A stretch of DNA of 63,595 nt, filler included, from Licmophora abbreviata (taxonomy: Eukaryota), in assembly GCA_900291995.1 (NCBI GenBank). It is 12 parts of 12 records of this genome, joined end to end, with 100 filler letters (N's around TTAATTAATTAA, not from the genome) between each part and the next. Parts side by side here need not be neighbours in the genome. Positions count along the whole stretch, not along the records: positions 23,619 to 30,522 come from OLMU01004198.1; positions 30,623 to 36,735 come from OLMU01004199.1; positions 36,836 to 41,859 come from OLMU01004200.1; positions 41,960 to 44,372 come from OLMU01004201.1; positions 44,473 to 60,718 come from OLMU01004202.1; positions 60,819 to 62,226 come from OLMU01004203.1; 6 more parts are not named here. One strand, written 5' to 3'. Positions 1 through 63,595 of this stretch are shown piece after piece. The notes beneath the pieces were generated by a model that made no database searches, was not told where the DNA came from, and saw only the letters and a list, made by a program, of their open reading frames with translations. How positions within the stretch are numbered: the stretch's first letter is position 1; the number at the start of each line of letters is the position of its first letter. Made by a program: the position numbers and the translations under genes.

Positions 1-240
1 ACGGTCAGCAGTCGCTCGACCTCGGACAGCCTGAGTCTGGAGTGGAGCTGTAAACAAATGCCCGTCGTAGTCGAGATTCGTGCACCCACCGATTGTGCCC
101 ACGCCGCGTATGTGCGGCGCAAGACAAGGACAGTAATGCCCAAACTAACTTTTTATACCAAGTTTTATTTACGAGTACAGTTGCACATTCAATCAACAAT
201 TATAAACAACGAAATCAAACGGAACTCTTTGACATGTGTT

Positions 241-2944
241 TCATACGGCGAAAGCCCCTTCTGGAAGAACTTCGGGGTCTGAAGTCGAATCAGCGCCCCC
301 GGGAGAAAGCGGGTTGTCCCATACAATCTTGGAGCGATCGAGCGTAAAGTAGTAGAAGCTTCCGCTCTTTTGGTCCAAAGCCTTTGCCCATCCGACTGCG
401 AAGAGTGCCTCGTCCGTCGGAACGCCCTCTGGTAGGTTCTCCGCCGGATGAGAGGCAAGTGCGTTGGGCTCTTCATCCTTCTTCAACATTGGCGAGCTAT
501 CCAAGACGGACGAATCGATCGAATACTCTAGAGACGTGCCCGAGTCAGTTCGTTGTACGGCGGGAGGCGCCTTCTTCGCGCCATTCATGTTCATGGTATA
601 CTTGTCATACCTGGGTGCATCCTCCCTTTCGTCCTGCGCAGCAGCGATAATGGCGATCTGGCGAGCCCTTTCCTTCTCAATTTCTTCCTTTGACCTCTTC
701 TTGCGTCTCGACTGCAATGTACGAGAGGAGACAACGAGTGTGTGAGCTATAGACAGTCCTTGCACTACATCCCAGTGGCGAGCCTTCCACTTACCCTTGG
801 CGTAACCCCACCACTTTTGGGAGAAATATTCTCGTCATCCTCTCCCTTCTTCAATCCGTTGCGAAATTCCTTCAACAAGGCACTATTTGTGTGCACGGTG
901 GTCGTCGCTTCTGACGAAGCTGCGACACTGGAAGCCACCTGTTTCTGAGTCGGCGACGGAGAACGACTGGGGAATCGCACTCTCTCCGGGGTAGGCGGTT
1001 CATCCCGATTAAATCGGGAAGCACTCTTTGCAGGCGGCTTTGCCGCCTCGCCACTACCGTTACTGCGCAGGTTCAGAATAGGATCCTCATCCGATGATGC
1101 CGCCGAAAAGGCTTCAGAATTGGCGTGACGTTCCACATCGGGTGGCGCATCGAGAAGATCCATTTCGTCTTCCAAGTCGTCCGAAAGTGCTACAACAGGA
1201 TCCACCGCACGAGAAGACGGCTTGGCATCAAGGCGATTGGGAGTCCCCACGAGATCAGCGGTAATGACAGTCTCGTCTGCATCTGGCGAGGTGATAGACA
1301 CATCAATCGACGTCTCTTTGTTGGCATTGACAGGTGAGACGATGACTCCAGGATCGTCAAATGCCGCATTGGTCACCTCGTTCGCCATGAAACCACCCTG
1401 ATCGGCACAACCGCAAAGATTGGCCATTAACATGGTGGGCGTCACAAGACGCTGGACCGGCTCCGAAGTCCACTCTCGACGATTCTTCTCCCAGCTCTTA
1501 CCCAAAACATTAAGCAGCAAGCTGCGTGTCATCTTGGTAGTATACGGAGGTTCAAAGTTCGGCGCAAAGTAGTTTGTCGGGACGCCATTGCGCAACAGGT
1601 AAATACCATGTGGGCGCGCCACTTCTTCCGGCGTGGCACCACCCTCAATGTACGACAACTGAGGATCCAAGTACTGTGGTCCTGTTTCACGCCATGTATC
1701 AATGACACGCTCTGCGTGTGCAAAGTAACGGTTCATGTGCTTGACCGTCTTCCAGCGGACTTTGCGCGCGAGCGTAATCTGAAAGGGCCTCTTGGTCCAC
1801 TGGGCCCCGAGGGGTGCAAAGTACTCGTACAACTGATTGTGCATGAATTCCAAACACCAGTTGGGCCAGTCATCGGGGGGCGTGTCCTCGTTGCGTTCAC
1901 AGCCGAATCGCACCACCAAGTCAGGCGGACTCACGCCATTGACGCTGAGTGCCTCCGGAACCAAAGCCATGTGCGGAATGAAGACTTCACCGCGTGCCAA
2001 GGCTGCAATGATAGTATCGATTGCTTCAGGACTTTCCGCATCAATCTGAATAATGGGAATGTGGACAGTGTCGGGGGCCGCAATTTTTTCTTCTGTCGTC
2101 ATGGGCGCCAGATTGTTGTTCATGCCAGCGGGCGATGCGGGAGGATCTGCGCCGCCACCGCTTCGCTCTCCACCACCTGCCAGCCATCCGTTGGCGTCCG
2201 TGGAGCTCACATACTTGTAAGCACGGTCCTGTAGTTCGTTGAAGTCAAAGGCCGTCTGTCGAGTGACGGTATCCGGGTGTCCAACCGACGTGTGACGACG
2301 ACTCAAACTCAGCCCAATCGTCACCGAGTTTTTGGACTGCTTGGGAGTAGCAGATGTACTGACTTGACCCGGATTGTCCTGAATGGAAGAAGGGGGCATG
2401 ACACTGCTAGTCGGTTTGGTAGACCTTCCAATAGGCGCCGGTTCTTCGATCCCAATCGAGTGTGCAATCGATCCAAGCACATTGGGCTGGCCCATGGCTC
2501 CGATGGGCTTGGGGCCGCTCGCACTCGTCCCAGCCGCGGAAGCACTACTAGACTGCTGCTGCTTTTGCGTGCCGCTTCCTGTGCCTTGAGGAGACGCTTT
2601 TCCCGTTCCGCCATGGCTGCGGGAGTCATGGTCTGAGGATTGTCCGTGACTTCCGACACGAGGGCACGGGCAAAGAGGGCCGAGGTAGGATTCATAGTCT
2701 GATCTTCTGCCCGAACGTCGTCATTGTCCAAGTCACCGGGTTCTTTCTTGTCTTGATTGACAGGAGAAGAAATGCAAAGAGCGTCAGCTTTGGCCAGGAG
2801 ACTGCTGGTTACAGACGCGTTGGACGGGTCCTGACTCGTAGTATCGATGGATCCGCACATGGCATTGGTGGCTCCGTCCAGTAAGGCGGACCCAGGAAAC
2901 TCGGTGGACTTTTGGGCCTTTGGGGAGGAAGGATTGTTTCCCAT
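241..2944 (-). CDS. Putative N-myristoylated protein with a C-terminal WW domain (intron 712-794; apparent 1-nt frameshift near 2563)
   Basis: Starts MGNNPSS (MGxxxS). ORF 2321-2944 joins ORF 765-2495 if one A is added in CGC-AAAAG-CAG (giving RKKQQQSSS...GAMGQPN). An 83-nt GTAAGT...TTGCAG intron joins TPR|SRRKK in phase 0. The C-terminal GWAKALDQKSGSFYYFTLDRSKIVWDNP is a WW signature. Confidence 0.75.
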
Positions 2945-3785
2945 GTTAAGTTTTTGCTTGTTTTTAAAGTCGGTGAAAAAATGGAGTCAAATAGATACTC
3001 TGGAGTAGTCTCCTACGAAAAGTACGATTCCAGCGATCGGCGACGATGAAAATTGACAAAAAGTTGCACGGGAAACTCGCTTCCTCTGTTTTCTGGAGCA
3101 AAGACAAGAGGGCTTTGAATGCAAGGAAACTACAGCCAAAGTAGTCTCTGTGAGTGCGCGGCCTTCTTTGTTGCGGCAACGAATGCAGTTGCTCGCTACA
3201 AACGACCGACGGCGCCGCCACACGACAGAAGTGTCCAACAAGCGAGCGTGGAAAAAGTGAGCGAGGCTGGTGTTTTTATGATTGTATATTGTATATCCAG
3301 TCCTTAATAAGGTTATAAAAATGCCATCTGAACCGTCTTTGCAGCACTTTGGAGCATCTTCTGAGTGAATTGACGGAAAGGCAGCCTGCCTCAATGGACG
3401 GAACCAAGTCAGTGGTACCCTATCAACACGACAAAGCTTGGGCTTGTTCATAAACGGCCCACAAAATCTCATGGCCATGGCCTGCGGCTGCCGTCTCCAA
3501 GAGGTCTTCAACGATTAATAGTCATTTGTTTATCCGTTGAAGAAAATATATCCGCTCACGAGAAACATAAAAGGGTTCGGGATAAAATGTCATTGGATTC
3601 CATGGTCGACGTCACACCTCCGAAACCCGGAGATTTGCGACACCGTGTCGCGAGCTCTCACTCACACTTGTGGCGACCTCGAGCACCGGCGATCACCACA
3701 ACTTCGAAACTTCGAAACTTGAAACTGCCGCGGTCCGCCATGATGTGTGAGCCACAGCCACAGCCACAGCCACACACGAAACGAT

Positions 3786-4961
3786 ATGACGACGAAACGG
3801 CAGCACTCCAGCCCCCACAAGACACTCTGGATCGGCGGCTCGTCTGGTCTGGCCCGTACTTACGTGGGTGTCTACGGCTGTGACGGATTAGTTCTAGTAG
3901 GACTGGAACAGCATCCCCCCGCGTGGATCGACACTTACACTTCGACTGCCGATGACGATGCATGTCACTATTACTCGTGCGACTTGACGAATCCACTGTC
4001 GGTGCAATCACTGGTGGACGACCTCTTTCGCTCGTTCGCCCTTTCACTCGATTCCATGATTGTCAGTGTTCGGGCACCGCTCGTAACGGGCAATGGACGA
4101 CACGAGGACTTGCTCGATGGCATCGAGGTCCTCGCACGCCACGCCCTGAACAAGCTCGGTATTCGGCATGTCGTGCACGTCAGTTCCGTGGCGGCTGTCA
4201 ATCACCTACGAGCACAAGTCGAATGGAATGAAGATGTCACTATGCCACCCATGACGACCTACTCGGCGAGCTATGATCTCTTCAAACGAAAGAGCGAAGA
4301 CATCTTGGACCGAGTGATGTCTAGCAATACTCAAAGAGATTCCTTTGTTCAATGCACTCATTTACGAGTCAGCGCCTTATTTTCCGATTCACCCCACTGC
4401 ATTCAGTGCGGTGCCTTGGCATTGCAGACACGCCTCAGTGCCTATCTGTCTACCAAGATTGACTGCAACTCCAGTCGGAATGTCGCAGTCGCCTTGCACT
4501 TGCTGTTGACACGTATGCGAACACGAACCAACGCGGAGGATACTCCCACAACAGGAGCAAAGTCGTCTTCACGAACACTACTACTGCCAGTCTATTATTA
4601 CACTCGACCGTCGTCATTGCCACAGCCCATTGCGTATGGGGAGTACTTGATGGAGTTTCGCCGTGCGTGTGACGTACACTATTCTCTGTGGATACCCATG
4701 TGGTTGGTGGAGGGATTTGTACGGCTCGTGCAGTACCTCACCCTGCATACATTTCTGCAGTACATTCCAACTATCGTCTGCGTCAATTATTTGCTCCAAG
4801 TCAGTGCGAGAGAGCATTCCTTTGACAATACCAAGTTCTTGGCTGCTTTCCCGGAAATAAGTAAGTATGAAGAGACCATTTACGAGTGCTTTGTACGACG
4901 ACGACACGTATTGGCGATGCATGCCCAGCGGGTCCAACAGAACAAGAAGAAGACGCAATAG
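3786..4961 (+). CDS. NAD(P)-dependent epimerase/dehydratase (extended SDR)
   Basis: Rossmann-like WIGGSSGLA, HVSSVAAV and catalytic YxxxK (YDLFK). First in-frame ATG is at 3786. Confidence 0.75.
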   Translation: MTTKRQHSSPHKTLWIGGSSGLARTYVGVYGCDGLVLVGLEQHPPAWIDTYTSTADDDACHYYSCDLTNPLSVQSLVDDLFRSFALSLDSMIVSVRAPLVTGNGRHEDLLDGIEVLARHALNKLGIRHVVHVSSVAAVNHLRAQVEWNEDVTMPPMTTYSASYDLFKRKSEDILDRVMSSNTQRDSFVQCTHLRVSALFSDSPHCIQCGALALQTRLSAYLSTKIDCNSSRNVAVALHLLLTRMRTRTNAEDTPTTGAKSSSRTLLLPVYYYTRPSSLPQPIAYGEYLMEFRRACDVHYSLWIPMWLVEGFVRLVQYLTLHTFLQYIPTIVCVNYLLQVSAREHSFDNTKFLAAFPEISKYEETIYECFVRRRHVLAMHAQRVQQNKKKTQ

Positions 4962-5062
4962 ACCGTCATATTGTACACAAAGAAAGCTTTCGCTATACCA
5001 GACATTCCCAGTGTCTAGTGTTTCCCTTGCATTCTTCCGACATCCGCCGGAACACCCCCTTG

Positions 5063-6771
5063 CTACAATCTGGCGCTGGGCCTCACAGCGCTTTCCTTGC
5101 TGGTCGAATCGCTAGTCGTACTCCCCTGGCTACTCGTGGCTGTTTCCTCCTCCGCATAGCTATCGTAATCGTCGCGATCGTCCACACTCTCCTCAACTTC
5201 TTCTTCCCCAAACTCATCTTCTTCCTCCTCCCCTTCTTCTTCTTCCTTCTCTGCTTCTCCCATGTGCGTCGTTGCAGGAGCTTCACTCTTCGTCTCAAAG
5301 ATACGTAGTTTGACCTTCCCCTGTTCTTCCCACGGAAGACATACAACGGCGCCATTTGCCTTTCCCTGTTCAATGTACCCATGGGCATCGGCTACATCTT
5401 TCAATGTGACAAGGCGATCAATGCACACAGAGCTTTCTCGTCGCTTGAGCATACCGAAAACGTGTTTCAGGTCGGACTGTGAACAATCGTTGGAAAGAGG
5501 AGTGGGTCGGTTGGTTAGCGAAACACGCAGGCTGAGGATGGCACATGGCTGCAACGTCCGCCCTCTTACCTTGAACTGAGCAGGATCATTCTGAAAGCTG
5601 CTCCACACATCATACATTTCTGTCTTGGACATGAACCAAGTGGCATTCGCACTGGCCAAAATGGCAGACATGGGCGCCCCACACAAGAAATTGGCTTCTT
5701 CGGTGTTCATGAGACCGTGCATGCCGACGCACACCAAAATTCCTTTGGTGTTGAGTGCTGCACGGGGGGACTCGAAACTATCCTGACACTGTCCATCAAA
5801 CACAATGTCCATTTTCCCTTTCACCACTTGCAGCCAATCTTTCGCCAGGGGTGGAAGTGGTGACGCATGCAGCTCTTGACGCACTTCCTGATGGCGGTAT
5901 TTCGGTGCTGTGGCAAACACCGTTGCTCCCGTATTCTGGCATAGTTGAATGAAGGATCTCGCGATTGGCCCAAACGCCCCCGTTACGAGCACCTTCTTGC
6001 CCTTCAGCAAGTAGTCATCAAAGTCGGTTCGCTCCTCATCACGAATTACGTGCGCCAAGGCCTTTTTGAATCCTTGGTAAGCACACATGTAGATCGAGAC
6101 CATGCAGGCGGCTTCTGCAGAATCGACACTCATCGGGACCTTTACCAAGCTCGAGGCGGGGACCGTGACATAACGAGCATTGCCGCCTAGTCGTACTAGG
6201 GCGGCGACACGTTGCCCTGTTGTCCAATTCGGCTCAACTTGAGAGCCACGGGCAACGATGCGTCCTACGACATCGTAGCCGGGAGTAGCGGGAAGGTGAA
6301 TGCAGCTGTTGAGGCCAGGATCCATCCCGCGCCGAAGAATAATGTCATTATGTGTAACCGTGGATGCCTAGTGACACAAGAGGAGAGAGGTTTTGGTGAA
6401 CAAGAAAGCACGCACGTTGAATGCAAGTATCTGTTCCGTCGTCCTCTTCTTTGTCTTACCTGGACCTTGATGAGCACCTCCGTTGCAGAAATCTTTGTCG
6501 GAACAGCCCCTTCAGACTTGAGAACAGTAAGAAGAGCACGAGGATCATCCCCAAACTCCTGATAGACAACTTTGGCTTGGGGTTGAGATCGAGCTGCGTT
6601 CGACCGGACAGATACTTCGTCCCGTGTCGGCACTAAGACAGTGGTCGGTTGTTTCGCAGATCGCCTACTCAAAGGCCAGATTCCTCTTCGCTGTTGACGT
6701 TCCGTCTTCTCATGCTTCGATTTTTTCTCTTCCGGCTTTTGCTGAGCGACTTTCTTGCGACGAAATCTCAT
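5063..6771 (-). CDS. MDR-family (quinone oxidoreductase/VAT-1-like) NAD(P)H oxidoreductase, 3 exons (introns 6368-6459, 5477-5569)
   Basis: EVLIKVQ|ASTVTHND, PATPGYDVVG, GGNARY, VLVTGAFGPI, AHGYIEQGK. Donors are GTAAGA and acceptors TAG/CAG. Acidic tail ends in -ARL. Confidence 0.85.
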
Positions 6772-6936
6772 CGTTGGTCCTTCAAAGCCGATCGATCAAC
6801 ACACAAACAGACAAAAACAACATGATGTGTGTTTCGAAGTCTGTTTCGAAAATTGGCGAGGATGACTCGGCAGGCTGGCGCGCCCAACGCCAGAGCGGAT
6901 TGCGACTCATCCGACTGGTCATTGAACTTCAACCGT

Positions 6937-6950
6937 GACTCACTCGACTC
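6937..6950. promoter_or_regulatory. Candidate cis-element GACTCAYTCGACT in a divergent promoter
   Basis: Exact 14-mer GACTCACTCGACTC also occurs at 20884 and 20928; the reverse variant is at 39947 and 40173. Confidence 0.4.
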
Positions 6951-7106
6951 CGATTGAGTCGTACTTTCAAAACTTGGGAGGAAAGATGAACTGGCAAAAC
7001 TGCAGTCTGCAAGGAACCCATTGCTATGTGAATGCGACGGCACACGGCGAACTCACGACCCAAGAACGACAACGAAGGACTCACAAAATCTCAATTCGTT
7101 AGATAG

Positions 7107-9260
7107 ATGAGGATCTTGCTTGTTCTATTTGCAGCGTGCTCCGTTGCTGGCGCCGTTCAGCCTTCCGAATTCTTCGGCGCGACCAACCGCGACGCCTACA
7201 TTGACTGGCATGCGACGTCGAGCTTTCGGTATTCGCATGTCGTATATGCTCCCGCCACTGCTGACACGGGAGCGGCAATCCACTGGAGTATTGTAGACGA
7301 TTCAATTCATTTGGCAGTCGCTGTACGAGCTACCGGATGGGCTGGCTTTGGACTGGCCGAAGCGGGCGCCATGCCGGGAAGCGACATGGTCCTCTACACG
7401 GCCGCCGCGGACAGCGTGACGGATGCACACGTCAAGGANNNNNNNNNNNNNNNNNNNNNNNNNNNNNNNNNNNNNNNNNNNNTTAATTAATTAANNNNNN
7501 NNNNNNNNNNNNNNNNNNNNNNNNNNNNNNNNNNNNNNCAAGACTGGTCACTAATAAATTCTCGAACGGGTGGAGGGTTTTTGATATTTGAGGTCGTTCG
7601 AGCCTTGGATACGGGCGATCCTCAGGATCGGGCCATAGTCAATGATGCAGAAGCCGCAGTATTGCCGCACCGCGTCATTTCGGCATGGGGGGATACAGAA
7701 CAAGTGCTTTATCATGGTCCTCAAAGTAGAGTTAAATTTGCTGTTCGACTCTTCGGAGAGCCAGACCTTGACGAATTAGAAGTCTTTCGGCGATCCATGT
7801 CGACAGCCGCCGAGGGGTCATTCGACGTGCGGGCTGTTAACTATCCCGTCAAGACCGTCGAGACGGAATATGCGAACTTTTGCGCATCCGTTTCCAATTT
7901 TCAAGACCAAGGAGTGCCTGGTGACATTCCCTTGCACGTCGTCGGTATCGAACCCATTGTGGATCAGGCTGCTGTCCGGCACGTCCATCACTTTGTTGTC
8001 TACGGACGAAAGAATGACATCCAGCCATGGGAAGGATGTTTCGATGATGCGAGTGAAGTTGCCTACGCTTGGGCGCCGGGGGAATTTCCCATAACATTTC
8101 CAGCCAATGTTGGTGGTCCTCTTGGTACGAACAGTGGATTTGTGGGGTTCCGGCTCCAGATTCACTACGACAACCCCTTGGGCATCAGTGGTGTCACGGA
8201 CAACAGTGGGGTTCGGTTCTATTACACTAGCCAGCTTCGAGAACACGACATGGGTGTCCTGCGACTAGGCGACCCGCTAGTACTCCTCGGAGGCATACGA
8301 GTTGGGAACGGGAATGGGGACCTTGTGAAACATAGTTTTGGGTGTCCTGGCACGTGCACAACGAGAGCCCTCACAAATATTCCCTCAATAACTATCATGC
8401 GAGAATATCTTCATATGCATGCGACTGGAAAGGTAATGGTCAACGAGCAGATTCGAAATGGACAAGTCATTCGAGCGGGCAAAGTCGAGTTCTGGGACTT
8501 TGATGCTCAAGGAAACCAGGGGGTCCGACAACGAGAATTCGAAGTGCGTCCTGGGGACTCGTTCAAAACGACTTGCTACTTCTCACCAGACACGGACACT
8601 CGTTTTGGACTGGGATCATCTGATGAAATGTGCATGGCGTTCCTATTCTATTATCCCCGAATAGATATGAACAGAGGAAACTCGCATGTATGTGGCTACA
8701 CTGGCATTCCGTTCTGTTCTGGTAGTTGGGAGCAGGAAACGGTGAGCGACTTTACCGGGCTCGGGCGTACCTTTGGAGAATCCAAGGGCTCGTGCCCTGT
8801 GACACCGACGCCGACGATCGCACCGATCACTCTGGAATCGACGCCGACGATCGCACCGATCACTCTGGAATCGACGCCGACGATTGCACCGATCACTCTG
8901 GAACCGACGCCGACGATTGCACCGATCACTCTGGAACCGACGCCGACAATNNNNNNNNNNNNNNNNNNNNNNNNNNNNNNNNNNNNNNNNNNNNTTAATT
9001 AATTAANNNNNNNNNNNNNNNNNNNNNNNNNNNNNNNNNNNNNNNNNNNNACGATTGCACCGATCACTCTGGAACCGACGCCGACGATTGAACCGATCAC
9101 TCTGGAACCGACGCCGACAATGGCGCCGATGACGCCGGGGGCAACGTCACCTATAGGGCCTGACGAGTTGGTGCCGCTGCCCACATCTGACTGTGTTCGA
9201 AGTGGAACGACGTGGGCAATGGGAGTTATTCTTGCATTGTTAGTCTCGGCATATAGGTAG
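7107..9260 (+). CDS. DOMON + copper type II ascorbate-dependent monooxygenase (DBH/MOXD1-like) with Pro/Thr stalk and hydrophobic C-terminus; spans two assembly gaps
   Basis: Signal peptide MRILLVLFAACSVAG; DOMON (GWAGFGL...GAMPGSDMV...QDW); Cu-ligand motifs HVHHF, IHYDNP, HMH, DEMC. The repeat continues after the gap at 9051 to WAMGVILALLVSAYR-TAG (9258-9260). Confidence 0.88.
7439..7538. other. Artificial contig spacer
   Basis: N44-TTAATTAATTAA-N44 (stops in all six frames). Confidence 0.97.
8803..9120 (+). repeat. 30-bp coding tandem repeat (TPTIAPITLE[S/P]), interrupted by an assembly gap
   Basis: Unit ACGCCGACGAT(C/T)GCACCGATCACTCTGGAA(T/C)CG is present on both sides of gap 8951-9050. 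Confidence 0.9.
8951..9050. other. Artificial contig spacer
   Basis: Same 100-nt spacer. Confidence 0.97.
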
Positions 9261-9517
9261 TACGAGTACGCACGGAGCGATTCCACTCAGGTCACGCTTC
9301 TCTTCTTCCTACTTTGCCCATGGAGAATTGCAAGGAGTTGGGCTTCTTCTTTCCTCGGCGTGGCAAATGACTTGCTCCTGTCTAATATTAGTATACAGAT
9401 GAACTCTCTGCGCATGACCTTTGAGTAGTATGATGACACCTTTTACTACCTGCAAACTACAAACACTCCATACAATACCTCTCGTCCTTTTAACTCAGCT
9501 TGTTTGTGAAATTCGAC

Positions 9518-10282
9518 TCATCCAATGCAGTGTCCATCGCAGTCGCTCACTCCGCAGGCGTCCTCAATCAAGTTGGAACAATCCAACGCAATGTTGTTTC
9601 CGCACACGGTGCAAGAGTTGCACTTCAGATCTGTGGTCGGGTCCAGCGAATCGGCGGACTCCGACATGTAGATAGAGCAACGACCGCATTCCAGCAGACT
9701 TTCATCTTCGGGGCAGTCAGTAAGAAAGGTGACAAAGCCCGGCCGGGGCCAGTTGCTCACGCCACACCCCAGGAAATCGTTCGAAGCGCAGCTGATAGTC
9801 TCATCATCGCTGTTTTGGCGCCCCGCCAATCCAAGGATGAGACCCGCAGTCACACCGGCAATGACTACCACAATTCCCAAGAACAAAGCGATTTTCATAC
9901 ATCGCTTGTTGCATGTCGAATCATTGACTCCTTTCGTATCTTTCCTTTGTTCGGACATAGACGAGGTTTGATGTGTCGGGAGGAATAGGATAGCAGCACG
10001 CGGGGCGCGTCGAGTACCTTCTTCAGCATGCTGCATGGAGACGACAGGATGTTCTGTCAGATCAGCCGTGGTCTGTTGTTCTCGCTTGATCTGGGTAGTA
10101 ATGTTCGACGTTCCCGGTTCGGGGTCTTCCGGTGGAGTCAGCGACAGCTTTGCATGGGGTGCAGGACAATGGTTTGACGTCGACCCACCATGACGATCTA
10201 GAAGATCCCTGGAGGGGGCTCGAATTTGCTGTAAGCCTTCGTCCGACTCGCGCTGGTTGGTTTGCTGGGAGATGCCGTACAT
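9518..10282 (-). CDS. Type II single-pass membrane protein with one C-terminal 12-Cys module (family member 1)
   Basis: TM IALFLGIVVVIAGVTAGLILGL, then DCP..CxxC..CNxCxxC..DCSN..C..DCDGHC. Confidence 0.75.
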   Translation of the reverse strand: MYGISQQTNQRESDEGLQQIRAPSRDLLDRHGGSTSNHCPAPHAKLSLTPPEDPEPGTSNITTQIKREQQTTADLTEHPVVSMQHAEEGTRRAPRAAILFLPTHQTSSMSEQRKDTKGVNDSTCNKRCMKIALFLGIVVVIAGVTAGLILGLAGRQNSDDETISCASNDFLGCGVSNWPRPGFVTFLTDCPEDESLLECGRCSIYMSESADSLDPTTDLKCNSCTVCGNNIALDCSNLIEDACGVSDCDGHCIG

Positions 10283-11065
10283 GGTCCCGTGGACTCAGAG
10301 TCCGTTTCGAACTCGATTGATTCAGGAGCTAGGCAAAATGTCAAAATTGGGTTCAATTCAACACTATCTTCAACTCTCTTGGACAGATTCGTATATTGGA
10401 AATAGGTTGCGCACAGTCAATAGAGTCTTTGTGCAAAAGAAACTTGTTTTGTCGCGTGTGATCGACTTGTCTCTCACCGCCGCGGTACGATACTGGTAGA
10501 TTCCAACCACCGCCATCAGCGGAGGACGCGTATCCTAGTGACGAGCCGAAAGCACGCACATGTTCGAATGTATTGGGTCTTGGGCAACATAAGTGAAGTC
10601 TTGGGCGTCCGTATCATGACATTTTCGACCTTTTTGCACCCCTGAAGGCCTCGGTCATGGGTTTTTTGGACTACTGGCACGGTTTCATGATGCAGGCCGA
10701 TACTTGTACCTACGGATGCCGATCGCTAGTATAGGGTCACGATAGGGTCACGATTTCCCGTGCTTCTGATGAGCTGGTAGAATGTAGGTCTAATTGACAA
10801 AACTAAACATTAAGGGTTACTTCTTTTAGAAGTTGCTTGCTACCAAATGCAGACGAAGAGTCCTCAACGCATCACCGACGGTTCGAAAGCTTGGAGCAAA
10901 CGAGAGTATTGAAGCACCCTATCTATTCGGAATATCCTCTTGGGGCGTCGGCGACTTTTGCGCTCCTACTGTAGGCCAGAGTATCCAAACGAGAACGCAC
11001 ACAGCAAATGTGACCCATTCCCGTAAACCTAGAGACGCCCCTGGCACAATCGCACCCCCTCGTGT

Positions 11066-11956
11066 TCACCCTGGTCCAATGCACTGCTGTTCGCAGTCTG
11101 TAATCGCACATGATCCAGTTCCCAGGTTGGTGCAGTTAAGAGATATTCCGTTCTCGCACACGGTACAACTGTTGCATTTTGGATCTGCATCCATATCCAG
11201 TTTCGCAATACTCTCCGTTCGATAGATGGCACACGTTCCACACACCGTGACGCTTGCTGGGCAAGTCGGGCATGACAGTGACGACACATCGTACTTGGGA
11301 CAGTCCGTAAGGACAAGTACGTAGCCGCTTGCAGGCCAATCCTCCACTGCACAGGCGACCGAATCGCCATCCTGGTGGACACAGACTGCGCCCTCATACT
11401 GCAGTCCCCCAGCAGTAGCGTCAGTCGTATCCGTCCCGTCGCCCCTGGACGCGGCCAAGGCAATGCAAGCTCCGATTCCCCCTCCAATCAACAGTAGTCC
11501 GACCAAGAGGCACGCAAAGTAGCATGGTCTACGAGCGAGATCCGCGCTGGCTCCCAAACACCGCAGACACCCCCAGTGTCGCTTGTGCTCTGGAGGAGTC
11601 TCTCCCGTGACAATTGCATCCAGCCGGTACTGATGGTGCTCGTGCAATTCGTCCGCGAAGGAATCCTGATGCAAGGCAGAAGACTCGACCGAGAATCCGG
11701 ACTCTTCCTCGTCTTGTTGCGTAATGTCACTGTCACTCCGCATGAAGGGGATGGGAAGCGTTCTGGAGGAGGGCGCAACGAGAGTAGTTCGGCGTTGTTC
11801 CTGTGGAAGTGCGCGGCGAGGATGAGTCTCACCGAAGGCCTCCTCCTCTTCTGGAAGATTCGTCGTCGACGTCGTCGTCGCAGTGCCGGGTGCCGAAGCT
11901 GTACTTTCATTTGCCAGCACCTGCTGAACATGCGTTTCTCGAGCAATCCTGTACAT
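11066..11956 (-). CDS. Type II membrane protein with a Cys-rich module (family member 2; extra CxxC insert)
   Basis: TM FACLLVGLLLIGGGIGACIALAA; module DWP..DCP..CNSCTVC..NCTN..DCEQQCIG. Confidence 0.75.
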   Translation of the reverse strand: MYRIARETHVQQVLANESTASAPGTATTTSTTNLPEEEEAFGETHPRRALPQEQRRTTLVAPSSRTLPIPFMRSDSDITQQDEEESGFSVESSALHQDSFADELHEHHQYRLDAIVTGETPPEHKRHWGCLRCLGASADLARRPCYFACLLVGLLLIGGGIGACIALAASRGDGTDTTDATAGGLQYEGAVCVHQDGDSVACAVEDWPASGYVLVLTDCPKYDVSSLSCPTCPASVTVCGTCAIYRTESIAKLDMDADPKCNSCTVCENGISLNCTNLGTGSCAITDCEQQCIGPG

Positions 11957-12411
11957 GATGGTTCGATGGATATTCTGGGGACAGTGAACTTCAATCGATA
12001 CAAGTGAGCGAAGCGTCTAGGAAGAGCCAATGGAGAGATGTGGAAAACAGCGTCGTCCTTCCACCTATAGGCGCGACGCCTCATGTCGTGGTTGTTGGAG
12101 CGGATGACCCTAGTCCTGATCCTCACACGCAATGCGCGCGCGACACACGACACAGGACGACGCGTCATCACAGACGATCAACGCCTTCGTCTTTTCATCC
12201 TTATCACTTGAACTGCTGTATGAATGATACAGTACTACATTCCTTCCGTCGCCATGTCAAAATCATATCTCTACGTCGTACTTCTAACACACGCAATCAT
12301 GACGAAAAGACAAACATTTGGATCATGCTAGGCTGGAAACAGGAATGAATGTGCATGATTGATACCTATACTTAAATATCTAAGTACATTCGACTCCTTA
12401 CACCGCAATCA

Positions 12412-13533
12412 TCAGCCTACACAAGTGCCGTCGCAGGTTGTGACCGCGCAAGCCTGGTCCGGAGCAACATTCGAACAGTCGAAAGCAACAGTATCACCGC
12501 AAACAAGACAGCCATTGCACACCTCGCTGTCGCCGTCCACTTGAGAAAGGCGGTCTTCGACAGCCACGATGCACTTGTTGCATTCGAACACATTGAGGCC
12601 AGATCCATCAGGACAATCTTGAAACTGCGTCACAAAAGCGTTCGTAGGAACATCCACCTTGTTACAAAAGTGACCGATACTAGGATTCGGGTCTTGGAAA
12701 CATTCATCAGCTTGCGATTCTTCAGTGGTGGCGGGAGGATCGCCCTTGCCGCATTCGCCGCTGCAGTCCTTAAATGCGCATTCTTCTTCCGGGGAGATGT
12801 TGGTGCAATCGTAGGCTACACTGTCGCTTGTTCCGCAGAGAATGCAGCCATTGCACACTGGTGTATTCCCGTCAATGTCAAAGACACTGTCGGCAAGAAC
12901 GACAAGGCACGTTTCACATTCGGCAACGCGCGCTTCGTCGGTATCTGGACATCCTGTGAAAAGTGTAATCAGGGCAGCGGACGGAACCCCACTGGCGTAG
13001 CAGATGATACTACCATCATCCGTCGCGAAGCAATCGTCGGCCCTCAAAGGAAGCGGGGGCTCGGTCGCTGGATCCTTACTTTCGTCGTCCGATCCAGACA
13101 AGGCGATGGCAATACCAGCGCCGGCTCCTGCAAGGACAAGGACGCCAACAATGGCAAGGATAATCCACAATTTCTTGCGATTCTTCGGTGACTCGTGAGG
13201 TTCATCGGGTCTGACTTTTCCTGGCGACTTGTCGTCAACGACGTCTGCGACGACCGCCACGTTCATGATACGGTTCATGATTCGTTCTTCCATGGCGTTG
13301 TCGTCGACCAGCTCGGCTTGGAGGCCTTTTTCTGGGTCAGTTTTGGAATGGCTCGCTGAAAGGATGATTTCTCCATCCGAGTCATCTTTACTTAGATCAA
13401 TATCGGTCAGTTCTTCAGTCGGATTAAACTCAATCTCATTCTGATCGTCGTTTTGTGAACCGGCCATGCCTGGCACGGACTCGGCACCAGGTTTCGGCGT
13501 GGGTTTCATTGAATCTCGAGCAACCTTGTACAT
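12412..13533 (-). CDS. Type II membrane protein with two tandem 12-Cys modules (family member 3)
   Basis: TM LWIILAIVGVLVLAGAGAGIAIAL; two copies of CF..C..CP..CxxC..CNGCxxCG..DCxN..C..C.G.C. Confidence 0.8.
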   Translation of the reverse strand: MYKVARDSMKPTPKPGAESVPGMAGSQNDDQNEIEFNPTEELTDIDLSKDDSDGEIILSASHSKTDPEKGLQAELVDDNAMEERIMNRIMNVAVVADVVDDKSPGKVRPDEPHESPKNRKKLWIILAIVGVLVLAGAGAGIAIALSGSDDESKDPATEPPLPLRADDCFATDDGSIICYASGVPSAALITLFTGCPDTDEARVAECETCLVVLADSVFDIDGNTPVCNGCILCGTSDSVAYDCTNISPEEECAFKDCSGECGKGDPPATTEESQADECFQDPNPSIGHFCNKVDVPTNAFVTQFQDCPDGSGLNVFECNKCIVAVEDRLSQVDGDSEVCNGCLVCGDTVAFDCSNVAPDQACAVTTCDGTCVG

Positions 13534-14041
13534 GATACGGTTTGCTTCTGTTCGCTAGATACCCTGGTAGTCAATGTCTTCTTCGTTTGGGCTGAAGAAG
13601 CTGCGTGTACTACAGTAACTCTCTTTTTGTTGGTGTCTGTTGTTTGCTTAGCTTTTTTAACCACATCGAACGCCACGTATGGTCGCATCGCGAGCAAGAT
13701 TGAGATCTTGACCCACCATCCGCGCGAACTGTTGGTGTCGCGTTTCAATAAGTAAATATGCGTCATGTCAAGATCGAAAATATCAATTTCAAAGTTCATA
13801 TTCGGGAGGAGATGACGGTAGGACGGACATACCGTGGACTTAGTAGGCTGAGGCCGGAAGCCATTAGCCGGATAGACCAAGCAGGTGCAGTACGATCTGC
13901 GATGTACACCTGTAGTAGAGCGACCAGGCAAGCTACCATACTACCCGGTACCCGCATCATCTATACTCGTACACTTCAACGCGAAATATGCTCCGTATCG
14001 ATACCAAAATACAAGATCTTTCTCGTCAGTATTGTATTTCT

Positions 14042-14141
14042 NNNNNNNNNNNNNNNNNNNNNNNNNNNNNNNNNNNNNNNNNNNNTTAATTAATTAANNN
14101 NNNNNNNNNNNNNNNNNNNNNNNNNNNNNNNNNNNNNNNNN
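14042..14141. other. Artificial contig spacer
   Basis: Same 100-nt spacer. Confidence 0.97.
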
Positions 14142-15216
14142 TGTTGCATAATTCCGATTCGCCATCGATATCACCGACGGTCTCTTCACTGGCAATGACG
14201 CACCTGTCGCAGAAAAATACATTGAGACCGGTGGGATTGGGACACCCACTGTAGAGTGTGACAAAGGAAGTCGTGGGGACGTCGTCCTGTGTGCAGAAGA
14301 TATCGTCAGCGCCTTCGATGCATTCGCCTTGCACATTTGCAGTGGACGTGGCAGGATCGCCCTTTCCGCATTCGCCACTGCAGTCCCTGAATGCACACTC
14401 TTCATTGGGAGCAATGTTGGTGCAGTCGTAGGCAACTGTATTGCTCGTTCCACAGATCATGCATCCATTGCAGACAGGTGTGTCGCCAGTTAGGTCAAAC
14501 ACACTTTCCGTTTGAGCGATGACGCATCGCTCGCATTCGGAAACACTCTCTTCGTCCGTGTCGGGGCAATCAGAGAAGAGTGTGACTAAGCCTTCTACCG
14601 GTATGTCTTCTGAGTAGCAGAAAATGGAGCCATCCTCCCCTGTAAAACAATCGTCCGCTACCAACGTTGGGGCTACAGTGCGGGGCTGTACGCCACTGTC
14701 TCCGCCCCCACCGGAGAGACCGACACCGAGACCAACTCCGAGTCCAACAAGCGCGACTAGTGCCGCAATTCCAATTAGCAACCACATTCTCGTCCTGCGC
14801 TTGGGCTCGTCGTCGTCGCCAGCAGCCCTCTTTGAAGTGACGACAGCATCCTCGTCCACGGCCACCACCTCCGTCACCACGGGCGAGCTTTTCATGAGTC
14901 GTTCCATGATGCGCTCTTCGAGATCGCTGTCCGATCGAGCAAGTTCAGCCTCGATGACTTTGGGAGCGGATGCTGTTGACTCTGGAATCATTGAGGTACT
15001 TGCTTCGGCCTCATGCTCCCCATAGCGAGCAGTATAGGTATTGGCATTGCTCGTGGCGGATGCTACTGAAGGTTCATGATGATTTTCCTCGTCCGAGTTG
15101 GGAGTAAACTCAATATCTGCTTCCTGCGTGGAACTACCGCCCACAGACTGAGCACCTGGTTGAGAAAGCGGGGCGTCCATGCCGCGCGGTACCTTTTCAC
15201 CATCAGTGCTGCTCAT
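14142..15216 (-). CDS. Type II membrane protein with two Cys modules (family member 4; 3' end lost in gap)
   Basis: TM WLLIGIAALVALVGLGVGLGVGL. Module 1 closely matches member 3 (TPVCNGC..AYDCTNI.P.EECAF.DCSGECGKGDP). The ORF runs into the gap at ELCN. Confidence 0.8.
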
Positions 15217-15499
15217 GACGATGATTAATTTTTAGGAGTCTTGGGTTTCGACTTTCTGTCGTCTCGTCTCGTCTTACAAGAGGGGTGAAGATAAAGACAA
15301 AGTGAAACGGAGAACATTCACTAGACGAGAGGTCGACGAAGCGCGAGTGACGTTTTCAGTTTGTGCTTCGGTAAAAAATGAAAAGCCTCATTTTTACAAG
15401 AAAATATATACGTGTCTGAATAAAAGGAATGAAATATATCGACAAGACTACATGTCTGATCACACATAAATACAATCGGCCGCGCCGACAAATTCCATT

Positions 15500-16365
15500 T
15501 ACAACAATCGGAGAAGACTGCGACAAAGAAAATCTACCGGTATGTCTTCTGCAAAGCAGATACTGGACCCGACGTCCCCCGTAAGGCAATCATCTGGGGC
15601 TGCTGCAGGGGACTGTCCGCCACTGCCTCAGTCCCCACCAAACAGACCGACGCCGCGGCCAGCACCCCGAGTCCAACAAGCGTGACCAGGGCTGCAACTC
15701 CAAGGATGACAAGCCACATGCTTAACCTGCCCATGGGCTGCTTGTTACCAGACGCCTTCTTTCCTGAAGGGACACGGTCTCTGGTAGAAGCTAAGAAAGC
15801 ACCCTTCACCCCCATCACGACCGGTGCACATTCCATGGGTTGTTCCATGCACTCTTCCAGGTCGATGTCCGATCGACGCTGCTCCTCAGCCACGACTATA
15901 GGAGCGAATGTTGTCGGTTCTTGCAAAATTGAGAAAANNNNNNNNNNNNNNNNNNNNNNNNNNNNNNNNNNNNNNNNNNNNTTAATTAATTAANNNNNNN
16001 NNNNNNNNNNNNNNNNNNNNNNNNNNNNNNNNNNNNNGAGCATGATCGTCCTTGTTTGTGGCGGGTGGAATGCACTCTTCGAGGTCACTTGCCGATCGAG
16101 CGGGTTCAGCCTCGGTGGCTTTGAGAGCAGTCGGCTCTGGAATCATTGAAGTACTTGTAACGGCCTCCTCCTTGCACCGAGCATCATCACTGGTGTTACT
16201 ATGTGTGACTGATGAAGGCTCGAGACGATTTTCCGCCTCCGAGTCGGGAGAAAACGCATGAGGCGCTTTCTGCGTCGTGGCATCACTACCGCCCTGAGCT
16301 CCTGGTGGAACAAGCGGGAGGTCCGTGCCGCTCTGTGCGTTTTCTCCGTCACCGCTGATGCACAT
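15500..16365 (-). pseudogene. Degenerate/truncated copy of the Cys-module membrane gene (family member 5)
   Basis: N-terminus aligns with member 4 (STSMIPE..AE.ARS.SDLEE). TM is present. The module start (DDCLTGDVGSSICFAEDIPVD, VAVFSDC) is split over different frames, and similarity ends near 15500. Confidence 0.65.
15938..16037. other. Artificial contig spacer
   Basis: Same 100-nt spacer. Confidence 0.97.
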
Positions 16366-16864
16366 GACGATGATTGGTTTTTAGAAGAAGTTCAGTGTTT
16401 CAAACTTCCTTGTGTCTTCTCGCGTCTCCTCTCGCAGGAAGGGTGATCACGACGGCAGTGTGGGAGACCAAGCGCGTACGACGAGACAGTCTTAGGCCTT
16501 AGCTACAGTGTGGGGTGTGCGTGCGATCTCTCTTGTCGTTCCTCGTGAACTTCGTCAGATTTTTGTCGAACTTCAGGCGTGACTCTTGATGTTGAACGGA
16601 CTTTGGAATTAGGCAAACACCGGATCATAGAAGAAGTACAATGAAAAATTTCAGGTATGAATATACACATTATACGCCGGTGCGCGATACCGCCAATTTT
16701 GAATTTTGGCAATTTTGTCATCGTGAGGTCCAAACCGTCGGCCGACTGGTCGTGCGGCAAAACTTAGACTACAGATCTCCACAACGACAACAAAGACGCA
16801 GACGACAGTCTCGTACGACAGTCTCGTCAATATCTTGACTCGTCGGTGCCGCAGCAGAAGCAGA

Positions 16865-17893
16865 ATGTGGGCCGATCTTCCACGTCGCATCACTACAATT
16901 TGCGTGGGAGTTCCTATTTTATTGGTGATTTTCTCTCAACCGTCGACCTCCAGACTCTTCTTTGGGGGAACGCATGTCGTTGCCTCGTATGAATGGGCGC
17001 AGCTCGTTCCAGCGAAAGAAGTAGACGCAGAAGAGGTAGTGCAGGATGAGGATGCAAAGACGAAGAAGCGTGACATGGCTGATAAGAATATGCATCGTCA
17101 CTGGCTGTGGCTTGGCTTGAATGTACTAGTGGCCCAGCTCCCAGCTCGGTTCTTTCTTCTGGGCATGCTGTTGTGCATGGCCACCCTCTACTGCCTTTGT
17201 GGCATACAGTCGCCATCGGTTGCATTGTCGTCGACGCTGCACGCCATTCATGGTCTACTCTTTGTCACTCTCCCCTTTTATACGTGGAAACAGGTGGCTT
17301 CCCAGTATCATTACACCCACGTCGTGACACTCCTGCTCATCGTTTGGAACTGTGACACTGGGGCCTTGGTAGTGGGGCGACTGTGGAAAGCGTACATTCA
17401 AATGTCACCACCACCACCAAATCATCATCAACGACAACAGCCGCTGTGGTTGAGATCTATATCACCGGCCAAGTCAGTAGCCGGCATTGAGGGTGGTATA
17501 GTGTTTGGGACAGCGACGACATGTTTGCTTGTCCCTTGGATGTGGACTGCCGTGCCGACGTGGCTGTTGTATGGCGATGGAGAATCTTGTGATGTTCTTG
17601 CCAACGACGACACGCAGTGGTGGCGTCAAGAACAGATTATGGACTACTCTCGTGCTTCTTCTATATCATCATCCTTGCCTTTCTTTTCGTTAGCAAGCCG
17701 TCTATTGCTGGGCATGATGCTTTCCATATTGGCCGTTACGGGTGACTTGTTGGAAAGTGCAGTCAAGCGACGAGCGATGAAAAAGGATGCGGGTACCTTC
17801 TTGCCAGGACATGGGGGAGTTTTGGATCGATTTGACTCGTCGTTGCTGGCGATTGTGGCCTATCATGCCGTGTGTTTACATCACAGGGGATAG
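16865..17893 (+). CDS. cdsA: Phosphatidate cytidylyltransferase (CDP-diacylglycerol synthase)
   Basis: Multi-TM; WNCDTGA, ISPAKS..G, and the family signature GDLLESAVKR...KDAGTFLPGHGGVLDRFDS. Confidence 0.9.
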   Translation: MWADLPRRITTICVGVPILLVIFSQPSTSRLFFGGTHVVASYEWAQLVPAKEVDAEEVVQDEDAKTKKRDMADKNMHRHWLWLGLNVLVAQLPARFFLLGMLLCMATLYCLCGIQSPSVALSSTLHAIHGLLFVTLPFYTWKQVASQYHYTHVVTLLLIVWNCDTGALVVGRLWKAYIQMSPPPPNHHQRQQPLWLRSISPAKSVAGIEGGIVFGTATTCLLVPWMWTAVPTWLLYGDGESCDVLANDDTQWWRQEQIMDYSRASSISSSLPFFSLASRLLLGMMLSILAVTGDLLESAVKRRAMKKDAGTFLPGHGGVLDRFDSSLLAIVAYHAVCLHHRG

Positions 17894-18004
17894 CAAAATT
17901 CACCCGTATGATGAAGTCATGCGATTGGGCAAGCAAAATGATGTGTTGTGATACAAATTGGAGTTATTACATTTACGCAAGCGCAGGGAGAGGAGACAAG
18001 CAGA

Positions 18005-20582
18005 TCATGAATTGTTCAGTGATGATTCGATTATACGAACATAGCCGGTCCATGTGGTGCTTTGCATGGCGCCAATTGCCGCGATTTGACCATCGGACGA
18101 GGACGATACAGAGATACCAAATTCATCGCCCATCGCATCGCCTTGGACTCGATTGGTCACCGTGTCCCATTCACCCATGTCTTGCAGATACTTGTGAACG
18201 CTCACTTGGTTGGAACCGTACAGACCGACTGTCAGTGTGTTGCTAGCTAGCTGCAAAGACCAGCCCATGCGGTCGTTTGCCGCCTCGCCTACCAAGGGTG
18301 CACCCAGTGGCGACCACTCTTTGGTTTTAGTGTCATAATCGTATGATACGACGAGCCCAGCGTTTCGAAGGGAGGACGGGGTATCTTTCCAGGGAGCACC
18401 AATGGCGACGCGGTTTGATTGCGTTCGATCCAGCGACACGGCTGTGCCAAAGCGATCGTCGAGTTGGACGGGAGACACGCTGTTGACGATGTCAGGCAGT
18501 GGTTCCCATCCACCAAAGACCCACTCGAAGCACCGTACGTATCCACCGTGTTCTGTATTGCGCGGCGCCCCGGACTACTAGGAACCTACCGTCATTGGAT
18601 AGATCCACGTCCCACCCGAACCAATCGACGCTGTTTGAACCATCCAGTCGTTGTCCAACCCTTGTCCAAGCGTCTCCCGCCTCGGCTAGTTCGAACACAC
18701 GGACTTGTCCATTCAGAGTCAAATTCTCACTGTCATGGTAAGGCGAACCGACCGCGAGACGCTGTCCATTGCCTGCCAGGGCCAGACTCATACCGAACAA
18801 GTCAGCGACAGCCTCGCCTGGTAGTTCCTGTCCAAGTGGCTGCCACTGGTCGGCCTGTAAATGAAAGATACGGACGTTTCCACTCCGATCGCCGGCAGGA
18901 CCGTCCAAACCAGGCTCCGATACTGCGAGGCGCATTCCGTCGTCACTCAACGAGACGACGTAACCAAATTGATCATTGTTGTTGCGACCGTAAAGTATCT
19001 GTCCAAGCTGCTGCCAACTGTCCGATTCAGTCTCCTTGAATACCTGCACGCGTCCGCTCTGATAAAGTCCTTCTCCAGAAAACCGTCGAGAGCCCACTGC
19101 CACGATCTTTCCATTAGCCGACAAAGACACGGAATAGCCGTACTGCTCAGCCGGTTGACTGCCCGACAAGGTGACGAGTGTCGTAAGTGTTGTGGTAGAG
19201 AAAATTGATGTTGGTGACGATGACGGAGTACTCGACGGAGATGCAGATAGTGTGGGAAACAACGAAGGCGATGGACTGGGCGCCACCGATGGACTTGTCG
19301 ATAACGTGGAAGTCGGAGTCGAGGATGGTGCGACTGTTGGTATGTCGGTTGGAGTCATAGATGGCATTGCGGAGGGCTCTGTTGATGGCATCTGGTTCAG
19401 TATTTGCGTCGGGCTGGTCGTGAGTCCCGACTGTATACTGGTTGGACGAAAGGTGGGATCTGCAGTTCTCGGAGTGGATGCCGTCGTTGGAACTTGTGTT
19501 GGGCTGCGAGAGGGAGCCACAGACGAGCTTCCATTATTCCAGACGGGACCATCGATCGTTTCCGACGAAGATGTATCTTCTTTGGGCGTCGTCTTCGAGA
19601 CAATCAGTGATACAACAATCCCAATAATCGCAAGTAGTATCAAGAGTGTCGCTGCCATGAAGATCCAGCGGTTTCGAGAGGAATCTACAGGTGCTTTCGC
19701 CTCTGTCTCCGACAAATCTTGCGGAATCGATTCATCTGCAGTATAGTTGGTGCCGCATATGGATGATTCGGTGTTTCGCACGACTATTATGCCAGACTCC
19801 ACATCGCCTGATTGTCTCGTGATGTTACTCTTTTTGAGAGTAACCATGCTGTGATCTGAAGGAGCTCCTTTGGGTTCTTGTTTCGTAGTGGACGAGGGCA
19901 AGATATTGGTTAGGAGGCCTCGAATGCCGCCGCTGCTCTGACTACTGTCGGAACCCAGACTTTTCGCATCATCATTACTCGTATCTGTGTTGACGTTGTT
20001 ACTCTTGGTGCTGTCCCACGGCTCGACGCTGTCCAGGTCAATGGGCCCATTATCAGAAAGCGCTTCTCTTCTTATTGGACTTCTTTTTCTGGGTGGATTT
20101 CTCGAAGCCAATCGTGGAGGCAGCAAGTTCGTTGCAGTATCGCCATTGCTGGCTGCGAACCAGGCCGTGAGGAGGGATTGTTGCTGTTTGGCCATGTAGA
20201 CCAGTCGACGCACGTGAGCCTCCTCTCGCTTCTTTCTCAACCTCGAATTTTGCTGTTCATCGTCATCACTGTCATCCTCATGGGAATACGAAGGCACGGA
20301 CGGGGCTTGTTTGCGAAGTTGGGACTGCGGTGATGCTTGCGGGGACGGTACTGGAGAGCGCAAAAGCATTCGGTTGGATTTGTCATATTTTGGGACCGGA
20401 GCCGCGTTCCCCCAGGACACCGTCTTTCCAAGACGGAGGCTGCGCGGTGGTGTCGCTGGAGTCTGCGATGGAGAACCTCCAAAGAGTCGAGGAAGAAAGC
20501 GTCGGGATCCGCTCGAGTTGGAACTGGAGGTGGAAACAACGGAGCTATCAACACTCGCAGAATCATTTTGCGATTTAGCCAT
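18005..20582 (-). CDS. Type II membrane protein: Ser-rich cytosolic N-terminus, TM, P/S/T stalk, FG-GAP (integrin-alpha-like) beta-propeller; 1-nt frameshift near 18572
   Basis: TM WIFMAATLLILLAIIGIVVSLIV; repeats YGYSVSLS, FGYVVSLS, FGMSLAL..VGSP, FGWDVDLS, FGTAVSL..IGAP, MGWSLQL, FGISVSSS. Removing one C restores VVGAPRNTEHGGYVRCFEW and joins ORF 18005-18478. Confidence 0.8.
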
Positions 20583-20883
20583 CGTCGAAGTTCAGTGAGC
20601 TGAGCGATATGACCTTTGATTCCAGTGTTCTACTCCTATGATACAATCGCCAGTTTCTCCAATCCTCATGCAAGACAATCCCATCGCGGTCCCAGGAAAG
20701 AGAATGGAATTGAGATGAGAGATGCACAAACGCTCACGACTCAGTCGAAATGTGACGAAAGCACAGCACGTAGAGTTCCTACGTGACATCACCGTAGGCA
20801 ACCAAGACTTCGAACATTCAATACTATTCAGATGCCTTTGTATGTAAATTTCGCGGGACTGGCACAGTTTCTGACAACGGTCC

Positions 20884-20941
20884 GACTCACTCGACTCAGC
20901 ACTTCGAATCTGAAATCATTTGGAATCGACTCACTCGACTC
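20884..20941. promoter_or_regulatory. Two copies of the candidate cis-element GACTCACTCGACTC in a divergent promoter
   Basis: 20884-20897 and 20928-20941, between the FG-GAP gene and the sterol desaturase. Confidence 0.4.
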
Positions 20942-21029
20942 AGATAAACCGACAAGGTTCGTGTTCGGCCTTGCCACGCCAAACGCATTCCTTGCGGCTT
21001 GCGGTACAGTGATCCACTCTTGCAAGACC

Positions 21030-22257
21030 ATGGCGACCTTTTCTTCGTCTATGACGATACACAACGTCCTGATACTGCTACTGTTAGTAGTACTGTGCTG
21101 TACAGCGGTATCAGCTGGATTTTGGGACCAAAACGCGACGGCGGACGCCGCAACTGTCGAAATGAACCCTGCTTCGTCCAGTGAGTGTTGCACGGGCTGT
21201 GTCTAGTGAGAAATTTAATTTTGGGGGTCATTTCACCTGTAAACTTATCCTTCACGCCTCTCTGTCCTTTCCCCTAATGTCAAATTTTAATTTAGTTCCA
21301 TTTCCGGGCGTAGAGTGGCTGACACGAATGGCATCGCCCGGTTCCAAGTACAGCGTCGATGGCACCACATACACGTCGGTCTACGACGCTCTGCTTTATG
21401 GAAGCCCCCTGGAGAATCCTTGTCGGAACTTCAATGCCTACATAAATTCATTTTTGTTTTCGAATGACTTTGCGGCACGCCTGGTGGACAGGATTGGCGT
21501 TGAGTACGGTCATTATGTGCTGTGTTACTTGCGCAACTTTCTGGGGGCCATGCTGGTCTACTACGGAACAGCCGCCATTTTTCATTACCACTGCTACGTG
21601 CATCCTCGCTCGAACGATATCTTCGCTGATCGGAAACGACCAAGCGCTTCCATCATGTGGGATCAGATTAGGCTGGCGCAGGCGTCAATGTTTCTCTACG
21701 TTGGTCTTCCTGTCTTGGACGAGTACTTGATTGAACAGGGATATACACGTGTCTATCATACCGTCGACGAGATTGGCGGATGGTTCTGGCATGCTGTCAT
21801 TATGACTTTCTACTTTGCTTGTGTTGAAATTGGTATTTACTGGATGCATCGGACCTTGCATACCAACAAATTCTTGTACAAGCATGTACACTTGCTGCAT
21901 CACAAGTACAATTCACCCGAAACACTCACACCATGGGCCAGCATTGCCTTTCATCCGCTCGATGGCATTCTTCAGGCATCCCCCTACGTCGTATGCTTGT
22001 TCTTCATTCCCTGTCACTACTTGACACACTTTGGACTATTGTTCTTCACCGCGATCTGGGCCACGTACATTCACGATGCTATGGATTTCAATATCGATCC
22101 CATTATGGGAAGCAAGTACCATACGGTTCATCACACGCATTACATTTACAATTATGGACAGGTTTTCACATTCTGCGACCGATTCTGGGGTACCTATCGA
22201 CTTCCGGAGGGTCCCACAGGAACGGGTGGAAAGCGAAAAAGCAAAAAGGAGGCCTAA
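21030..22257 (+). CDS. Delta7-sterol C5(6)-desaturase (fatty acid hydroxylase superfamily; ERG3/STE1/DWF7-like); intron 21181-21295
   Basis: His boxes HRTLH, HLLHH, HTVHH; PWASIAFHPLDG; YNYGQ..DRFWGT. A phase-1 GTGAGT...TTTAG intron links a hydrophobic exon 1. Confidence 0.9.
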
Positions 22258-22366
22258 TTTGGAAGTACAGGGATAATTGTGCAGTGATGACAAGTCGAAT
22301 GCCACGTAAAAAACTTAGTAGTAGAAGTGTGAAAACGGGAGGTTACACCAATTCTCTTCATCTTGA

Positions 22367-23425
22367 CTAGTTGTTGTTGCGATCGTCGTCTTCTTCTCCC
22401 TTGGCCGTCACCAGTGCCTTGGCCCACGCCGCGTCGTCTTCGTCACGCAGTACATCAGAATCAATTCCAAACAAGCTCGGATTCCCAAATGAATCGTCCA
22501 TGACGTACGCTGCTGTAGACACACCTGGCGATGGAATCGAAACTGGTTCAGTTTCAGAGAGACCACTCTCTTGACGCAACTTGGCTTCCTGTGCTTGTCG
22601 CAACCGACAATTTAGTACAAAGATGGAAAGCGTTTGCAAGTAGGGAGAGTTGACCTTGTCCCAAAATTCCGGTGGATGCACCTTGCGATATTCGTCTTGC
22701 AGGGTGCCGCAAAACTCGTCCGATACGATACTCCTTCCCTCCACCAAGGGAAGTTCACGCACCGTCTTGAGCATGACTCGCTCGTCGGCGTAGAGAAAGG
22801 ACGTGTATGCCGCAATCAATAGACTGGCTGACGCGTCGAGCATGAGTCTCACTATTTTCAAGGTCGCGAGAGCGAAACTGAACCCTTCCAATGGCTGACG
22901 TTGTGGCGCTGTATCAAAGACATAAGCCTTTGGCTGACTTAGGTTCTGATTGAATTGGCGTCGAGCAATCATGCGTGCCACGACACGGGGTGCCATGCGC
23001 AGTGCGACGAACGTAACGAGTCCCGTCGCAATGCCTTCCTTCAAACCGAGATTGTTGATTTGCAGGAGACTCTCGCGCTCAGCCTTGAAGTCTAGTTCAT
23101 TGTACGCAATGTCGCTCGTCTCACCAGCGAGAACCTTCTGCAGAAATTGTGAGTTTTCGAGTCGATTCCGAATTACCTGGAGAAAGTGCTCCAGTGTCTT
23201 CGTTTCTTGGATGCGCTGCTCCTGAGTCACAGGCGTTCTGTTACGCTGATTCCTATCAGCAGAGCACGAGGTGTACATGCTCTTCTTGTCCGATACGTTG
23301 AACGAATGAATCAAGGATAGACTGTTACGAATGTCGAGTGTCATGTCGACCACAGCATCACGGCCTGTTACATGGCTCTCACGAGCTCGTGTTTCTAGTT
23401 CTTCGCCAGGTTCTTCGCAAGGCAA
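22367..23425 (-). CDS. Hypothetical two-TM protein with a PLVEGRS...NC..R...LR.E.GL...P.PG domain (start uncertain; first ATG 23344)
   Basis: Long ORF with two hydrophobic segments. The domain is shared with both halves of 27544-29313. Confidence 0.7.
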   Translation of the reverse strand: MPCEEPGEELETRARESHVTGRDAVVDMTLDIRNSLSLIHSFNVSDKKSMYTSCSADRNQRNRTPVTQEQRIQETKTLEHFLQVIRNRLENSQFLQKVLAGETSDIAYNELDFKAERESLLQINNLGLKEGIATGLVTFVALRMAPRVVARMIARRQFNQNLSQPKAYVFDTAPQRQPLEGFSFALATLKIVRLMLDASASLLIAAYTSFLYADERVMLKTVRELPLVEGRSIVSDEFCGTLQDEYRKVHPPEFWDKVNSPYLQTLSIFVLNCRLRQAQEAKLRQESGLSETEPVSIPSPGVSTAAYVMDDSFGNPSLFGIDSDVLRDEDDAAWAKALVTAKGEEDDDRNNN

Positions 23426-23518
23426 GAGAGCTCGTGTTGGGTCGGGGATTGAATTTGAATTAGTACTTCATGGCTATAGCCATCATAATAAGATTACTTA
23501 ATGATGGATGGCTTCTCT

Positions 23519-23618
23519 NNNNNNNNNNNNNNNNNNNNNNNNNNNNNNNNNNNNNNNNNNNNTTAATTAATTAANNNNNNNNNNNNNNNNNNNNNNNNNN
23601 NNNNNNNNNNNNNNNNNN
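23519..23618. other. Artificial contig spacer
   Basis: Same 100-nt spacer. Confidence 0.97.
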
Positions 23619-24265
23619 TAATGCCTGCGATCCGCTTCTTTGTTGAAAAGACCACGGATTTATTTGCTCGAGAAGAGATGTAGCGGCGACTTCGACTAGC
23701 TACCAGTACATATTATATTGATTTGTGAGCCTGTGCCACTACCGGGCGCCTCACTCGGACAGCGAGGGATCAACAAGGCATGAAGACGGACGCAAAACAG
23801 AACTAGCTTGTTTCCATTAAATAGCAATTACGATGGCATGGTATCTACTCGCGTTCGTGGTTGGTGGCCTCCTAGCTTGTTACTAGTAGCTACTCCGAGT
23901 AGTATCTACCGGTAGTTCTAGTACCGATTTGTCGTCACATCCTGCACGTTCAACCATTGTGTCAAGTAGCTGAGTATAGGTACTGCAATGCCTCCCTCAT
24001 GCCCCTAGAGTAGATCACCTTGTCTATGTGATACTTGGACGAGGAAAAGGCTTGCTTAGTGCAGTCTACGACAGCAAATTCTCAGCTGTGAGGTCGCATC
24101 GTCGTCGTGCTCCTCGATAGGGCTCCAGGATCTGTTCGCGCTCCGCGCTCTGTAAAAAGCTATCCAGATAATCGTTCGACATCATATCGACCATGGCGAA
24201 AAACAGTCGTCTCGGCGTGTAAGAGTTGAGTCGCCTGTTCCGGGCTGTTGATCTTTTTTCAAATT

Positions 24266-25396
24266 ATGAGAAGGAATCTCACTGCTGCGAGCATTGTGTT
24301 GGTTTTGGCGGTAGGAGCTGCCATCTTCTTGGGAAGAAGCAGAGACGATGTGTTCCCCCGGGCTGATATCCGCATGGCCGAGTGGGCCTCCGATCGTACG
24401 TTTGTCATCACGGGGGCCAATAGTGGACTGGGCTATCACACAGTACAGCACCTGATGAGGTTGGGGACCGCTAAGAGTGTCATTATGGCATGTAGAAACC
24501 CGCAGAAGTGTCAGAGTGCCAAAGACACTATACTACTAGCGACCACCGATGCTACTAGTACCACCACGCTACAAACCGTCACCCTCGACTTGGCCTCTCT
24601 GGAATCAATTCGTCAGTGTGCTAAAGATGTGCAAGGCTTGGCTATTACCAACGCGACATTGATTCTGAATGCTGGGGTCATGGGAGAGACACACAACGTA
24701 CAGTATTCGACGGAGACTGGAGTGGAGTATATTGAGCACCATATGAATGTGAACCACCTCGGTCATTTCCTGTTGACTCATCTATTATTTCGTCAGATCG
24801 AGCGAGTCGCGCTGGTGTCATCTTTAGCAGCAGCCTTTCCCTGGGATCTGCTTGACGATACTTCAAAGACAGCAGCATCACTCGATGATAAGAAGAAGAG
24901 TGCCCTCCAGAGCGCCTTCCGAGGTTTTGTCTTGTATGCTCGGAGCAAGCGCGCCAATCTCGCCATGGCATCCGAGCTGAATCGACGCCACGGTCCTCAC
25001 AGCCATAACAACAGTACACATACAGTTACAGTGGCGGTCTCCCATCCAGGCTATACGCGGAGCCATATCATGCTGACAGGCTGGCAGTGGGCGCCTCATT
25101 GGCTACGACACTTGATGCACCGCAACACCATAGGCTCCATGTCGTCGGAAGAAGGAGCACTGACACAACTGCGTGCCGCTCTTGACCCTGACATGATAAA
25201 ATCTATCAACAACGATCCTCTGTATGTCGGGCCACAATTCATATCGTTTGGTCCTCCTGTGGTGTTGGGCAGTGTCGAGTCCGGCTCATGGCATCACTGG
25301 CCAATGTCCCGTGATCAAGCCACGTCTCTCTGGGAGTGGAGCTTACGGGTCTTGCACATTCATGAATTTGGCAACTCTGCTGCAGAACAACAATGA
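24266..25396 (+). CDS. Membrane-anchored SDR (retinol dehydrogenase/WWOX-like)
   Basis: N-terminal TM; ITGANSGLG, MACRN, LDLASLESI, LNAG, VNHLGHF, YARSK, HPG. Confidence 0.88.
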   Translation: MRRNLTAASIVLVLAVGAAIFLGRSRDDVFPRADIRMAEWASDRTFVITGANSGLGYHTVQHLMRLGTAKSVIMACRNPQKCQSAKDTILLATTDATSTTTLQTVTLDLASLESIRQCAKDVQGLAITNATLILNAGVMGETHNVQYSTETGVEYIEHHMNVNHLGHFLLTHLLFRQIERVALVSSLAAAFPWDLLDDTSKTAASLDDKKKSALQSAFRGFVLYARSKRANLAMASELNRRHGPHSHNNSTHTVTVAVSHPGYTRSHIMLTGWQWAPHWLRHLMHRNTIGSMSSEEGALTQLRAALDPDMIKSINNDPLYVGPQFISFGPPVVLGSVESGSWHHWPMSRDQATSLWEWSLRVLHIHEFGNSAAEQQ

Positions 25397-25494
25397 CTAA
25401 GCATGCAATAAATCTACCATACTAAAACACTTAGATCACGACGTGCAGCTCTCGTTAAATACTCGCTCCGTTTGAGACTGTTCCTCCCATGCCC

Positions 25495-27031
25495 TCAATC
25501 ATCCCGTTCCTCTCCATCCTCGTTCGCACCGTCCTCTTGGTCTCGAAGTTTACGGCCGCGCTGCCAGGGCATGCAGACAATGGTGCCGTGGGCTTTGCCT
25601 TTTTCGATGAAATACTGCGCATCGGCGACGTCGTTCAGCGTGACACGCTTCGTAATGTGCGATTTGATTTGCCGCTTCTGGAGTAGAGCAAAGACCTGTG
25701 CCAAGTCCGTCTTCTCACCAGAGAAAGGGAAAACGTGTGAGGCGTCAACTTTAGGAATTGTTCCGAGCACAATACTCCTCCTGCTTTGCTGAAGTACTGT
25801 AGTTTGCTCACCTTGAACTTTTCAGGATTCTCCTGAAAGCTCGACCAGACTTCGTAAGACTTGGTCTTGCTCATGAGCCAATTGGCTTTCGCCCCGGCCC
25901 AGATCGCAGACATGGGGGCACCGAAGACTCCCATCCCCTCCGAATTCAACAATGAGTGCATTCCAATGCAAATTAGAATACCCTCCTCGTTCAGAGCACG
26001 CTGAGGAGATTCGAATCCGTCCTGGCACTGGCCGTCGAAGACAATATCCATCTTTCCTTCAACGCTTGGAAGCCAGGCTTTTGGCAAGAGAGGAAGAGGC
26101 TTTATTCCCAAGACCATGCGAAGGTACGTGTGACGATTCTGAGGAGCGGTGGCGACGATTTTGGACGCGCCTGCCTTCTTGGACAACTCAATCAGGGCTT
26201 GTCCAACTGGGCCAAGACCTCCAGTCACGAGAACACTCTTTCCCTTGAGACTCTTTTTGATTTTGATGGCGCTCCCATCCTCGTCCTCTTCGTGATCGCA
26301 GTTGTTGCCCTTGAGGACTTCCGTCGCTTTGTTGAAAGCTTGGTACGCCGTCATGTAGGTGGACACCATGCTGGCTGCGTCGGCAGATCCGACCGTTTGA
26401 GGAACACGCACGAGGCTCGAGGCTGGCACGACTGCGTAACGTGCATTGCCACCGGTGCGCACAAGGGCAGCCACACGGTCTCCCTCGACAAACTCTTTGA
26501 CATGCTCGCCACACGCGAGAATGTTGCCGACCACATCGAAGCCGGGAGTGGCAGGCAGTTCTGCTTGGCCGCTGAAGCTTGGACTTACACCTCGACGCAG
26601 AATGCAATCGTTGTGTGACACTGTCGAAGACTGTTCATGAACACATGAAATAAAGAAGTGACGGTGTGAGTTTGCAGTGGACTTTAAAAACGCTTGGGCT
26701 TCATTTTATTGTTCCGAGTTCTTACATGCACTTTGATGACCACATCCGTTTCGGACTCCGGCTTCGGAACACCGAGTTCGGTCTCCACCTCGATGACTTC
26801 CTTGGCAAGATCTCCAAAATATCTATACACAACCTTCTTTTGAAGATTGCTCTTCTTCTTCGCAAAGAGAATCCCGATGGTCTTCTTGTCGACCGTGACG
26901 TCGTCGCGATCGTCTTCGCCTGGATTTTCCTCGCCAGAGCTGCGGAAGCGGGTGCTTCCAACTAAGCGCTCCTTGATACCGGGCTTCTTGGAAGACTCCA
27001 CTGTCTCATCTTCGGAGCGACTAAGAAACAT
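25495..27031 (-). CDS. MDR-family oxidoreductase, paralog of 5063-6771 (introns 26631-26725, 25711-25811)
   Basis: VIKVH|SSTVSHND, PATPGFDVVG, GGNARY, VTGGLGPVG, GKMDIVFDGQCQD, FK|TDL. Intron positions are the same as in the paralog. Confidence 0.85.
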
Positions 27032-27543
27032 GGTGGACAAAGGAAGGAGTGAATGCTCAGTTTCTACTGAATAATGGTCCAGACGCTCAACTTCGAGGTT
27101 GTGAAGGCTCAACCACTTTTGTTTGGATGTACCGGTATGTAGGGGTGTATGGATCTGTTCAGCGATAAAAAGATTTATGAAAAAATCTCAGTGCCGTTGA
27201 ATTTCTATTCACTATCATACAAACAGGACATATGCTTGCTTCTTCGAATAAAGCATAACGCTTTCAGTATCAGCAGTGAATGCCGCCTATGACCGTTGAG
27301 TCAAATATTTATTCAGCCCAGAATATATTTAATTATGCTCGCGAAGAATTTGGGGTTTAAAGACACAAGGACGTGGTATCAGACTACTCCGAGTATCATA
27401 CAAGTATGTTACCTGTGTTCCATGGTCGGCTCCTGGGCGAGTACTATCGACCCATAGCAAGCAAATGCGAGTCATCAAAAAGAACAATTCCTTTCTGTAA
27501 ATTAGTTAGGTAGCGATCTTCGATCTCCACTGATCTCGTAGTA

Positions 27544-29313
27544 TTACGAGTCTTCGCTGCGATCGGCAACGAGTGTCTCGGCCCAATCTTCATCTGTACT
27601 GTCGCCCCCATCTTGTCCGTTCGGCTCCCCTGATATAGCGTAGTCCACAGGAACTCCCGGATGAGGAATTGGCACAGGCGCATCGGCCTCCAAGCCTTGT
27701 TCCTTTCGTAGGACAGTCTCGTACGCGCGTCGCCGCTCACAATTTCGGACAAACGAATGAATCCGTTGCAAATCCCCCGAGTCCGCCCGCTCACAAGTCT
27801 CTTTCGCCTCTAGTTCCTGAAATCTTTGGATCATGTTGTAGCACATGTTGTCACATACCCTCGATCGACCTTCCACCAAAGGGATGACTGGGAGATTTTC
27901 TGATTGTCGTTGCAGAAGAGGTACCATATACCACAGCTCCGCCACACTTACGGCAAGGGCTCGTCCAAACCAAATGTAGCCTGCTGCGTCTGCGTACATT
28001 GGCGCAGCTCGATACCGCTTTGTCACGATGCTCAGCAGAAAACTCATCAGACGAGGTCCATGCCGCCACAGCATATAGCACGAGACGCCGGCCAGTAAGC
28101 CATCTCTAGCCATGGAGAAAGTGTTGAGAGGGCCATATACAGCCATCTTTTCCGCGGGATACAGTGTTTCTGGCGACAGGATCTCTCGAATTGCAGCGCG
28201 GTATTCGTGTTTCAAATATCCCATTACTTCTAGATCCTTCAATTCCTGTCGCTTCGCGGTATTGCCCTCATCGGCAACGCTTCGCTTTCGTGCAACCCCA
28301 TTCAGTGTCATCTTCAACTCAAAATCTGCAATCGACTCAAAGACTTTTCCGCAGACCCAGCAATATGAGTCCCAGAACTGATGAAAAAACGAGGAAGGAT
28401 TGGCTTCTTGTGGATTGGGTTTGCGGTCGAGTGTAGGACGCTTTTTGACAGGCGAGTTTGCGCCCTCCTTCGATGGAACTGCGGCAATTGCCTTGCCGTC
28501 CACAGTCGTCGGGGTGTTTGTTTCCCCTCGTCCTCTCGTATTTGCAGGCTCGTTCCGAGTGTCAGAATCACCTCTTTCAAGCTGCACCTCGTCATCGTCG
28601 CTATTTACTGGAACTCCCGGCAGGGGAATCGACACGGGTTCATCCGGGCCTAAGCCTTGTTCTTGCCTTAACTGTGCCTCGTGCTCTTGTCGTCGTCGAC
28701 AATTGTCAATGAATCGTCGCAGTGTTACCAGTTGAGGTAGCTGTGGGTTATCGGGAGCGCTTGGGAATCGCTGATACTCGAGCGTCAATGGCTCACAAAG
28801 CTCTTCTGAAAGCATGGATCTACCAGCTACTAGAGGCACATCGGCGATACTGCTTCGAACGACAAACTCCTCCTCTGGCATCGCTTCGAGGGCGAGATAG
28901 GCTCCTGTCGCCAAACTCAAGGCTGCCTCCAAAGCAAAGAAAGCCACACGTCTCCCTCCCGGTGTCGTTGCTACGCTACCGAGTCTCCGAGACCAGAGGT
29001 GTCGGCCCAGTCGTAAACCGGCGAATGTCCCCAGACCACACAATAGAAACCGATCTGCCCGAATTTCAAAGTTGTTCATCTCGACACCATACACGACGGG
29101 ATCGCCATCTCCCTCATGGTCCGTTGCTTTCTCCAAAGCCAATCGCTCATTTCTGCACTCCGAAGATCGTTCTAGCTTGTCGATAATGTCGTCTTCGCGC
29201 TCTAAACTCACGTGGGTGTCAATGTAGCCATCGAGAAACTGGACAAAGTGGTCGGCCATGCGTCGTTCATTCTCATCTTCCTCTCCTTCTTGAGAGGGTG
29301 GACGGCGGGACAT
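27544..29313 (-). CDS. Hypothetical membrane protein with two tandem copies of the domain found in 22367-23425
   Basis: VPLVAGRS..C..RFIDNCRRRQ..LRQEQGL..PVSIPLPGVP and IPLVEGRS..C..FVRNCERRR..LRKEQGL..PVPIPHPGVP, each preceded by hydrophobic segments. Confidence 0.75.
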   Translation of the reverse strand: MSRRPPSQEGEEDENERRMADHFVQFLDGYIDTHVSLEREDDIIDKLERSSECRNERLALEKATDHEGDGDPVVYGVEMNNFEIRADRFLLCGLGTFAGLRLGRHLWSRRLGSVATTPGGRRVAFFALEAALSLATGAYLALEAMPEEEFVVRSSIADVPLVAGRSMLSEELCEPLTLEYQRFPSAPDNPQLPQLVTLRRFIDNCRRRQEHEAQLRQEQGLGPDEPVSIPLPGVPVNSDDDEVQLERGDSDTRNEPANTRGRGETNTPTTVDGKAIAAVPSKEGANSPVKKRPTLDRKPNPQEANPSSFFHQFWDSYCWVCGKVFESIADFELKMTLNGVARKRSVADEGNTAKRQELKDLEVMGYLKHEYRAAIREILSPETLYPAEKMAVYGPLNTFSMARDGLLAGVSCYMLWRHGPRLMSFLLSIVTKRYRAAPMYADAAGYIWFGRALAVSVAELWYMVPLLQRQSENLPVIPLVEGRSRVCDNMCYNMIQRFQELEAKETCERADSGDLQRIHSFVRNCERRRAYETVLRKEQGLEADAPVPIPHPGVPVDYAISGEPNGQDGGDSTDEDWAETLVADRSEDS

Positions 29314-29780
29314 GCTCGACTGTGATACAATGGGGAACGACAGAGTACAGAAAAGTTGGATGAAAGAGAAGATGAATCGAATGAATCAGCGTTGCGCCAT
29401 GGTCAAGAAGTGTGATGATGGTACAGCGGTGTGTATCGAGTTTCGAAGTCACCAAACACACACTTCCCGCGCGGTACCGAGCGGGGTTCGCCCAGCTCGA
29501 ACTCATCTCCTCTGTGCCAAATTCGAATGCCATTTCCCGCCTTTCGCTTTTTGTGGATCGTCAACCTTACCAGTCCTACAGAACTTAGCATCATTCTAAG
29601 AAGCAGCTGCAGGTACCGTTACCCCTGATGAGTTTGTGGAAGGATAGGCTCCGTATGACAAAAATACTTTTGTTAGTCGCTATGGTTTTCTTTTAAAAAA
29701 GATAGGACTCGTTGAAACACTTAAAGATGGATGTCCGTCAAGTCCTCAATGCACCACCCATCAACAGACTGCTTGGTAGA

Positions 29781-31881
29781 CTACGCCGTATCGCTCAAAA
29801 TGGTCAGTTTCCTTCTCTTATCCGCAGTTTTCGCCATTAGCTCGGTGATGGCGGTTGCCGACATCGTACGACAGTCGACGCTGTCAATTGCAACCAAGCG
29901 GTCACCTTTAGATCAGACGCGATGGGAAAAGTTCAGTGGCGAATGTGAGAGAAGCTTGTACAGAACCTGTGCTTCGAAAACACACACAGAAAGCAGTAAC
30001 GTACCGGGCCACAAGACACCCTCCAGAGGCGATCCGGGGTTGACAGTATGAATGACTGGTCCTTGTAGCGTCGTATCAATAACAATCCCCAACTTTCCGG
30101 GCGGGGCAAAGCATTCTCGAGTAATCATGTCACCACCAGCCGGCATTGGGATGGAACCCATGTTGGGAATCTCGGTAGGGATCGGAGCAGTAGAAGTGTA
30201 GTTCATTGGAGACATGTCCGAGGCTGCTTGAGACTGAGCATCGAAGCCGTGGTCTAGACTGTAGGCATACGACATGCTGTCACCCATCAATGTGTCAGCG
30301 CCAAGCTGGGAGTTCACGTCCGAGTTCAGATACGACAAATCGTCCGACCCCGTTCGCTGAAGCGGAATGGCACCATCCTCTGCGCCCGAGTCTATGTGTC
30401 TACCCTCCGAGTCAGACGACGCAAAGAACCTGTTCTGCCGTCCCGCTGCACTGGCCGTATCCGGTGGTTGGCCCCACGAGGCAGCATCGTTGCCTCCACG
30501 ACCTCGTCGTTGCCACAAAAAANNNNNNNNNNNNNNNNNNNNNNNNNNNNNNNNNNNNNNNNNNNNTTAATTAATTAANNNNNNNNNNNNNNNNNNNNNN
30601 NNNNNNNNNNNNNNNNNNNNNNCCAACCCAAGGCTACAAATACCCCACCAGCAACTGCAATACCAATAATGGCTCCCGTCGAAATGCCCGAGTTGCCCCC
30701 GTCTTCTCCCGGCGTAGGAGCAGGCGTCGGCGTTGGGCCATTTCCGTCAACAGAGCTGTCGATCTCGTTGACAGTCGCAAAGTATTCGCCAAACGGACTC
30801 TCAAGCGACTGCAACTCTGGCAAAAAGAGCGAAGTACCTTGAAAGCGGAATAGATCACTGCACAATTCACCGAGGTCGACGTCGTCTGCCGTCTCCAACA
30901 TGCCCTCAACTGGTTCAAACTCGCCCATGACCAACATATCTGTATCCAAGGGCGAAAGAGTCTCGCTCATTTGTAAGCGACGCAGCATCCTCGTGGTCCC
31001 CAAGGCTTGAGCCGTGAGTGTCAGGTTAGTTATGACAATGGGCTGCTCCAGCTGTCCAAGCTGCTGAGAAAGAAAGTCAAATGCTACGGCAGTGTACTGT
31101 TCTGTCGTATCTGCGTCCATCGCGGAGGCGACATCGCTGAGCGAAATTCTAAATTCGCCCGTTGTCATGATAGGGCCTGTGGTTGGAGCGGCAGATGGAG
31201 AAACAGGAGAACCCGAGCTTGGCGCAACCGACGGCAGAAGGCTGGGACTTTGCGAGGGGACAAGGGATGGAACTCCAGAACCAGGAACGGGGACACTTGA
31301 GGGCATCAATGATGGAATGATGGAGGGGGACTCGATGGAATGATGGAGGGGAGACCCGATGGTTCGATAAGCCCGGAAGGATTACTGGAAGGGGTCGTGG
31401 ACGCCACAGACGATGGTCCCATAGAGGGAGCCTGAGTGGGAACATCTGGAGCGGTAGGGCCTTCTGTGGGCACGATGGACGGCACGTCGGTCCCGGGGAC
31501 AGTGGGAGACAGTGACGGGGTGCCACTAGAAAGCGCTGTTGGACCTCCAGTGGGAGCCAAAGTCGGGGGCGTTCCTGAAGGAGAGTCCGATGGAGTGGAG
31601 GTAGTCGGGGATCCACTCGGAAAGTTCGTTGGAGCAGACGTGGTCGGGGATCCACTTGGAGAGCCCGTGGGAGTCACAGTATTCGGCACTCCGGAAGGCG
31701 CAATCGAGGGAGAAGACGTGGTTGGCGGTGCGATGGGAGCTTCACTCGGTGCCGTAGAAGGAGGCTCTTCCCCGGCATCGTCGGCTACCACAGACACAGC
31801 CCCCATCTGCAACAGGAGACTAAGAATCAGCAGTGTGGCCCACCAACGAGTAGCCGTGTACGACTTTCTCAGGGCGGTCAT
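29781..31881 (-). CDS. Type I membrane protein: signal peptide, P/S/T stalk, SEA-like domain with RxL loop, TM, cytosolic C-terminal PDZ-like domain (intron 29906-30004; frameshift near 31327; spans gap 30523-30622)
   Basis: Signal LLILSLLLQMGAVSVVA; RMLRRLQ; TM AIIGIAVAGGVFVALGW-[gap]-LWQRR; PDZ APPGKLGIVIDT..GPVIHTV..SPLEG.LWPG|DRLVAID...RKLTIL, stop at 29781. Confidence 0.75.
30523..30622. other. Artificial contig spacer
   Basis: Same 100-nt spacer. Confidence 0.97.
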
Positions 31882-32530
31882 TGTGTATTTTGTATTTCCA
31901 AAATCAAAATGCAGTCTCGTAAATTGATCCACGCTTGTACTTCCAAAGCGTCTCTTCGTCCCGATTCTATGCCGCTGCTACCGTTGGGCCTGTTTCTTCT
32001 TAGCTGGCACGAACGCAGGAGTCACGTTCCAAGCAAGAGTCAAACAGAGACTGCCACAACGTAGTCTCGCACACTCCGATGCAGCAATATTATGAGACGC
32101 CGGCGCCGGCGTTGAGACGAACTATGGAACTTTGAGATTTCACTCGCAGGCATGCGACATTGTAGAATTCGGTACAAACGCGACGCAGACGTCCAGATCG
32201 ATCCGTTTGAAAGTATGGAGGAAATTCAGTGCTGAATATAGTAATTTCAACGCCCGGCGTGCGCGCAAGTCAAAATGGATTTCGCGGTCCAAGAACCTGG
32301 AGAGATCTGCCTCAACCTCCCAGCCTCCAAGAGATTGCTGGTACCCGGTACGTACCAGTATGCTTTGTTGAGATTGTGTGAGTTAATGATGAGAAAATTC
32401 CAGGAGACGCTATACACCAACTGTACCGGCTCTCAGTGATTGACAAAAACTATAAACTATAGACAGTACGTCCTTTTTATGCAACACGCATCCACACATA
32501 CGCAGCATAGAGAATCCCGCTCTAATGCCG

Positions 32531-35260
32531 CTATGGGTCTGGTCGATACTCTTGTGACCTCTTATAGTAGAGAGATTCTTTGGGAGGTCGATGAAACCTT
32601 TGCAGGTTGTTGACACGGGGCGTCTCCGCGACTGCATTCACTTTTGAGTCTAGTTTCCCTTCCCATACACTTTCCATATCCGTAAGATCATCCAATATAC
32701 CTCCCGTGCTCCTAGCTGACCTCGTGTCGAGCTGAACGAACTGAGTGCCCTTGGGAGTCGCTTGATTAGTAACGAATCCACCCTTGGGCGTTTGCACCTC
32801 GCAATCTTCCAATCTCGCCTGTTTGGGAGTTTGCTTTCGATGTCCAGTAGATGTGGGCGAGAGTGCAGAGAACGTCCGCATTTGTACAGAGTCGTCATTG
32901 CCGTGCTTAGTAGCAGCACTTGCTGCTTCATTTTCTCCTATCGGGGCCAGAGGCGACGGTCTGTATGCTTCCGAATGCAAGGACAAGTACTTGTCCTCGT
33001 TGCCTGGCATGACAATCGAATCAGTTGCTTCTGACCTGCCGTCCGACAACATTTGCGCATACTTTTCTGTAGCTTTCATAATTTCAGCGTACTGATGAGC
33101 GAACAAAGACAACGCAAAAACGTGAGTTTGAAAGGAACCTAAATAATGCATTGTCATGCGAGGATCGAATCCTGTACATACCGTAGTCCCTTCAGGTTCT
33201 CTCGTTGCCGATGCAGTCGACGGGCTGTCCACTTGGGATACTTTGAGATCTCGGTCTGACACCTGGAAACTTCTGTTCGACGCTTGGAGACTTCTGTTTG
33301 ATTTGAGGTACATTTCCGAGTCAGTTGGTGATGCCATATCTCTATAAGAAGATCGATAGAGAGGTTGACCGACAGAATCTTTTGTCGAAATACTTAGCGA
33401 ATCCTCCGATTCCATCGAGCCGCGAACACGCCACTCGTCATTCGCGTCATGGTATGAGCCCGACTCTCTTCGCAGTCTCCAAATGACAAAACCAATTACG
33501 CCAACAGCAACCACGCTCAAACCGACGATCATTCCAACCAGGGCAGGGCCCTCCAGCTTTGAAGAGCTGCTCGTGAGGGGAGACTCCAGAGAGGATGCAC
33601 TGGGTTGAACCCCATCATCGAAGAAATCTGAAGCACCCGACAACTCGTTGAGATACTCGCTGTACTTTTCAGTGAGGGGCTTTGTAACGATATCATCAAA
33701 AAGGACATTACCAATATCTTTCTGACTGCGTTGCCAGACATCACCGGCAATCTTCATCTCAATCTTCAGCTGCGAGGTCTGCAAGCCCCGAGAAGCACTA
33801 GGTTGGATCTGGCCCAGTCGTCGAGTACCTTCGAGGGTCTGCTCCGTTACCAAAACAGACGCAATTGTGATCAGGAAGTCGCTAGATTGCTCAATGTTGG
33901 CCCTGATAAAATTTAGTGTGGTCGACTCAAAGACTGCCTCAGTACCGACATCCATCAACTGACTCGCAGTAAAGCTTACAGATGTCAATGCTACACGTTC
34001 CGTCGAGCTGGTCGGCATCGAGGTTGGTAAATTTGCTGGCGTTTCCGATGGAGCCGCGCTAGGTTGATGAGATGGTGATACCGTCGGATCGTCCGTTGGG
34101 GACACTGACGAGACCATGCTTGGTTGATACGAAGGGTAAGTACTCGGTCTATCTGATGGTCGCACTGATGGAGACACACTGGGGGCCCTGCTAGGGGACG
34201 CGGAAGGTACCGTGGAGGGCTGACTGCTCGGCGAGGCACTCGGGCTCTTAGTTGGTTGCAACGAGGGAGAGAGACTGGAGGCTCCGGTCGGATGTACGGA
34301 TGGACTTCCACTCGGAACGCTTGACGGAGAAACGCTCGGACGCGCAGAAGGAGAAAACGACGGCATTACAGTAGGAGCATCGGATGACTGTACTGTTGGT
34401 CTTGCTGTCGGGCCTCCACTGGGTTGGAGCGTGGGCGAGACGCTGGGAGCACTTGACGTCGTTGGGCTCGTCGAGTGCGACAATGTCGGGAAATTGGTGG
34501 GCATCCTCGATGGCCCCCAGCTTATCGATGGCCACTCGCTGTAAAGTGCTGTCGGCTGCAGTGATATCGTCGGAAGACTGGAATGCAACGCACTTGGTGA
34601 AGTTGTTGGTCCATGGGGTAACACCGCCGTTTCTGTCGGGGCAATAGATGGCATCATTGACATGGATGGAGTTCCAGATGACTCCTCCGTCGGCATGGAA
34701 GATGGAACAAGCACTGTTGGAGATGATGACGGGCTTTGAGTTGGAACCGCAGAGGGACTGGGCGAAGGAATCATTGTCTCTGTTGGAGCATCTGTCGGTA
34801 GCGAAGATGGACGATCTGAGGGGGGTGCACTGGGGATCATGGACGGGGAGGGAGATGGCTCCGGCGAATCCGTTGGATAGAATGTTGGTGAATCAGTTGG
34901 GGTCAAAGTGGGTGCTGGGGAGGGCTGCACTGACAAAGTCGGCGCGCTCGACCGAGTAAGAGTTGGTGGTGCGGAGGGCAGGATACTCGGAGCATAGCTT
35001 GGCTGATCGTTTGGGTCAAGCAAGACATCTGTTGGGGCAGAACTAGTTGGCAGGTTTTGCACTACAGGTGTGGGAGCCGGCATCATTGACGGTGCCATCG
35101 ATGGGTCGACAAGGACTGCCGTCGGGCCAGTTCCCGAGTTCAGAGTCTCATTCTTCTCACATGCCGCAAGTGGTAACAGTACAAGAAGAACCAGCGCATA
35201 TCTCCACTGCAACATTTTGGGTTGCGGAAAGATAGTCAAGGCACGATTCTCTTGAGCCAT
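32531..35260 (-). CDS. Type I membrane mucin-like protein with a long P/S/T stalk, SEA-like domain (RRL, RGL), TM and long cytosolic tail; likely start 35215; in-frame intron 33092-33181
   Basis: Signal MLQWRYALVLLVLLPLAAC; many PS/PT repeats; TM ALVGMIVGLSVVAVGVIGFVIWRL; 90-nt GTATGT...CATCAG intron. Confidence 0.8.
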   Translation of the reverse strand: MAQENRALTIFPQPKMLQWRYALVLLVLLPLAACEKNETLNSGTGPTAVLVDPSMAPSMMPAPTPVVQNLPTSSAPTDVLLDPNDQPSYAPSILPSAPPTLTRSSAPTLSVQPSPAPTLTPTDSPTFYPTDSPEPSPSPSMIPSAPPSDRPSSLPTDAPTETMIPSPSPSAVPTQSPSSSPTVLVPSSMPTEESSGTPSMSMMPSIAPTETAVLPHGPTTSPSALHSSLPTISLQPTALYSEWPSISWGPSRMPTNFPTLSHSTSPTTSSAPSVSPTLQPSGGPTARPTVQSSDAPTVMPSFSPSARPSVSPSSVPSGSPSVHPTGASSLSPSLQPTKSPSASPSSQPSTVPSASPSRAPSVSPSVRPSDRPSTYPSYQPSMVSSVSPTDDPTVSPSHQPSAAPSETPANLPTSMPTSSTERVALTSVSFTASQLMDVGTEAVFESTTLNFIRANIEQSSDFLITIASVLVTEQTLEGTRRLGQIQPSASRGLQTSQLKIEMKIAGDVWQRSQKDIGNVLFDDIVTKPLTEKYSEYLNELSGASDFFDDGVQPSASSLESPLTSSSSKLEGPALVGMIVGLSVVAVGVIGFVIWRLRRESGSYHDANDEWRVRGSMESEDSLSISTKDSVGQPLYRSSYRDMASPTDSEMYLKSNRSLQASNRSFQVSDRDLKVSQVDSPSTASATREPEGTTVCTGFDPRMTMHYLGSFQTHVFALSLFAHQYAEIMKATEKYAQMLSDGRSEATDSIVMPGNEDKYLSLHSEAYRPSPLAPIGENEAASAATKHGNDDSVQMRTFSALSPTSTGHRKQTPKQARLEDCEVQTPKGGFVTNQATPKGTQFVQLDTRSARSTGGILDDLTDMESVWEGKLDSKVNAVAETPRVNNLQRFHRPPKESLYYKRSQEYRPDP

Positions 35261-35976
35261 TCATCAGCGACACAATGCGGCAGAGAGGATTTCGGATGGA
35301 GGAAGTGGACACGATCGCTCATGCGGACACTTGTGGGAGGAGATCGCAAAAAAAATGTGAGCAACTCGTCAAACAAAACGGTGTTATATATGTATTCGAG
35401 GATATATGATGTATATAATGTGTCCGATTATGCCCCTGTTCGGGAGGCTGTCTTCAATGACATTCGGATGCCTAAGGAAAACCCGTAACCTTACTGGATT
35501 ACCAGGCAACCTGGTATGCGGTGGTATGGCATTACTCGTAGACATCAAGCTAGTGTCTAGACGCTGATAGTAGACTACGGGTACTGCACTGGTAACAGGC
35601 TCGCCTCCTTGACTTTTCCGCAATCAACGAAAGTCCACATTGGAACGTCGCGCAACGTACTAGTTCAGTGTACGGGCTGCCCCTTGATTCAAACAGGTGG
35701 ACAAAGAGAGGACGGACGACATGGACGAGCGCCGACGCTTGTCGATCGTCACGAAGCTGTTAGACTGGAGTAGTAGTCTATAAAGGAAAGAGCAAAGCGA
35801 TAAAGCAAATCATGAATCTACTTTTGCAGCATGTAATCGTAAAGTGCCTCTTCCTAGTTTGTACCATTGTGACTTCCACACCAGAAGCCATCACAATCCG
35901 AATTACAAATAACAAGCCCACCTTTCACGACTTTCACTCCTCCTCCAGTTTATGTGCCATGGTTTTTTTTCTTAGA

Positions 35977-36476
35977 CTACTCCATAAAGTCATCATCCCC
36001 CTGAATAGCCAAAAACACCGTCAATCCAAGTATACTCAAGACCGTTCCCGCCAAGAGTGCAATGTTGATGGGATCGCCGTCTTGGACTCCCTTAATGACA
36101 CCGTGTCCCTGAATCAGCTCTTGCAAAAAAACAATCGTAAAGCACATCTAAAATTAAGAAGAAGAAACAAAGAGTGTGAAATATACGTCCCTCTACATTA
36201 GCAGCGAAGGAGCGTCGCGAAAGAACGTACCTGCGCAACACGTCCATTCCAGATTTCGGCATTCTTCTTGAGTCCCCACGGACTGCGGCCTTCATTGAAG
36301 TTCCATGGGCGTTCCGATAGCTGTGTCGAAGAGGAAGAGAATGGAGTGCTCCGTGTCGACGTAGCAGCAGCACTGTGACGATGATGACGAGTAGTCAGTG
36401 GAGCAAAAGCATGAATGTTCAAGGTGCACGCCATGAAGACTGACAGCACGAGCAGCAGGAGACAGCGATTCGTCAT
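35977..36476 (-). CDS. Plastid-targeted two-helix LHC-like protein (SEP/HLIP family); intron 36148-36230
   Basis: Bipartite presequence with IHA^FAP; chlorophyll-binding motif AEIWNGRVAQ|MCFTIVFLQELI; second helix IALLAGTVLSILGLTVFLAI; 83-nt GTACGT...TTTAG intron. Confidence 0.88.
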
Positions 36477-36735
36477 GATATTGTGTTAGTACGAAGAGAC
36501 GGCGAAGAGAGTGGCTGGAGCAGTTTACTTTCAAAGACCTTTGTGTGTGATGCAACAGATGATGAGGACGACGACTGTTAGCAGGCAGTCAGCATCATCA
36601 TCTCAGCCGCACCTTTTTTTGCTTGATGATTCGTACGTCATCAGAGCTTTACGAGCTACGTATGATCTCTTTTAGCGCGGTCGAGCTCGTTGTCGAGCTT
36701 TTCCGACAAGAAAAAGACAAAAGACAAACTGCTTC

Positions 36736-36835
36736 NNNNNNNNNNNNNNNNNNNNNNNNNNNNNNNNNNNNNNNNNNNNTTAATTAATTAANNNNNNNNN
36801 NNNNNNNNNNNNNNNNNNNNNNNNNNNNNNNNNNN
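36736..36835. other. Artificial contig spacer (flanking contigs overlap by about 54 nt)
   Basis: Same spacer; GAGCTCGTTG...ACTGCTTC occurs on both sides. Confidence 0.97.
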
Positions 36836-36991
36836 GAGCTCGTTGTCGAGCTTTTCCGACAAGAAAAAGACAAAAGACAAACTGCTTCAAGTTTGCAATT
36901 TTCAATTTTGCCTTTTTCTCTATCATAGTTCATCGCTGCTGCACGACGACTCCACTCCCTTGCCTTTCATTCTCTCTCTCCCCCACCGCCC

Positions 36992-37622
36992 ATGTCATCT
37001 CACAATTTAGCTGCCGCAAAGCGATTGCGCAAAGAGCTCCAAAATCTCGAGCGCCAGTCTCGCAAGACATCGAACAACAAGACTGGCGCCTTTGACGATG
37101 ACATTTACCTTCGACCGACGTCCAGCGACAGTATTCTAAAGTGGACGGCACTGTTGAGAGGTCCTCCAGATACGCCGTATGAGGGAGGAGTCTTTCAATT
37201 GAATATTCAATGTGGTACAGAGTATCCCTTGGCACCGCCGAGTATGAAGTTTGTCACCAAGGTGAGGGGAGCACGTCGGTCTACTGCCGCTAGCTAGTGT
37301 GATGGCATGTGTTGCTAGAATACCTTACCCCTTATTGTTGCTTGCCCCCTCTTCCCTTTCCTCATAGATTTTCCATCCCAACGTTCATTTCCGCACTGGA
37401 GATGTTTGTTTGGACATTTTGAAGAAAGAGTGGTCCCCTGCATGGGGCTTGCAGGCGGCCTGTCGAGCCGTCTTGGCACTGCTGAGCGATGCCGATGCCA
37501 CGTCGCCCTTGAACTGCGATGCCGGCAACATGATGAGACATGGCGACGATGTAGCCTACCGAACCACTGCGCGTATGTATGCCGTGGAACATGGCATGTG
37601 TATCAAGTGGCCGGAAAGTTAG
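36992..37622 (+). CDS. PEX4: Ubiquitin-conjugating enzyme E2, PEX4-like; intron 37262-37367
   Basis: KRLRKEL, GPPDTPYEGG, YPLAPP, TK|IFHPNVH..G.VCLDILK..WSPAW, SPLNCDAGN. The E2 call is firm; the PEX4 subfamily call rests on these motifs. Confidence 0.85.
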
Positions 37623-37907
37623 CAGATAGATAATATACAGTAGGTACGAGCACAGTCTTTGCTAGATAGTGCGTACAGTATCCAGCACCGACACATTGTG
37701 CACACAGGAGCTCAATCGGACACTGCAAAGAGAGGCAGGCATCAGTTTCGCTTTCTGCACGTTTAATAGATATTCAAATTTGATTTATCTGCTTGCCGAA
37801 TAGCAGCAAGCAATGTCGATTGAGACAACGTGGCGTTCGTCAAGTAACATCATGACTACATATCGACCACGAGGGCGCATGTCTTTCGTCACCATTTTCC
37901 ATGCAGG

Positions 37908-39722
37908 CTACGACTTGTTGTTTCGAGACTCTCGGGCGGCGCGTTTTCGCTCGCGAAGGTAAGAAGATAGGCCTTGTTGGTCGTCTTCCACAAGATTTGC
38001 GCTCGGCTTTTTGGGGGGCGTCGAGGATGGGGCCACCTCACCGTCATCGGTACTAGGCGTGGCATTGATCTTTCTTGACAGTTCACGAGCCTCCTCCCGC
38101 AGCTTCAATTTGGATGTCACTTCATCGGGTGGGCCGGTGGGGCCTTCTCGCTCATCAAAAGGTACGTCGCCGAGCGAATCGTTCCGTCCTGGTTGGAACT
38201 GAGCCGCTTGAACCTTGTCACCGGGAGAATTCGTGTCATCGTAGCTTAGAAATAATGCATCGTCCAGCACTACCACAGCAGCATCATCGTCTTCGTCAGA
38301 TTCGGCTCCTCCCAGCAACGTCGTTCCGCCAGCACCCACTTCAGCATAGGAAAATGTCGATTCCTCTCCTGGTGATCGCTCCACAGATGGTTTCCGAGCG
38401 TACCGAGTCGCCCTGTTAATCTCAGGGCTTCGCGACTGTCTTCCCTGGTACAATGCGAGTTTTTGCAAGAGTTCCACCTTTTCGCCGTCCTCTGGTTCGT
38501 GATCAAACTCCGACTCGCCCACCAAAGAGTATGCATCAATGCTCTCATCCGCAACGGACGCATCACCAGAAATAACCTGGACTTTTCCATCGTCGCCGCC
38601 ATATGTGAATTCTACTTCTTCTGGTCGATGATCCATGGTTCCTTTCAACTCTTCCTCTTTCTTTGTTTTCGTATTGCTCGCTCCCACCGTAATTGAGTCA
38701 GCGCCGCTGATCTCCACAATTCCACTCTCCGTTTCATATCCCTGATACTCAGAGGTACGAGGAAGCGGTGGCGGAGGTCTCGATGGGGGCGGCGGTGGGG
38801 ACGACCCTTTGAAGTACCGAAAGCCGACAAAGCCCAGAAGAGCAAGAGCTGCCGCTCCTCCAATCGTCACACCCGCAATCAACCCTGCATTGCTGCCACT
38901 CCCCCCGTCACCACCGCCATCGACCACCACATCTTCCACGACAACATTGCTGCCAATATCGGGATTCAAATCCAGGAAGCTCTGCAACCCTTCTTGATTC
39001 TGCAAAGCGCTCTCTTGCGACTGCTGCACGGTAGCCTCATCCGGCACTGGTTCAGTCGCAAAGCCTGCGTGTCCCGCATAGGTTATACTCGTCAAGGTAC
39101 TGTCCTGCAATTTCCTATTGCCGTTCGCTACCTGCAGATCGACTGCGCTCAACGTGGGAAAGTCGGTTCTCATTTCCATCAACAAGAATGCTTCCGTCGT
39201 CGTTGTCAAGGCAGAGACGTCGTCGACAGATCCAGACAAAATCAATTGAAAGTTTTGCAAATCCACATCGATTCGTCCCGTGGGAGAGGCGGAAGGGGCT
39301 GCGGAAGGGGGTGGGGAAGGCATGGATGTGGTCGGAGTTGAAGTGGGCATGGGTGTCACGGTGGGAAACATGGTCGGGTTGAATGATGGTTCTGTGGTGG
39401 GGGAATTGGTCGAGGGTGTACCCGTGGGAGCCGCCGTTGGGGTGGAGCTAGGGACAAGTGTCGGTGTCCTCGACGGCGAGAAAGAAGGGGGGTATGAAGG
39501 GGTGCTGGTCGGGGCAGGAGTCAAAGGAACGGGAGCTGATGCACTCGGAGAAAACGTAGGTGCCTCAGTTCTGTCTCGCATCAACTGCCGCCGTCGTTCG
39601 CCGTTGGTAGACCGTGACACGTGAGTGGCTCCGCGGAGCTGGGCGCAGTCTGCCTCAGTTTTGTTCACCTGGAAAAGACATACTACCGCCAGAAGATCCA
39701 AGCTCCTTCTCCAAGATTTCAT
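37908..39722 (-). CDS. Type I membrane protein: signal, RRRQL, P/S/T stalk, SEA-like domain with RKL loop, TM, poly-Pro and acidic cytosolic tail
   Basis: TM LIAGVTIGGAAALALLGFVGFRYF followed by PPPPPSRPPPPLPR. Confidence 0.8.
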   Translation of the reverse strand: MKSWRRSLDLLAVVCLFQVNKTEADCAQLRGATHVSRSTNGERRRQLMRDRTEAPTFSPSASAPVPLTPAPTSTPSYPPSFSPSRTPTLVPSSTPTAAPTGTPSTNSPTTEPSFNPTMFPTVTPMPTSTPTTSMPSPPPSAAPSASPTGRIDVDLQNFQLILSGSVDDVSALTTTTEAFLLMEMRTDFPTLSAVDLQVANGNRKLQDSTLTSITYAGHAGFATEPVPDEATVQQSQESALQNQEGLQSFLDLNPDIGSNVVVEDVVVDGGGDGGSGSNAGLIAGVTIGGAAALALLGFVGFRYFKGSSPPPPPSRPPPPLPRTSEYQGYETESGIVEISGADSITVGASNTKTKKEEELKGTMDHRPEEVEFTYGGDDGKVQVISGDASVADESIDAYSLVGESEFDHEPEDGEKVELLQKLALYQGRQSRSPEINRATRYARKPSVERSPGEESTFSYAEVGAGGTTLLGGAESDEDDDAAVVVLDDALFLSYDDTNSPGDKVQAAQFQPGRNDSLGDVPFDEREGPTGPPDEVTSKLKLREEARELSRKINATPSTDDGEVAPSSTPPKKPSANLVEDDQQGLSSYLRERKRAARESRNNKS

Positions 39723-40609
39723 TGTTGACTACTGATTGGAGCCGAAGAGAGTGGTCGTTCGCAAGAAACGACGAGAGGGACAGTGGCGGAGCGGTCGAGT
39801 AGTTTCAAGTTGGTCATGAGCAACAGCGCATTTATCTCATTCCAAGTTTCCAAAATCAAACTCAACGCTTGCGAAAGCCGGCAAGTGGGAATGATATTAC
39901 GACGGACCTTCGGCTCTGAATGCGATTTCAGAAAGCGTGCCAAGCAAGTCGAATGAGTCGAGTCGAAGGATTCGATTTCACGTGGAACAAAATGAAAAGC
40001 TCGGATCACGGAGCAAGTTGTGTGCGGAACGGCAAGTCAACCTTCCTTTCAGAGCAATGGAAGCACAGAAAAGACCAGGAAGGATGACTCCAGGGTGCAG
40101 GGCGGCACAAAAACTGGTGTTGCGACAGACCTCTGCATGCGGGTTAGCAGAGCTTGTCCAACAAATCGAATTAGTCGAATGAGTCGATTGAAACATACTG
40201 GGTACCGGTAGATCTACCGGTATGCTCTTCGCGCCTGGACGATGACAAGGCCTAGGTTCCTACTCCGAGTACATAACTACCAGGTACCAGGTAGACTACC
40301 GGCAGGTCTATGATACGATACCAGGTTCGATGCTTGTCCTTCTACGGTACAGTAGCGATAGAAAGACTATTGACAGCTTCGCGGTGCCGGGATATTTATT
40401 ACAGACTGCCTAGGAGTCGTACCGGTAGCTCTGAGGTACTTGTAGAGCGCTTCACAAACAATTATCCTATGGATCAATAAGTAACAGGACTAGCTAAGGT
40501 TTCGTACTGCAACAATAGAAAGCATTTCTTGAAGCTTTCTCGCAGTGACGAGTATTCTAAAATCATCGCTTCTCACAGCCAATGAATACCACACAGTTGA
40601 CAAGAGAGC

Positions 40610-41644
40610 TTAGTTGCCCTTGCCCTTGCCTTTTCCTCCTTTCTTCATGGCCCCTCCCTTGGAACCACCCTTGCCCTTGCCTCCTTTCTTCATGGCTCCT
40701 CCCTTGGAGCCACCCTTGCCCTTGCCTCCTTTCTTCATGGCTCCTCCCTTGGAACCGCCCTTGCCCTTGCCTCCATCTTTTTTCTCACCCTTCGATCCCA
40801 TCTTTTTGTCGCCTTTGCCTTTAGGCATGGGGTTGGCAGAGGGAAGGAGAACGGCATCGATGACATGAATGACTCCATTGCATGCCTCGATATCGAAGGC
40901 AATAATCTTGGAATCGTTGACCTTCGGGGGGTGCAAGGAAATCTTCACCTTGTCGCCCTGTAGAGTCTTGACCTTCTGTCCATCTTTCAAATCTTCGGCG
41001 AAAACTTCCCCGGCGACCACATGGTAAAGCAGAATGTCTTGGAGATCGCCCTTGTTCTTGGGCTTCAAGAGTGTGTCCAAGACACCAGACGGGAGGTCGC
41101 CGAAGGCCTCGTCGGTAGGGGCGAATACGGTGAAAGGTCCGTCACCCTCAAGAGCGTCCACGAGATCAGCGGCAACGAGGGCCGCGACAAGTGTGTCAAA
41201 GTCGCTATTACTGGAGGCAATCTCGACAATCGACATGCACTTTTCGGGTTTACCGCCCTTGCCACCCTTTCCGCCCTTGTAGGCGCCCTTCGAGCCCTTG
41301 CCACCCTTGGGTCCTCCTTTGGGGCCGCCTCCACCCTTGGAGCCTTTCCCCTTGCCCTTGCCACCCTTGGGTCCTCCTTTGGCGCCGCCTCCACCCTTGG
41401 ATCCTTTCCCTTTGCCCTTGCCACCCTTGGAGCCTCCTTTGGCGCCGCCTCCACCCTTGGAGCCTTTTCCCTTGCCCTTGCCACCCTTGGAGCCTCCTTT
41501 GGCGCCGCCTCCACCCTTGGAGCCTTTTCCTTTTCCTTTGCCCTTGCCCATTTGCATGGCTCTTTCCGAGGTGGTAGCCTCGGTCGTGTGGACGAGCAGC
41601 GCCACGGCGCCGAACAAAGCCGTTAGAATCTGGGAGATCTTCAT
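40610..41644 (-). CDS. Secreted fasciclin (FAS1) domain protein flanked by Lys/Gly-rich repeat blocks
   Basis: Signal peptide; FAS1 motifs [41 protein letters not shown]; blocks [16 protein letters not shown] (x4) and [15 protein letters not shown] (x3). Confidence 0.9.
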
Positions 41645-41859
41645 TTCTCTTTTTAACGCTGGAAACCGTGAAAGAGCAAAGCAGTAAAATGAGTGAACGG
41701 GCGGTGCTGTGGACTGGATCTCTCATCGTCGAGCCTCTCTCTTCATCCTGCACGCACCTTGATGGACAACAGCCTTTGCCGAAAAATGAGTGGGAAAAAG
41801 GATTTTCAAGCCTTGAGGTCGTTACCTAATCTGTATACAAGCTACGTGACTGTTTATCC

Positions 41860-41959
41860 NNNNNNNNNNNNNNNNNNNNNNNNNNNNNNNNNNNNNNNNN
41901 NNNTTAATTAATTAANNNNNNNNNNNNNNNNNNNNNNNNNNNNNNNNNNNNNNNNNNNN
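41860..41959. other. Artificial contig spacer
   Basis: Same 100-nt spacer. Confidence 0.97.
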
Positions 41960-42924
41960 CAAACACCGCGCCATCCACGCCAGGCTAGCAAGCTCCTCGT
42001 CTCTCTTGTGGGGACGCTGATGTCATGTGCGAATTCAGATTTCAAACCGGTCTTGGTGTCGCGCATCCTACGGTAATGTATCATACCGGGTATTCGCTCC
42101 TGGTAGACTAGCCTAGACTAACTGGTACGGTAGGTACCAGCTATGGGGTACTATTGTTGTGTCTTTTTCGAGCGCTGCTTTGGCGTAGCGTCTTGGCGCG
42201 CAAAGCAGTTGTCATGGTCTCTTGTTGGTTGGTGTTGCCGCCCTGCTCGTAGTTTCTGTCTTCTTCCTTCTGGGGATGTCGTGTCGTGTTGTCTTGATTG
42301 GTGGTGTAATTTCTTGAGGTGTCGGGTCTTGGAGGGTGGTACAGTATCTTGTTGGCGTTGTCTCTTGACGTCAACCTGTCTTTCTTCACGTCGTCATCGT
42401 ATTTCAGATCCAGAGTTCGAGAGAGAATATGTTTTTCTAATAGCAAACCTAATACAATAATGCCCAGGAAAGCCCTAGGCAATTATTTTTTACTTTGCGA
42501 TACGCGGTGCCACGTGCTGGTCCCGGCATCATGAGACTGCACCCTGTTATCCCCTTTATTTTCTCACACGCGTGGTCAAATGCGCTTCAGTACCAGGTAT
42601 TGTCGGTAGTACTTGTAGACCAGGTCTTACCTGACGACGTAACTTTGTTCATTGGATATATGTGCGATGTATTCACATACAAGGAGTTTTACAATCGAAA
42701 AGCACACGTAACAGATCCGTTCTTTGTATTATGAACACTAGTTGGCTTCGAAATATCTAACTAGTAAAATGAAAGTTTGTTCACCTCGACAGGAAGCGCC
42801 TTCCAGTGACGATGCTTCCAAGGCAACAGAACAAACCCGCAACATGTATCATTTTCACAGCCACCATGGGATTTTCCTAAACATTCAATATCCGTAGATT
42901 CCTCCACGCTCAAGCTGGTTCTCT

Positions 42925-43821
42925 CTAGTAGTAGCCACCTTTTCCTTTTCCTTTTCCTTTGCCCTTTGAGTCACCTTTGCTCTTCGAGCCACCTTTGCCC
43001 TTCGAGCCACCTTTGCCCTTCGAGCCACCTTTGCCCTTCGAGTCACCCTTGCCCTTCGAGCCACCTTTGCCCTTCGAGTCACCTTTACCCTTAGAATCAC
43101 CTTTGCCCTTCGAGTCACCTTTGCCCTTCGAGCCCTTCGAATCACCTTTGCCCTTAGAGCCACCCTTCTTACCTCCTTTAGAGCCACCCTTGCCCTTCGA
43201 TCCATCCTTCGAGCCACCCTTTGGCATGGGATGAATCGTAGGCGGCATCACGGGATGCGGCGTCGGCGGTGGCACGGGATGTGGCGTAGGCGGCATCACG
43301 GGATGCGGCGTCGGCGGTGGCACGGGATGCGGCGTAGGCGGCGGCACGGGATGCGGCGTAGGCGGCGGCACGGGATGAGGCGTAGGCGGCGGCACGGGAT
43401 GCGGCGTAGGCGGCGGCACGGGATGCGGCGTAGGCGGCATCACAGGATGCGGCGTAGGATGGGGCACGGGTTTAGGTGCTCCCTTACTGGAGCCGCCCTT
43501 GCCTTTTCCGCCCTTGCCCTTGGAACCTCCTTTCTTGCCCTTGCTGGAGCCGCCCTTGCCCTTGGAATCTCCTTTCTTGCCCTTGCTGGAGTCTCCCTTG
43601 CCCTTGCTAGAGCCGCCCTTGCCCTTGCTGGAGTCTCCCTTGCCCTTGGAACCTCCCTTCTTGCCACTACTGGGGCCAGGACCGCCCTTGGAACCTCCCT
43701 TCTTACCGCTGCTGGGGCCAGGGCTGGGGCCAGGGCTTGGGTAGCCGGCAGCGCTAGCCGTGTGTAGGACAACGGCAGCAAGCACGGCCAGGTAGGCCAT
43801 GCTGAAATGCGAGAACTTCAT
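42925..43821 (-). CDS. Secreted silaffin/cingulin-like Lys/Gly/Ser-rich protein with a central (PTPHPVxP)10 repeat
   Basis: Signal peptide MKFSHFSMAYLAVLAAVVLHTASA; KGGSK/KGDSK/SSKGK repeats; ends GGYY. The silaffin link is based on composition only. Confidence 0.8.
   Translation of the reverse strand: MKFSHFSMAYLAVLAAVVLHTASAAGYPSPGPSPGPSSGKKGGSKGGPGPSSGKKGGSKGKGDSSKGKGGSSKGKGDSSKGKKGDSKGKGGSSKGKKGGSKGKGGKGKGGSSKGAPKPVPHPTPHPVMPPTPHPVPPPTPHPVPPPTPHPVPPPTPHPVPPPTPHPVPPPTPHPVMPPTPHPVPPPTPHPVMPPTIHPMPKGGSKDGSKGKGGSKGGKKGGSKGKGDSKGSKGKGDSKGKGDSKGKGDSKGKGGSKGKGDSKGKGGSKGKGGSKGKGGSKSKGDSKGKGKGKGKGGYY
43225..43470 (-). repeat. About 10 copies of a 24-bp coding repeat (PTPHPV[P/M]P)
   Basis: Plus-strand unit GGATGCGGCGTAGGCGGCGGCACG repeated with few substitutions. 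Confidence 0.9.
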
Positions 43822-44372
43822 GATGTCCAGAAGGATCTGGAAGAGTGACGATCACAGAAACAGTGGGTGAGCTTTCACAGTGGTTCGTTTTCACGCAACC
43901 CTTTCTCTTCACCAGAGACCCAAAGCCTCCTCAATTCGTCGTTGATGCTCGTACCTATTCGAACTGTCAAAGTAAGAGGACAACCTGAAAATGTGATGAC
44001 TCTTGGAGGTCTCAGTACAGCATCTATAGGTTCAAAAGGTTCGCAAATTTTTGCGCTTCACTCAAATTGCCATCAAAATTCGGAAATCCTACTCCTCTCT
44101 ACTGAAAACCAAACCCGGATTGGTGAGTATCGCACAAACAAGCTAATTAACTTATACAATATATGATATATCATATATGTTCCTCACGTCTGACATGTTA
44201 TAGGTTGGAAAAATTTGGTCTGAGAGAGTTCCAGCAGATCTGTCGAAATATCGAATTGATGAATTTTAGTATTTGCATTTGCTACTTATATCCGTATTGC
44301 AAGTACGCCGGTGTGGGGCATATCATTGTGTATCATATAGGGTGCACTTCACCCCTGTAGACTGCCTATGCC

Positions 44373-44472
44373 NNNNNNNNNNNNNNNNNNNNNNNNNNNN
44401 NNNNNNNNNNNNNNNNTTAATTAATTAANNNNNNNNNNNNNNNNNNNNNNNNNNNNNNNNNNNNNNNNNNNN
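44373..44472. other. Artificial contig spacer
   Basis: Same 100-nt spacer. Confidence 0.97.
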
Positions 44473-44894
44473 AGTATAGTATGATATGATGCCTTGGGTA
44501 CCGGTTCGGTATGCCGGCTCCCATCGTCTACAATTTTTTTCGCTTCTTCCGAACGAAAACACAGATTGATTCGATTGATTCATTCGAAGATGATGCTGAC
44601 TGTGATGGAGCGAGGTCTATTGAAGAGGAGGCAGGGCGCCGAACTCGAGGTGTTCGCGTCTCTTGTCATTCTCTAATCTACGAGTGGTATTTGTACTTCG
44701 AAGTAGATGATACAGTGAAGTTCACTCTATAGTACAAGCGAAGTAGTCAATGCCGGTGCCAGCGTAGTACCTCTTCTTTCCTCCGTCTCATTGATGATTT
44801 GCAATTAGAGAGAATCAACAAGCTACGATCGCCCGTTCAACGCGATGGTCAAACTTTAGAAAAACATTTAAGCAAGCGAAATAGTTCGCCGAGC

Positions 44895-46637
44895 ATGACG
44901 AGGCATGCGGGAAGGAAATGGCATCTATTAGTCCTTTTTGCCCTGTTGATTCCTTGCGTGGTCGCGCAATCTATGCCCCGGGAACGGTATGGCGACACTT
45001 CGCTTCCCATGTCTTACTACCGTCGCAAGACCTTGTCCTACGGAGATCTGCAGCCGTTGCCTGGGGAACTTTCACAGCGACCCAGTCGGCAACAGCAAGA
45101 AAATTCGTGTTCCTTGTGCGGGAACTATACCCTTTCCCCTGACGTGCTTCCTCACTATCCTCACTTGGATCCAGATGAAGAACCCATTCCGAAGGGCCTG
45201 TCATGTCAGGACTTTGCTGGTTTTGCTCAGGAATTCCCAACGCCCTCAGTTGAATGCTATGGTTTCAAATCAGGGTTCTTGCATGCGTGCTGCAGCGCGC
45301 CACCGCTGCACGAATGCGAGACCACGCTGCGAACGGATCTACTCAATGGATACGATGCGGCCGTTATGCCGGCCAATGCCACCACACCGGGTGCTCCACT
45401 CTCGATTGAGTTTCACTTGGACTTTTATCACATTTCAGATCTAGACGTCCAAGACTCTACAGTTGAAATCTTCGTGTGGGTCTGGTTGGTGTGGAAGGAT
45501 GACCGACTGGTGTGGGATACTGACGAGCACTGCGCGTTCAGCACAACGTTTCGTGCCTCGTTGGATGCGGAACGCACCGAAATCTGGGTTCCTGACGTGG
45601 ATTTGTACAATCAACAACACGGCGTCCAGAAAATGCCTGAAGCCTTTGCGGAAGTATTCAGTGACGGTACCGTCTATTGGAGACGTAATGGGGGGCTGAA
45701 GGCTCTCTGTCTGTTTTCGGGGTTGCGCCAGATGCCATTTGATACACTGGGATGTCGATATCTATTTGGTGTTTGGACGCGCATGGGGCAAGTCAACCTG
45801 CTTTTCGAGGATGAGGGAGGATTTGCGGTGGGGGATTTTCTTGCCAAGTATGCCGAGTATCGACTTGTTCCAGATCGAGTCAAGGTGGGCTATATGGGCA
45901 TATCGAAAAGCGGAGATCCAGCAGACGGCTTGTATTACGACTTCTATTTTGAACGGGCTCAGCGCTTCTATGTCGTCGGACTTGTGATACCTGCCATTCT
46001 ATTTACGATATTAAGCTTTGGAATGTTCCTGCTGGATCTGAGAGTTGGAGAACGGCTGTCGTACGGTATGGCGTTGCTGTTGGTACTGGCAGCACATCAA
46101 ATTGTGACGACCTCATATCTTCCGGTGACGAACGAACGACTTTGGGCGGTCGTCTTGATCAATGCGTCGTTTTACTGGGTGGTCTTTGGCCTGCTGGAAT
46201 CGGTGTTTGTGGGGTACCTTTTCTTTACAGGATATGACGCAGCTCATCTCACTGCCGAACACCACGGAAATTTGTCATTGTATGACGATCATACCCCTCG
46301 CCGATCGGAGCGTGTCATTACGGGCGTTCCAGACGTCGTTCTTGAGGATGCTTCCAACGACGGTTCCAATGAGGAAGCTCAGTTAAATGGTCGAAGCGAC
46401 AATCGTCCCGGGGTCACATTTGGAGAGTCGGTGCGATCTGTCTTTACGCTCAAACAATCCATGATGTCCAGCAAGCGCGATACGAACACGAACCGAAAGC
46501 TTATCCGTGCTATCGACAAGTGGTCTTTCCGAATAGTACCGCTGTCGTACTTCATCTTTCTGGTTGTGTTCTTTGCTACGCTTCCTTTGTGGGAAGAGAG
46601 CGGGGAGGATATTTGGGCACCCGCAAATGAGCTTTGA
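44895..46637 (+). CDS. Pentameric ligand-gated ion channel (Cys-loop/nAChR-like) subunit with an extra N-terminal Cys-rich module
   Basis: Signal peptide; W.D.RL.W, IWVPDVDLYN, V.SDG.V.W, Cys-loop CLFSGLRQMPFDTLGC; R...FY...VIP M1, GERLS M2, M3, and M4 IDKWSFRIVP. Confidence 0.9.
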   Translation: MTRHAGRKWHLLVLFALLIPCVVAQSMPRERYGDTSLPMSYYRRKTLSYGDLQPLPGELSQRPSRQQQENSCSLCGNYTLSPDVLPHYPHLDPDEEPIPKGLSCQDFAGFAQEFPTPSVECYGFKSGFLHACCSAPPLHECETTLRTDLLNGYDAAVMPANATTPGAPLSIEFHLDFYHISDLDVQDSTVEIFVWVWLVWKDDRLVWDTDEHCAFSTTFRASLDAERTEIWVPDVDLYNQQHGVQKMPEAFAEVFSDGTVYWRRNGGLKALCLFSGLRQMPFDTLGCRYLFGVWTRMGQVNLLFEDEGGFAVGDFLAKYAEYRLVPDRVKVGYMGISKSGDPADGLYYDFYFERAQRFYVVGLVIPAILFTILSFGMFLLDLRVGERLSYGMALLLVLAAHQIVTTSYLPVTNERLWAVVLINASFYWVVFGLLESVFVGYLFFTGYDAAHLTAEHHGNLSLYDDHTPRRSERVITGVPDVVLEDASNDGSNEEAQLNGRSDNRPGVTFGESVRSVFTLKQSMMSSKRDTNTNRKLIRAIDKWSFRIVPLSYFIFLVVFFATLPLWEESGEDIWAPANEL

Positions 46638-47222
46638 TTGTGGCAAAGATTTACCCGCTCGCGGAGTTAACTTCCTCGAACGGGTTTCGATGTAGCATAA
46701 GAGTTCAGCGTTCTTGTGTTCTCTCCAGATCTACGGCCGCCGTTTGCTTGCGCCCAGCGCAAGGTTGGTGCTTGACCGGGCTGCCGCCTTAGCTTTCGCG
46801 CCCGATTGATTCAGCTGGACTAGACTGTAGCGCTGCTGTTTCGAGTAAAATTCCACCGATATGGGGTTTACTCGGGCATGCTTATTACAATAATGAGTCG
46901 AGTACATCCTCAGTTCGTACTGTTACACAACTCTAGGTTCCAAGCTGAGAACGACAGGTTCGTCCTCGCTATCCTACGATACGCGTGTTTAGAGTGTTCG
47001 GTGCATCCGAACCGGAACTATTCACAGTCATCAACATCACGCAAGTCCACCACGCATCGTCGCGCGACTTGACGGCCTAACTCGTGTACGAGTACGAGTA
47101 GACCGCATATTTTATATTTTTGGCCGTTGTCATTGTGATTGCAGCGGGAGATCTCTTTCAGCTTCTTGGTCTGCAACGACAGCGACGACGACGACAACAG
47201 CAGAAGTTTGTCTCTAACAAAT

Positions 47223-48957
47223 ATGGTGCGACTGCGAAAAAGCGGCGTTCCTGCGTCCATCACTGCGGTAATGACGAGTAAACCGTCTTCTTCCTCCAAA
47301 ACTACCGGTACCCCCAGTACTACAGGTACTAGTAGTAGCAGAGACAACAACGACAACAGGCTGTCCTCCAGTAGTAGCAGACGACTCCAGTCTGCCCTCA
47401 AGCGTCCTCCCATTCTTCTCATTTGCTTGGCTATCCCCATTGTGGCTCTTTGGGTCAGTTTGAATGTTCATTCCATGACTGCATTTCACTCCAATCAGCA
47501 GCTGAACGGCGGCATCCTTGCTCGACACCGCAAATTCCCCCACTTCAAGCAAAGGAAAGAAGCGCAGCAGAGATTAAGAATGGACTCTTCTCCGGATGGT
47601 AATCATGAACTTTCCTCCCGTAAGAAGACGCGCGATCAAGTCATGCTGGACATACTTCAAGCTCGCGTCACCTTGATTGAACTCAGTGTCCCCATGGGTG
47701 CCCTCAGCTCCCCTTCCGACTCATATCACGGCGTCACGGCCCGATTCTGCAAAGTGCGGTGGGATCTTTACAAACAAGACCCTGCCAAGACTCCCATGTT
47801 TAAGGACTTGTTAAAGGCCAGTGAAGATTGTAAGTCTACCAAGGATTTGATCAGTGTCAACTTTCAGGATGTCGTCCAACAAGTGCGCAAGTATGATGAC
47901 GAGTACCATCCGTTAGAGGATGAGAATCCAGTGCACTCGTTGGAATTGGGTGGCGTTGTGGCGCACGAGTCGAGGTGTGGGAGTACGCTGACGGCGAACT
48001 TAATTACGGCCGCGAATCCGGCGGAGCATCGCATGTACAGCGAGGCGGCACCGCCCTCGACTGTCTTTAAACGGTGCGAGGCGGATTCCGAATGCGATTG
48101 GGACAAGACGACGAAACTGCTACAGGACGTCTTGTACGTCATGGCAAGGTCCAATAGTAAGAAAGAACGACGGGTCTTTTATAAATTGCAAATGAGTGGC
48201 AGTCGGAGTCTGTGGCTTTGGAGAAAGGCAATGCAAGAAGAACAACAGAATGCAGTATCATCCGAATCGTCCGATGAATCGTCGTCTGACGATTCCTCCG
48301 AATCATCGTCGCCGTCACCCTTAAAGTGGGTTTACATCTTCCGCGATTCCGTCGAGGCGCTCATGAGTCATTACAATGGTGCCGATGACTTTGATCGGAG
48401 CAAGAAGGCGAAGGCGGCGTGTTTGCGCATCATGATGAGGCCACCGCCGCTCTTGAAGGAGACGGCCTCTCATTTCTTTGGGGGGAGAAAAACCTTGAAG
48501 GAAATGACCAATACTGAAGCGTGTGCGGTGCATCTGGTGAGTTGTGACAGGTTGTGCTGTGATCTGTGACTACTACTACTAGTGTATGCTAATCCTAACC
48601 CCGTTGTCCCGTTCCTTCTTTATTTCAAAGACGGCATTGAATGAAGCAGCCGTGACGGAGCATGAGGAGCACGGCGAGGGTCACTTTGTAGAATACTCGT
48701 CACTGCCCGATGCGGTCTGGGAATACATTTTGCCAGACGTCTTTGATGTGCCGCTGGAACAGGCGGGCTTGGCTCACATGAAGGAGGTATCGGGTGTTTA
48801 CAGCAAGATCCATGGAGGAAAGATGGTTGGGAAGGAGTGGACAGAGGATAGTGCGAACAAGACCAAGTCGGCTCCAAGAAGCGTACAGAAGGTTGCCACC
48901 ACAATCATGGGAGACTCATATGTCAAGCTACATGAACTGGCTTGGCAGAGTTCATGA
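47223..48957 (+). CDS. Type II membrane P-loop sulfotransferase-like protein; intron 48537-48630
   Basis: TM ILLICLAIPIVALWVSL; 5'-PSB-like HESRCGSTL; IFRDSVEALMSH (3'-PB-like R..S); GTGAGT...CAAAG intron joins VHL|TALN. Confidence 0.65.
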
Positions 48958-49571
48958 GATGCCTTGACAGTTACTCGTACCTAGTATTCTCAGGGTGAAT
49001 CAGCTGTCGCAAACATAGTACCTGTTTGGTAGCATTGCAGGCTTTTGTTGCGGTGTACCAGGTATGGCCATCTCGAAATATTTATACTAGCAACTGTAGT
49101 CTACCGCAGAAAACCTTAGTCGATTGCTCATACCAGAAGCTAGTCGTCCCGGGGACGAGGACGACTGGTGCGAAACCTGCGATGTAAAGCCACCACTCAC
49201 TGCTTTCACGACCGCACTGTAACGAAACACTACGAATATACGAATACAGGTACCGGTACCTCTACCAGGTATGAAGAGTTAGTCGAGTCAGTCGAACAAT
49301 GATCACACTGCTAGTTTAGATCACTAAAAACATCGCAATAGCGTACGTCATCCAATCAAATCAAATGTACGAACCTGGCAGAATGGCGCTTCTGTTCGTC
49401 GCCGTTTCGCGCTTGGCACCCCCGGAAAATCAACACAGTGAGGTTCTTTGCCGAATGAGCCGGCGGCAAATAACAGCTTGTGTTTCGGTATCTAGTCCAG
49501 TCTGTTGACTGCCCCCTCCCTCCTCTCTCCATACCTATACACTCTGCTACTACTTTTGTAAAGCAGAAACA

Positions 49572-50519
49572 ATGAAACGCCCGGCAGATCAAGCCAAGCT
49601 GCTCTTCTTGTACTTGCTTCGCAGTTCCGCAGCCGCCCTGGCTACGACCCAAGCGGGCGGCGGCACCAGCAAGGCGCTCCTCCTGCCCCACCACGAGGGA
49701 CACATATGTCTGCGATTGGCACGCCGAAATGATGTCGTTCCCATCCAACGCTGCAACTTTGCAACCTTGCCCGAAAATTACAATGCCAATTTCTACGATC
49801 GCCACTTACGAAAGTATCCGGATTTGGCTCTGGTGGCGGAGCATGTGGTGTCTCCGGAAGAGGGAGAAGGACACAGTAGTACTCGGAGATTTCACAATCC
49901 AGCCTTTCCCGGACTGAACAGCCATTGTGAAGGTAAGATTGTGGGATACGTCTTGGGAAAGGTGGAAGAGCCGCCGCGGACGAATCTAAACAACAACGGT
50001 ATGATGAACGAAAACACGAACTGGCCTAGTACTCCGGGACATGTCATTTCCTTGGCCGTCTTGCACGACTATCGTCGTCATGGACTGGCAGCAGCCTTGA
50101 TGGATCAGCTGCATCTTCATCTCGAACAGGCCTATGGCGCCAGTAGTGTTGGACTTCATGTACGCAAGAGCAATGAGGCGGCATGGAAGTTGTACGAGCG
50201 TGATGGCTATGTCGTGCACAATGTCATTTCGCGCTACTATGAGGATGGTGAAGATGCCTATTACATGCAAAAGCCTTTACGCCCAACAGTGGATAGTAGT
50301 AGTAGTAGTAGCAGTATGGTGAAGAATCAGAATAACAAAAAGAGAGGATGGGGTGGACGACCTAGGCCGTGGGAAAATGGGCCTTTGGAATTCAGATTGC
50401 CGCGCAATCAGGCGTTTCGGGATAGTGCATCAACACCATTGGAGAAGCAGCAGTCGGATGCGGATGACAGTGTCACGCAGCCTCATCATGAGCAGCACAT
50501 TATTACAGGAACGATGTAG
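49572..50519 (+). CDS. GNAT N-terminal acetyltransferase, NAA10/ARD1-like, with an N-terminal extension
   Basis: CNFATLPENY, IVGYVLGK, GHVISLAV..YRRHGLA, LHVRKSN.AA..LY and YYEDGEDAY.M match NAA10 motifs. Confidence 0.85.
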   Translation: MKRPADQAKLLFLYLLRSSAAALATTQAGGGTSKALLLPHHEGHICLRLARRNDVVPIQRCNFATLPENYNANFYDRHLRKYPDLALVAEHVVSPEEGEGHSSTRRFHNPAFPGLNSHCEGKIVGYVLGKVEEPPRTNLNNNGMMNENTNWPSTPGHVISLAVLHDYRRHGLAAALMDQLHLHLEQAYGASSVGLHVRKSNEAAWKLYERDGYVVHNVISRYYEDGEDAYYMQKPLRPTVDSSSSSSSMVKNQNNKKRGWGGRPRPWENGPLEFRLPRNQAFRDSASTPLEKQQSDADDSVTQPHHEQHIITGTM

Positions 50520-51023
50520 TCATCAGGGTACAAGTGGACTCGTAGGATTTTTGAAACAAGGAAAGAAGAAGCAGAAGCACACGGCCAAGACTGATCCCCT
50601 GCCTGGCTGTTGTAGCGACTAGAGCTTGTACTACAACTTCATAAAAATATGTATGTACCGAGGAGTAAAGCACAGAGCCATGGATACACACTATCTAGAG
50701 GCTCTTCAGTGTCGTCCCAAACTGATTGTGAAGTATGAAATCTTAGTCTCTCTCATGGTACTATATCATACTGGCAGGACAGGCTTTGCCGCAATGCTTC
50801 AACTTCATTTTCTCGACCACCTCGCGCCTGTCCGTCACCTTGGCCGACGCATGTGTCGAGGACATTTTTTCCCGCGCGCAGACGTTCTGCGCGGCAAAAT
50901 AACATCACCGAGAACCGAGAATCCAAAAGGTCAATCACATTCTCGTTTCTCTCAACGCCCCATGACGGTCCTTGTCCTCCGTCGTCGTCGCCTCTTCCTC
51001 CCTCGTCTCGTCGACGATCGGCT

Positions 51024-52262
51024 ATGACGCGAGTCCTGCTGAACTGCCCCAATCGGTTGCTCCTGTCGACGGTTGGCTTTATTTTTGTAATCTTGCTGCC
51101 ATGGCGCATGCGAATGGCTGAAACTTCCAATTTCGGAGAAGGTTCCTTAGGTGTGATGGCGTCCCTTTCGCAGGTCAAGGATCCTACATCAGCGATTCTG
51201 GCGCAGAATATCGAAACTTCGACTGAACAGGCGGACTCAACCAGCGGCACCTCGACTCCTTCGACCACCGCGGATAAGATCACCCATGGCACAACAAAGT
51301 TCCTCCCTCTAGTCACGATGGCAACTCGATCACCTGGAAGCCAGTCCTCGCGTCATCCTAGCGTTCTCGCCGTCAATGGCCATTCGTGGCGTAAAAGATT
51401 CCCACGGCATCACGAGTCACTTCCAGAGTACGATCCCAACAAGAACAACCATGAAAACAACAACACCACCGGCGATGACGCCGTTTCTGATAAAGATAGA
51501 ATATGGGGCTGGAATGTCCCCGGTGTGCCAAAGATATTTTATACTCATGGTATTGGTCCATCCTTTGGAGTCCCTCTTAAGCTTCCCACCCCAGTGTTGG
51601 TCGTGGGTATGCCCAAATCGGGAACTTCGTCGATTCGAGACTTCTTCCGCTGCAACGGCCACAATGCTTCGCACTGGAGGTGCGTAGGATCGGACTCCAA
51701 CACCAACGCCTTCTGCGCCCACACGATTCGGCACAATATTATCGCAGGACGCCCAGCCCTAGTCGACACAGGAAACTACCATGTATATGCACAAATGGAT
51801 GTCGAGCTGCCGTCGAACACGAACTTTACGAAGGAAGATGTGTGCTATATGCCGCAAGTGAAAAATTTGGACAAGCTTCATGAGAGTCATCCCAACGCAA
51901 CCTTTTTGCTGAATCGTCGAAATGTCACCACTTGGATTGACAGTCTGAGGCACTTTATGAGATTTGATGATAGACTGAGAGATTGCAATCTCACAGACTT
52001 CCCACCCGGCATGGGAGAGACTGATGCAGAGCTGGAGACATTCTATCACAGTCACCTGAACAACATTCGAGAGTTTGTGAAACGACACCCAGGTCATGCC
52101 TTGGTGGAATTTGACATTGAAGCTTCTACTGCTGGATCTGTTTTGGCTGACGCGTTCGGGCTCCAAGAAGAATGCTGGGTAAAGCGGAATGCTCGCCCTC
52201 GCGCAGTACTGAGAGCTGAAGACGAGGGAAGAGAAATGCCAGATTCTAAGGTTGATGCATAG
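51024..52262 (+). CDS. Type II membrane sulfotransferase-family (P-loop) protein
   Basis: TM LLLSTVGFIFVILLPW; 5'-PSB VVGMPKSGTSS; PNATFLLNRRN..WIDS. Confidence 0.75.
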   Translation: MTRVLLNCPNRLLLSTVGFIFVILLPWRMRMAETSNFGEGSLGVMASLSQVKDPTSAILAQNIETSTEQADSTSGTSTPSTTADKITHGTTKFLPLVTMATRSPGSQSSRHPSVLAVNGHSWRKRFPRHHESLPEYDPNKNNHENNNTTGDDAVSDKDRIWGWNVPGVPKIFYTHGIGPSFGVPLKLPTPVLVVGMPKSGTSSIRDFFRCNGHNASHWRCVGSDSNTNAFCAHTIRHNIIAGRPALVDTGNYHVYAQMDVELPSNTNFTKEDVCYMPQVKNLDKLHESHPNATFLLNRRNVTTWIDSLRHFMRFDDRLRDCNLTDFPPGMGETDAELETFYHSHLNNIREFVKRHPGHALVEFDIEASTAGSVLADAFGLQEECWVKRNARPRAVLRAEDEGREMPDSKVDA

Positions 52263-52379
52263 CCGAACCCGACGCTACCGATGTTACTTTAGTTTGGATC
52301 TACCTGGTACCGAAGTTTCGCGGACCTTTTCCACCGCTGGTGCAGGCATCTCATTCGGTATTGACGCCCGTGAAGGTTA

Positions 52380-52870
52380 TGTGAATCTTGACTTTTTCCT
52401 CTGCAGCGTCTCTCATTTCTGCTGTGGTATGGATCGCGACGGAGAATGACTCTGATGGGTCCAGACACAATACATCCGTAGTTCTGTGGCATGCAATTAT
52501 GGAAGAGTATTCACGCTTCGGCGTTGTATGGTCTAGCTCCCAGATATGATGTCACACCGAGCTCGGTAACAAGCGGTCTCTGGAGTAATAGCCCCAAAAC
52601 AGCTCATTTGTTGGAGAGTGGTACATGCCAAAGTAAATAGTCTTAAAGAGCTGCACCCAGCGAATCCGAGGGTGACCTGGATTTTGAATGAATGGATTGA
52701 GAGCATACGAAACTATCGCGGCTGGAACAACAAATTTTCCAATTGCGACATGAGGGATTTTCCGATAAGAAGATCCAACACGGCAACTGATGAACACTTT
52801 GGAATGTTCTAGTTTCTGGAGGACAATCCGGGTCACGTGCTCAATACCATATTGAGATCGATGTCGAAGA
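52380..52870 (+). pseudogene. Degenerate tandem remnant of the upstream sulfotransferase-like gene
   Basis: Collinear fragments DFFLCSVSHFCC, FCG, WYMP, LKELHPANPRVTWILN..WIESIR..CDMRDFP, FLEDNPGH, EIDVE, with stops and frameshifts. Confidence 0.65.
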
Positions 52871-53668
52871 TCAGAACTCATGAAAGCTTTTTGCTAATGT
52901 TTTCGGCTTACGACATGAAAGTTCTTCAATGGAGAGTTAAGTTGTTGACTGAAAGTGGCATATCGCGCTTACTTGTACTAGCTATCATGTGTCCGAACCT
53001 GGTATGCAAAGTTCGTTTTGTGTACTTCCGTGGTCAGTTATTTCTGGCTGCCGGTTGCTAGGTGGCTCCAGGGGCGCAGGGGTTTATAGTTTTATGCCGT
53101 TCAGTTTCGATAACATGCAGGCGATGCTTCGTGGCGAGGCCTCTCTATGCGCCAGAATGCATCGGAAGATGGACCCCCCACACCAGGCCCTTCACATGCC
53201 GGCGAGGAGGATTTCATGGTATGCTCGTGTGGTCGACGAGCGCGAAAAACGCGCACCAAGCAGTCGTTGTCACTCGACAACCAACCAGTCCCGCGACCAA
53301 ATAACGACTGGTCACATCACTCCGGGTGGGATCGGTAGGGAATATATAAGTGTATACGGCATGTTTTCCAAGTAATTCAGACATATTAAGTATTGTTGGA
53401 CATCTGCGACATACTTGCTTGAAGGTCGGTTTTCTCAACATAAAGGCATTTTGAATTCGTTGACAAGTTTGCTATGGAGAAATTACGTAGGATTCTACGT
53501 AGATGTTCGTTTTTGTCGGTTGGCCAAACTCCACAATGCTTTTCTGGAGCGCGCCCTCACAAAATCGTTCGTTTGGCATCTCATCACAACATCACAACGA
53601 ACGCGACGCGACTTCAGTGTTGTTTTCCAGCTCAAATTCTTTCGGTGAAGTGCCTTGTAGCTAGTACA

Positions 53669-54922
53669 ATGCTCCGCTCGCTCCTTTTGCTTCTTGTTGG
53701 CTTCGGCTACCTCGCTTTGTGCTTCGGCAGTCAAGAGGTCGCTCTTCCAAACCTCACTTTGCAGGTCCAGTCACGAGCCCAAGTTCGCGCGGGAAGCTTC
53801 CTTTCCCACCTCCTACGGGAAACCGACGATTTTCTTCATTCCTACTTCATAGACTACCTCTCAAAGACGGGCCCTACTTACACCAACCTTGGAGATGTGG
53901 ATCTTCGTATCGTGAGCTACGATACAACAGGTGACTACTATGCCGACAAGATGGAAACTTCAATTGTCATCTTGGAAGGAAGAGCAATTTTCGATGACGC
54001 CCCTACTCCTAGCGAGGGAATCATGTCGAACTTAGTTCGAGCTGCTTTTCAGAGCAGCTCGAGGCTAGAACTCGTCGCGCGGCTGCTGTCATCGCAAAAC
54101 ACTTTCCTCTCATCAATGGAATTTCTTGTTGTTTCCGTCGACGGTGTCGTCATTGCGACCGAGGACCTAAGTTCCGGGACCGAGAGCAAAACTCCCGGGA
54201 GTGATGACGATAGCTCATCGACCAAGCTCATCATCTTGATCGCTTCTGTCGTCGGTATTCTGTGCCTTTCGGTCGGTGTTGGCATATTCGTCGCCTTCTT
54301 GTGTCGTCGCAAAAACAAAGGCGCCGCACCAGTCACAGCGAAAAGATCCAGAAGGAGGAACAAACATCAGCATGACTTGGAGATGCAACCGACTCGGTCC
54401 CCATCGCCGGTTCGATCGATTGCCTCCCAGGATTCGAGTAAATTCACCTTCAACCCAAGGTTCGCTGGAGCGTCCGGTGATAGCAAGTCGGCCGATTCCA
54501 AGTCTCTACCGTCGAACTTTTCTGCCATTCAGGTGGATGTGTCACAAGCTGTAGATGTCAACGCGTGGACGAACAATACTATCAGCCCCATTACACCAGC
54601 ACCTTTTGGTCACGACATAAGTGCCATTGAAAACAAGAAAGATCTGAGCCTCATTGAGGAAGGATCCCAAGAGGACATCACTCCAGCTTCCAAGAGCGGT
54701 TCCTATTTGTCAAAGGATAGCTTGTTACGAGTGGACTACTCTGTTCCTACTCAATATACAACATCATCAAAAAAGTCCCACTCAACTCAGGGTCTAAACC
54801 ACGTCTCCTTCTATTCCGAAGCTGATGACAGTCTTGCGGAGAGCGACGGCAGCGATGTGATCAGAGATCTCCAGAACCTTTCCGTTCAGATTCGAAGTCA
54901 CCGTGGTAGCAGCCGTCTCTGA
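53669..54922 (+). CDS. Type I membrane protein with a SEA-like ectodomain, TM and Ser-rich tail ending -SSRL
   Basis: Signal MLRSLLLLLVGFGYLALCFG; TM LIILIASVVGILCLSVGVGIFVAFLC followed by RRK. Confidence 0.8.
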   Translation: MLRSLLLLLVGFGYLALCFGSQEVALPNLTLQVQSRAQVRAGSFLSHLLRETDDFLHSYFIDYLSKTGPTYTNLGDVDLRIVSYDTTGDYYADKMETSIVILEGRAIFDDAPTPSEGIMSNLVRAAFQSSSRLELVARLLSSQNTFLSSMEFLVVSVDGVVIATEDLSSGTESKTPGSDDDSSSTKLIILIASVVGILCLSVGVGIFVAFLCRRKNKGAAPVTAKRSRRRNKHQHDLEMQPTRSPSPVRSIASQDSSKFTFNPRFAGASGDSKSADSKSLPSNFSAIQVDVSQAVDVNAWTNNTISPITPAPFGHDISAIENKKDLSLIEEGSQEDITPASKSGSYLSKDSLLRVDYSVPTQYTTSSKKSHSTQGLNHVSFYSEADDSLAESDGSDVIRDLQNLSVQIRSHRGSSRL

Positions 54923-55022
54923 AGTGCAAAGTGGGAGGATGGCATCTGCATATTATTTGCACCGATATTTGTGAGAAGGAAAAGCAGCTCTGTACTCGTA
55001 ACTAGCTGAAGTATAACGTGAA

Positions 55023-55064
55023 TGCTTTGTATTTATTTTCAGTTGCTTTGTATTTATTTTCAGT
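55023..55064. repeat. 21-bp perfect tandem duplication in an intergenic region
   Basis: TGCTTTGTATTTATTTTCAGT x2. Confidence 0.85.
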
Positions 55065-55542
55065 TCCTGCCTCGATTCTAGACAGCTCGATTCGCGAGGT
55101 TTCATCGATAATGTAAACTGAAGAAATAATAACAAATGTTTTGTCTGTCTGGTGGCTATGTTGCTCTTCTGCGGATTTCATTCGCTTTTCGCACCTTCTT
55201 GGCAGCTCATCGTTGATGTGGGCGTCCTACCGGTATTGCTTTTTGCTTCTTTTGTGATCTGTGATTTGTGATTTGCCTTAATCGGCGCGAAGTCGCGTTC
55301 GGAGTGTGATCCCCGCGCGCGAACTCGGGTTAACGTATCGAGCCAGCCAGTCGGATTGCGAGTTCCACTATCATTTGTGTTCTAGCATGGCTGTATTTGT
55401 ATATAACCGAAACCCTTAAGTGGTGTTGCCGTTGCCATGGTCCTTGGCTTGGCTTTCGCCATCGCCACAATTTGCACGAATGGTCGTTTGTTTCGAGCAC
55501 AAACATGAGTGCCATCGTGACGGGACTTATTGATCGCCTAAC

Positions 55543-58380
55543 ATGATGACTCCATTCTTGCAGCTGCTGACGGTAACATTGCTTCTATGCAGAGCTTCAG
55601 CAGGAGGGATAAGGAGAACTAACGGGTTTGAGATGAACGTGACGTTCAGCGATGATGGATTGACCATTTCTTTGCCGCCTTTCTTGGTTCAGCTCTTCGA
55701 GACCGACGGAGATTTACCTGATGATACCAACAGTCACGTCGCTCAGGCTCTCGACACTTTTCTGCTGGCAGAGTTGAATGCTGTCTTTGCCCCTGACAGA
55801 GAAATCGAAATGATAAACACGACCGTCGTGTCTGATGCTTACGTCGAAATAAATGAAGATGACGGGCGCCGAGCTCTACTCCGGAGTGGCACCCTGACTT
55901 CTCAGGAGCGGATAGCATGGCGCATGTCACGTGGAGCAGCGGACACAGTGGTTGATGAGCAGAGCTTTCTGCGAGGACGCCGCAGTCTAGATACAATCGT
56001 CGGAAGCGAGTTGGAGATGCTCGTCAATGTCACTTTTGATCGCGTTCCTGCCCCAACTGGTGAAGATGTGAATGAAGCTTCTCGCCTTATCATGGCGGAC
56101 CTGGATTACTTTCTGGCAAATCTGACTGTTTTCAATGATGCGGAACTCGAGAATGTCAGACTTGCGTTTCGTCGCGAGATTAAAGCGCCGACACCCGCTC
56201 CGATAGCCCCACTACCAACTTCGGCTTTAACATCCTCCCCTACATCTGCACCGACAGTGGCACCGACATCTACACCCTCATCTACACCGACGCAATCCCC
56301 AACTTCTTCGCCGACACCCATGCCTTCCTCCGACCCTACTTCGATGCCAACATCTTCACCGACAGCTATGCCAACGCCCGCACCGACGCCCATACCCACA
56401 TTGGCACCAACGGCTACTCCTTCTGCAGCGCTAACTATTGCGCCTTCAGCCGTTCCCACACCCGTGCCATCTCCCGCTCCTGTCGAAATGCTAGCAACAA
56501 GCTCGCCGGCTCCAGATAATAGTGGAGGCACCCCGACTCTGCCGACCCTTGCTCCGATGGCTGAACCATCTGTTCCTACGTCTCCCACCTCATCCCCGAA
56601 CAAAAATGGAAACACACCGACTGATGATGGTGCACCATCTACACCATCCCTTGCTCCTAGTACCGGTAGCGATTCAACCAGCTCCCCGTCTCCCACGGAA
56701 TTGGGTGTTGGGCGAGTCGGCGAATCATCTGGCGCTGCAACGAGGTCGGGTGGATCCGACAACACGGTTCTCATTGTAGCTGTGACGGCAGGTGCAGCTC
56801 TGGTGGCGCTCATTGGCCTCTTTCTTGTACGTCGACAACGCCGATCGGATGACTCGGAAAAGAATTATGCAGATATACAGTCTGACCTGGAGAGCCTTGA
56901 TCGATCTATGCAGAGCCTCAGTATCAGCAAGGAAATTGATTTACTGGAGGAGGAGGACAATGCTGACAGCGTCTTTATGGGGCTAGAAAGCGAATCTCAG
57001 ATGGCAACAAGTCCACGTATTCGGGCAAACAAAACTGGGCTCAGTTTCTCGAGTGCCACAACACTAAAGGCAACAAATGCGGCGCCGAAGACTGGTGCAC
57101 CTACACCAATGTCCTTGCTGACGGTTGGGTCCAAATCGCTGTTTGCGTTTTCAGAAGAAGAGGACGAGGGCGAGGACGAGGAATATCCTGAAGCAATGAA
57201 CGCAGACACGAACGGGTCACAGCTCAATAGCATCCAGGAAAAAGTGGAAACAAGTCCATTGGACCTTGCGACACCACCCATGCTGCTCAGCAGTCAAGTC
57301 AGACCTCCGTCTACTAGTTCGAAGGATATGTCGGTTATTCAGCAGCGATCACTCTTTACAGGAAGTGACTCGATTGACGGAAAGAAGCCCACTCCTCTCA
57401 AGCGCAACTCGTCTGGGACAGCCGTGGCAGCGGCTGTTGCCGGTGCCACTGCTGCGGGTGCCGCCGTAGCTGGACTTATGTCGGGGCGTAGGAGACGAAA
57501 GAAGAAAGAACTGGATGAAGCCAGCAGGTCAGACGCTAGCGAAAGCTCCGATGGGGTCAACCCAGGTGACGGCATTGAGGCATATAGCCGCCGCCATACA
57601 GACTATCGTACGGCTGGGGATGGCACAGCGCTCTACCAAACAGCAGCAGCAGTGCAACCACTCGATTGGTCGTACCAGTCCATGACGGAAGCATCAGACA
57701 GCGAATCGACTCTGTCGGAGATCAGTAGTGCACCTAGGACTCCGAAGCAGATTGCGTGGACGGAAGAGCAAGAAGAAGAAAAAAGAAAGAAAATGGGTCT
57801 TAGTCCATTGACGTCCCCTCTGTCTCATGGAACCGCGAAATCTCGCTTCTCAAAAGACAACGATGCCATGCGTTCCCCACACACTGCGGGAATCACAGAA
57901 GGCTCGGTATCCGACAGTCGGCAACTAATAAATGACCTGGTGTGGCTCGAGAAGAAGATCGCGGATGTACGCAAGTCCACCGCTGTCGAGTCGTCGGCCA
58001 AGAACCTTCTTTCTTCCCCTCCAGGGGTTGATCAGACAGACTCATTGTCGTTCGCTTCCAAAGATGCGGCTATTTCTCCTACATCTAACGCGGAGTCCGC
58101 GACTAGTCCGTCGCAGAATGTGTTGGATAGCATTGTATGTCGCGACTGTGTCGCTCCGCCAGGAATGCTCAACATTGTGATTCATTCGACAAAGGATGGC
58201 CCAGCCGTCCATACCATCAAGGAGGGAAGCAGCCTGGAAGGACATCTATTTCCGGGCGATCTCATTATTGCTGTAGATGGTGTGGATACACGGACCTACT
58301 CGGCAGAACAAGTGATGAAAATGATGGCCAACAGGAGCGAGTCGGAGCGAAAGATTACTGTACTTCACTTTGACGAGTAG
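55543..58380 (+). CDS. Type I membrane protein: signal, SEA-like domain with RRAL/RRSL loop, P/S/T stalk, TM, long tail, C-terminal PDZ-like domain
   Basis: TM VLIVAVTAGAALVALIGLFLV; PDZ APPGMLNIVIHSTKDGPAVHTIKEGSSLEGHLFPGDLIIAVDG...RKITVL. Confidence 0.85.
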   Translation: MMTPFLQLLTVTLLLCRASAGGIRRTNGFEMNVTFSDDGLTISLPPFLVQLFETDGDLPDDTNSHVAQALDTFLLAELNAVFAPDREIEMINTTVVSDAYVEINEDDGRRALLRSGTLTSQERIAWRMSRGAADTVVDEQSFLRGRRSLDTIVGSELEMLVNVTFDRVPAPTGEDVNEASRLIMADLDYFLANLTVFNDAELENVRLAFRREIKAPTPAPIAPLPTSALTSSPTSAPTVAPTSTPSSTPTQSPTSSPTPMPSSDPTSMPTSSPTAMPTPAPTPIPTLAPTATPSAALTIAPSAVPTPVPSPAPVEMLATSSPAPDNSGGTPTLPTLAPMAEPSVPTSPTSSPNKNGNTPTDDGAPSTPSLAPSTGSDSTSSPSPTELGVGRVGESSGAATRSGGSDNTVLIVAVTAGAALVALIGLFLVRRQRRSDDSEKNYADIQSDLESLDRSMQSLSISKEIDLLEEEDNADSVFMGLESESQMATSPRIRANKTGLSFSSATTLKATNAAPKTGAPTPMSLLTVGSKSLFAFSEEEDEGEDEEYPEAMNADTNGSQLNSIQEKVETSPLDLATPPMLLSSQVRPPSTSSKDMSVIQQRSLFTGSDSIDGKKPTPLKRNSSGTAVAAAVAGATAAGAAVAGLMSGRRRRKKKELDEASRSDASESSDGVNPGDGIEAYSRRHTDYRTAGDGTALYQTAAAVQPLDWSYQSMTEASDSESTLSEISSAPRTPKQIAWTEEQEEEKRKKMGLSPLTSPLSHGTAKSRFSKDNDAMRSPHTAGITEGSVSDSRQLINDLVWLEKKIADVRKSTAVESSAKNLLSSPPGVDQTDSLSFASKDAAISPTSNAESATSPSQNVLDSIVCRDCVAPPGMLNIVIHSTKDGPAVHTIKEGSSLEGHLFPGDLIIAVDGVDTRTYSAEQVMKMMANRSESERKITVLHFDE

Positions 58381-58513
58381 AAGACACGTGATCAGTAGAC
58401 CTAGCTCAGCTGCATGTAACTTTATGGCTCGTAGAACCAATGGATCGTGTTTGCTCTCAGTAAATTGTATGTATGACATGCTTGTGCCTTTAAAGTCTGT
58501 TCTCTATTCATCG

Positions 58514-59449
58514 TCATGGTTCGACTCGTACATCGTGCGAGACAGGGGCGGACGTCTCGCGGGCGGGTGGTCTTGGACGATTGGGCATGTTACTTCTGGC
58601 TGACATGCCTCCATCAACCATCCAAGTCGTTCCCGTAATCCAGTCGTTCGTTATCAACGGTATCATTGCCTGCACCACCTCTTCTATCGATCCCACCTTT
58701 TGTACGGGCAAATGTCGTGTCCACATGTCCACGACGTCCGGATTGCTGAATGCTTCTGCTGTTCGCTCGACCGGAACGACCCCAGGCGCCACACCATTGA
58801 CACGAATCCTATCCGGAGCATACTCCAGTGCCAGCCCCCGAGTCAAACTGTCCAGAGCAGCCTTACTGGCCGAATAGGCCGTCATGAATTCGACACTGCG
58901 GTCACCATGAATCGAAGACACATTGATGATGACACCACCCTCACTACTTCTCTTCAACATGCGCCGCCGCGCGAGACGGGAGAGCTGCAGAGGTGCATGC
59001 AAGTTGACGGAAAGCGTTTCGTGCCAGGCGGAAAGATCGTCATCGTCGTCGTCGGAGGCCAACTTCGTGACAATGCCGGCGTTGTTGACAAGGACATCGA
59101 GACCTTCTGGCCAAATAGACGAGTCAATTTCCTGAAAGAGTCTTTCAATCGCCTTTGGACTGCGAAAGTCACACTGTATGATTCCATCGCAGATACCTCT
59201 TTCATGACGAATGGAGTCGCGTGTTGTCACAGCACCCTCGTGTCGGGTGTGATAGTGAACTAGCACGTGTGCTCCCTGTTGCGCGAGCTGTGTGGCGATG
59301 CCAGCCCCGATACCTCCGGATGAGCCTGTGACAAGACATCGCTTGCCCGCTAGATCAAATGCCAAGGCCTTGCGTGTACTCAGACTCCATATAAGTAGTA
59401 AGGAGAGTAACGACACCGGAGACGAGATGGAAGGCCGGAGGGTCGTCAT
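58514..59449 (-). CDS. Classical SDR (FabG/glucose-1-dehydrogenase-like) with an N-terminal signal peptide
   Basis: TGSSGGIG, LVNNAG, INVSSIHG, YSASK, RVNGVAPG, ITG....VDGG. Confidence 0.9.
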   Translation of the reverse strand: MTTLRPSISSPVSLLSLLLIWSLSTRKALAFDLAGKRCLVTGSSGGIGAGIATQLAQQGAHVLVHYHTRHEGAVTTRDSIRHERGICDGIIQCDFRSPKAIERLFQEIDSSIWPEGLDVLVNNAGIVTKLASDDDDDDLSAWHETLSVNLHAPLQLSRLARRRMLKRSSEGGVIINVSSIHGDRSVEFMTAYSASKAALDSLTRGLALEYAPDRIRVNGVAPGVVPVERTAEAFSNPDVVDMWTRHLPVQKVGSIEEVVQAMIPLITNDWITGTTWMVDGGMSARSNMPNRPRPPARETSAPVSHDVRVEP

Positions 59450-59628
59450 GGTCAAACCTCTTTTCGTTCAGAGTTTGAAAATATGGCCCGCTTTCGTACG
59501 TCAGTTTCGAGTCCCGCGGAGAACTCAGTCACGAACATGGAAACATGGATGACCATTTTCTGGTCACAAAACGAGAATAGACGGCGTTGTGTTCTTGCTG
59601 TCGTTGTTGTCGTTGTTGATACACAACC

Positions 59629-61017
59629 ATGGTGAGTCCCATGCGACGACGACCCAAGAAGGGAAAATCGCTGGGAAAGTCATTTGCTCGACGGCCGTGG
59701 TCGCGATGCTCTCATGTAGCATCGTGGCAGTAGAACGAGCCTTTGTTTTGCGTGTTGACGACGACGACGACATCCGCTCCATAACGACGAGTACTCGTAA
59801 TGGAAAGAGCGAAAACTTCCAAGTAGAGTCGCCTCATACAGTCCGACGCCAGATATCAGAACAGTCTTTCGCTGACATTGAAAGTACCCCTTGGAAACTT
59901 CACATGAGGAATGGTACTCTCATCCATGCGGAGGATGGACAGCCTAGGATTGCATTCATTACCTACTCGCACCTGTTGACCAAGGACCCCTTCGAGAAAC
60001 TCATCTTACCATCCCTCGATACCTGGCTTCCGAATGGGACCTACTTTGTAATATTAACGAGAGATTCTCAACATGCCTTTCAAGACTTCATTTGTTCCAA
60101 TTCATCCAAAAAGTTCTATCAAACCTCCTACTGCCCCCGCATTCAACCAATCTACACCGACTGCCCCGAAGCCAAGTTTGGTGAATCGCCCTGCTGCAAG
60201 CAAGAACAGGGTTTACTACACATCTACGAAAAGTATGTCAGCGAGTATGATTGGTTTGCCTACTTTGACGATGACATGTATATTCGTATGCCCTACCTCA
60301 ATGAGTGGTTACGCCCCTTGAATTCAGAATACCCCATGATTCTCACATCGGGCCGACAAGGGGCTAGTGTACCACTGGGGCAATCAGGATATGATCCCAA
60401 GAGATCACCCTATATCTGTTCACGCGACGAGCAATTCACATATCCCTGGGGGCAGCCCGTTATCTACTCCAAGGCAGCGTTACAACGAGTTTCTCATGGC
60501 TTTCAGTTACAAGGCCTGACCAAGCAATGCTTGGAATTCAATGTAACTCACGACGTTGGAAATGCCATCTTTCATTGGATGTATCAGTTGCCTGAAATTC
60601 GATTACGCGACTGGGATTTCAACAACATTCATGGCGCGCAGCGTCAAGCGCATGACATGGCCTTTCATGGCGTAGGCAAGTTTCCACGGACGAGCATGCA
60701 AGTTATGCATCGAAAGAGNNNNNNNNNNNNNNNNNNNNNNNNNNNNNNNNNNNNNNNNNNNNTTAATTAATTAANNNNNNNNNNNNNNNNNNNNNNNNNN
60801 NNNNNNNNNNNNNNNNNNGAGCATGCAAGTTATGCATCGAAAGAGTGAAGAGCTTGGGTATCCGGCGGCGCCGTATAACTACTCCTGGCAGCAAGTTCAT
60901 GGATTTCGCCAGACCAATATGTTTCGAAGGTATGGAGATCCAGCAACATGGGATTCCGAGTGGCATACCATGCTAACAAGCGACTGCAATCCAGAAAAGA
61001 AAGGCAGACACTTGTAG
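59629..61017 (+). CDS. Golgi-type glycosyltransferase, GT31/Fringe-like (spans overlap gap 60719-60818; possible frameshift near 59677)
   Basis: YDWFAYFDDDMY (DxD), CCKQ, IYSKAAL, HDVG. The 27-nt duplication across the gap joins ..MQVMHRK|SEELGY.. to the stop at 61017. ATG 59629 gives MVSPMRRRPKKGKSLG before the TM if one A is added. Confidence 0.7.
60719..60818. other. Artificial contig spacer (flanking contigs overlap by 27 nt)
   Basis: Same spacer; GAGCATGCAAGTTATGCATCGAAAGAG occurs on both sides. Confidence 0.97.
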
Positions 61018-61091
61018 AAGTAGACAAATGTAAAGCTCCAACAGTCGACTTGGTCTACTCAGGCTGACTATGATAGTCTACTTGCTTCTTC

Positions 61092-61856
61092 TCAAACTTT
61101 CTTTTCGAGAATGTAAACTCGAGCCGTATCTCCCAGAAAATAAGCAAGGATGCTTGTCATAAAGCCAGGCAAGGATTCTCCGAAATACAGAGGAAACGCC
61201 GACATCAGTTCAAAGTCAAACTTTCTATACAGCGCATGCGCCGAGAACTGAAGCGACGTGCATTCCACAAAGAGTTTGGTGCACTTTTCTTTTTGACATT
61301 GATCCACGAGTGTCTGAAGTAGTTTCGTACCGATGCCCTGTCCCTGAAACTTCTTTTCGACTGCAATGCGCCGCAGTTCCATAGTGTCCGAGTTTCTTTT
61401 CACGCCGGCAATCAGACCGACCACTGCATCGTTGCTGCGACGCTTAGCAGTCCACAAGAAACCAGTATCGTCCTTGGAGTAGACCTGTTCAATCTCTTTC
61501 AAATCTCCACGCACCAGAGTTTCACGCGAGTACGTCCTGCAATAGTTCCAAACGCTCATGTACAAGGCTAGAACAGGCGACAATCCGACGATGGCCGTCG
61601 TCAGAGGATGGACCTTGAAGAGTGCGCCCAGCACTGCGATTGTGACTCCCGAGAAGAACATAGTGAAAGATCCGCCATTGGAATTCCACAGGATCTGGTG
61701 GAAAGCAAAGCCCTGTAGCGAAGTGACGCTTTCTTTGAATTGCTCGCGAACTTGGTAGTCCGCGTAGTAGCTCGCTACATATGGTTCAATTGTAACTTCC
61801 CCAAGCAGCTCATCTGCTTCTGCTTCCGAGGATTTCGTAAAAACGCCGTCGGTCAT
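61092..61856 (-). CDS. Membrane-anchored GNAT acetyltransferase (NAT8/camello-like)
   Basis: Internal hydrophobic hairpin, DLKEIEQVY, ELRRIAV..FQGQGIG (motif A), A.ALYRKFDF. Confidence 0.82.
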   Translation of the reverse strand: MTDGVFTKSSEAEADELLGEVTIEPYVASYYADYQVREQFKESVTSLQGFAFHQILWNSNGGSFTMFFSGVTIAVLGALFKVHPLTTAIVGLSPVLALYMSVWNYCRTYSRETLVRGDLKEIEQVYSKDDTGFLWTAKRRSNDAVVGLIAGVKRNSDTMELRRIAVEKKFQGQGIGTKLLQTLVDQCQKEKCTKLFVECTSLQFSAHALYRKFDFELMSAFPLYFGESLPGFMTSILAYFLGDTARVYILEKKV

Positions 61857-62226
61857 ACTGCGGGCGGGTCTCTCTTGCAAGCGTGGTCTATGCTGCACAA
61901 CAAGCGGTAGGAAATGAAACTTCTGCGTGATGATGGTGGCTTCGTGTGGGGGGGGGGTAATTTTTGCATCTGCGCCACTACGATACTCTTTGTTGGGAAG
62001 AAGCAGAAAAGATACATACTACCAAGTATTCGTATCATATATACTCTCACGCAATATTTCCAACTCCGCCGGCGCGTTCCTACAAAAATATATTAATGAT
62101 GAATACTAGCCAAGGTTGTTTTCGGCAGAATTTGGAATCTTACGAAACGTTCCATTTTTACCTTTTACGCGTTTGGTATCATAGGTCAAGGGTGGGGGGA
62201 GTACGAGCTCTACCTCGTAATCTAAT

Positions 62227-62326
62227 NNNNNNNNNNNNNNNNNNNNNNNNNNNNNNNNNNNNNNNNNNNNTTAATTAATTAANNNNNNNNNNNNNNNNNN
62301 NNNNNNNNNNNNNNNNNNNNNNNNNN
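62227..62326. other. Artificial contig spacer
   Basis: Same 100-nt spacer. Confidence 0.97.
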
Positions 62327-63547
62327 TCTCAAGGAAATCGATACCGATCGGTTCGACGTAACTTGTGTGTCCCCGCGCAACCACTTTGTTTTCACCCCAA
62401 TGTTGGCGGGAGCAAGTGTGGGTACCGTAGAGTATCGCTCCATCACCGAACCTATTCGCGAGATCAATCGTCAAGCTCGGTTTTTGGAAGCGACTGCCAC
62501 GGATGTGGACCCCGAGACCCAGTTGGTGACCTGCCAGTCCGTCGTTTGCGACGGCAACTCGTGTGACATTTGTGAGTTTACGGTCGGATACGACCGACTC
62601 GTTATCACCGTCGGAGCTCAGACCAACACGTTTGGTATTCCTGGTGTACGAGACTACTGTTGCTTCCTCAAGCAGGTGGAAGACGCTCGCCGCATCCGTA
62701 CTGCCATTGTGAATTGCTTCGAGCGAGCCAACTTGCCCGGCTTGACCGACGAGGAACGAGAGCACGACTTGACGTTTGCGGTGATTGGGGCCGGCCCGAC
62801 TGGCGTCGAATTTGCGGCGGAGCTGCGTGACTTTGTGGAGCAAGATGCACCAAAATACTATCCTGATTTGGTGAAATACATCCGTATCAAAGTCATTGCA
62901 TCGTCGGGCACAGTTCTTGCTCCTTTTGACAAGTCGTTACAAGAAGCAGCGATTGCTCAAATGAATCGAGCCCCTCGCATCGTAGATCCCGATGTTCGCA
63001 AGTTGTTGCCACCCCGTTTTCAACTGACCGAGCTTTTGCTCACAAGTCGAGTCAAGGAGGTTACGGAAAAGACGGTTTTGCTGAAGGACGGAACTTCCAT
63101 CCCGTATGGTATGGCCGTGTGGGCGGCCGGCAATGGCCCTATCCCGCTAACACTCCATGTGGTGGAGGCTCTTGGTGACGTGCAAGCCAAAGAACAAGAT
63201 GTTGCTCGTGGTCGTATAGGTGTTGATCCATGGATGCGTGCAATCGGTGGCAAAGGCAATATTCTGGCCTACGGTGATTGTTCGTGTATCTGTCAAGGTG
63301 GTCAGCAGTTACCCGCGACGGCTCAAGTTGCATCTCAACAAGGTGAATACTTGGCGGGTGTTATGAACCGCAAGTTTGATTTAAGCCCCCCTTCGTCCCT
63401 TCTGGAAAAAGGTGTTCTACCGCCTCCTGTACTCGACCCGAGTCGATCAGATGCCGTGTTGTCCGACAGCATTGCAGGGATTTCGACCAAGAGCAGGGAA
63501 TACGCAAAACCCTTTCAGTTTTTGAACCTAGGCATCCTCGCTTATAC
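62327..63547 (+). CDS. Type II (alternative) NAD(P)H dehydrogenase, partial exon (5' part in gap; intron donor at 63548)
   Basis: VSPRNHFVFTPML, YDRLVITVGA, FGIPGV, VIGAGPTGVEFAAEL, VWAAG, GDC, LPATAQVASQQG, PFQFLNLGILAY then GTAAGT. Confidence 0.92.
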
Positions 63548-63595
63548 GTAAGTGTCTTTGATGCACGGTGTCCGCTACATTTCCAATGATTAAAT

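Follow-up and report, generated by a model that had tools for sequence, protein, structure and literature searches.

A locus of Licmophora abbreviata encodes, in tandem, several putative membrane proteins with a cysteine-rich module, which raises the questions of what this module is, how old the gene copies are and what such proteins might do at the cell surface. The window (the entire 63,595-nucleotide stretch of DNA analysed) consists of contigs joined through 11 linkers (each N44-TTAATTAATTAA-N44), two of which fall within the array.

9518..10282, minus strand: gene A, 254 aa, predicted type II, MY start (ORF, Cys positions, tblastn to B, C and D)
9824-9892, minus strand: gene A TM, aa 131-153 (charge flanks)
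9521-9805, minus strand: gene A single module, aa 160-254 (module match)
11066..11956, minus strand: gene B, 296 aa, predicted type II, MY start (ORF, tblastn)
11450-11521, minus strand: gene B TM, aa 146-169
11069-11398, minus strand: gene B single module with a 2-Cys insertion, aa 187-296
12412..13533, minus strand: gene C, 373 aa, predicted type II, MY start (ORF, tblastn)
13099-13170, minus strand: gene C TM, aa 122-145
12739-13047 and 12415-12717, minus strand: gene C modules 1 and 2
14042..14141, no strand: contig-join linker (N44-TTAATTAATTAA-N44) that takes away the 3' end of gene D
14142..15216, minus strand: gene D, at least 358 aa (358 readable), predicted type II (ORF, tblastn)
14716-14787, minus strand: gene D TM, aa 144-167
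14356-14664 and 14143-14337, minus strand: gene D modules 1 and 2, the latter cut by the linker
15534..15937, minus strand: fragment E2, D-like pseudogene piece (alignments to D)
15938..16037, no strand: contig-join linker separating E2 from E1
16038..16365, minus strand: fragment E1, 5' piece of another D-like copy (ORF, alignment to D)

Gene content and age of the cluster

The four minus-strand coding copies described in the first-pass annotation are all recovered as ORFs, three of them (A, B and C) with the MY start that it had reported, and each combines a single TM with the expected number of modules, that is, 1, 1, 2 and 2 in A, B, C and D, respectively. Paralogy is well above chance (tblastn, 1e-71 for C vs D, 1e-22 for A vs B and 9e-14 for A vs C), with 28-66% identity among the cluster paralogs; D and C are 43% identical over 361 columns. 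In the tree, the module of gene B clusters with that of gene A and with the relative P0010 (SH-aLRT 91). No RNA run is listed among those that hold the locus. A copper monooxygenase gene is a neighbour of the cluster.

Module 2 of gene D is interrupted by the first array linker, leaving the gene incomplete in the assembly, which does not imply a natural truncation. The single degenerate copy reported earlier is borne out only in part: decayed D-like material is present (E2), but there are two pieces, E1 and E2, that overlap the same stretch of D. E2 retains the TM, has lost its 5' end in the linker and carries a frameshift at the module start, with homology stopping ~35 residues into the module; it aligns by tblastn to residues 75-217 of D and, in another frame, to residues 182-208, and its DNA shows patches of 70-85% identity to D. 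E1 consists of an ATG and 109 open codons, reading on into the linker, is 48% identical to residues 3-101 of D and has the 5' context AATCATCGTCATG in common with it. Given that both fragments align to D residues 75-101 and differ from one another, they are not consecutive halves of one ordinary gene, and because they lie on different contigs and represent an overlapping gene segment, the copy number is to be read as a minimum.

Each of the 5 comparisons between genes (the sixth being that of the two modules of C) shows a saturated pS, of 0.73-0.85, and a pN lower than pS; for module 1 of C vs D, for example, pN is 0.195 vs a pS of 0.747. Saturation of the synonymous sites combined with pN below pS implies that the duplicates are old and constrained. 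These values, the 91-100% conservation of the 12-Cys scaffold and the retention of cytosolic motifs across organisms do not support the initial characterization of the family as fast-evolving. Of the birth-and-death scenario, gene death fits the decayed E2, but the copies are old and not recently expanding. Four metagenome runs yield few variants, at thin coverage, with no concentration in the modules. We best explain the locus as an old tandem array in which at least four genes are intact (the 3' end of D being lost in the linker), accompanied by at least two fragments.

The 12-cysteine module and its relatives

The module spans ~100 aa and contains 12 Cys in each copy, with two more added by the insertion in gene B. 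It is acidic, with a net charge of -10 to -20 in the window and a mean of -13, and is composed of 11.7% C, 11.0% D and 5.2% Pro. The Cys pattern first proposed is correct and extends to a generalised family pattern, C-x9/10-C-x15/16-C-x8-10-C-x2-C-x10-20-C-x2-C-x2-C-x7-11-C-x7/8-C-x4-C-x3-C. All 12 Cys columns are conserved at the above level in 67 complete modules from 56 other proteins, 54 of these modules having exactly 12 Cys; G14, P24, C-P, D-C-S-N and D-C-x-G-x-C are conserved as well, and conserved acidic columns adjoin Cys 4, 9 and 11. The C5-C6 loop ranges from 9 to 20 residues, and Cys have been lost jointly, C10 with C12 twice and C1 with C2 once. Most likely, the 12 Cys form six disulfides.

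For module 1 of gene C, AlphaFold (with 35 sequences) predicts a fold with a pLDDT of 87.6 and a pTM of 0.76, all five models scoring 84-88, that comprises six strands, including a four-strand N-terminal sheet. No fold match to this model was found among PDB and viral structures with Foldseek and VIA (best Z 4.2), and the only PDB sequence match to the module, a GATA finger, is non-significant (E 0.18). The four window proteins match no Pfam model at E<=1, the window modules none at E<=10 and the module in the 58 proteins found by the profile search described below none at E<=0.01, so that the module is indeed unrecognised at these thresholds, as initially supposed.

A profile built from the 6 window modules and searched against 1.84e9 proteins (cut-off E<=1e-3) matches 58 proteins, 33 at <=1e-10 and 5 at <=1e-30, of which 56 are genuine relatives and 2 are repeat/LRR false matches. 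The variation in module copy number noted in the window extends across the family, from 1 to 3 per protein. Named relatives come from diatoms only, namely, CAJ1937708.1 of Cylindrotheca closterium and a EukProt entry of C. fusiformis, and two MMETSP transcripts show that distant family members are transcribed. Among the relatives are many secreted proteins that have an R-x-L-Q propeptide end, stalks rich in P/T and anchors at the C-terminus. An R-x-L-[QED] motif lies at most 16 residues upstream of the first module in 21 of the 56, which include 18 of the 36 whose first module is complete and preceded by 20 residues or more; a C-terminal hydrophobic tail is present in 15 of the 56, and P/T/S-rich stalks in many. 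The module is also fused to a subtilase (P0050), a trypsin (P0054) and LRRs (P0051). RXL is described as the motif at which the propeptides of biosilica-associated proteins of diatoms are cleaved (PMC5647440, PMC4557024, PMC5525289). Judging from sequence, the module defines a domain family that is not catalogued and that belongs to diatom-type marine eukaryotes; the diatom label is based on the RXL motif and on three distant relatives with names.

Membrane topology and cytosolic tails

Each of the proteins A-D has one internal hydrophobic helix and no signal-like hydrophobic stretch at the N-terminus, and the 15 residues preceding the helix include 3-6 K/R, vs 1 following it. These features fit N-in/C-out single-pass (type II, signal-anchor) proteins; together with the Cys-rich character of the C-terminal part, the positive-inside flanks agree with the type II surface topology proposed at the outset. 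The type II layout recurs in 5 of the 56 relatives (P0010, P0030, P0032, P0047 and P0048). The N-termini had been described as disordered, but they are not featureless: ahead of the helix, C and D share with P0030, P0032 and P0048, from other organisms, the motifs PGAE[AS][IV]xG, [DE]-[EI]-[EY]-[FY]-T and K[RK]KW, along with a LEE..R[IV][ML]...APVATV-like motif. The RXL motif is absent from the four window proteins and from the 5 type II relatives, so that the evidence of wall-protein processing comes from the secreted branch only; P/T/S stalks are absent from the window proteins as well.

Proposed role and alternatives

The account that we favour, which as a whole we put at slightly under an even chance, is that of an old type II cluster whose products, carrying a new acidic 12-Cys coat-binding or anchoring domain, would be membrane-wall linkers or sensors. 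A cytosolic N-terminal tail with short conserved motifs would lead, through one TM helix, to one or two strongly acidic, predicted all-beta modules that face either the cell exterior or a secretory lumen. There, the module could serve as a unit that binds or anchors to the cell coat, be it the extracellular matrix or the organic casing around the silica wall, probably via the conserved acidic residues and Ca2+ or polycations, and the type II proteins of the locus would tie this coat to the cytosolic motifs. Wall or coat binding is favoured by the architecture of the relatives, and the module itself is best read, as far as we can infer, as a novel surface or wall-binding domain of diatoms. Frustulins, diatom cell-wall glycoproteins, are likewise modular, with acidic, Cys-rich extracellular repeats (PMC4557024), and resemble the secreted relatives in their signal peptide and RXL-type propeptide end. 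By analogy with frustulins in composition only, a Ca2+-dependent, coat-binding role of the module is plausible.

The same layout could belong, in line with the recognition role mainly proposed at the outset, to receptors for gametes, pathogens or bacteria, with ectodomain modules under diversifying selection and array turnover by birth and death: the proteins are receptor-like, their conserved cytosolic motifs could signal, the array includes at least one decayed copy, the paralogs are diverged and the C5-C6 loop is variable. We consider this unlikely, given the age of the copies and the excess of pS over pN in the between-gene comparisons, the lack of clustering, at thin coverage, of the few metagenome variants in the modules, and the occurrence of the module in proteases and secreted, stalked RXL-propeptide proteins, a distribution that one would sooner expect of a domain with a general binding or anchoring role. 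It is less probable still that the Cys serve as thiolate ligands, in a Zn/Fe knuckle or for Cu or Cd sequestration, in surface metal homeostasis. Cys4 metal sites are unusual outside the cytosol and in secreted proteins, where the module occurs; the length variation of the C5-C6 loop also tells against them, and the even Cys counts and joint Cys losses resemble the behaviour of disulfide partners. The CxxC and CxxCxxC motifs are invariant, D-C pairs are conserved, a copper monooxygenase gene lies next door and the C4-x2-C5-x17-C6-x2-C7 spacing of GATA fingers and zinc ribbons is found in 24 of 67 modules, but the GATA match itself is not significant. A metallochaperone function has been proposed for a family of Cys-rich heterokont proteins that have a DCXXC motif (PMC7972479).

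Membership in an already described family appears more doubtful than either of these functions. UniProt automatically names the C. closterium relative UniRef100_A0AAD2FKI9 a 'TNFR-Cys domain-containing protein', and the C-terminal half of the module, C-x2-C-x2-C-x7-11-C-x7-C, resembles part of the TNFR/NGFR repeat, both being extracellular and disulfide-rich (putatively so for the module). The initial claim that TNFR spacing is missing largely holds for the full PROSITE-type pattern, which fits 5 of 67 modules, but not for its C-terminal five-Cys part, which fits 43. A divergent TNFR/NGFR repeat is nevertheless very improbable: Pfam TNFR_c6 turns up neither at E<=10 in that UniRef protein and the window modules nor at E<=0.01 in the 58 profile matches, no TNFR chain is among the Foldseek or VIA matches listed, and the module, with its 12 Cys and four-strand N-terminal sheet, is 2.5 times longer than the repeat of ~40 residues and 6 Cys. 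Even smaller is the chance that the module belongs to frustulin ACR, pleuralin PSCD, silicanin/SiMat7-like or pTF.CatCh1/ISIP2b, from which it is set apart by comparison with their descriptions. It is acidic and Cys-rich as ACR and, at ~90-100 aa, as long as PSCD (PMC4557024), and the combination of SP, RXL, Cys-containing luminal domain and anchor recalls silicanin and pTF.CatCh1. However, ACR domains are ~50 aa long, the frustulin motif C[EQ]GDCD, already noted as missing, occurs in 0 of 60 proteins checked, and the window proteins are type II rather than secreted; PSCD is proline-rich; silicanin is a type 1 protein with a 341-aa, NQ-rich, partly helical domain and 18 Cys; and SiMat7-like proteins have 8 conserved Cys. 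The pTF.CatCh1/ISIP2b family is almost exclusively diatom, Cys-rich, routed through the secretory pathway and membrane-anchored, with conserved D-C-x-x-C-type motifs (PMC7972479), but pTF.CatCh1, which begins with a signal peptide and has its TM at the C-terminus, contains 20 Cys over ~190 aa and three CXC motifs, whereas the module shows CxxC and CxxCxxC, with CXC at C6-C7 in 2 of 66 modules.

Returning to the membrane-wall linkers that we favour, two other groups of diatom proteins offer partial parallels. Sin1 and the SAPs of the silica deposition vesicle are single-pass proteins with a Cys-containing luminal part, like the window proteins, and a short conserved cytosolic part for which contact with cytosolic partners has been proposed (PMC5647440, PMC5525289); RXL propeptides link them to the secreted branch of the module family. 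They differ in being type 1 with signal peptides, the SAPs being Ser-rich, as against the type II topology, the acidity, the predicted all-beta fold and the density of 12 Cys per 100 aa of the window proteins. The adhesion proteins CaFAP1 and CaTrailin3 are described as mucin-like, with diatom-restricted Cys repeats that have no known domain match (bioRxiv 10.1101/2023.03.06.531300). The repeats of CaTrailin3, compared by description, have six conserved Cys, and the window proteins differ from both in having no P/T/S stalks, but the alternation of Cys-rich modules with such stalks is found in the relatives of the module.

The gene array and its type II membrane proteins

Four genes, here called A to D, and two D-like fragments, E1 and E2, form an array spanning 9.5-16.4 kb of the window in which every member lies on the minus strand.

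Members of the array, with the basis of each assignment in brackets
9518-10282, minus strand: gene A, 254 aa (open reading frame and cross-matches)
11066-11956, minus strand: gene B, 296 aa (open reading frame and cross-matches)
12412-13533, minus strand: gene C, 373 aa (open reading frame and cross-matches)
14142-15216, minus strand: gene D, 358 aa readable (open reading frame and cross-matches)
15534-15937, minus strand: fragment E2 (alignment to D; 5' end lost in a linker)
16038-16365, minus strand: fragment E1 (ATG and alignment to D)

Among the paralogues, C matches D at 1e-71, A matches B at 1e-22 and A matches C at 9e-14, all far above chance. A, B and C all begin with MY, and 21 of the 23 nt around the ATG are common to B and C. 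In each protein, a Cys-poor N-terminal region is followed by one hydrophobic helix and then by modules of ~100 residues with 12 Cys each, one in A, one in B and two each in C and D; the positions of the open reading frames, cysteines and helices confirm the arrangement of one transmembrane helix and 1, 1, 2 and 2 modules proposed in the first-pass annotation. The module of B contains an insertion with two extra Cys. A cross-match search of the window revealed no additional copy of a module gene elsewhere in it.

The delineation of the array is affected by 11 linkers of the form N44-TTAATTAATTAA-N44, which join contigs (at 7439-7538, 8951-9050, 14042-14141, 15938-16037 and 7 more sites) and contain stops in all six frames, the window being either a scaffold or a concatenation. 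Open reading frames were called across the linkers, and several contain runs of X. Two linkers lie inside the array, at 14042-14141 and 15938-16037. The former takes the last third of the second module of D, so that D is incomplete in the assembly, which does not imply a natural truncation. E1 starts with an ATG in a 5' context common to D (AATCATCGTCATG) and continues for 109 open codons into the linker, and E2, on a different contig, retains the helix, is frameshifted where the module begins and has no homology beyond ~35 residues into it. Both fragments align to D residues 75-101 and yet differ from each other, suggesting that they are parts either of two further copies or of one copy with an internal duplication. 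Thus, the four coding copies of the earlier count stand, all on the minus strand, whereas its single degenerate copy resolves into two pieces on two contigs. Judged by its sequence, the array comprises no fewer than four intact genes and one or more decayed copies, a count that is a lower bound.

The window DNA is partly present in five marine metagenome runs from 2 studies, and a sixth listed run contains next to none; none of the six listed runs, all marine metagenomes of kind 'DNA?', is an RNA run carrying the locus. Contig pieces of 151-553 nt from 4 runs in 2 studies, mostly ≥99% alike, tile parts of 9051-14041, and none of these pieces bridges a gene pair or yields a joint.

The type II (signal-anchor) topology that had been proposed for these proteins is borne out in A-D by low N-terminal hydropathy, with nothing signal-like at the N-terminus, by one internal helix and by a positive-inside charge bias, with 3-6 K/R in the 15 residues before the helix and 1 in the 15 after it; these calls come from crude hydropathy scripts rather than a dedicated predictor.

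The cysteine-rich module and its relatives

Run against 1.84 billion representative proteins, a profile built on the six modules of the window matches 58 proteins at E ≤ 1e-3, 33 at E ≤ 1e-10 and 5 at E ≤ 1e-30. Two of these, P0043 (a repeat protein) and P0052 (an LRR protein), showed short partial matches only and were dropped as false, leaving 56 genuine relatives, each with 1-3 modules. Pfam has no match to the module, TNFR_c6 included, at E ≤ 1 in A-D, at E ≤ 10 in P0070, 5 other relatives and 4 module stretches of the window, or at E ≤ 0.01 in the 58 profile matches. A word-index protein search with whole protein C gave no match, the ESM Atlas gave no usable match for C residues 160-373 or P0061 residues 195-420, and no account of a 12-Cys module in diatoms turned up in the CC-licensed and bioRxiv papers searched. 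The module was reported as unrecognised in the first-pass annotation and remains so: as defined by the profile and the conserved pattern described below, it is a genuine, uncatalogued protein family.

Of the 67 complete modules in the family alignment, 62 belong to relatives and 5 to the window. Conservation is 91-100% in the 12 Cys columns, and exactly 12 Cys are present in 54 of the 67 modules; all 12 are found in 5 of the 5 complete window modules. The signature is C-x9/10-C-x15/16-C-x8-10-C-x2-C-x10-20-C-x2-C-x2-C-x7-11-C-x7/8-C-x4-C-x3-C, and G14, P24 and the motifs C-P, D-C-S-N and D-C-x-G-x-C are conserved at 73-93% across the 67 modules. The composition (C 11.7%, D 11.0%, P 5.2%, N 5.3%, Q 2.8%) corresponds to a mean net charge of -13, with conserved acidic residues immediately before Cys4, Cys9 and Cys11. 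The rare Cys losses are paired (Cys10 with Cys12 twice, Cys1 with Cys2 once), a faint hint that these pairs could be disulfide partners.

For module 1 of C, AlphaFold2 yielded a model with pLDDT 78.8 from six sequences and a confident one with pLDDT 87.6 and pTM 0.76 from a 35-sequence module alignment (84-88 across the five models). The predicted module consists of six strands, namely, an N-terminal four-strand sheet and a C-terminal pair of hairpins. Foldseek found 0 matches in the PDB at E ≤ 1e-3 for either module model, and the wide VIA search, independent of Foldseek, found none among 48,161 chains that reached Z ≥ 5; the two models peaked at Z 4.1 and 4.2, the match at Z 4.2 spanning 45 residues and resembling a propeller blade. 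The best match in the viral library BFVD has E 0.29, and sequence searches of the PDB returned nothing but noise, namely, a GATA finger (E 0.18) and TCR alpha chains with E of 0.07 or weaker. All fold searches used whole-module models, and the statement that no known fold was found applies to the module as a whole, not to its C-terminal half.

Metagenome or run assemblies are the source of nearly all the relatives. Those with a name are Cylindrotheca closterium CAJ1937708.1 (UniRef100_A0AAD2FKI9), automatically named "TNFR-Cys domain-containing protein", a Cylindrotheca fusiformis EukProt entry and two MMETSP transcripts. The relatives display three architectures, namely, secreted, fusion and type II. 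The secreted proteins have a hydrophobic N-terminus, a pro-region, 1-3 modules and P/T/S-rich stretches. The motif R-x-L-[QED] ends the pro-region ≤16 residues before the first module in 21 of the 56 relatives, and is found in 18 of the 36 that have a complete first module and ≥20 residues upstream; a hydrophobic C-terminal tail is present in 15/56. According to published work (PMC5647440, PMC4557024, PMC5525289, PMC9650480), propeptides of diatom biosilica-associated proteins are cleaved at RXL, a motif that, as of 2017, had been reported solely in such proteins. The fusions combine the module with a subtilase (P0050, E 2e-19), a trypsin (P0054, E 1e-41) or LRRs (P0051). A second, different Cys-rich stretch precedes or follows the module in P0017, P0020, P0034, P0007, P0016 and P0014; in P0007 and P0016, and similarly in P0034, a C-terminal knot-like tail reads ...CCPGYTC...YNLC.

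The type II layout recurs in 5 of the 56 relatives (P0010, P0030, P0032, P0047 and P0048), and the RXL motif is absent from all five of these as well as from all four window proteins. Four motifs on the cytosolic side and the helix flank align C and D with P0030, P0032 and P0048: PGAE[AS][IV]xG; an acidic-aromatic motif, EIEFNPT / DEYTVTSP; a helix-like stretch, LEE..R[IV][ML]..N-APVATV; and K[RK]KW directly before the helix with L-S directly after it. P0010, in turn, has the MY start in common with A and B. Related-locus searches with P0010 and with an alignment of P0030, P0032 and P0048 gave no confirmed locus. P0037 and P0060 each list a 24,740-nt longest contig from the same source and may share one contig, in which case the family would be clustered in another organism too.

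In a quick IQ-TREE tree of 109 columns, in which many forks are unresolved, the modules of A, B and P0010 group together (SH-aLRT 91), and the four modules of C and D form one clade (SH-aLRT 99) within which the first modules of the two proteins pair (89), as do the second modules (87), indicating that the module doubling preceded the split of C and D. Six comparisons by Nei-Gojobori counts, five of them between genes and the sixth between the two modules of C, all give pS of 0.73-0.85 and a pN lower than pS (for example, pN 0.195 vs pS 0.747 for module 1 of C and D; 0.36 vs 0.84 for the A and B modules); synonymous sites are saturated, so that a dN/dS value is not estimable. The gene copies are old and under purifying selection.

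Known families and possible roles

The first-pass annotation had described a fast-evolving family under birth-and-death evolution. The decayed E2 fits some gene death, whereas the saturated pS together with pN below pS argues against fast evolution. The same constraint counts against the reading of A-D as recognition receptors.

The UniProt label of the Cylindrotheca relative raises the possibility of a TNFR family member. The TNFR repeat is ~40 aa long with a six-Cys spacing described by a PROSITE-type pattern. The whole pattern fits 5 of the 67 modules and its C-terminal five-Cys part fits 43/67, so the earlier statement that the module does not match TNFR spacing is right only in part. This TNFR-like spacing, confined to the C-terminal half of the module, accounts for the label. 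With no Pfam match, the full pattern in so few modules and no TNFR chain among the matches that Foldseek or the wide VIA search (best Z 4.2) listed for whole-module models, membership in the TNFR family is not supported. Another, unlikely alternative, that the module is a metal site, draws on the spacing C-x2-C-x17-C-x2-C, that of GATA fingers and zinc ribbons, which occurs in 24/67 modules.

The module could also belong to an already described diatom family, against which it was compared by the descriptions of these families. A structure of the pleuralin PSCD domain is present in the PDB, and no pleuralin chain was among the PDB sequence matches at E ≤ 10. PSCD is described as a ~90-aa repeat in which Pro, Ser, Cys and Asp abound (PMC4557024); its length and its C, S and D content fit the module, whereas Pro accounts for only 5.2% of the latter. 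The frustulin ACR domain, described as a ~50-aa acidic Cys-rich repeat (PMC4557024), resembles the module in its acidic, Cys-rich composition and its RXL context. However, the module is ~100 aa long, and the motif C[EQ]GDCD, given for frustulins in the first-pass annotation, is absent from it, as stated there (0 of 60 proteins), so that identity with ACR is not supported. Silicanins (Sin1/Sin2) are type 1 transmembrane proteins with a 341-aa NQ-rich luminal domain and 18 conserved Cys (PMC5525289), unlike the window proteins, which are type II, with 12 Cys per ~100 aa, N at 5.3%, Q at 2.8% and an all-beta model. SiMat7-like proteins have eight conserved Cys vs 12 per module. Finally, pTF.CatCh1/ISIP2b is characterized by 20 Cys, three CXC and one (D)CXXC motifs, a signal peptide and a C-terminal transmembrane segment (PMC7972479), whereas a CXC at Cys6-Cys7 is seen in 2/66 modules.

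It is highly probable that the descriptive part of this account, that is, the genes, the topology and the family, is correct. Beyond it, we tentatively propose a mechanism of coat binding or linking that we consider somewhat more likely to be wrong than right. The ectodomain would be oxidized to six disulfides, as suggested by the even Cys count, the non-cytosolic location of the module and the confident compact beta model. The module may act as a binding or anchoring unit, an accessory domain that recurs on proteases and on proteins that are stalked, anchored and RXL-processed. Its strongly acidic, conserved character and the analogy to frustulins point to the organic coat of the wall as a possible ligand, bound via Ca2+ or polycations; the conserved acidic columns beside Cys would be the feature relevant to Ca2+. 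The type II proteins may then connect the coat to cytosolic partners through their conserved motifs. In its most specific form, which we regard as improbable, the module would be a new, diatom-specific, six-disulfide, Ca2+-binding fold by which proteins, secreted proteases among them, are fastened to the organic casing around the silica wall, and the type II proteins would be transmembrane sensors of wall integrity or wall assembly that, via the conserved PGAEAI, LEE...APVATV and KRKW motifs, inform the cytosol of the condition of the coat or hold cytosolic machinery in place beneath it.

Characterized families of diatom surface and wall proteins are few (frustulins, pleuralins, silaffins, cingulins, silicanins and SAPs). 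The module adds to these a compact, strongly conserved building block that is missing from Pfam, for which no structural relative was found, and that is used in at least three ways, in wall-type secreted proteins, in protease fusions and in type II proteins with conserved cytosolic motifs. The family would also correct the automatic TNFR-Cys label in UniProt. Should binding of the wall or coat prove true, the module would provide a handle on the connection between plasma membrane and frustule in diatoms and could also serve as a small surface-display tag; if this is merely another lineage-specific Cys-rich repeat, its value is in annotation only.

Other genes of the window

The window looks eukaryotic: it has ~50% GC and long intron-free open reading frames, and it encodes fasciclin, FG-GAP and PT repeats as well as the ligand-binding domain of a Cys-loop receptor; the stretch around the array is rich in extracellular-type proteins. 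A homolog of copper type II ascorbate-dependent monooxygenases, with both Pfam domains, lies at 7797-8950 (plus strand) and ends in an 11-residue P/T-rich tandem repeat (PTPTIAPITLE), with a 33-nt unit coding for TIAPITLEPTP. The repeat resumes at 9051-9149, past the linker at 8951-9050, which argues that these two contigs are real neighbours and suggests that the linkers in general connect adjacent contigs broken at repeats. The protein encoded at 40610-41644 (minus strand) has a fasciclin domain (E 5e-37) and a signal-like N-terminus that is followed by Lys/Gly/Ser-rich repeats, a composition reminiscent of lysine-rich diatom wall proteins. An FG-GAP repeat protein (18492-20582, minus strand) and a 909-aa protein with PT repeats (32531-35260, minus strand) are probable products of surface or matrix genes. 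A 580-aa open reading frame at 44895-46637 (plus strand), probably algal, contains the ligand-binding domain of Cys-loop (neurotransmitter-gated) ion channels (E 1e-23). A slight clue to the organism comes from a short-chain dehydrogenase/enoyl-ACP-reductase-like protein (58514-59449, minus strand), in which the N-terminus ends in ...KALA\|FDL, which resembles the signal-peptide/phenylalanine junction of heterokont plastid targeting.

Follow-up and report, generated by a model that had tools for sequence, protein, structure and literature searches.

A putative cluster of mucin-like transmembrane protein genes in a genome region of the diatom Licmophora abbreviata

Gene content and contiguity of the region

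The window analysed in this study, a 63,595-nt stretch of a Licmophora abbreviata genome assembly, consists of 12 contigs joined through N44-TTAATTAATTAA-N44 spacers. Within it, the region 29781-61017 contains genes for five membrane proteins (A to E), two secreted proteins with lysine/glycine (K/G) blocks, two sulfotransferase-like proteins (ST1 and ST2) and a GT31-like glycosyltransferase, together with a decayed gene copy and artificial spacers:

29781..30522, minus strand: gene A, 3' part, with stop-transfer sequence, cytoplasmic tail and PDZ-like domain (frame continuation from 30623)
30523-30622, 36736-36835, 41860-41959, 44373-44472 and 60719-60818, no strand: the five artificial spacers inside the region
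30623..31881, minus strand: gene A, 5' part, with signal peptide, P/S/T stalk, ectodomain with RRLQ and the start of the membrane helix (ORFs, sequence)
32531..35260, minus strand: gene B, with signal peptide, ~380-aa P/S/T stalk, ectodomain with RRLG and RGLQ, membrane helix and 315-aa tail
37908..39722, minus strand: gene C, with signal peptide, P/S/T stalk, SEA-like ectodomain, membrane helix and conserved 300-aa tail
38898-39290, minus strand: SEA-like ectodomain of gene C, with RKLQ in the beta2-beta3 loop (AF2 model)
40610..41644, minus strand: secreted fasciclin (FAS1) protein with K/G blocks on its flanks (Pfam Fasciclin, 5e-37)
42925..43821, minus strand: secreted K/G-block protein with a central, Pro-rich PTPHPVPP repeat
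47223..48957, plus strand: ST1, a type II membrane protein; one short intron near 48570-48620, from reading frames
51024..52262, plus strand: ST2, a sulfotransferase of the Sulfotransfer_4 type with a hydrophobic N-terminal anchor (Pfam 4.3e-8, 33.7 bits, cut-off 22.8)
52400..52950, plus strand: decayed ST2-like copy, C-terminal half only (tblastn 1.95e-7, 28-35% identity)
53669..54922, plus strand: gene D, with signal peptide, C-type ectodomain, membrane helix and tail (coordinates from the second plausible start; earlier start at 53474)
55543..58380, plus strand: gene E, with signal peptide, N-terminal ectodomain, P/S/T stalk, membrane helix, long tail and C-terminal PDZ-like domain
59706..61017, plus strand: GT31-like glycosyltransferase, whose frame crosses the spacer at 60719-60818

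Housekeeping genes are interspersed among these, as the original prediction stated, and were assigned by Pfam to UBC, GNAT acetyltransferase, SDR and Cys-loop channel families. The gene categories named in that prediction account for 10 of the ~14 intact genes in the region, all in the right half of the window, and none of those families is present on the left. By count within this window, the concentration is real.

Artificial spacers separate the concatenated contigs of the window, and the bounds of the region run exactly from the stop of gene A to the stop of the glycosyltransferase gene. Both points are compatible with the locus being an artefact of joined unrelated contigs and of boundaries set after looking, its genes then being ordinary and unlinked. 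Five spacers lie inside 29781-61017, rather than the four previously counted. At two of the junctions (41860 and 44373), neither an end overlap nor a gene reading across was found, and these two flank, and thereby isolate, the 2.4-kb contig bearing the second K/G gene. Against an artefact, the contig ends overlap at three of the 11 junctions in the window, by 71 nt (98.6%), 53 nt (exact) and 27 nt (exact), the last being at the 60719-60818 spacer, where the GT31-like frame also runs on across. Adjacency at a fourth junction, 30522/30623, is supported by gene A, which reads across it: frame 1 downward from 30522 opens with FLWQRRGRGG, the continuation of the gene A membrane helix ending at 30623. 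Tandem paralogues also span the 14042 and 15938 spacers. Moreover, in a closer relative the orthologues of C (54% identical) and E (55%) each lie on a 35,596-nt contig, suggesting that the two genes probably share one contig there. True adjacency is thus supported for three of the five junctions in the region. We take the region to be a genuine, for the most part unbroken stretch of nuclear DNA from a diatom, obtained through assembly of environmental data, and consider an artefactual origin of the locus very unlikely. In windows of this kind, the true adjacency of spacer-joined contigs can be checked through end overlaps and genes reading across the spacer.

Architecture and relationships of the five membrane proteins

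Proteins A to E are all single-pass type I membrane proteins by their ORFs and sequences, as predicted. Each has a hydrophobic N-terminus and one strong hydrophobic segment, on which the signal peptide and single-helix type I calls are based, and all follow a plan of signal peptide, globular ectodomain, single membrane helix and long cytoplasmic tail. The claim that four of them carry RxL loops and P/S/T stalks also held: a stalk was found in A, B, C and E, and R-x-L in an ectodomain loop of the same four, D having neither. In A, B and C the domain stands beside the stalk and the membrane helix, whereas in E it precedes the stalk and contains RRAL and RGRRSL within a long loop. Gene A has a single short intron within the PDZ region, and in its 5' part the frame seems to shift by 1 nt near 31320-31345. 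The stalk of B matches the Pfam PT repeat (3.6e-12), and a homologue search with its ectodomain returned none. The C-terminus of E scores 22.8 bits (1.2e-4) against Pfam PDZ, for which the cut-off is 23.2, and with a profile of nine relatives, all 18 PDB sequences at E <= 1 were PDZ proteins (best 3.1e-4).

The five had been credited with one shared ectodomain, which held only within subsets. BLASTP among the 100 window ORFs revealed no common ectodomain. More sensitive comparisons linked A to B (Smith-Waterman z 6.2, a score reached in 0 of 300 shuffles) and the C-family profile to D (hhalign P 1.9e-5, probability 77.5, 90 columns), and a suggestive kinship was obtained between C and E (hhalign P 6.4e-4 over 98 columns). 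The ectodomains of A and B showed no link to those of C, D or E in any sequence test. A and E have related cytoplasmic tails, each with a PDZ-like domain at its end, and this part of A matches residues 766-941 of E (E-value 6.6e-16). Elsewhere in the window, a tandem gene family occupies 9.5-16.4 kb, and further duplicates were found at 5063-6771 versus 25543-27031 and at 22367-23344 versus 27544-29313, indicating from sequence comparison that local duplication is frequent across the whole window. Based on the A-B, C-D and C-E ectodomain links, the A-E tail/PDZ link and these other duplicates, including the ST2 copy, we propose that a small group of mucin-like transmembrane glycoproteins arose here by local gene duplication, a reading to which we assign about an even chance of being correct. 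Local duplication would explain most of the clustering. Among known diatom cell-surface proteins, CaFAP1 of Craspedostauros australis resembles them in having PTS-rich regions, but these alternate with Cys-rich domains in the published excerpts (10.1101/2023.03.06.531300, PMC11420354), whereas A to E are membrane-anchored and have no Cys-rich modules.

Alternatively, A to E might be silicalemma proteins of the SAP/Sin1 kind, with lumenal parts that are cut and kept in the silica and tails that couple the vesicle to the cytoskeleton. They share a signal peptide, a long lumenal part, one helix, a cytoplasmic part and RXL motifs, and SAPs are defined mainly through motif organisation in the accessible part of their description (PMC5647440). 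TpSAP1-3 and Sin1 are likewise described there as type I proteins with lumenal RXL motifs and a proposed coupling to cytoplasmic partners. When compared through this published description (PMC5647440, in part), A to E differ, however, by P/S/T stalks in place of Ser runs, by long tails and, in the model of C, by a folded SEA-like ectodomain. Their densest 23-residue windows contain 7-10 Ser, in contrast to 18 of 23 residues in the Ser run of TpSAP1 (PMC5647440). SAPs have their longer portion in the lumen, but C, D and E have it in the tail. SAPs also carry a conserved cytoplasmic domain of 28 aa directly behind the membrane helix, and no juxtamembrane motif common to A to E was recognised by eye. 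An SAP/Sin1-type identity is therefore considered quite unlikely.

Secreted K/G proteins and candidate modifying enzymes

Both of the predicted secreted K/G-block proteins are present, with 20% K and 25-27% G, but one of them is in fact a fasciclin protein, which matches FAS1 (PF02469) with 127.3 bits over profile positions 2-123 of 123. Its coding sequence contains tandem repeats of 45 and 60 nt. The other, with the Pro-rich centre, has no Pfam match. The penta-lysine silica-targeting pattern K..K..K.{1,2}K..K, taken from the available part of 10.1101/2021.09.18.460806, has one match in the fasciclin protein, the only one among the 100 window ORFs, and none in the Pro-rich protein. R-x-L, as in an N-terminal RXL propeptide site, is absent throughout both proteins, and Ser makes up 6% and 13% of them. 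They are thus like silaffins, cingulins and CcSSP1 in being secreted, Lys-rich and repetitive, and the fasciclin domain is common to CcSSP1 and one of them, a likeness at the domain level. They differ from this group in the arrangement of lysines, which are not in KxxK clusters but in alternation with glycines (KGKG, SKGG), as well as in the single penta-lysine match, the lack of RXL and the low Ser contents given above.

Of the two predicted sulfotransferase-like genes, ST2 was confirmed by Pfam. ST1 is probably a Sulfotransfer_3/TPST-like sulfotransferase, and is so named because of a language-model look-alike (score 0.95, 206 shared features), having no Pfam or PDB sequence match. The two are unrelated by BLASTP (E 8.7). 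The pseudocopy anticipated in the original prediction was found as a partial ST2-like copy, disrupted by a stop codon and a shift of frame. The GT31-like glycosyltransferase was also recovered, with matches to CHSY3 (3.2e-7) and C1GALT1 (0.012) and a score of 20.6 bits (3.1e-4) against Pfam Fringe, just below the cut-off of 21. Its sequence contains the acidic, DxD-type FDDDMY, which we take to be the catalytic motif.

Taken as a whole, these parts were originally read as a co-regulated locus for silica deposition or adhesive secretion, a task to which membrane anchors, cationic matrix and modifying enzymes would contribute jointly. The fit of the part identities to the secretory pathway and cell surface is supported, whereas silica-specific signatures (penta-lysine, RXL in the K/G proteins, Ser runs) are mostly absent. 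The gene categories match components of a diatom silica proteome, in which, according to the accessible part of 10.1101/2021.09.18.460806, CcSSP1 is a fasciclin protein, CcSSP22 a sulfotransferase and 18 silica-associated proteins span the membrane once. In addition, the C protein carries RRRQL right behind its signal peptide, the usual RXL place in biosilica proteins according to the accessible text of PMC5647440. The share of region genes in these categories and the probable linkage of the C and E orthologues in a relative also favour joint function. On the other side stand the K/G motif counts, the interspersed housekeeping genes, the unrelatedness of ST1 and ST2, and synteny: the E neighbourhood is not kept in the contigs of two more distant relatives (L001 and L002, 13.7-15.5 kb). 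There, the neighbours of the E relatives encode proteins of the ribosomal protein S10e-like, E1-like enzyme and LRR kinds, and among the 100 window ORFs only E and the A tail match these loci. We regard a co-regulated locus as unlikely. The K/G, sulfotransferase-like and GT31-like genes are plausible surface-matrix or modifying components in their own right, and their position beside the mucin-like genes more likely reflects duplication and ordinary gene density.

A SEA-like ectodomain and its basic loop motif

The C-type ectodomain is a diatom domain family without previous annotation and is new here. Relatives of C comprise 20 representatives, 19 of which were taken as real. The AF2 model of the C ectodomain (pLDDT 89.5, pTM 0.84) has the order b-b-a-b-b-a-a-b, showing, as a model and for C alone of the five, a ferredoxin-like, SEA-like alpha/beta sandwich; the model of the A ectodomain is of low confidence (pLDDT 36.2). 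The top structural matches of the C model are the Gpr126 SEA region (Z 8.1), PCDH15 MAD12 (7.9, 7.7), TMPRSS6 (7.6) and the MUC16 SEA domain (7.1, 6.9), a Z near 8 being in a range that a common fold can also yield, and Foldseek returned no match to structures at E <= 0.001. None of the five ectodomains matches Pfam SEA (PF01390) at E <= 10, and GS[VI]V, covering the SEA autoproteolysis motif type GSVVV/GSIVA, is absent from all real ectodomains, its sole match being in an antisense ORF.

Bare R-x-L occurs eight times in the five ectodomains against 5.2 expected, which is chance level. What exceeds chance is the fixed position of the loop motif in homologues. R-x-L is found in the beta2-beta3 loop of 14 of 30 domain segments, and [RK][RK]x0-1LQ in that of 12 of 30, with all 12 occurrences in these segments confined to this loop, which is exposed in the C model. 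Among the E relatives, a basic-x-L stands ahead of the next strand in five of six aligned rows, L004 being the one without. The beta2-beta3 loop is the place of cleavage in the SEA domains of Mucin-1, Notch-2 and human GPR126, as stated in the available part of PMC6954182, so that the dibasic RRxLQ of the C family would occupy, in the model, the loop that is cut in animals. Animal SEA surface proteins (MUC1, MUC16, Notch-2, GPR126/ADGRG6) are also alike in having a signal peptide, a P/S/T stalk, a small alpha/beta sandwich near the membrane and one helix, although the likeness of the C model is only at the fold level (Z about 7-8). The diatom proteins differ from them in lacking a Pfam SEA match and a GSVVV-type motif, in carrying RRxLQ rather than a furin consensus (E, with RGRR, being the exception), in the position of the E domain N-terminal to the stalk, and in the PDZ-like ends of the A and E tails.

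If A to E are transmembrane mucin-like proteins built by local duplication, their stalks would receive O-glycans, and perhaps sulfate, in the Golgi, before delivery to the cell surface or possibly to the silica-deposition vesicle membrane. The ectodomain loop would then be cut by the protease that processes diatom RXL sites, after which the two halves may remain joined, or the stalk may be shed into the wall or mucilage, with the tails binding cortical partners via conserved motifs or PDZ domains. A bolder hypothesis, of low probability in our judgement, is that the diatom RXL signal sits in the beta2-beta3 loop of a SEA-like domain and that these proteins are convertase-cut, force-sensitive transmembrane mucins, with stalks held in the wall or mucilage and tails or PDZ domains on cortical partners. 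They would then be candidate membrane linkers of extracellular adhesive or forming silica to the cytoskeleton, and the sulfotransferase-like and GT31-like enzymes encoded nearby, together with the K/G proteins, would serve as their modifiers and matrix partners.

In diatoms, wall building and gliding need membrane proteins that tie outside material to the cell cortex, few of which are known to us, and the region provides a compact candidate set for such connectors. To our knowledge, the diatom RXL processing signal has so far been known solely as a short motif in silica proteins. A structural idea open to testing comes from the SEA-like family, whose RRxLQ motif lies in the loop corresponding to the one cleaved in SEA domains of animals. 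If cleavage there is false, the region would be an ordinary paralogue cluster; if it is true, the RXL motif would gain a mechanism, and the surface proteins of diatoms would be linked with mucins and Notch through their shed-on-force logic.

Gene content and contig order of the region

The region 29781..61017 had been read as a candidate cell-wall/adhesion locus for silica deposition or adhesive secretion. All genes named in the original prediction were found there, and the housekeeping genes said to lie between them were identified by Pfam as a ubiquitin-conjugating enzyme, a Cys-loop channel, a GNAT acetyltransferase and a short-chain dehydrogenase. The genes under discussion are as follows.

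31881-30623 and 30522-29781, minus strand: A, single-pass type I membrane protein
35260-32531, minus: B, single-pass type I membrane protein
39722-37908, minus: C, single-pass type I membrane protein
40610-41644, minus: fasciclin Lys/Gly-block (K/G) protein
42925-43821, minus: PTPHPVPP-repeat K/G protein
44895-46637, plus: Cys-loop (pentameric ligand-gated) ion channel; ligand-binding domain 1.1e-23, membrane region a weak match
47223-48957, plus: ST1, sulfotransferase-like
51024-52262, plus: ST2, sulfotransferase-like
53474/53669-54922, plus: D, single-pass type I membrane protein
55543-58380, plus: E, single-pass type I membrane protein
59706-61017, plus: GT31-like glycosyltransferase gene

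The predicted P/S/T stalks are long in A, B, C and E; D has no stalk. An apparent one-base frame change lies within a direct repeat in the gene A stalk (31320-31345), reflecting either a low-coverage assembly error or a genuine disruption. The fasciclin K/G protein (344 aa) has a fasciclin match at 5e-37 with K/G blocks on both flanks, and the other (298 aa) carries its PTPHPVPP repeat between K/G blocks. Lys accounts for 20% of both proteins and Gly for 25-27%, and their coding sequences carry tandem repeats. The blastn matches between the two genes were low-complexity coding repeats at 66-74% identity and near-exact stretches (90-100%) of 23-30 nt, a pattern that cannot separate duplication from shared composition, and a recent duplication was therefore set aside.

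ST2 scores above the Pfam Sulfotransfer_4 cut-off, and the predicted pseudocopy is a partial ST2-like copy at ~52.4-52.95 kb with a stop codon, a frame change and its N-terminal half gone. ST1 has no Pfam match, and PDB sequence searches to E <= 10 returned nothing for either protein. By language-model similarity, ST1 falls closest to a diatom cluster of tyrosine-sulfotransferase-like proteins (score 0.95, 206 shared features), and its ten best named matches all belong to the tyrosine-sulfotransferase-like family or clan. The two genes are non-paralogous (E 8.7). The glycosyltransferase is GT31-like, matching CHSY3 at 3.2e-7 and C1GALT1 at 0.012, with Fringe marginally below the cut-off. In an exact look-up, none of 10 window proteins was present in the protein collection.

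The 63,595-base window is discontinuous: 22 runs of 44 N make up 11 identical spacers (N44-TTAATTAATTAA-N44) between 7439 and 62326, giving 12 contigs. Five spacers fall inside the region (30523, 36736, 41860, 44373 and 60719) rather than the four originally counted. Contig ends overlap exactly at two of the 11 junctions, by 53 nt (36735/36836) and 27 nt (60718/60819), and blastn of 600-nt ends added a third at 8950/9051 (71 nt, 98.6%, one mismatch). The glycosyltransferase reading frame is uninterrupted across 60718/60819. Junction 30522/30623 is without end overlap, yet gene A carries on: its membrane helix closes with ...GIAVAGGVFVALGW at the contig edge, FLWQRRGRGG starts the next contig in frame, and a tail and PDZ-like domain resembling those of gene E follow. 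The spacers at 14042 and 15938 are crossed by a series of tandem paralogues. Because of these overlaps, read-through genes and paralogues, contig order carries meaning, and at least part of it is real adjacency. Neither end overlap nor a gene reading across was found at junctions 41860 and 44373. For the closest relatives of C and E (P0004 and P0024, respectively), the longest contig listed is 35,596 nt in both cases, from the same source class; most simply, a single contig would bear both, which would indirectly support adjacency within the region. Three marine metagenome runs contain, at low depth, near-identical pieces of the window (82-460 nt), as does one run from a named organism that is guessed to be RNA; these pieces give no information on the junctions. 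The source was treated as an environmental diatom assembly.

Relations among the five membrane proteins

A single ectodomain had been proposed for A-E. BLASTP among the 100 window ORFs of >= 90 aa detected no such similarity, the only link among the five being between the tails of A and E. When the 10 ectodomain pairs were compared by Smith-Waterman against 300 shuffles, A-B reached z 6.2 (score reached in 0/300 shuffles) and C-D z 2.0 (14/300), and the remaining eight pairs stayed below 1.

A search of 1.84 billion proteins at E <= 0.001 returned 20 representative relatives of the C ectodomain, some carrying two to five tandem copies. One of them (P0006), a bacterial cadherin/RTX protein matching in pieces of 44-49 residues only, was judged spurious and excluded from the profile; no Pfam domain is present in 18 of the 19 retained. 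The nearest language-model look-alike cluster of protein C lies in Bacillariophyta. A C-family profile built from 29 domain segments and C itself was searched against the 100 ORFs with hmmsearch, giving 3.5e-42 for C, 0.004 for E, 0.0063 for D, 0.94 for A and 5.7 for B. In hhalign, the C family aligned with D over 90 columns (P 1.9e-5) and with a six-sequence E-family alignment over 98 colinear columns (P 6.4e-4), and nothing was obtained against A, B or A+B. No homologues of the A and B ectodomains were found at E <= 0.01. Taken together, these comparisons suggest that the five proteins form a chain of pairwise relations (A with B, A with E in the tail, C with D, and C weakly with E) rather than sharing one demonstrable domain.

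Conservation extends into the cytoplasmic parts. In P0004, which is 54% identical to C over 462 columns, the cytoplasmic tail shows strong conservation, and E shares its cytoplasmic segments and C-terminal domain with its relatives, P0024 being 55% identical over 972 columns. The E C-terminal domain scores 22.8 bits against Pfam PDZ (cut-off 23.2), and a nine-sequence profile of it retrieved 18 PDB sequences at E <= 1, every one PDZ-containing (best 3.1e-4). No diatom PDZ-tailed membrane mucin was found in the literature searched. Residues 627-651 of E (window 57421-57495) comprise a hydrophobic stretch rich in Ala and Gly with RRRRKKK after it, and both P0001 and P0024 conserve this arrangement. 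The stretch may associate with the membrane as a second segment, in which case the PDZ-like end would have a different topology.

Functional locus or local duplication

That these genes form one functional wall/adhesion locus is unproven. Their categories have precedents in silica-proteome and adhesion studies, C carries RRRQL immediately past its signal peptide, and the predicted categories cover 10 of ~14 intact genes in the region, with none of those families in the window's left 29.7 kb. However, the two K/G proteins yield one match in total to the penta-lysine silica-targeting pattern and R-x-L occurs in neither; SAP-type Ser runs are absent, and the tails are long, not short. Membrane proteins of other kinds do occur in the left 29.7 kb, among them a tandem family and one FG-GAP protein.

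A synteny scan with the channel gene gave 58 pattern matches and no relative. An E-based scan gave 11 loci, two of useful length (13.7 and 15.5 kb), and in these two contigs of more distant relatives the E-like gene stands without other window ORF matches (E <= 1e-4), among ribosomal protein S10e-like, E1-like and LRR genes, a further point against the locus reading. The E-like loci L001 and L002 are syntenic with each other, not with the window; L001 4287-6050 and L002 4624-6484 have as common neighbours the S10e-like gene and a ~300-aa protein with the same terminal motif.

Local duplicates are abundant throughout the window, so local duplication alone explains the clustering of A/B, of C/D/E and of ST2 with its copy, and perhaps also lies behind the two K/G genes. 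As an observation, the original account is mostly right, the genes being present and the single shared ectodomain and the spacer count excepted. Other features of the left part are listed below.

5063-6771 versus 25543-27031: duplicated two-gene segment, ~55% protein identity; zinc-type alcohol dehydrogenase-like gene and a small ORF
7797-8950, plus: copper type II ascorbate-dependent monooxygenase-like gene, both domains; its sequence enters a tandem repeat of 33 nt where the contig ends
9518-16365, minus: tandem array of five paralogues (30-46% identical), each a single-pass membrane protein whose C-terminal ~90-aa unit is repeated; no Pfam match; spans two spacers
18492-20582, minus: 696-aa protein, FG-GAP repeats (3.9e-13), 32% P/S/T, one membrane helix
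22367-23344 versus 27544-29313: paralogous pair, no Pfam match; longer copy with an internally duplicated ~120-aa module

One study (10.1101/2021.09.18.460806) lists proteins of the FG-GAP type as silica-associated.

A predicted SEA-like fold and its basic loop motif

The C ectodomain was modelled confidently (AF2, 17-sequence alignment; pLDDT 89.5, pTM 0.84), with strands 7-10 and 14-22, helix 25-41, strands 47-56 and 66-77, helices 85-107 and strand 113-123. The A ectodomain, with B as the sole aligned sequence, gave an unusable model (pLDDT 36.2). Foldseek of the C model against the PDB returned no match at E <= 0.001; MUC16 SEA5 appeared at 8.2e-3 amid many ferredoxin-like enzymes. An exhaustive aligner placed SEA-type structures in its top rows, interleaved with PheRS ferredoxin-like domains.

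Exhaustive-aligner matches of the C model (a Z under 8 may reflect merely a common arrangement)
Zebrafish Gpr126 SEA region: Z 8.1
PCDH15 MAD12: Z 7.9, 7.7
TMPRSS6: Z 7.6
MUC16 SEA: Z 7.1, 6.9

For that reason the modelled C ectodomain is described as apparently SEA-like at the fold level, and homology is not claimed. No earlier description of the C-type domain family was found in the literature searched; a 2026 preprint describes a SEA-like structure in another diatom protein, MRP1.

Plain R-x-L is not enriched (8 observed, 5.2 expected); the signal is positional, not numerical. In the model, RKLQ of C would lie in the loop joining strands 47-56 and 66-77. R-x-L is located in this beta2-beta3 loop in 14 of the 30 C-family segments, and the stricter [RK][RK]x0-1LQ in 12 of 30, all 12 of its occurrences within segments being in that loop. 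A similar motif follows the equivalent strand in A (RRLQ) and B (RRLG, RGLQ). In the E family, basic-x-L directly precedes the next strand in five of six aligned members (RGRRSL, RGKRNL, RGRNLL, RGQRSL and GRRIL), the exception being the relative at L004. According to PMC6954182, animal SEA domains are cleaved in the corresponding loop: Mucin-1 cuts itself there, and furin cuts Notch-2 and human GPR126. The diatom domains have neither a Pfam SEA match nor a GSVVV-type motif. The most useful result of this analysis is the family of SEA-like domains bearing RRxLQ in a loop, since it replaces a loose argument from motifs by a hypothesis of cleavage that can be tested.
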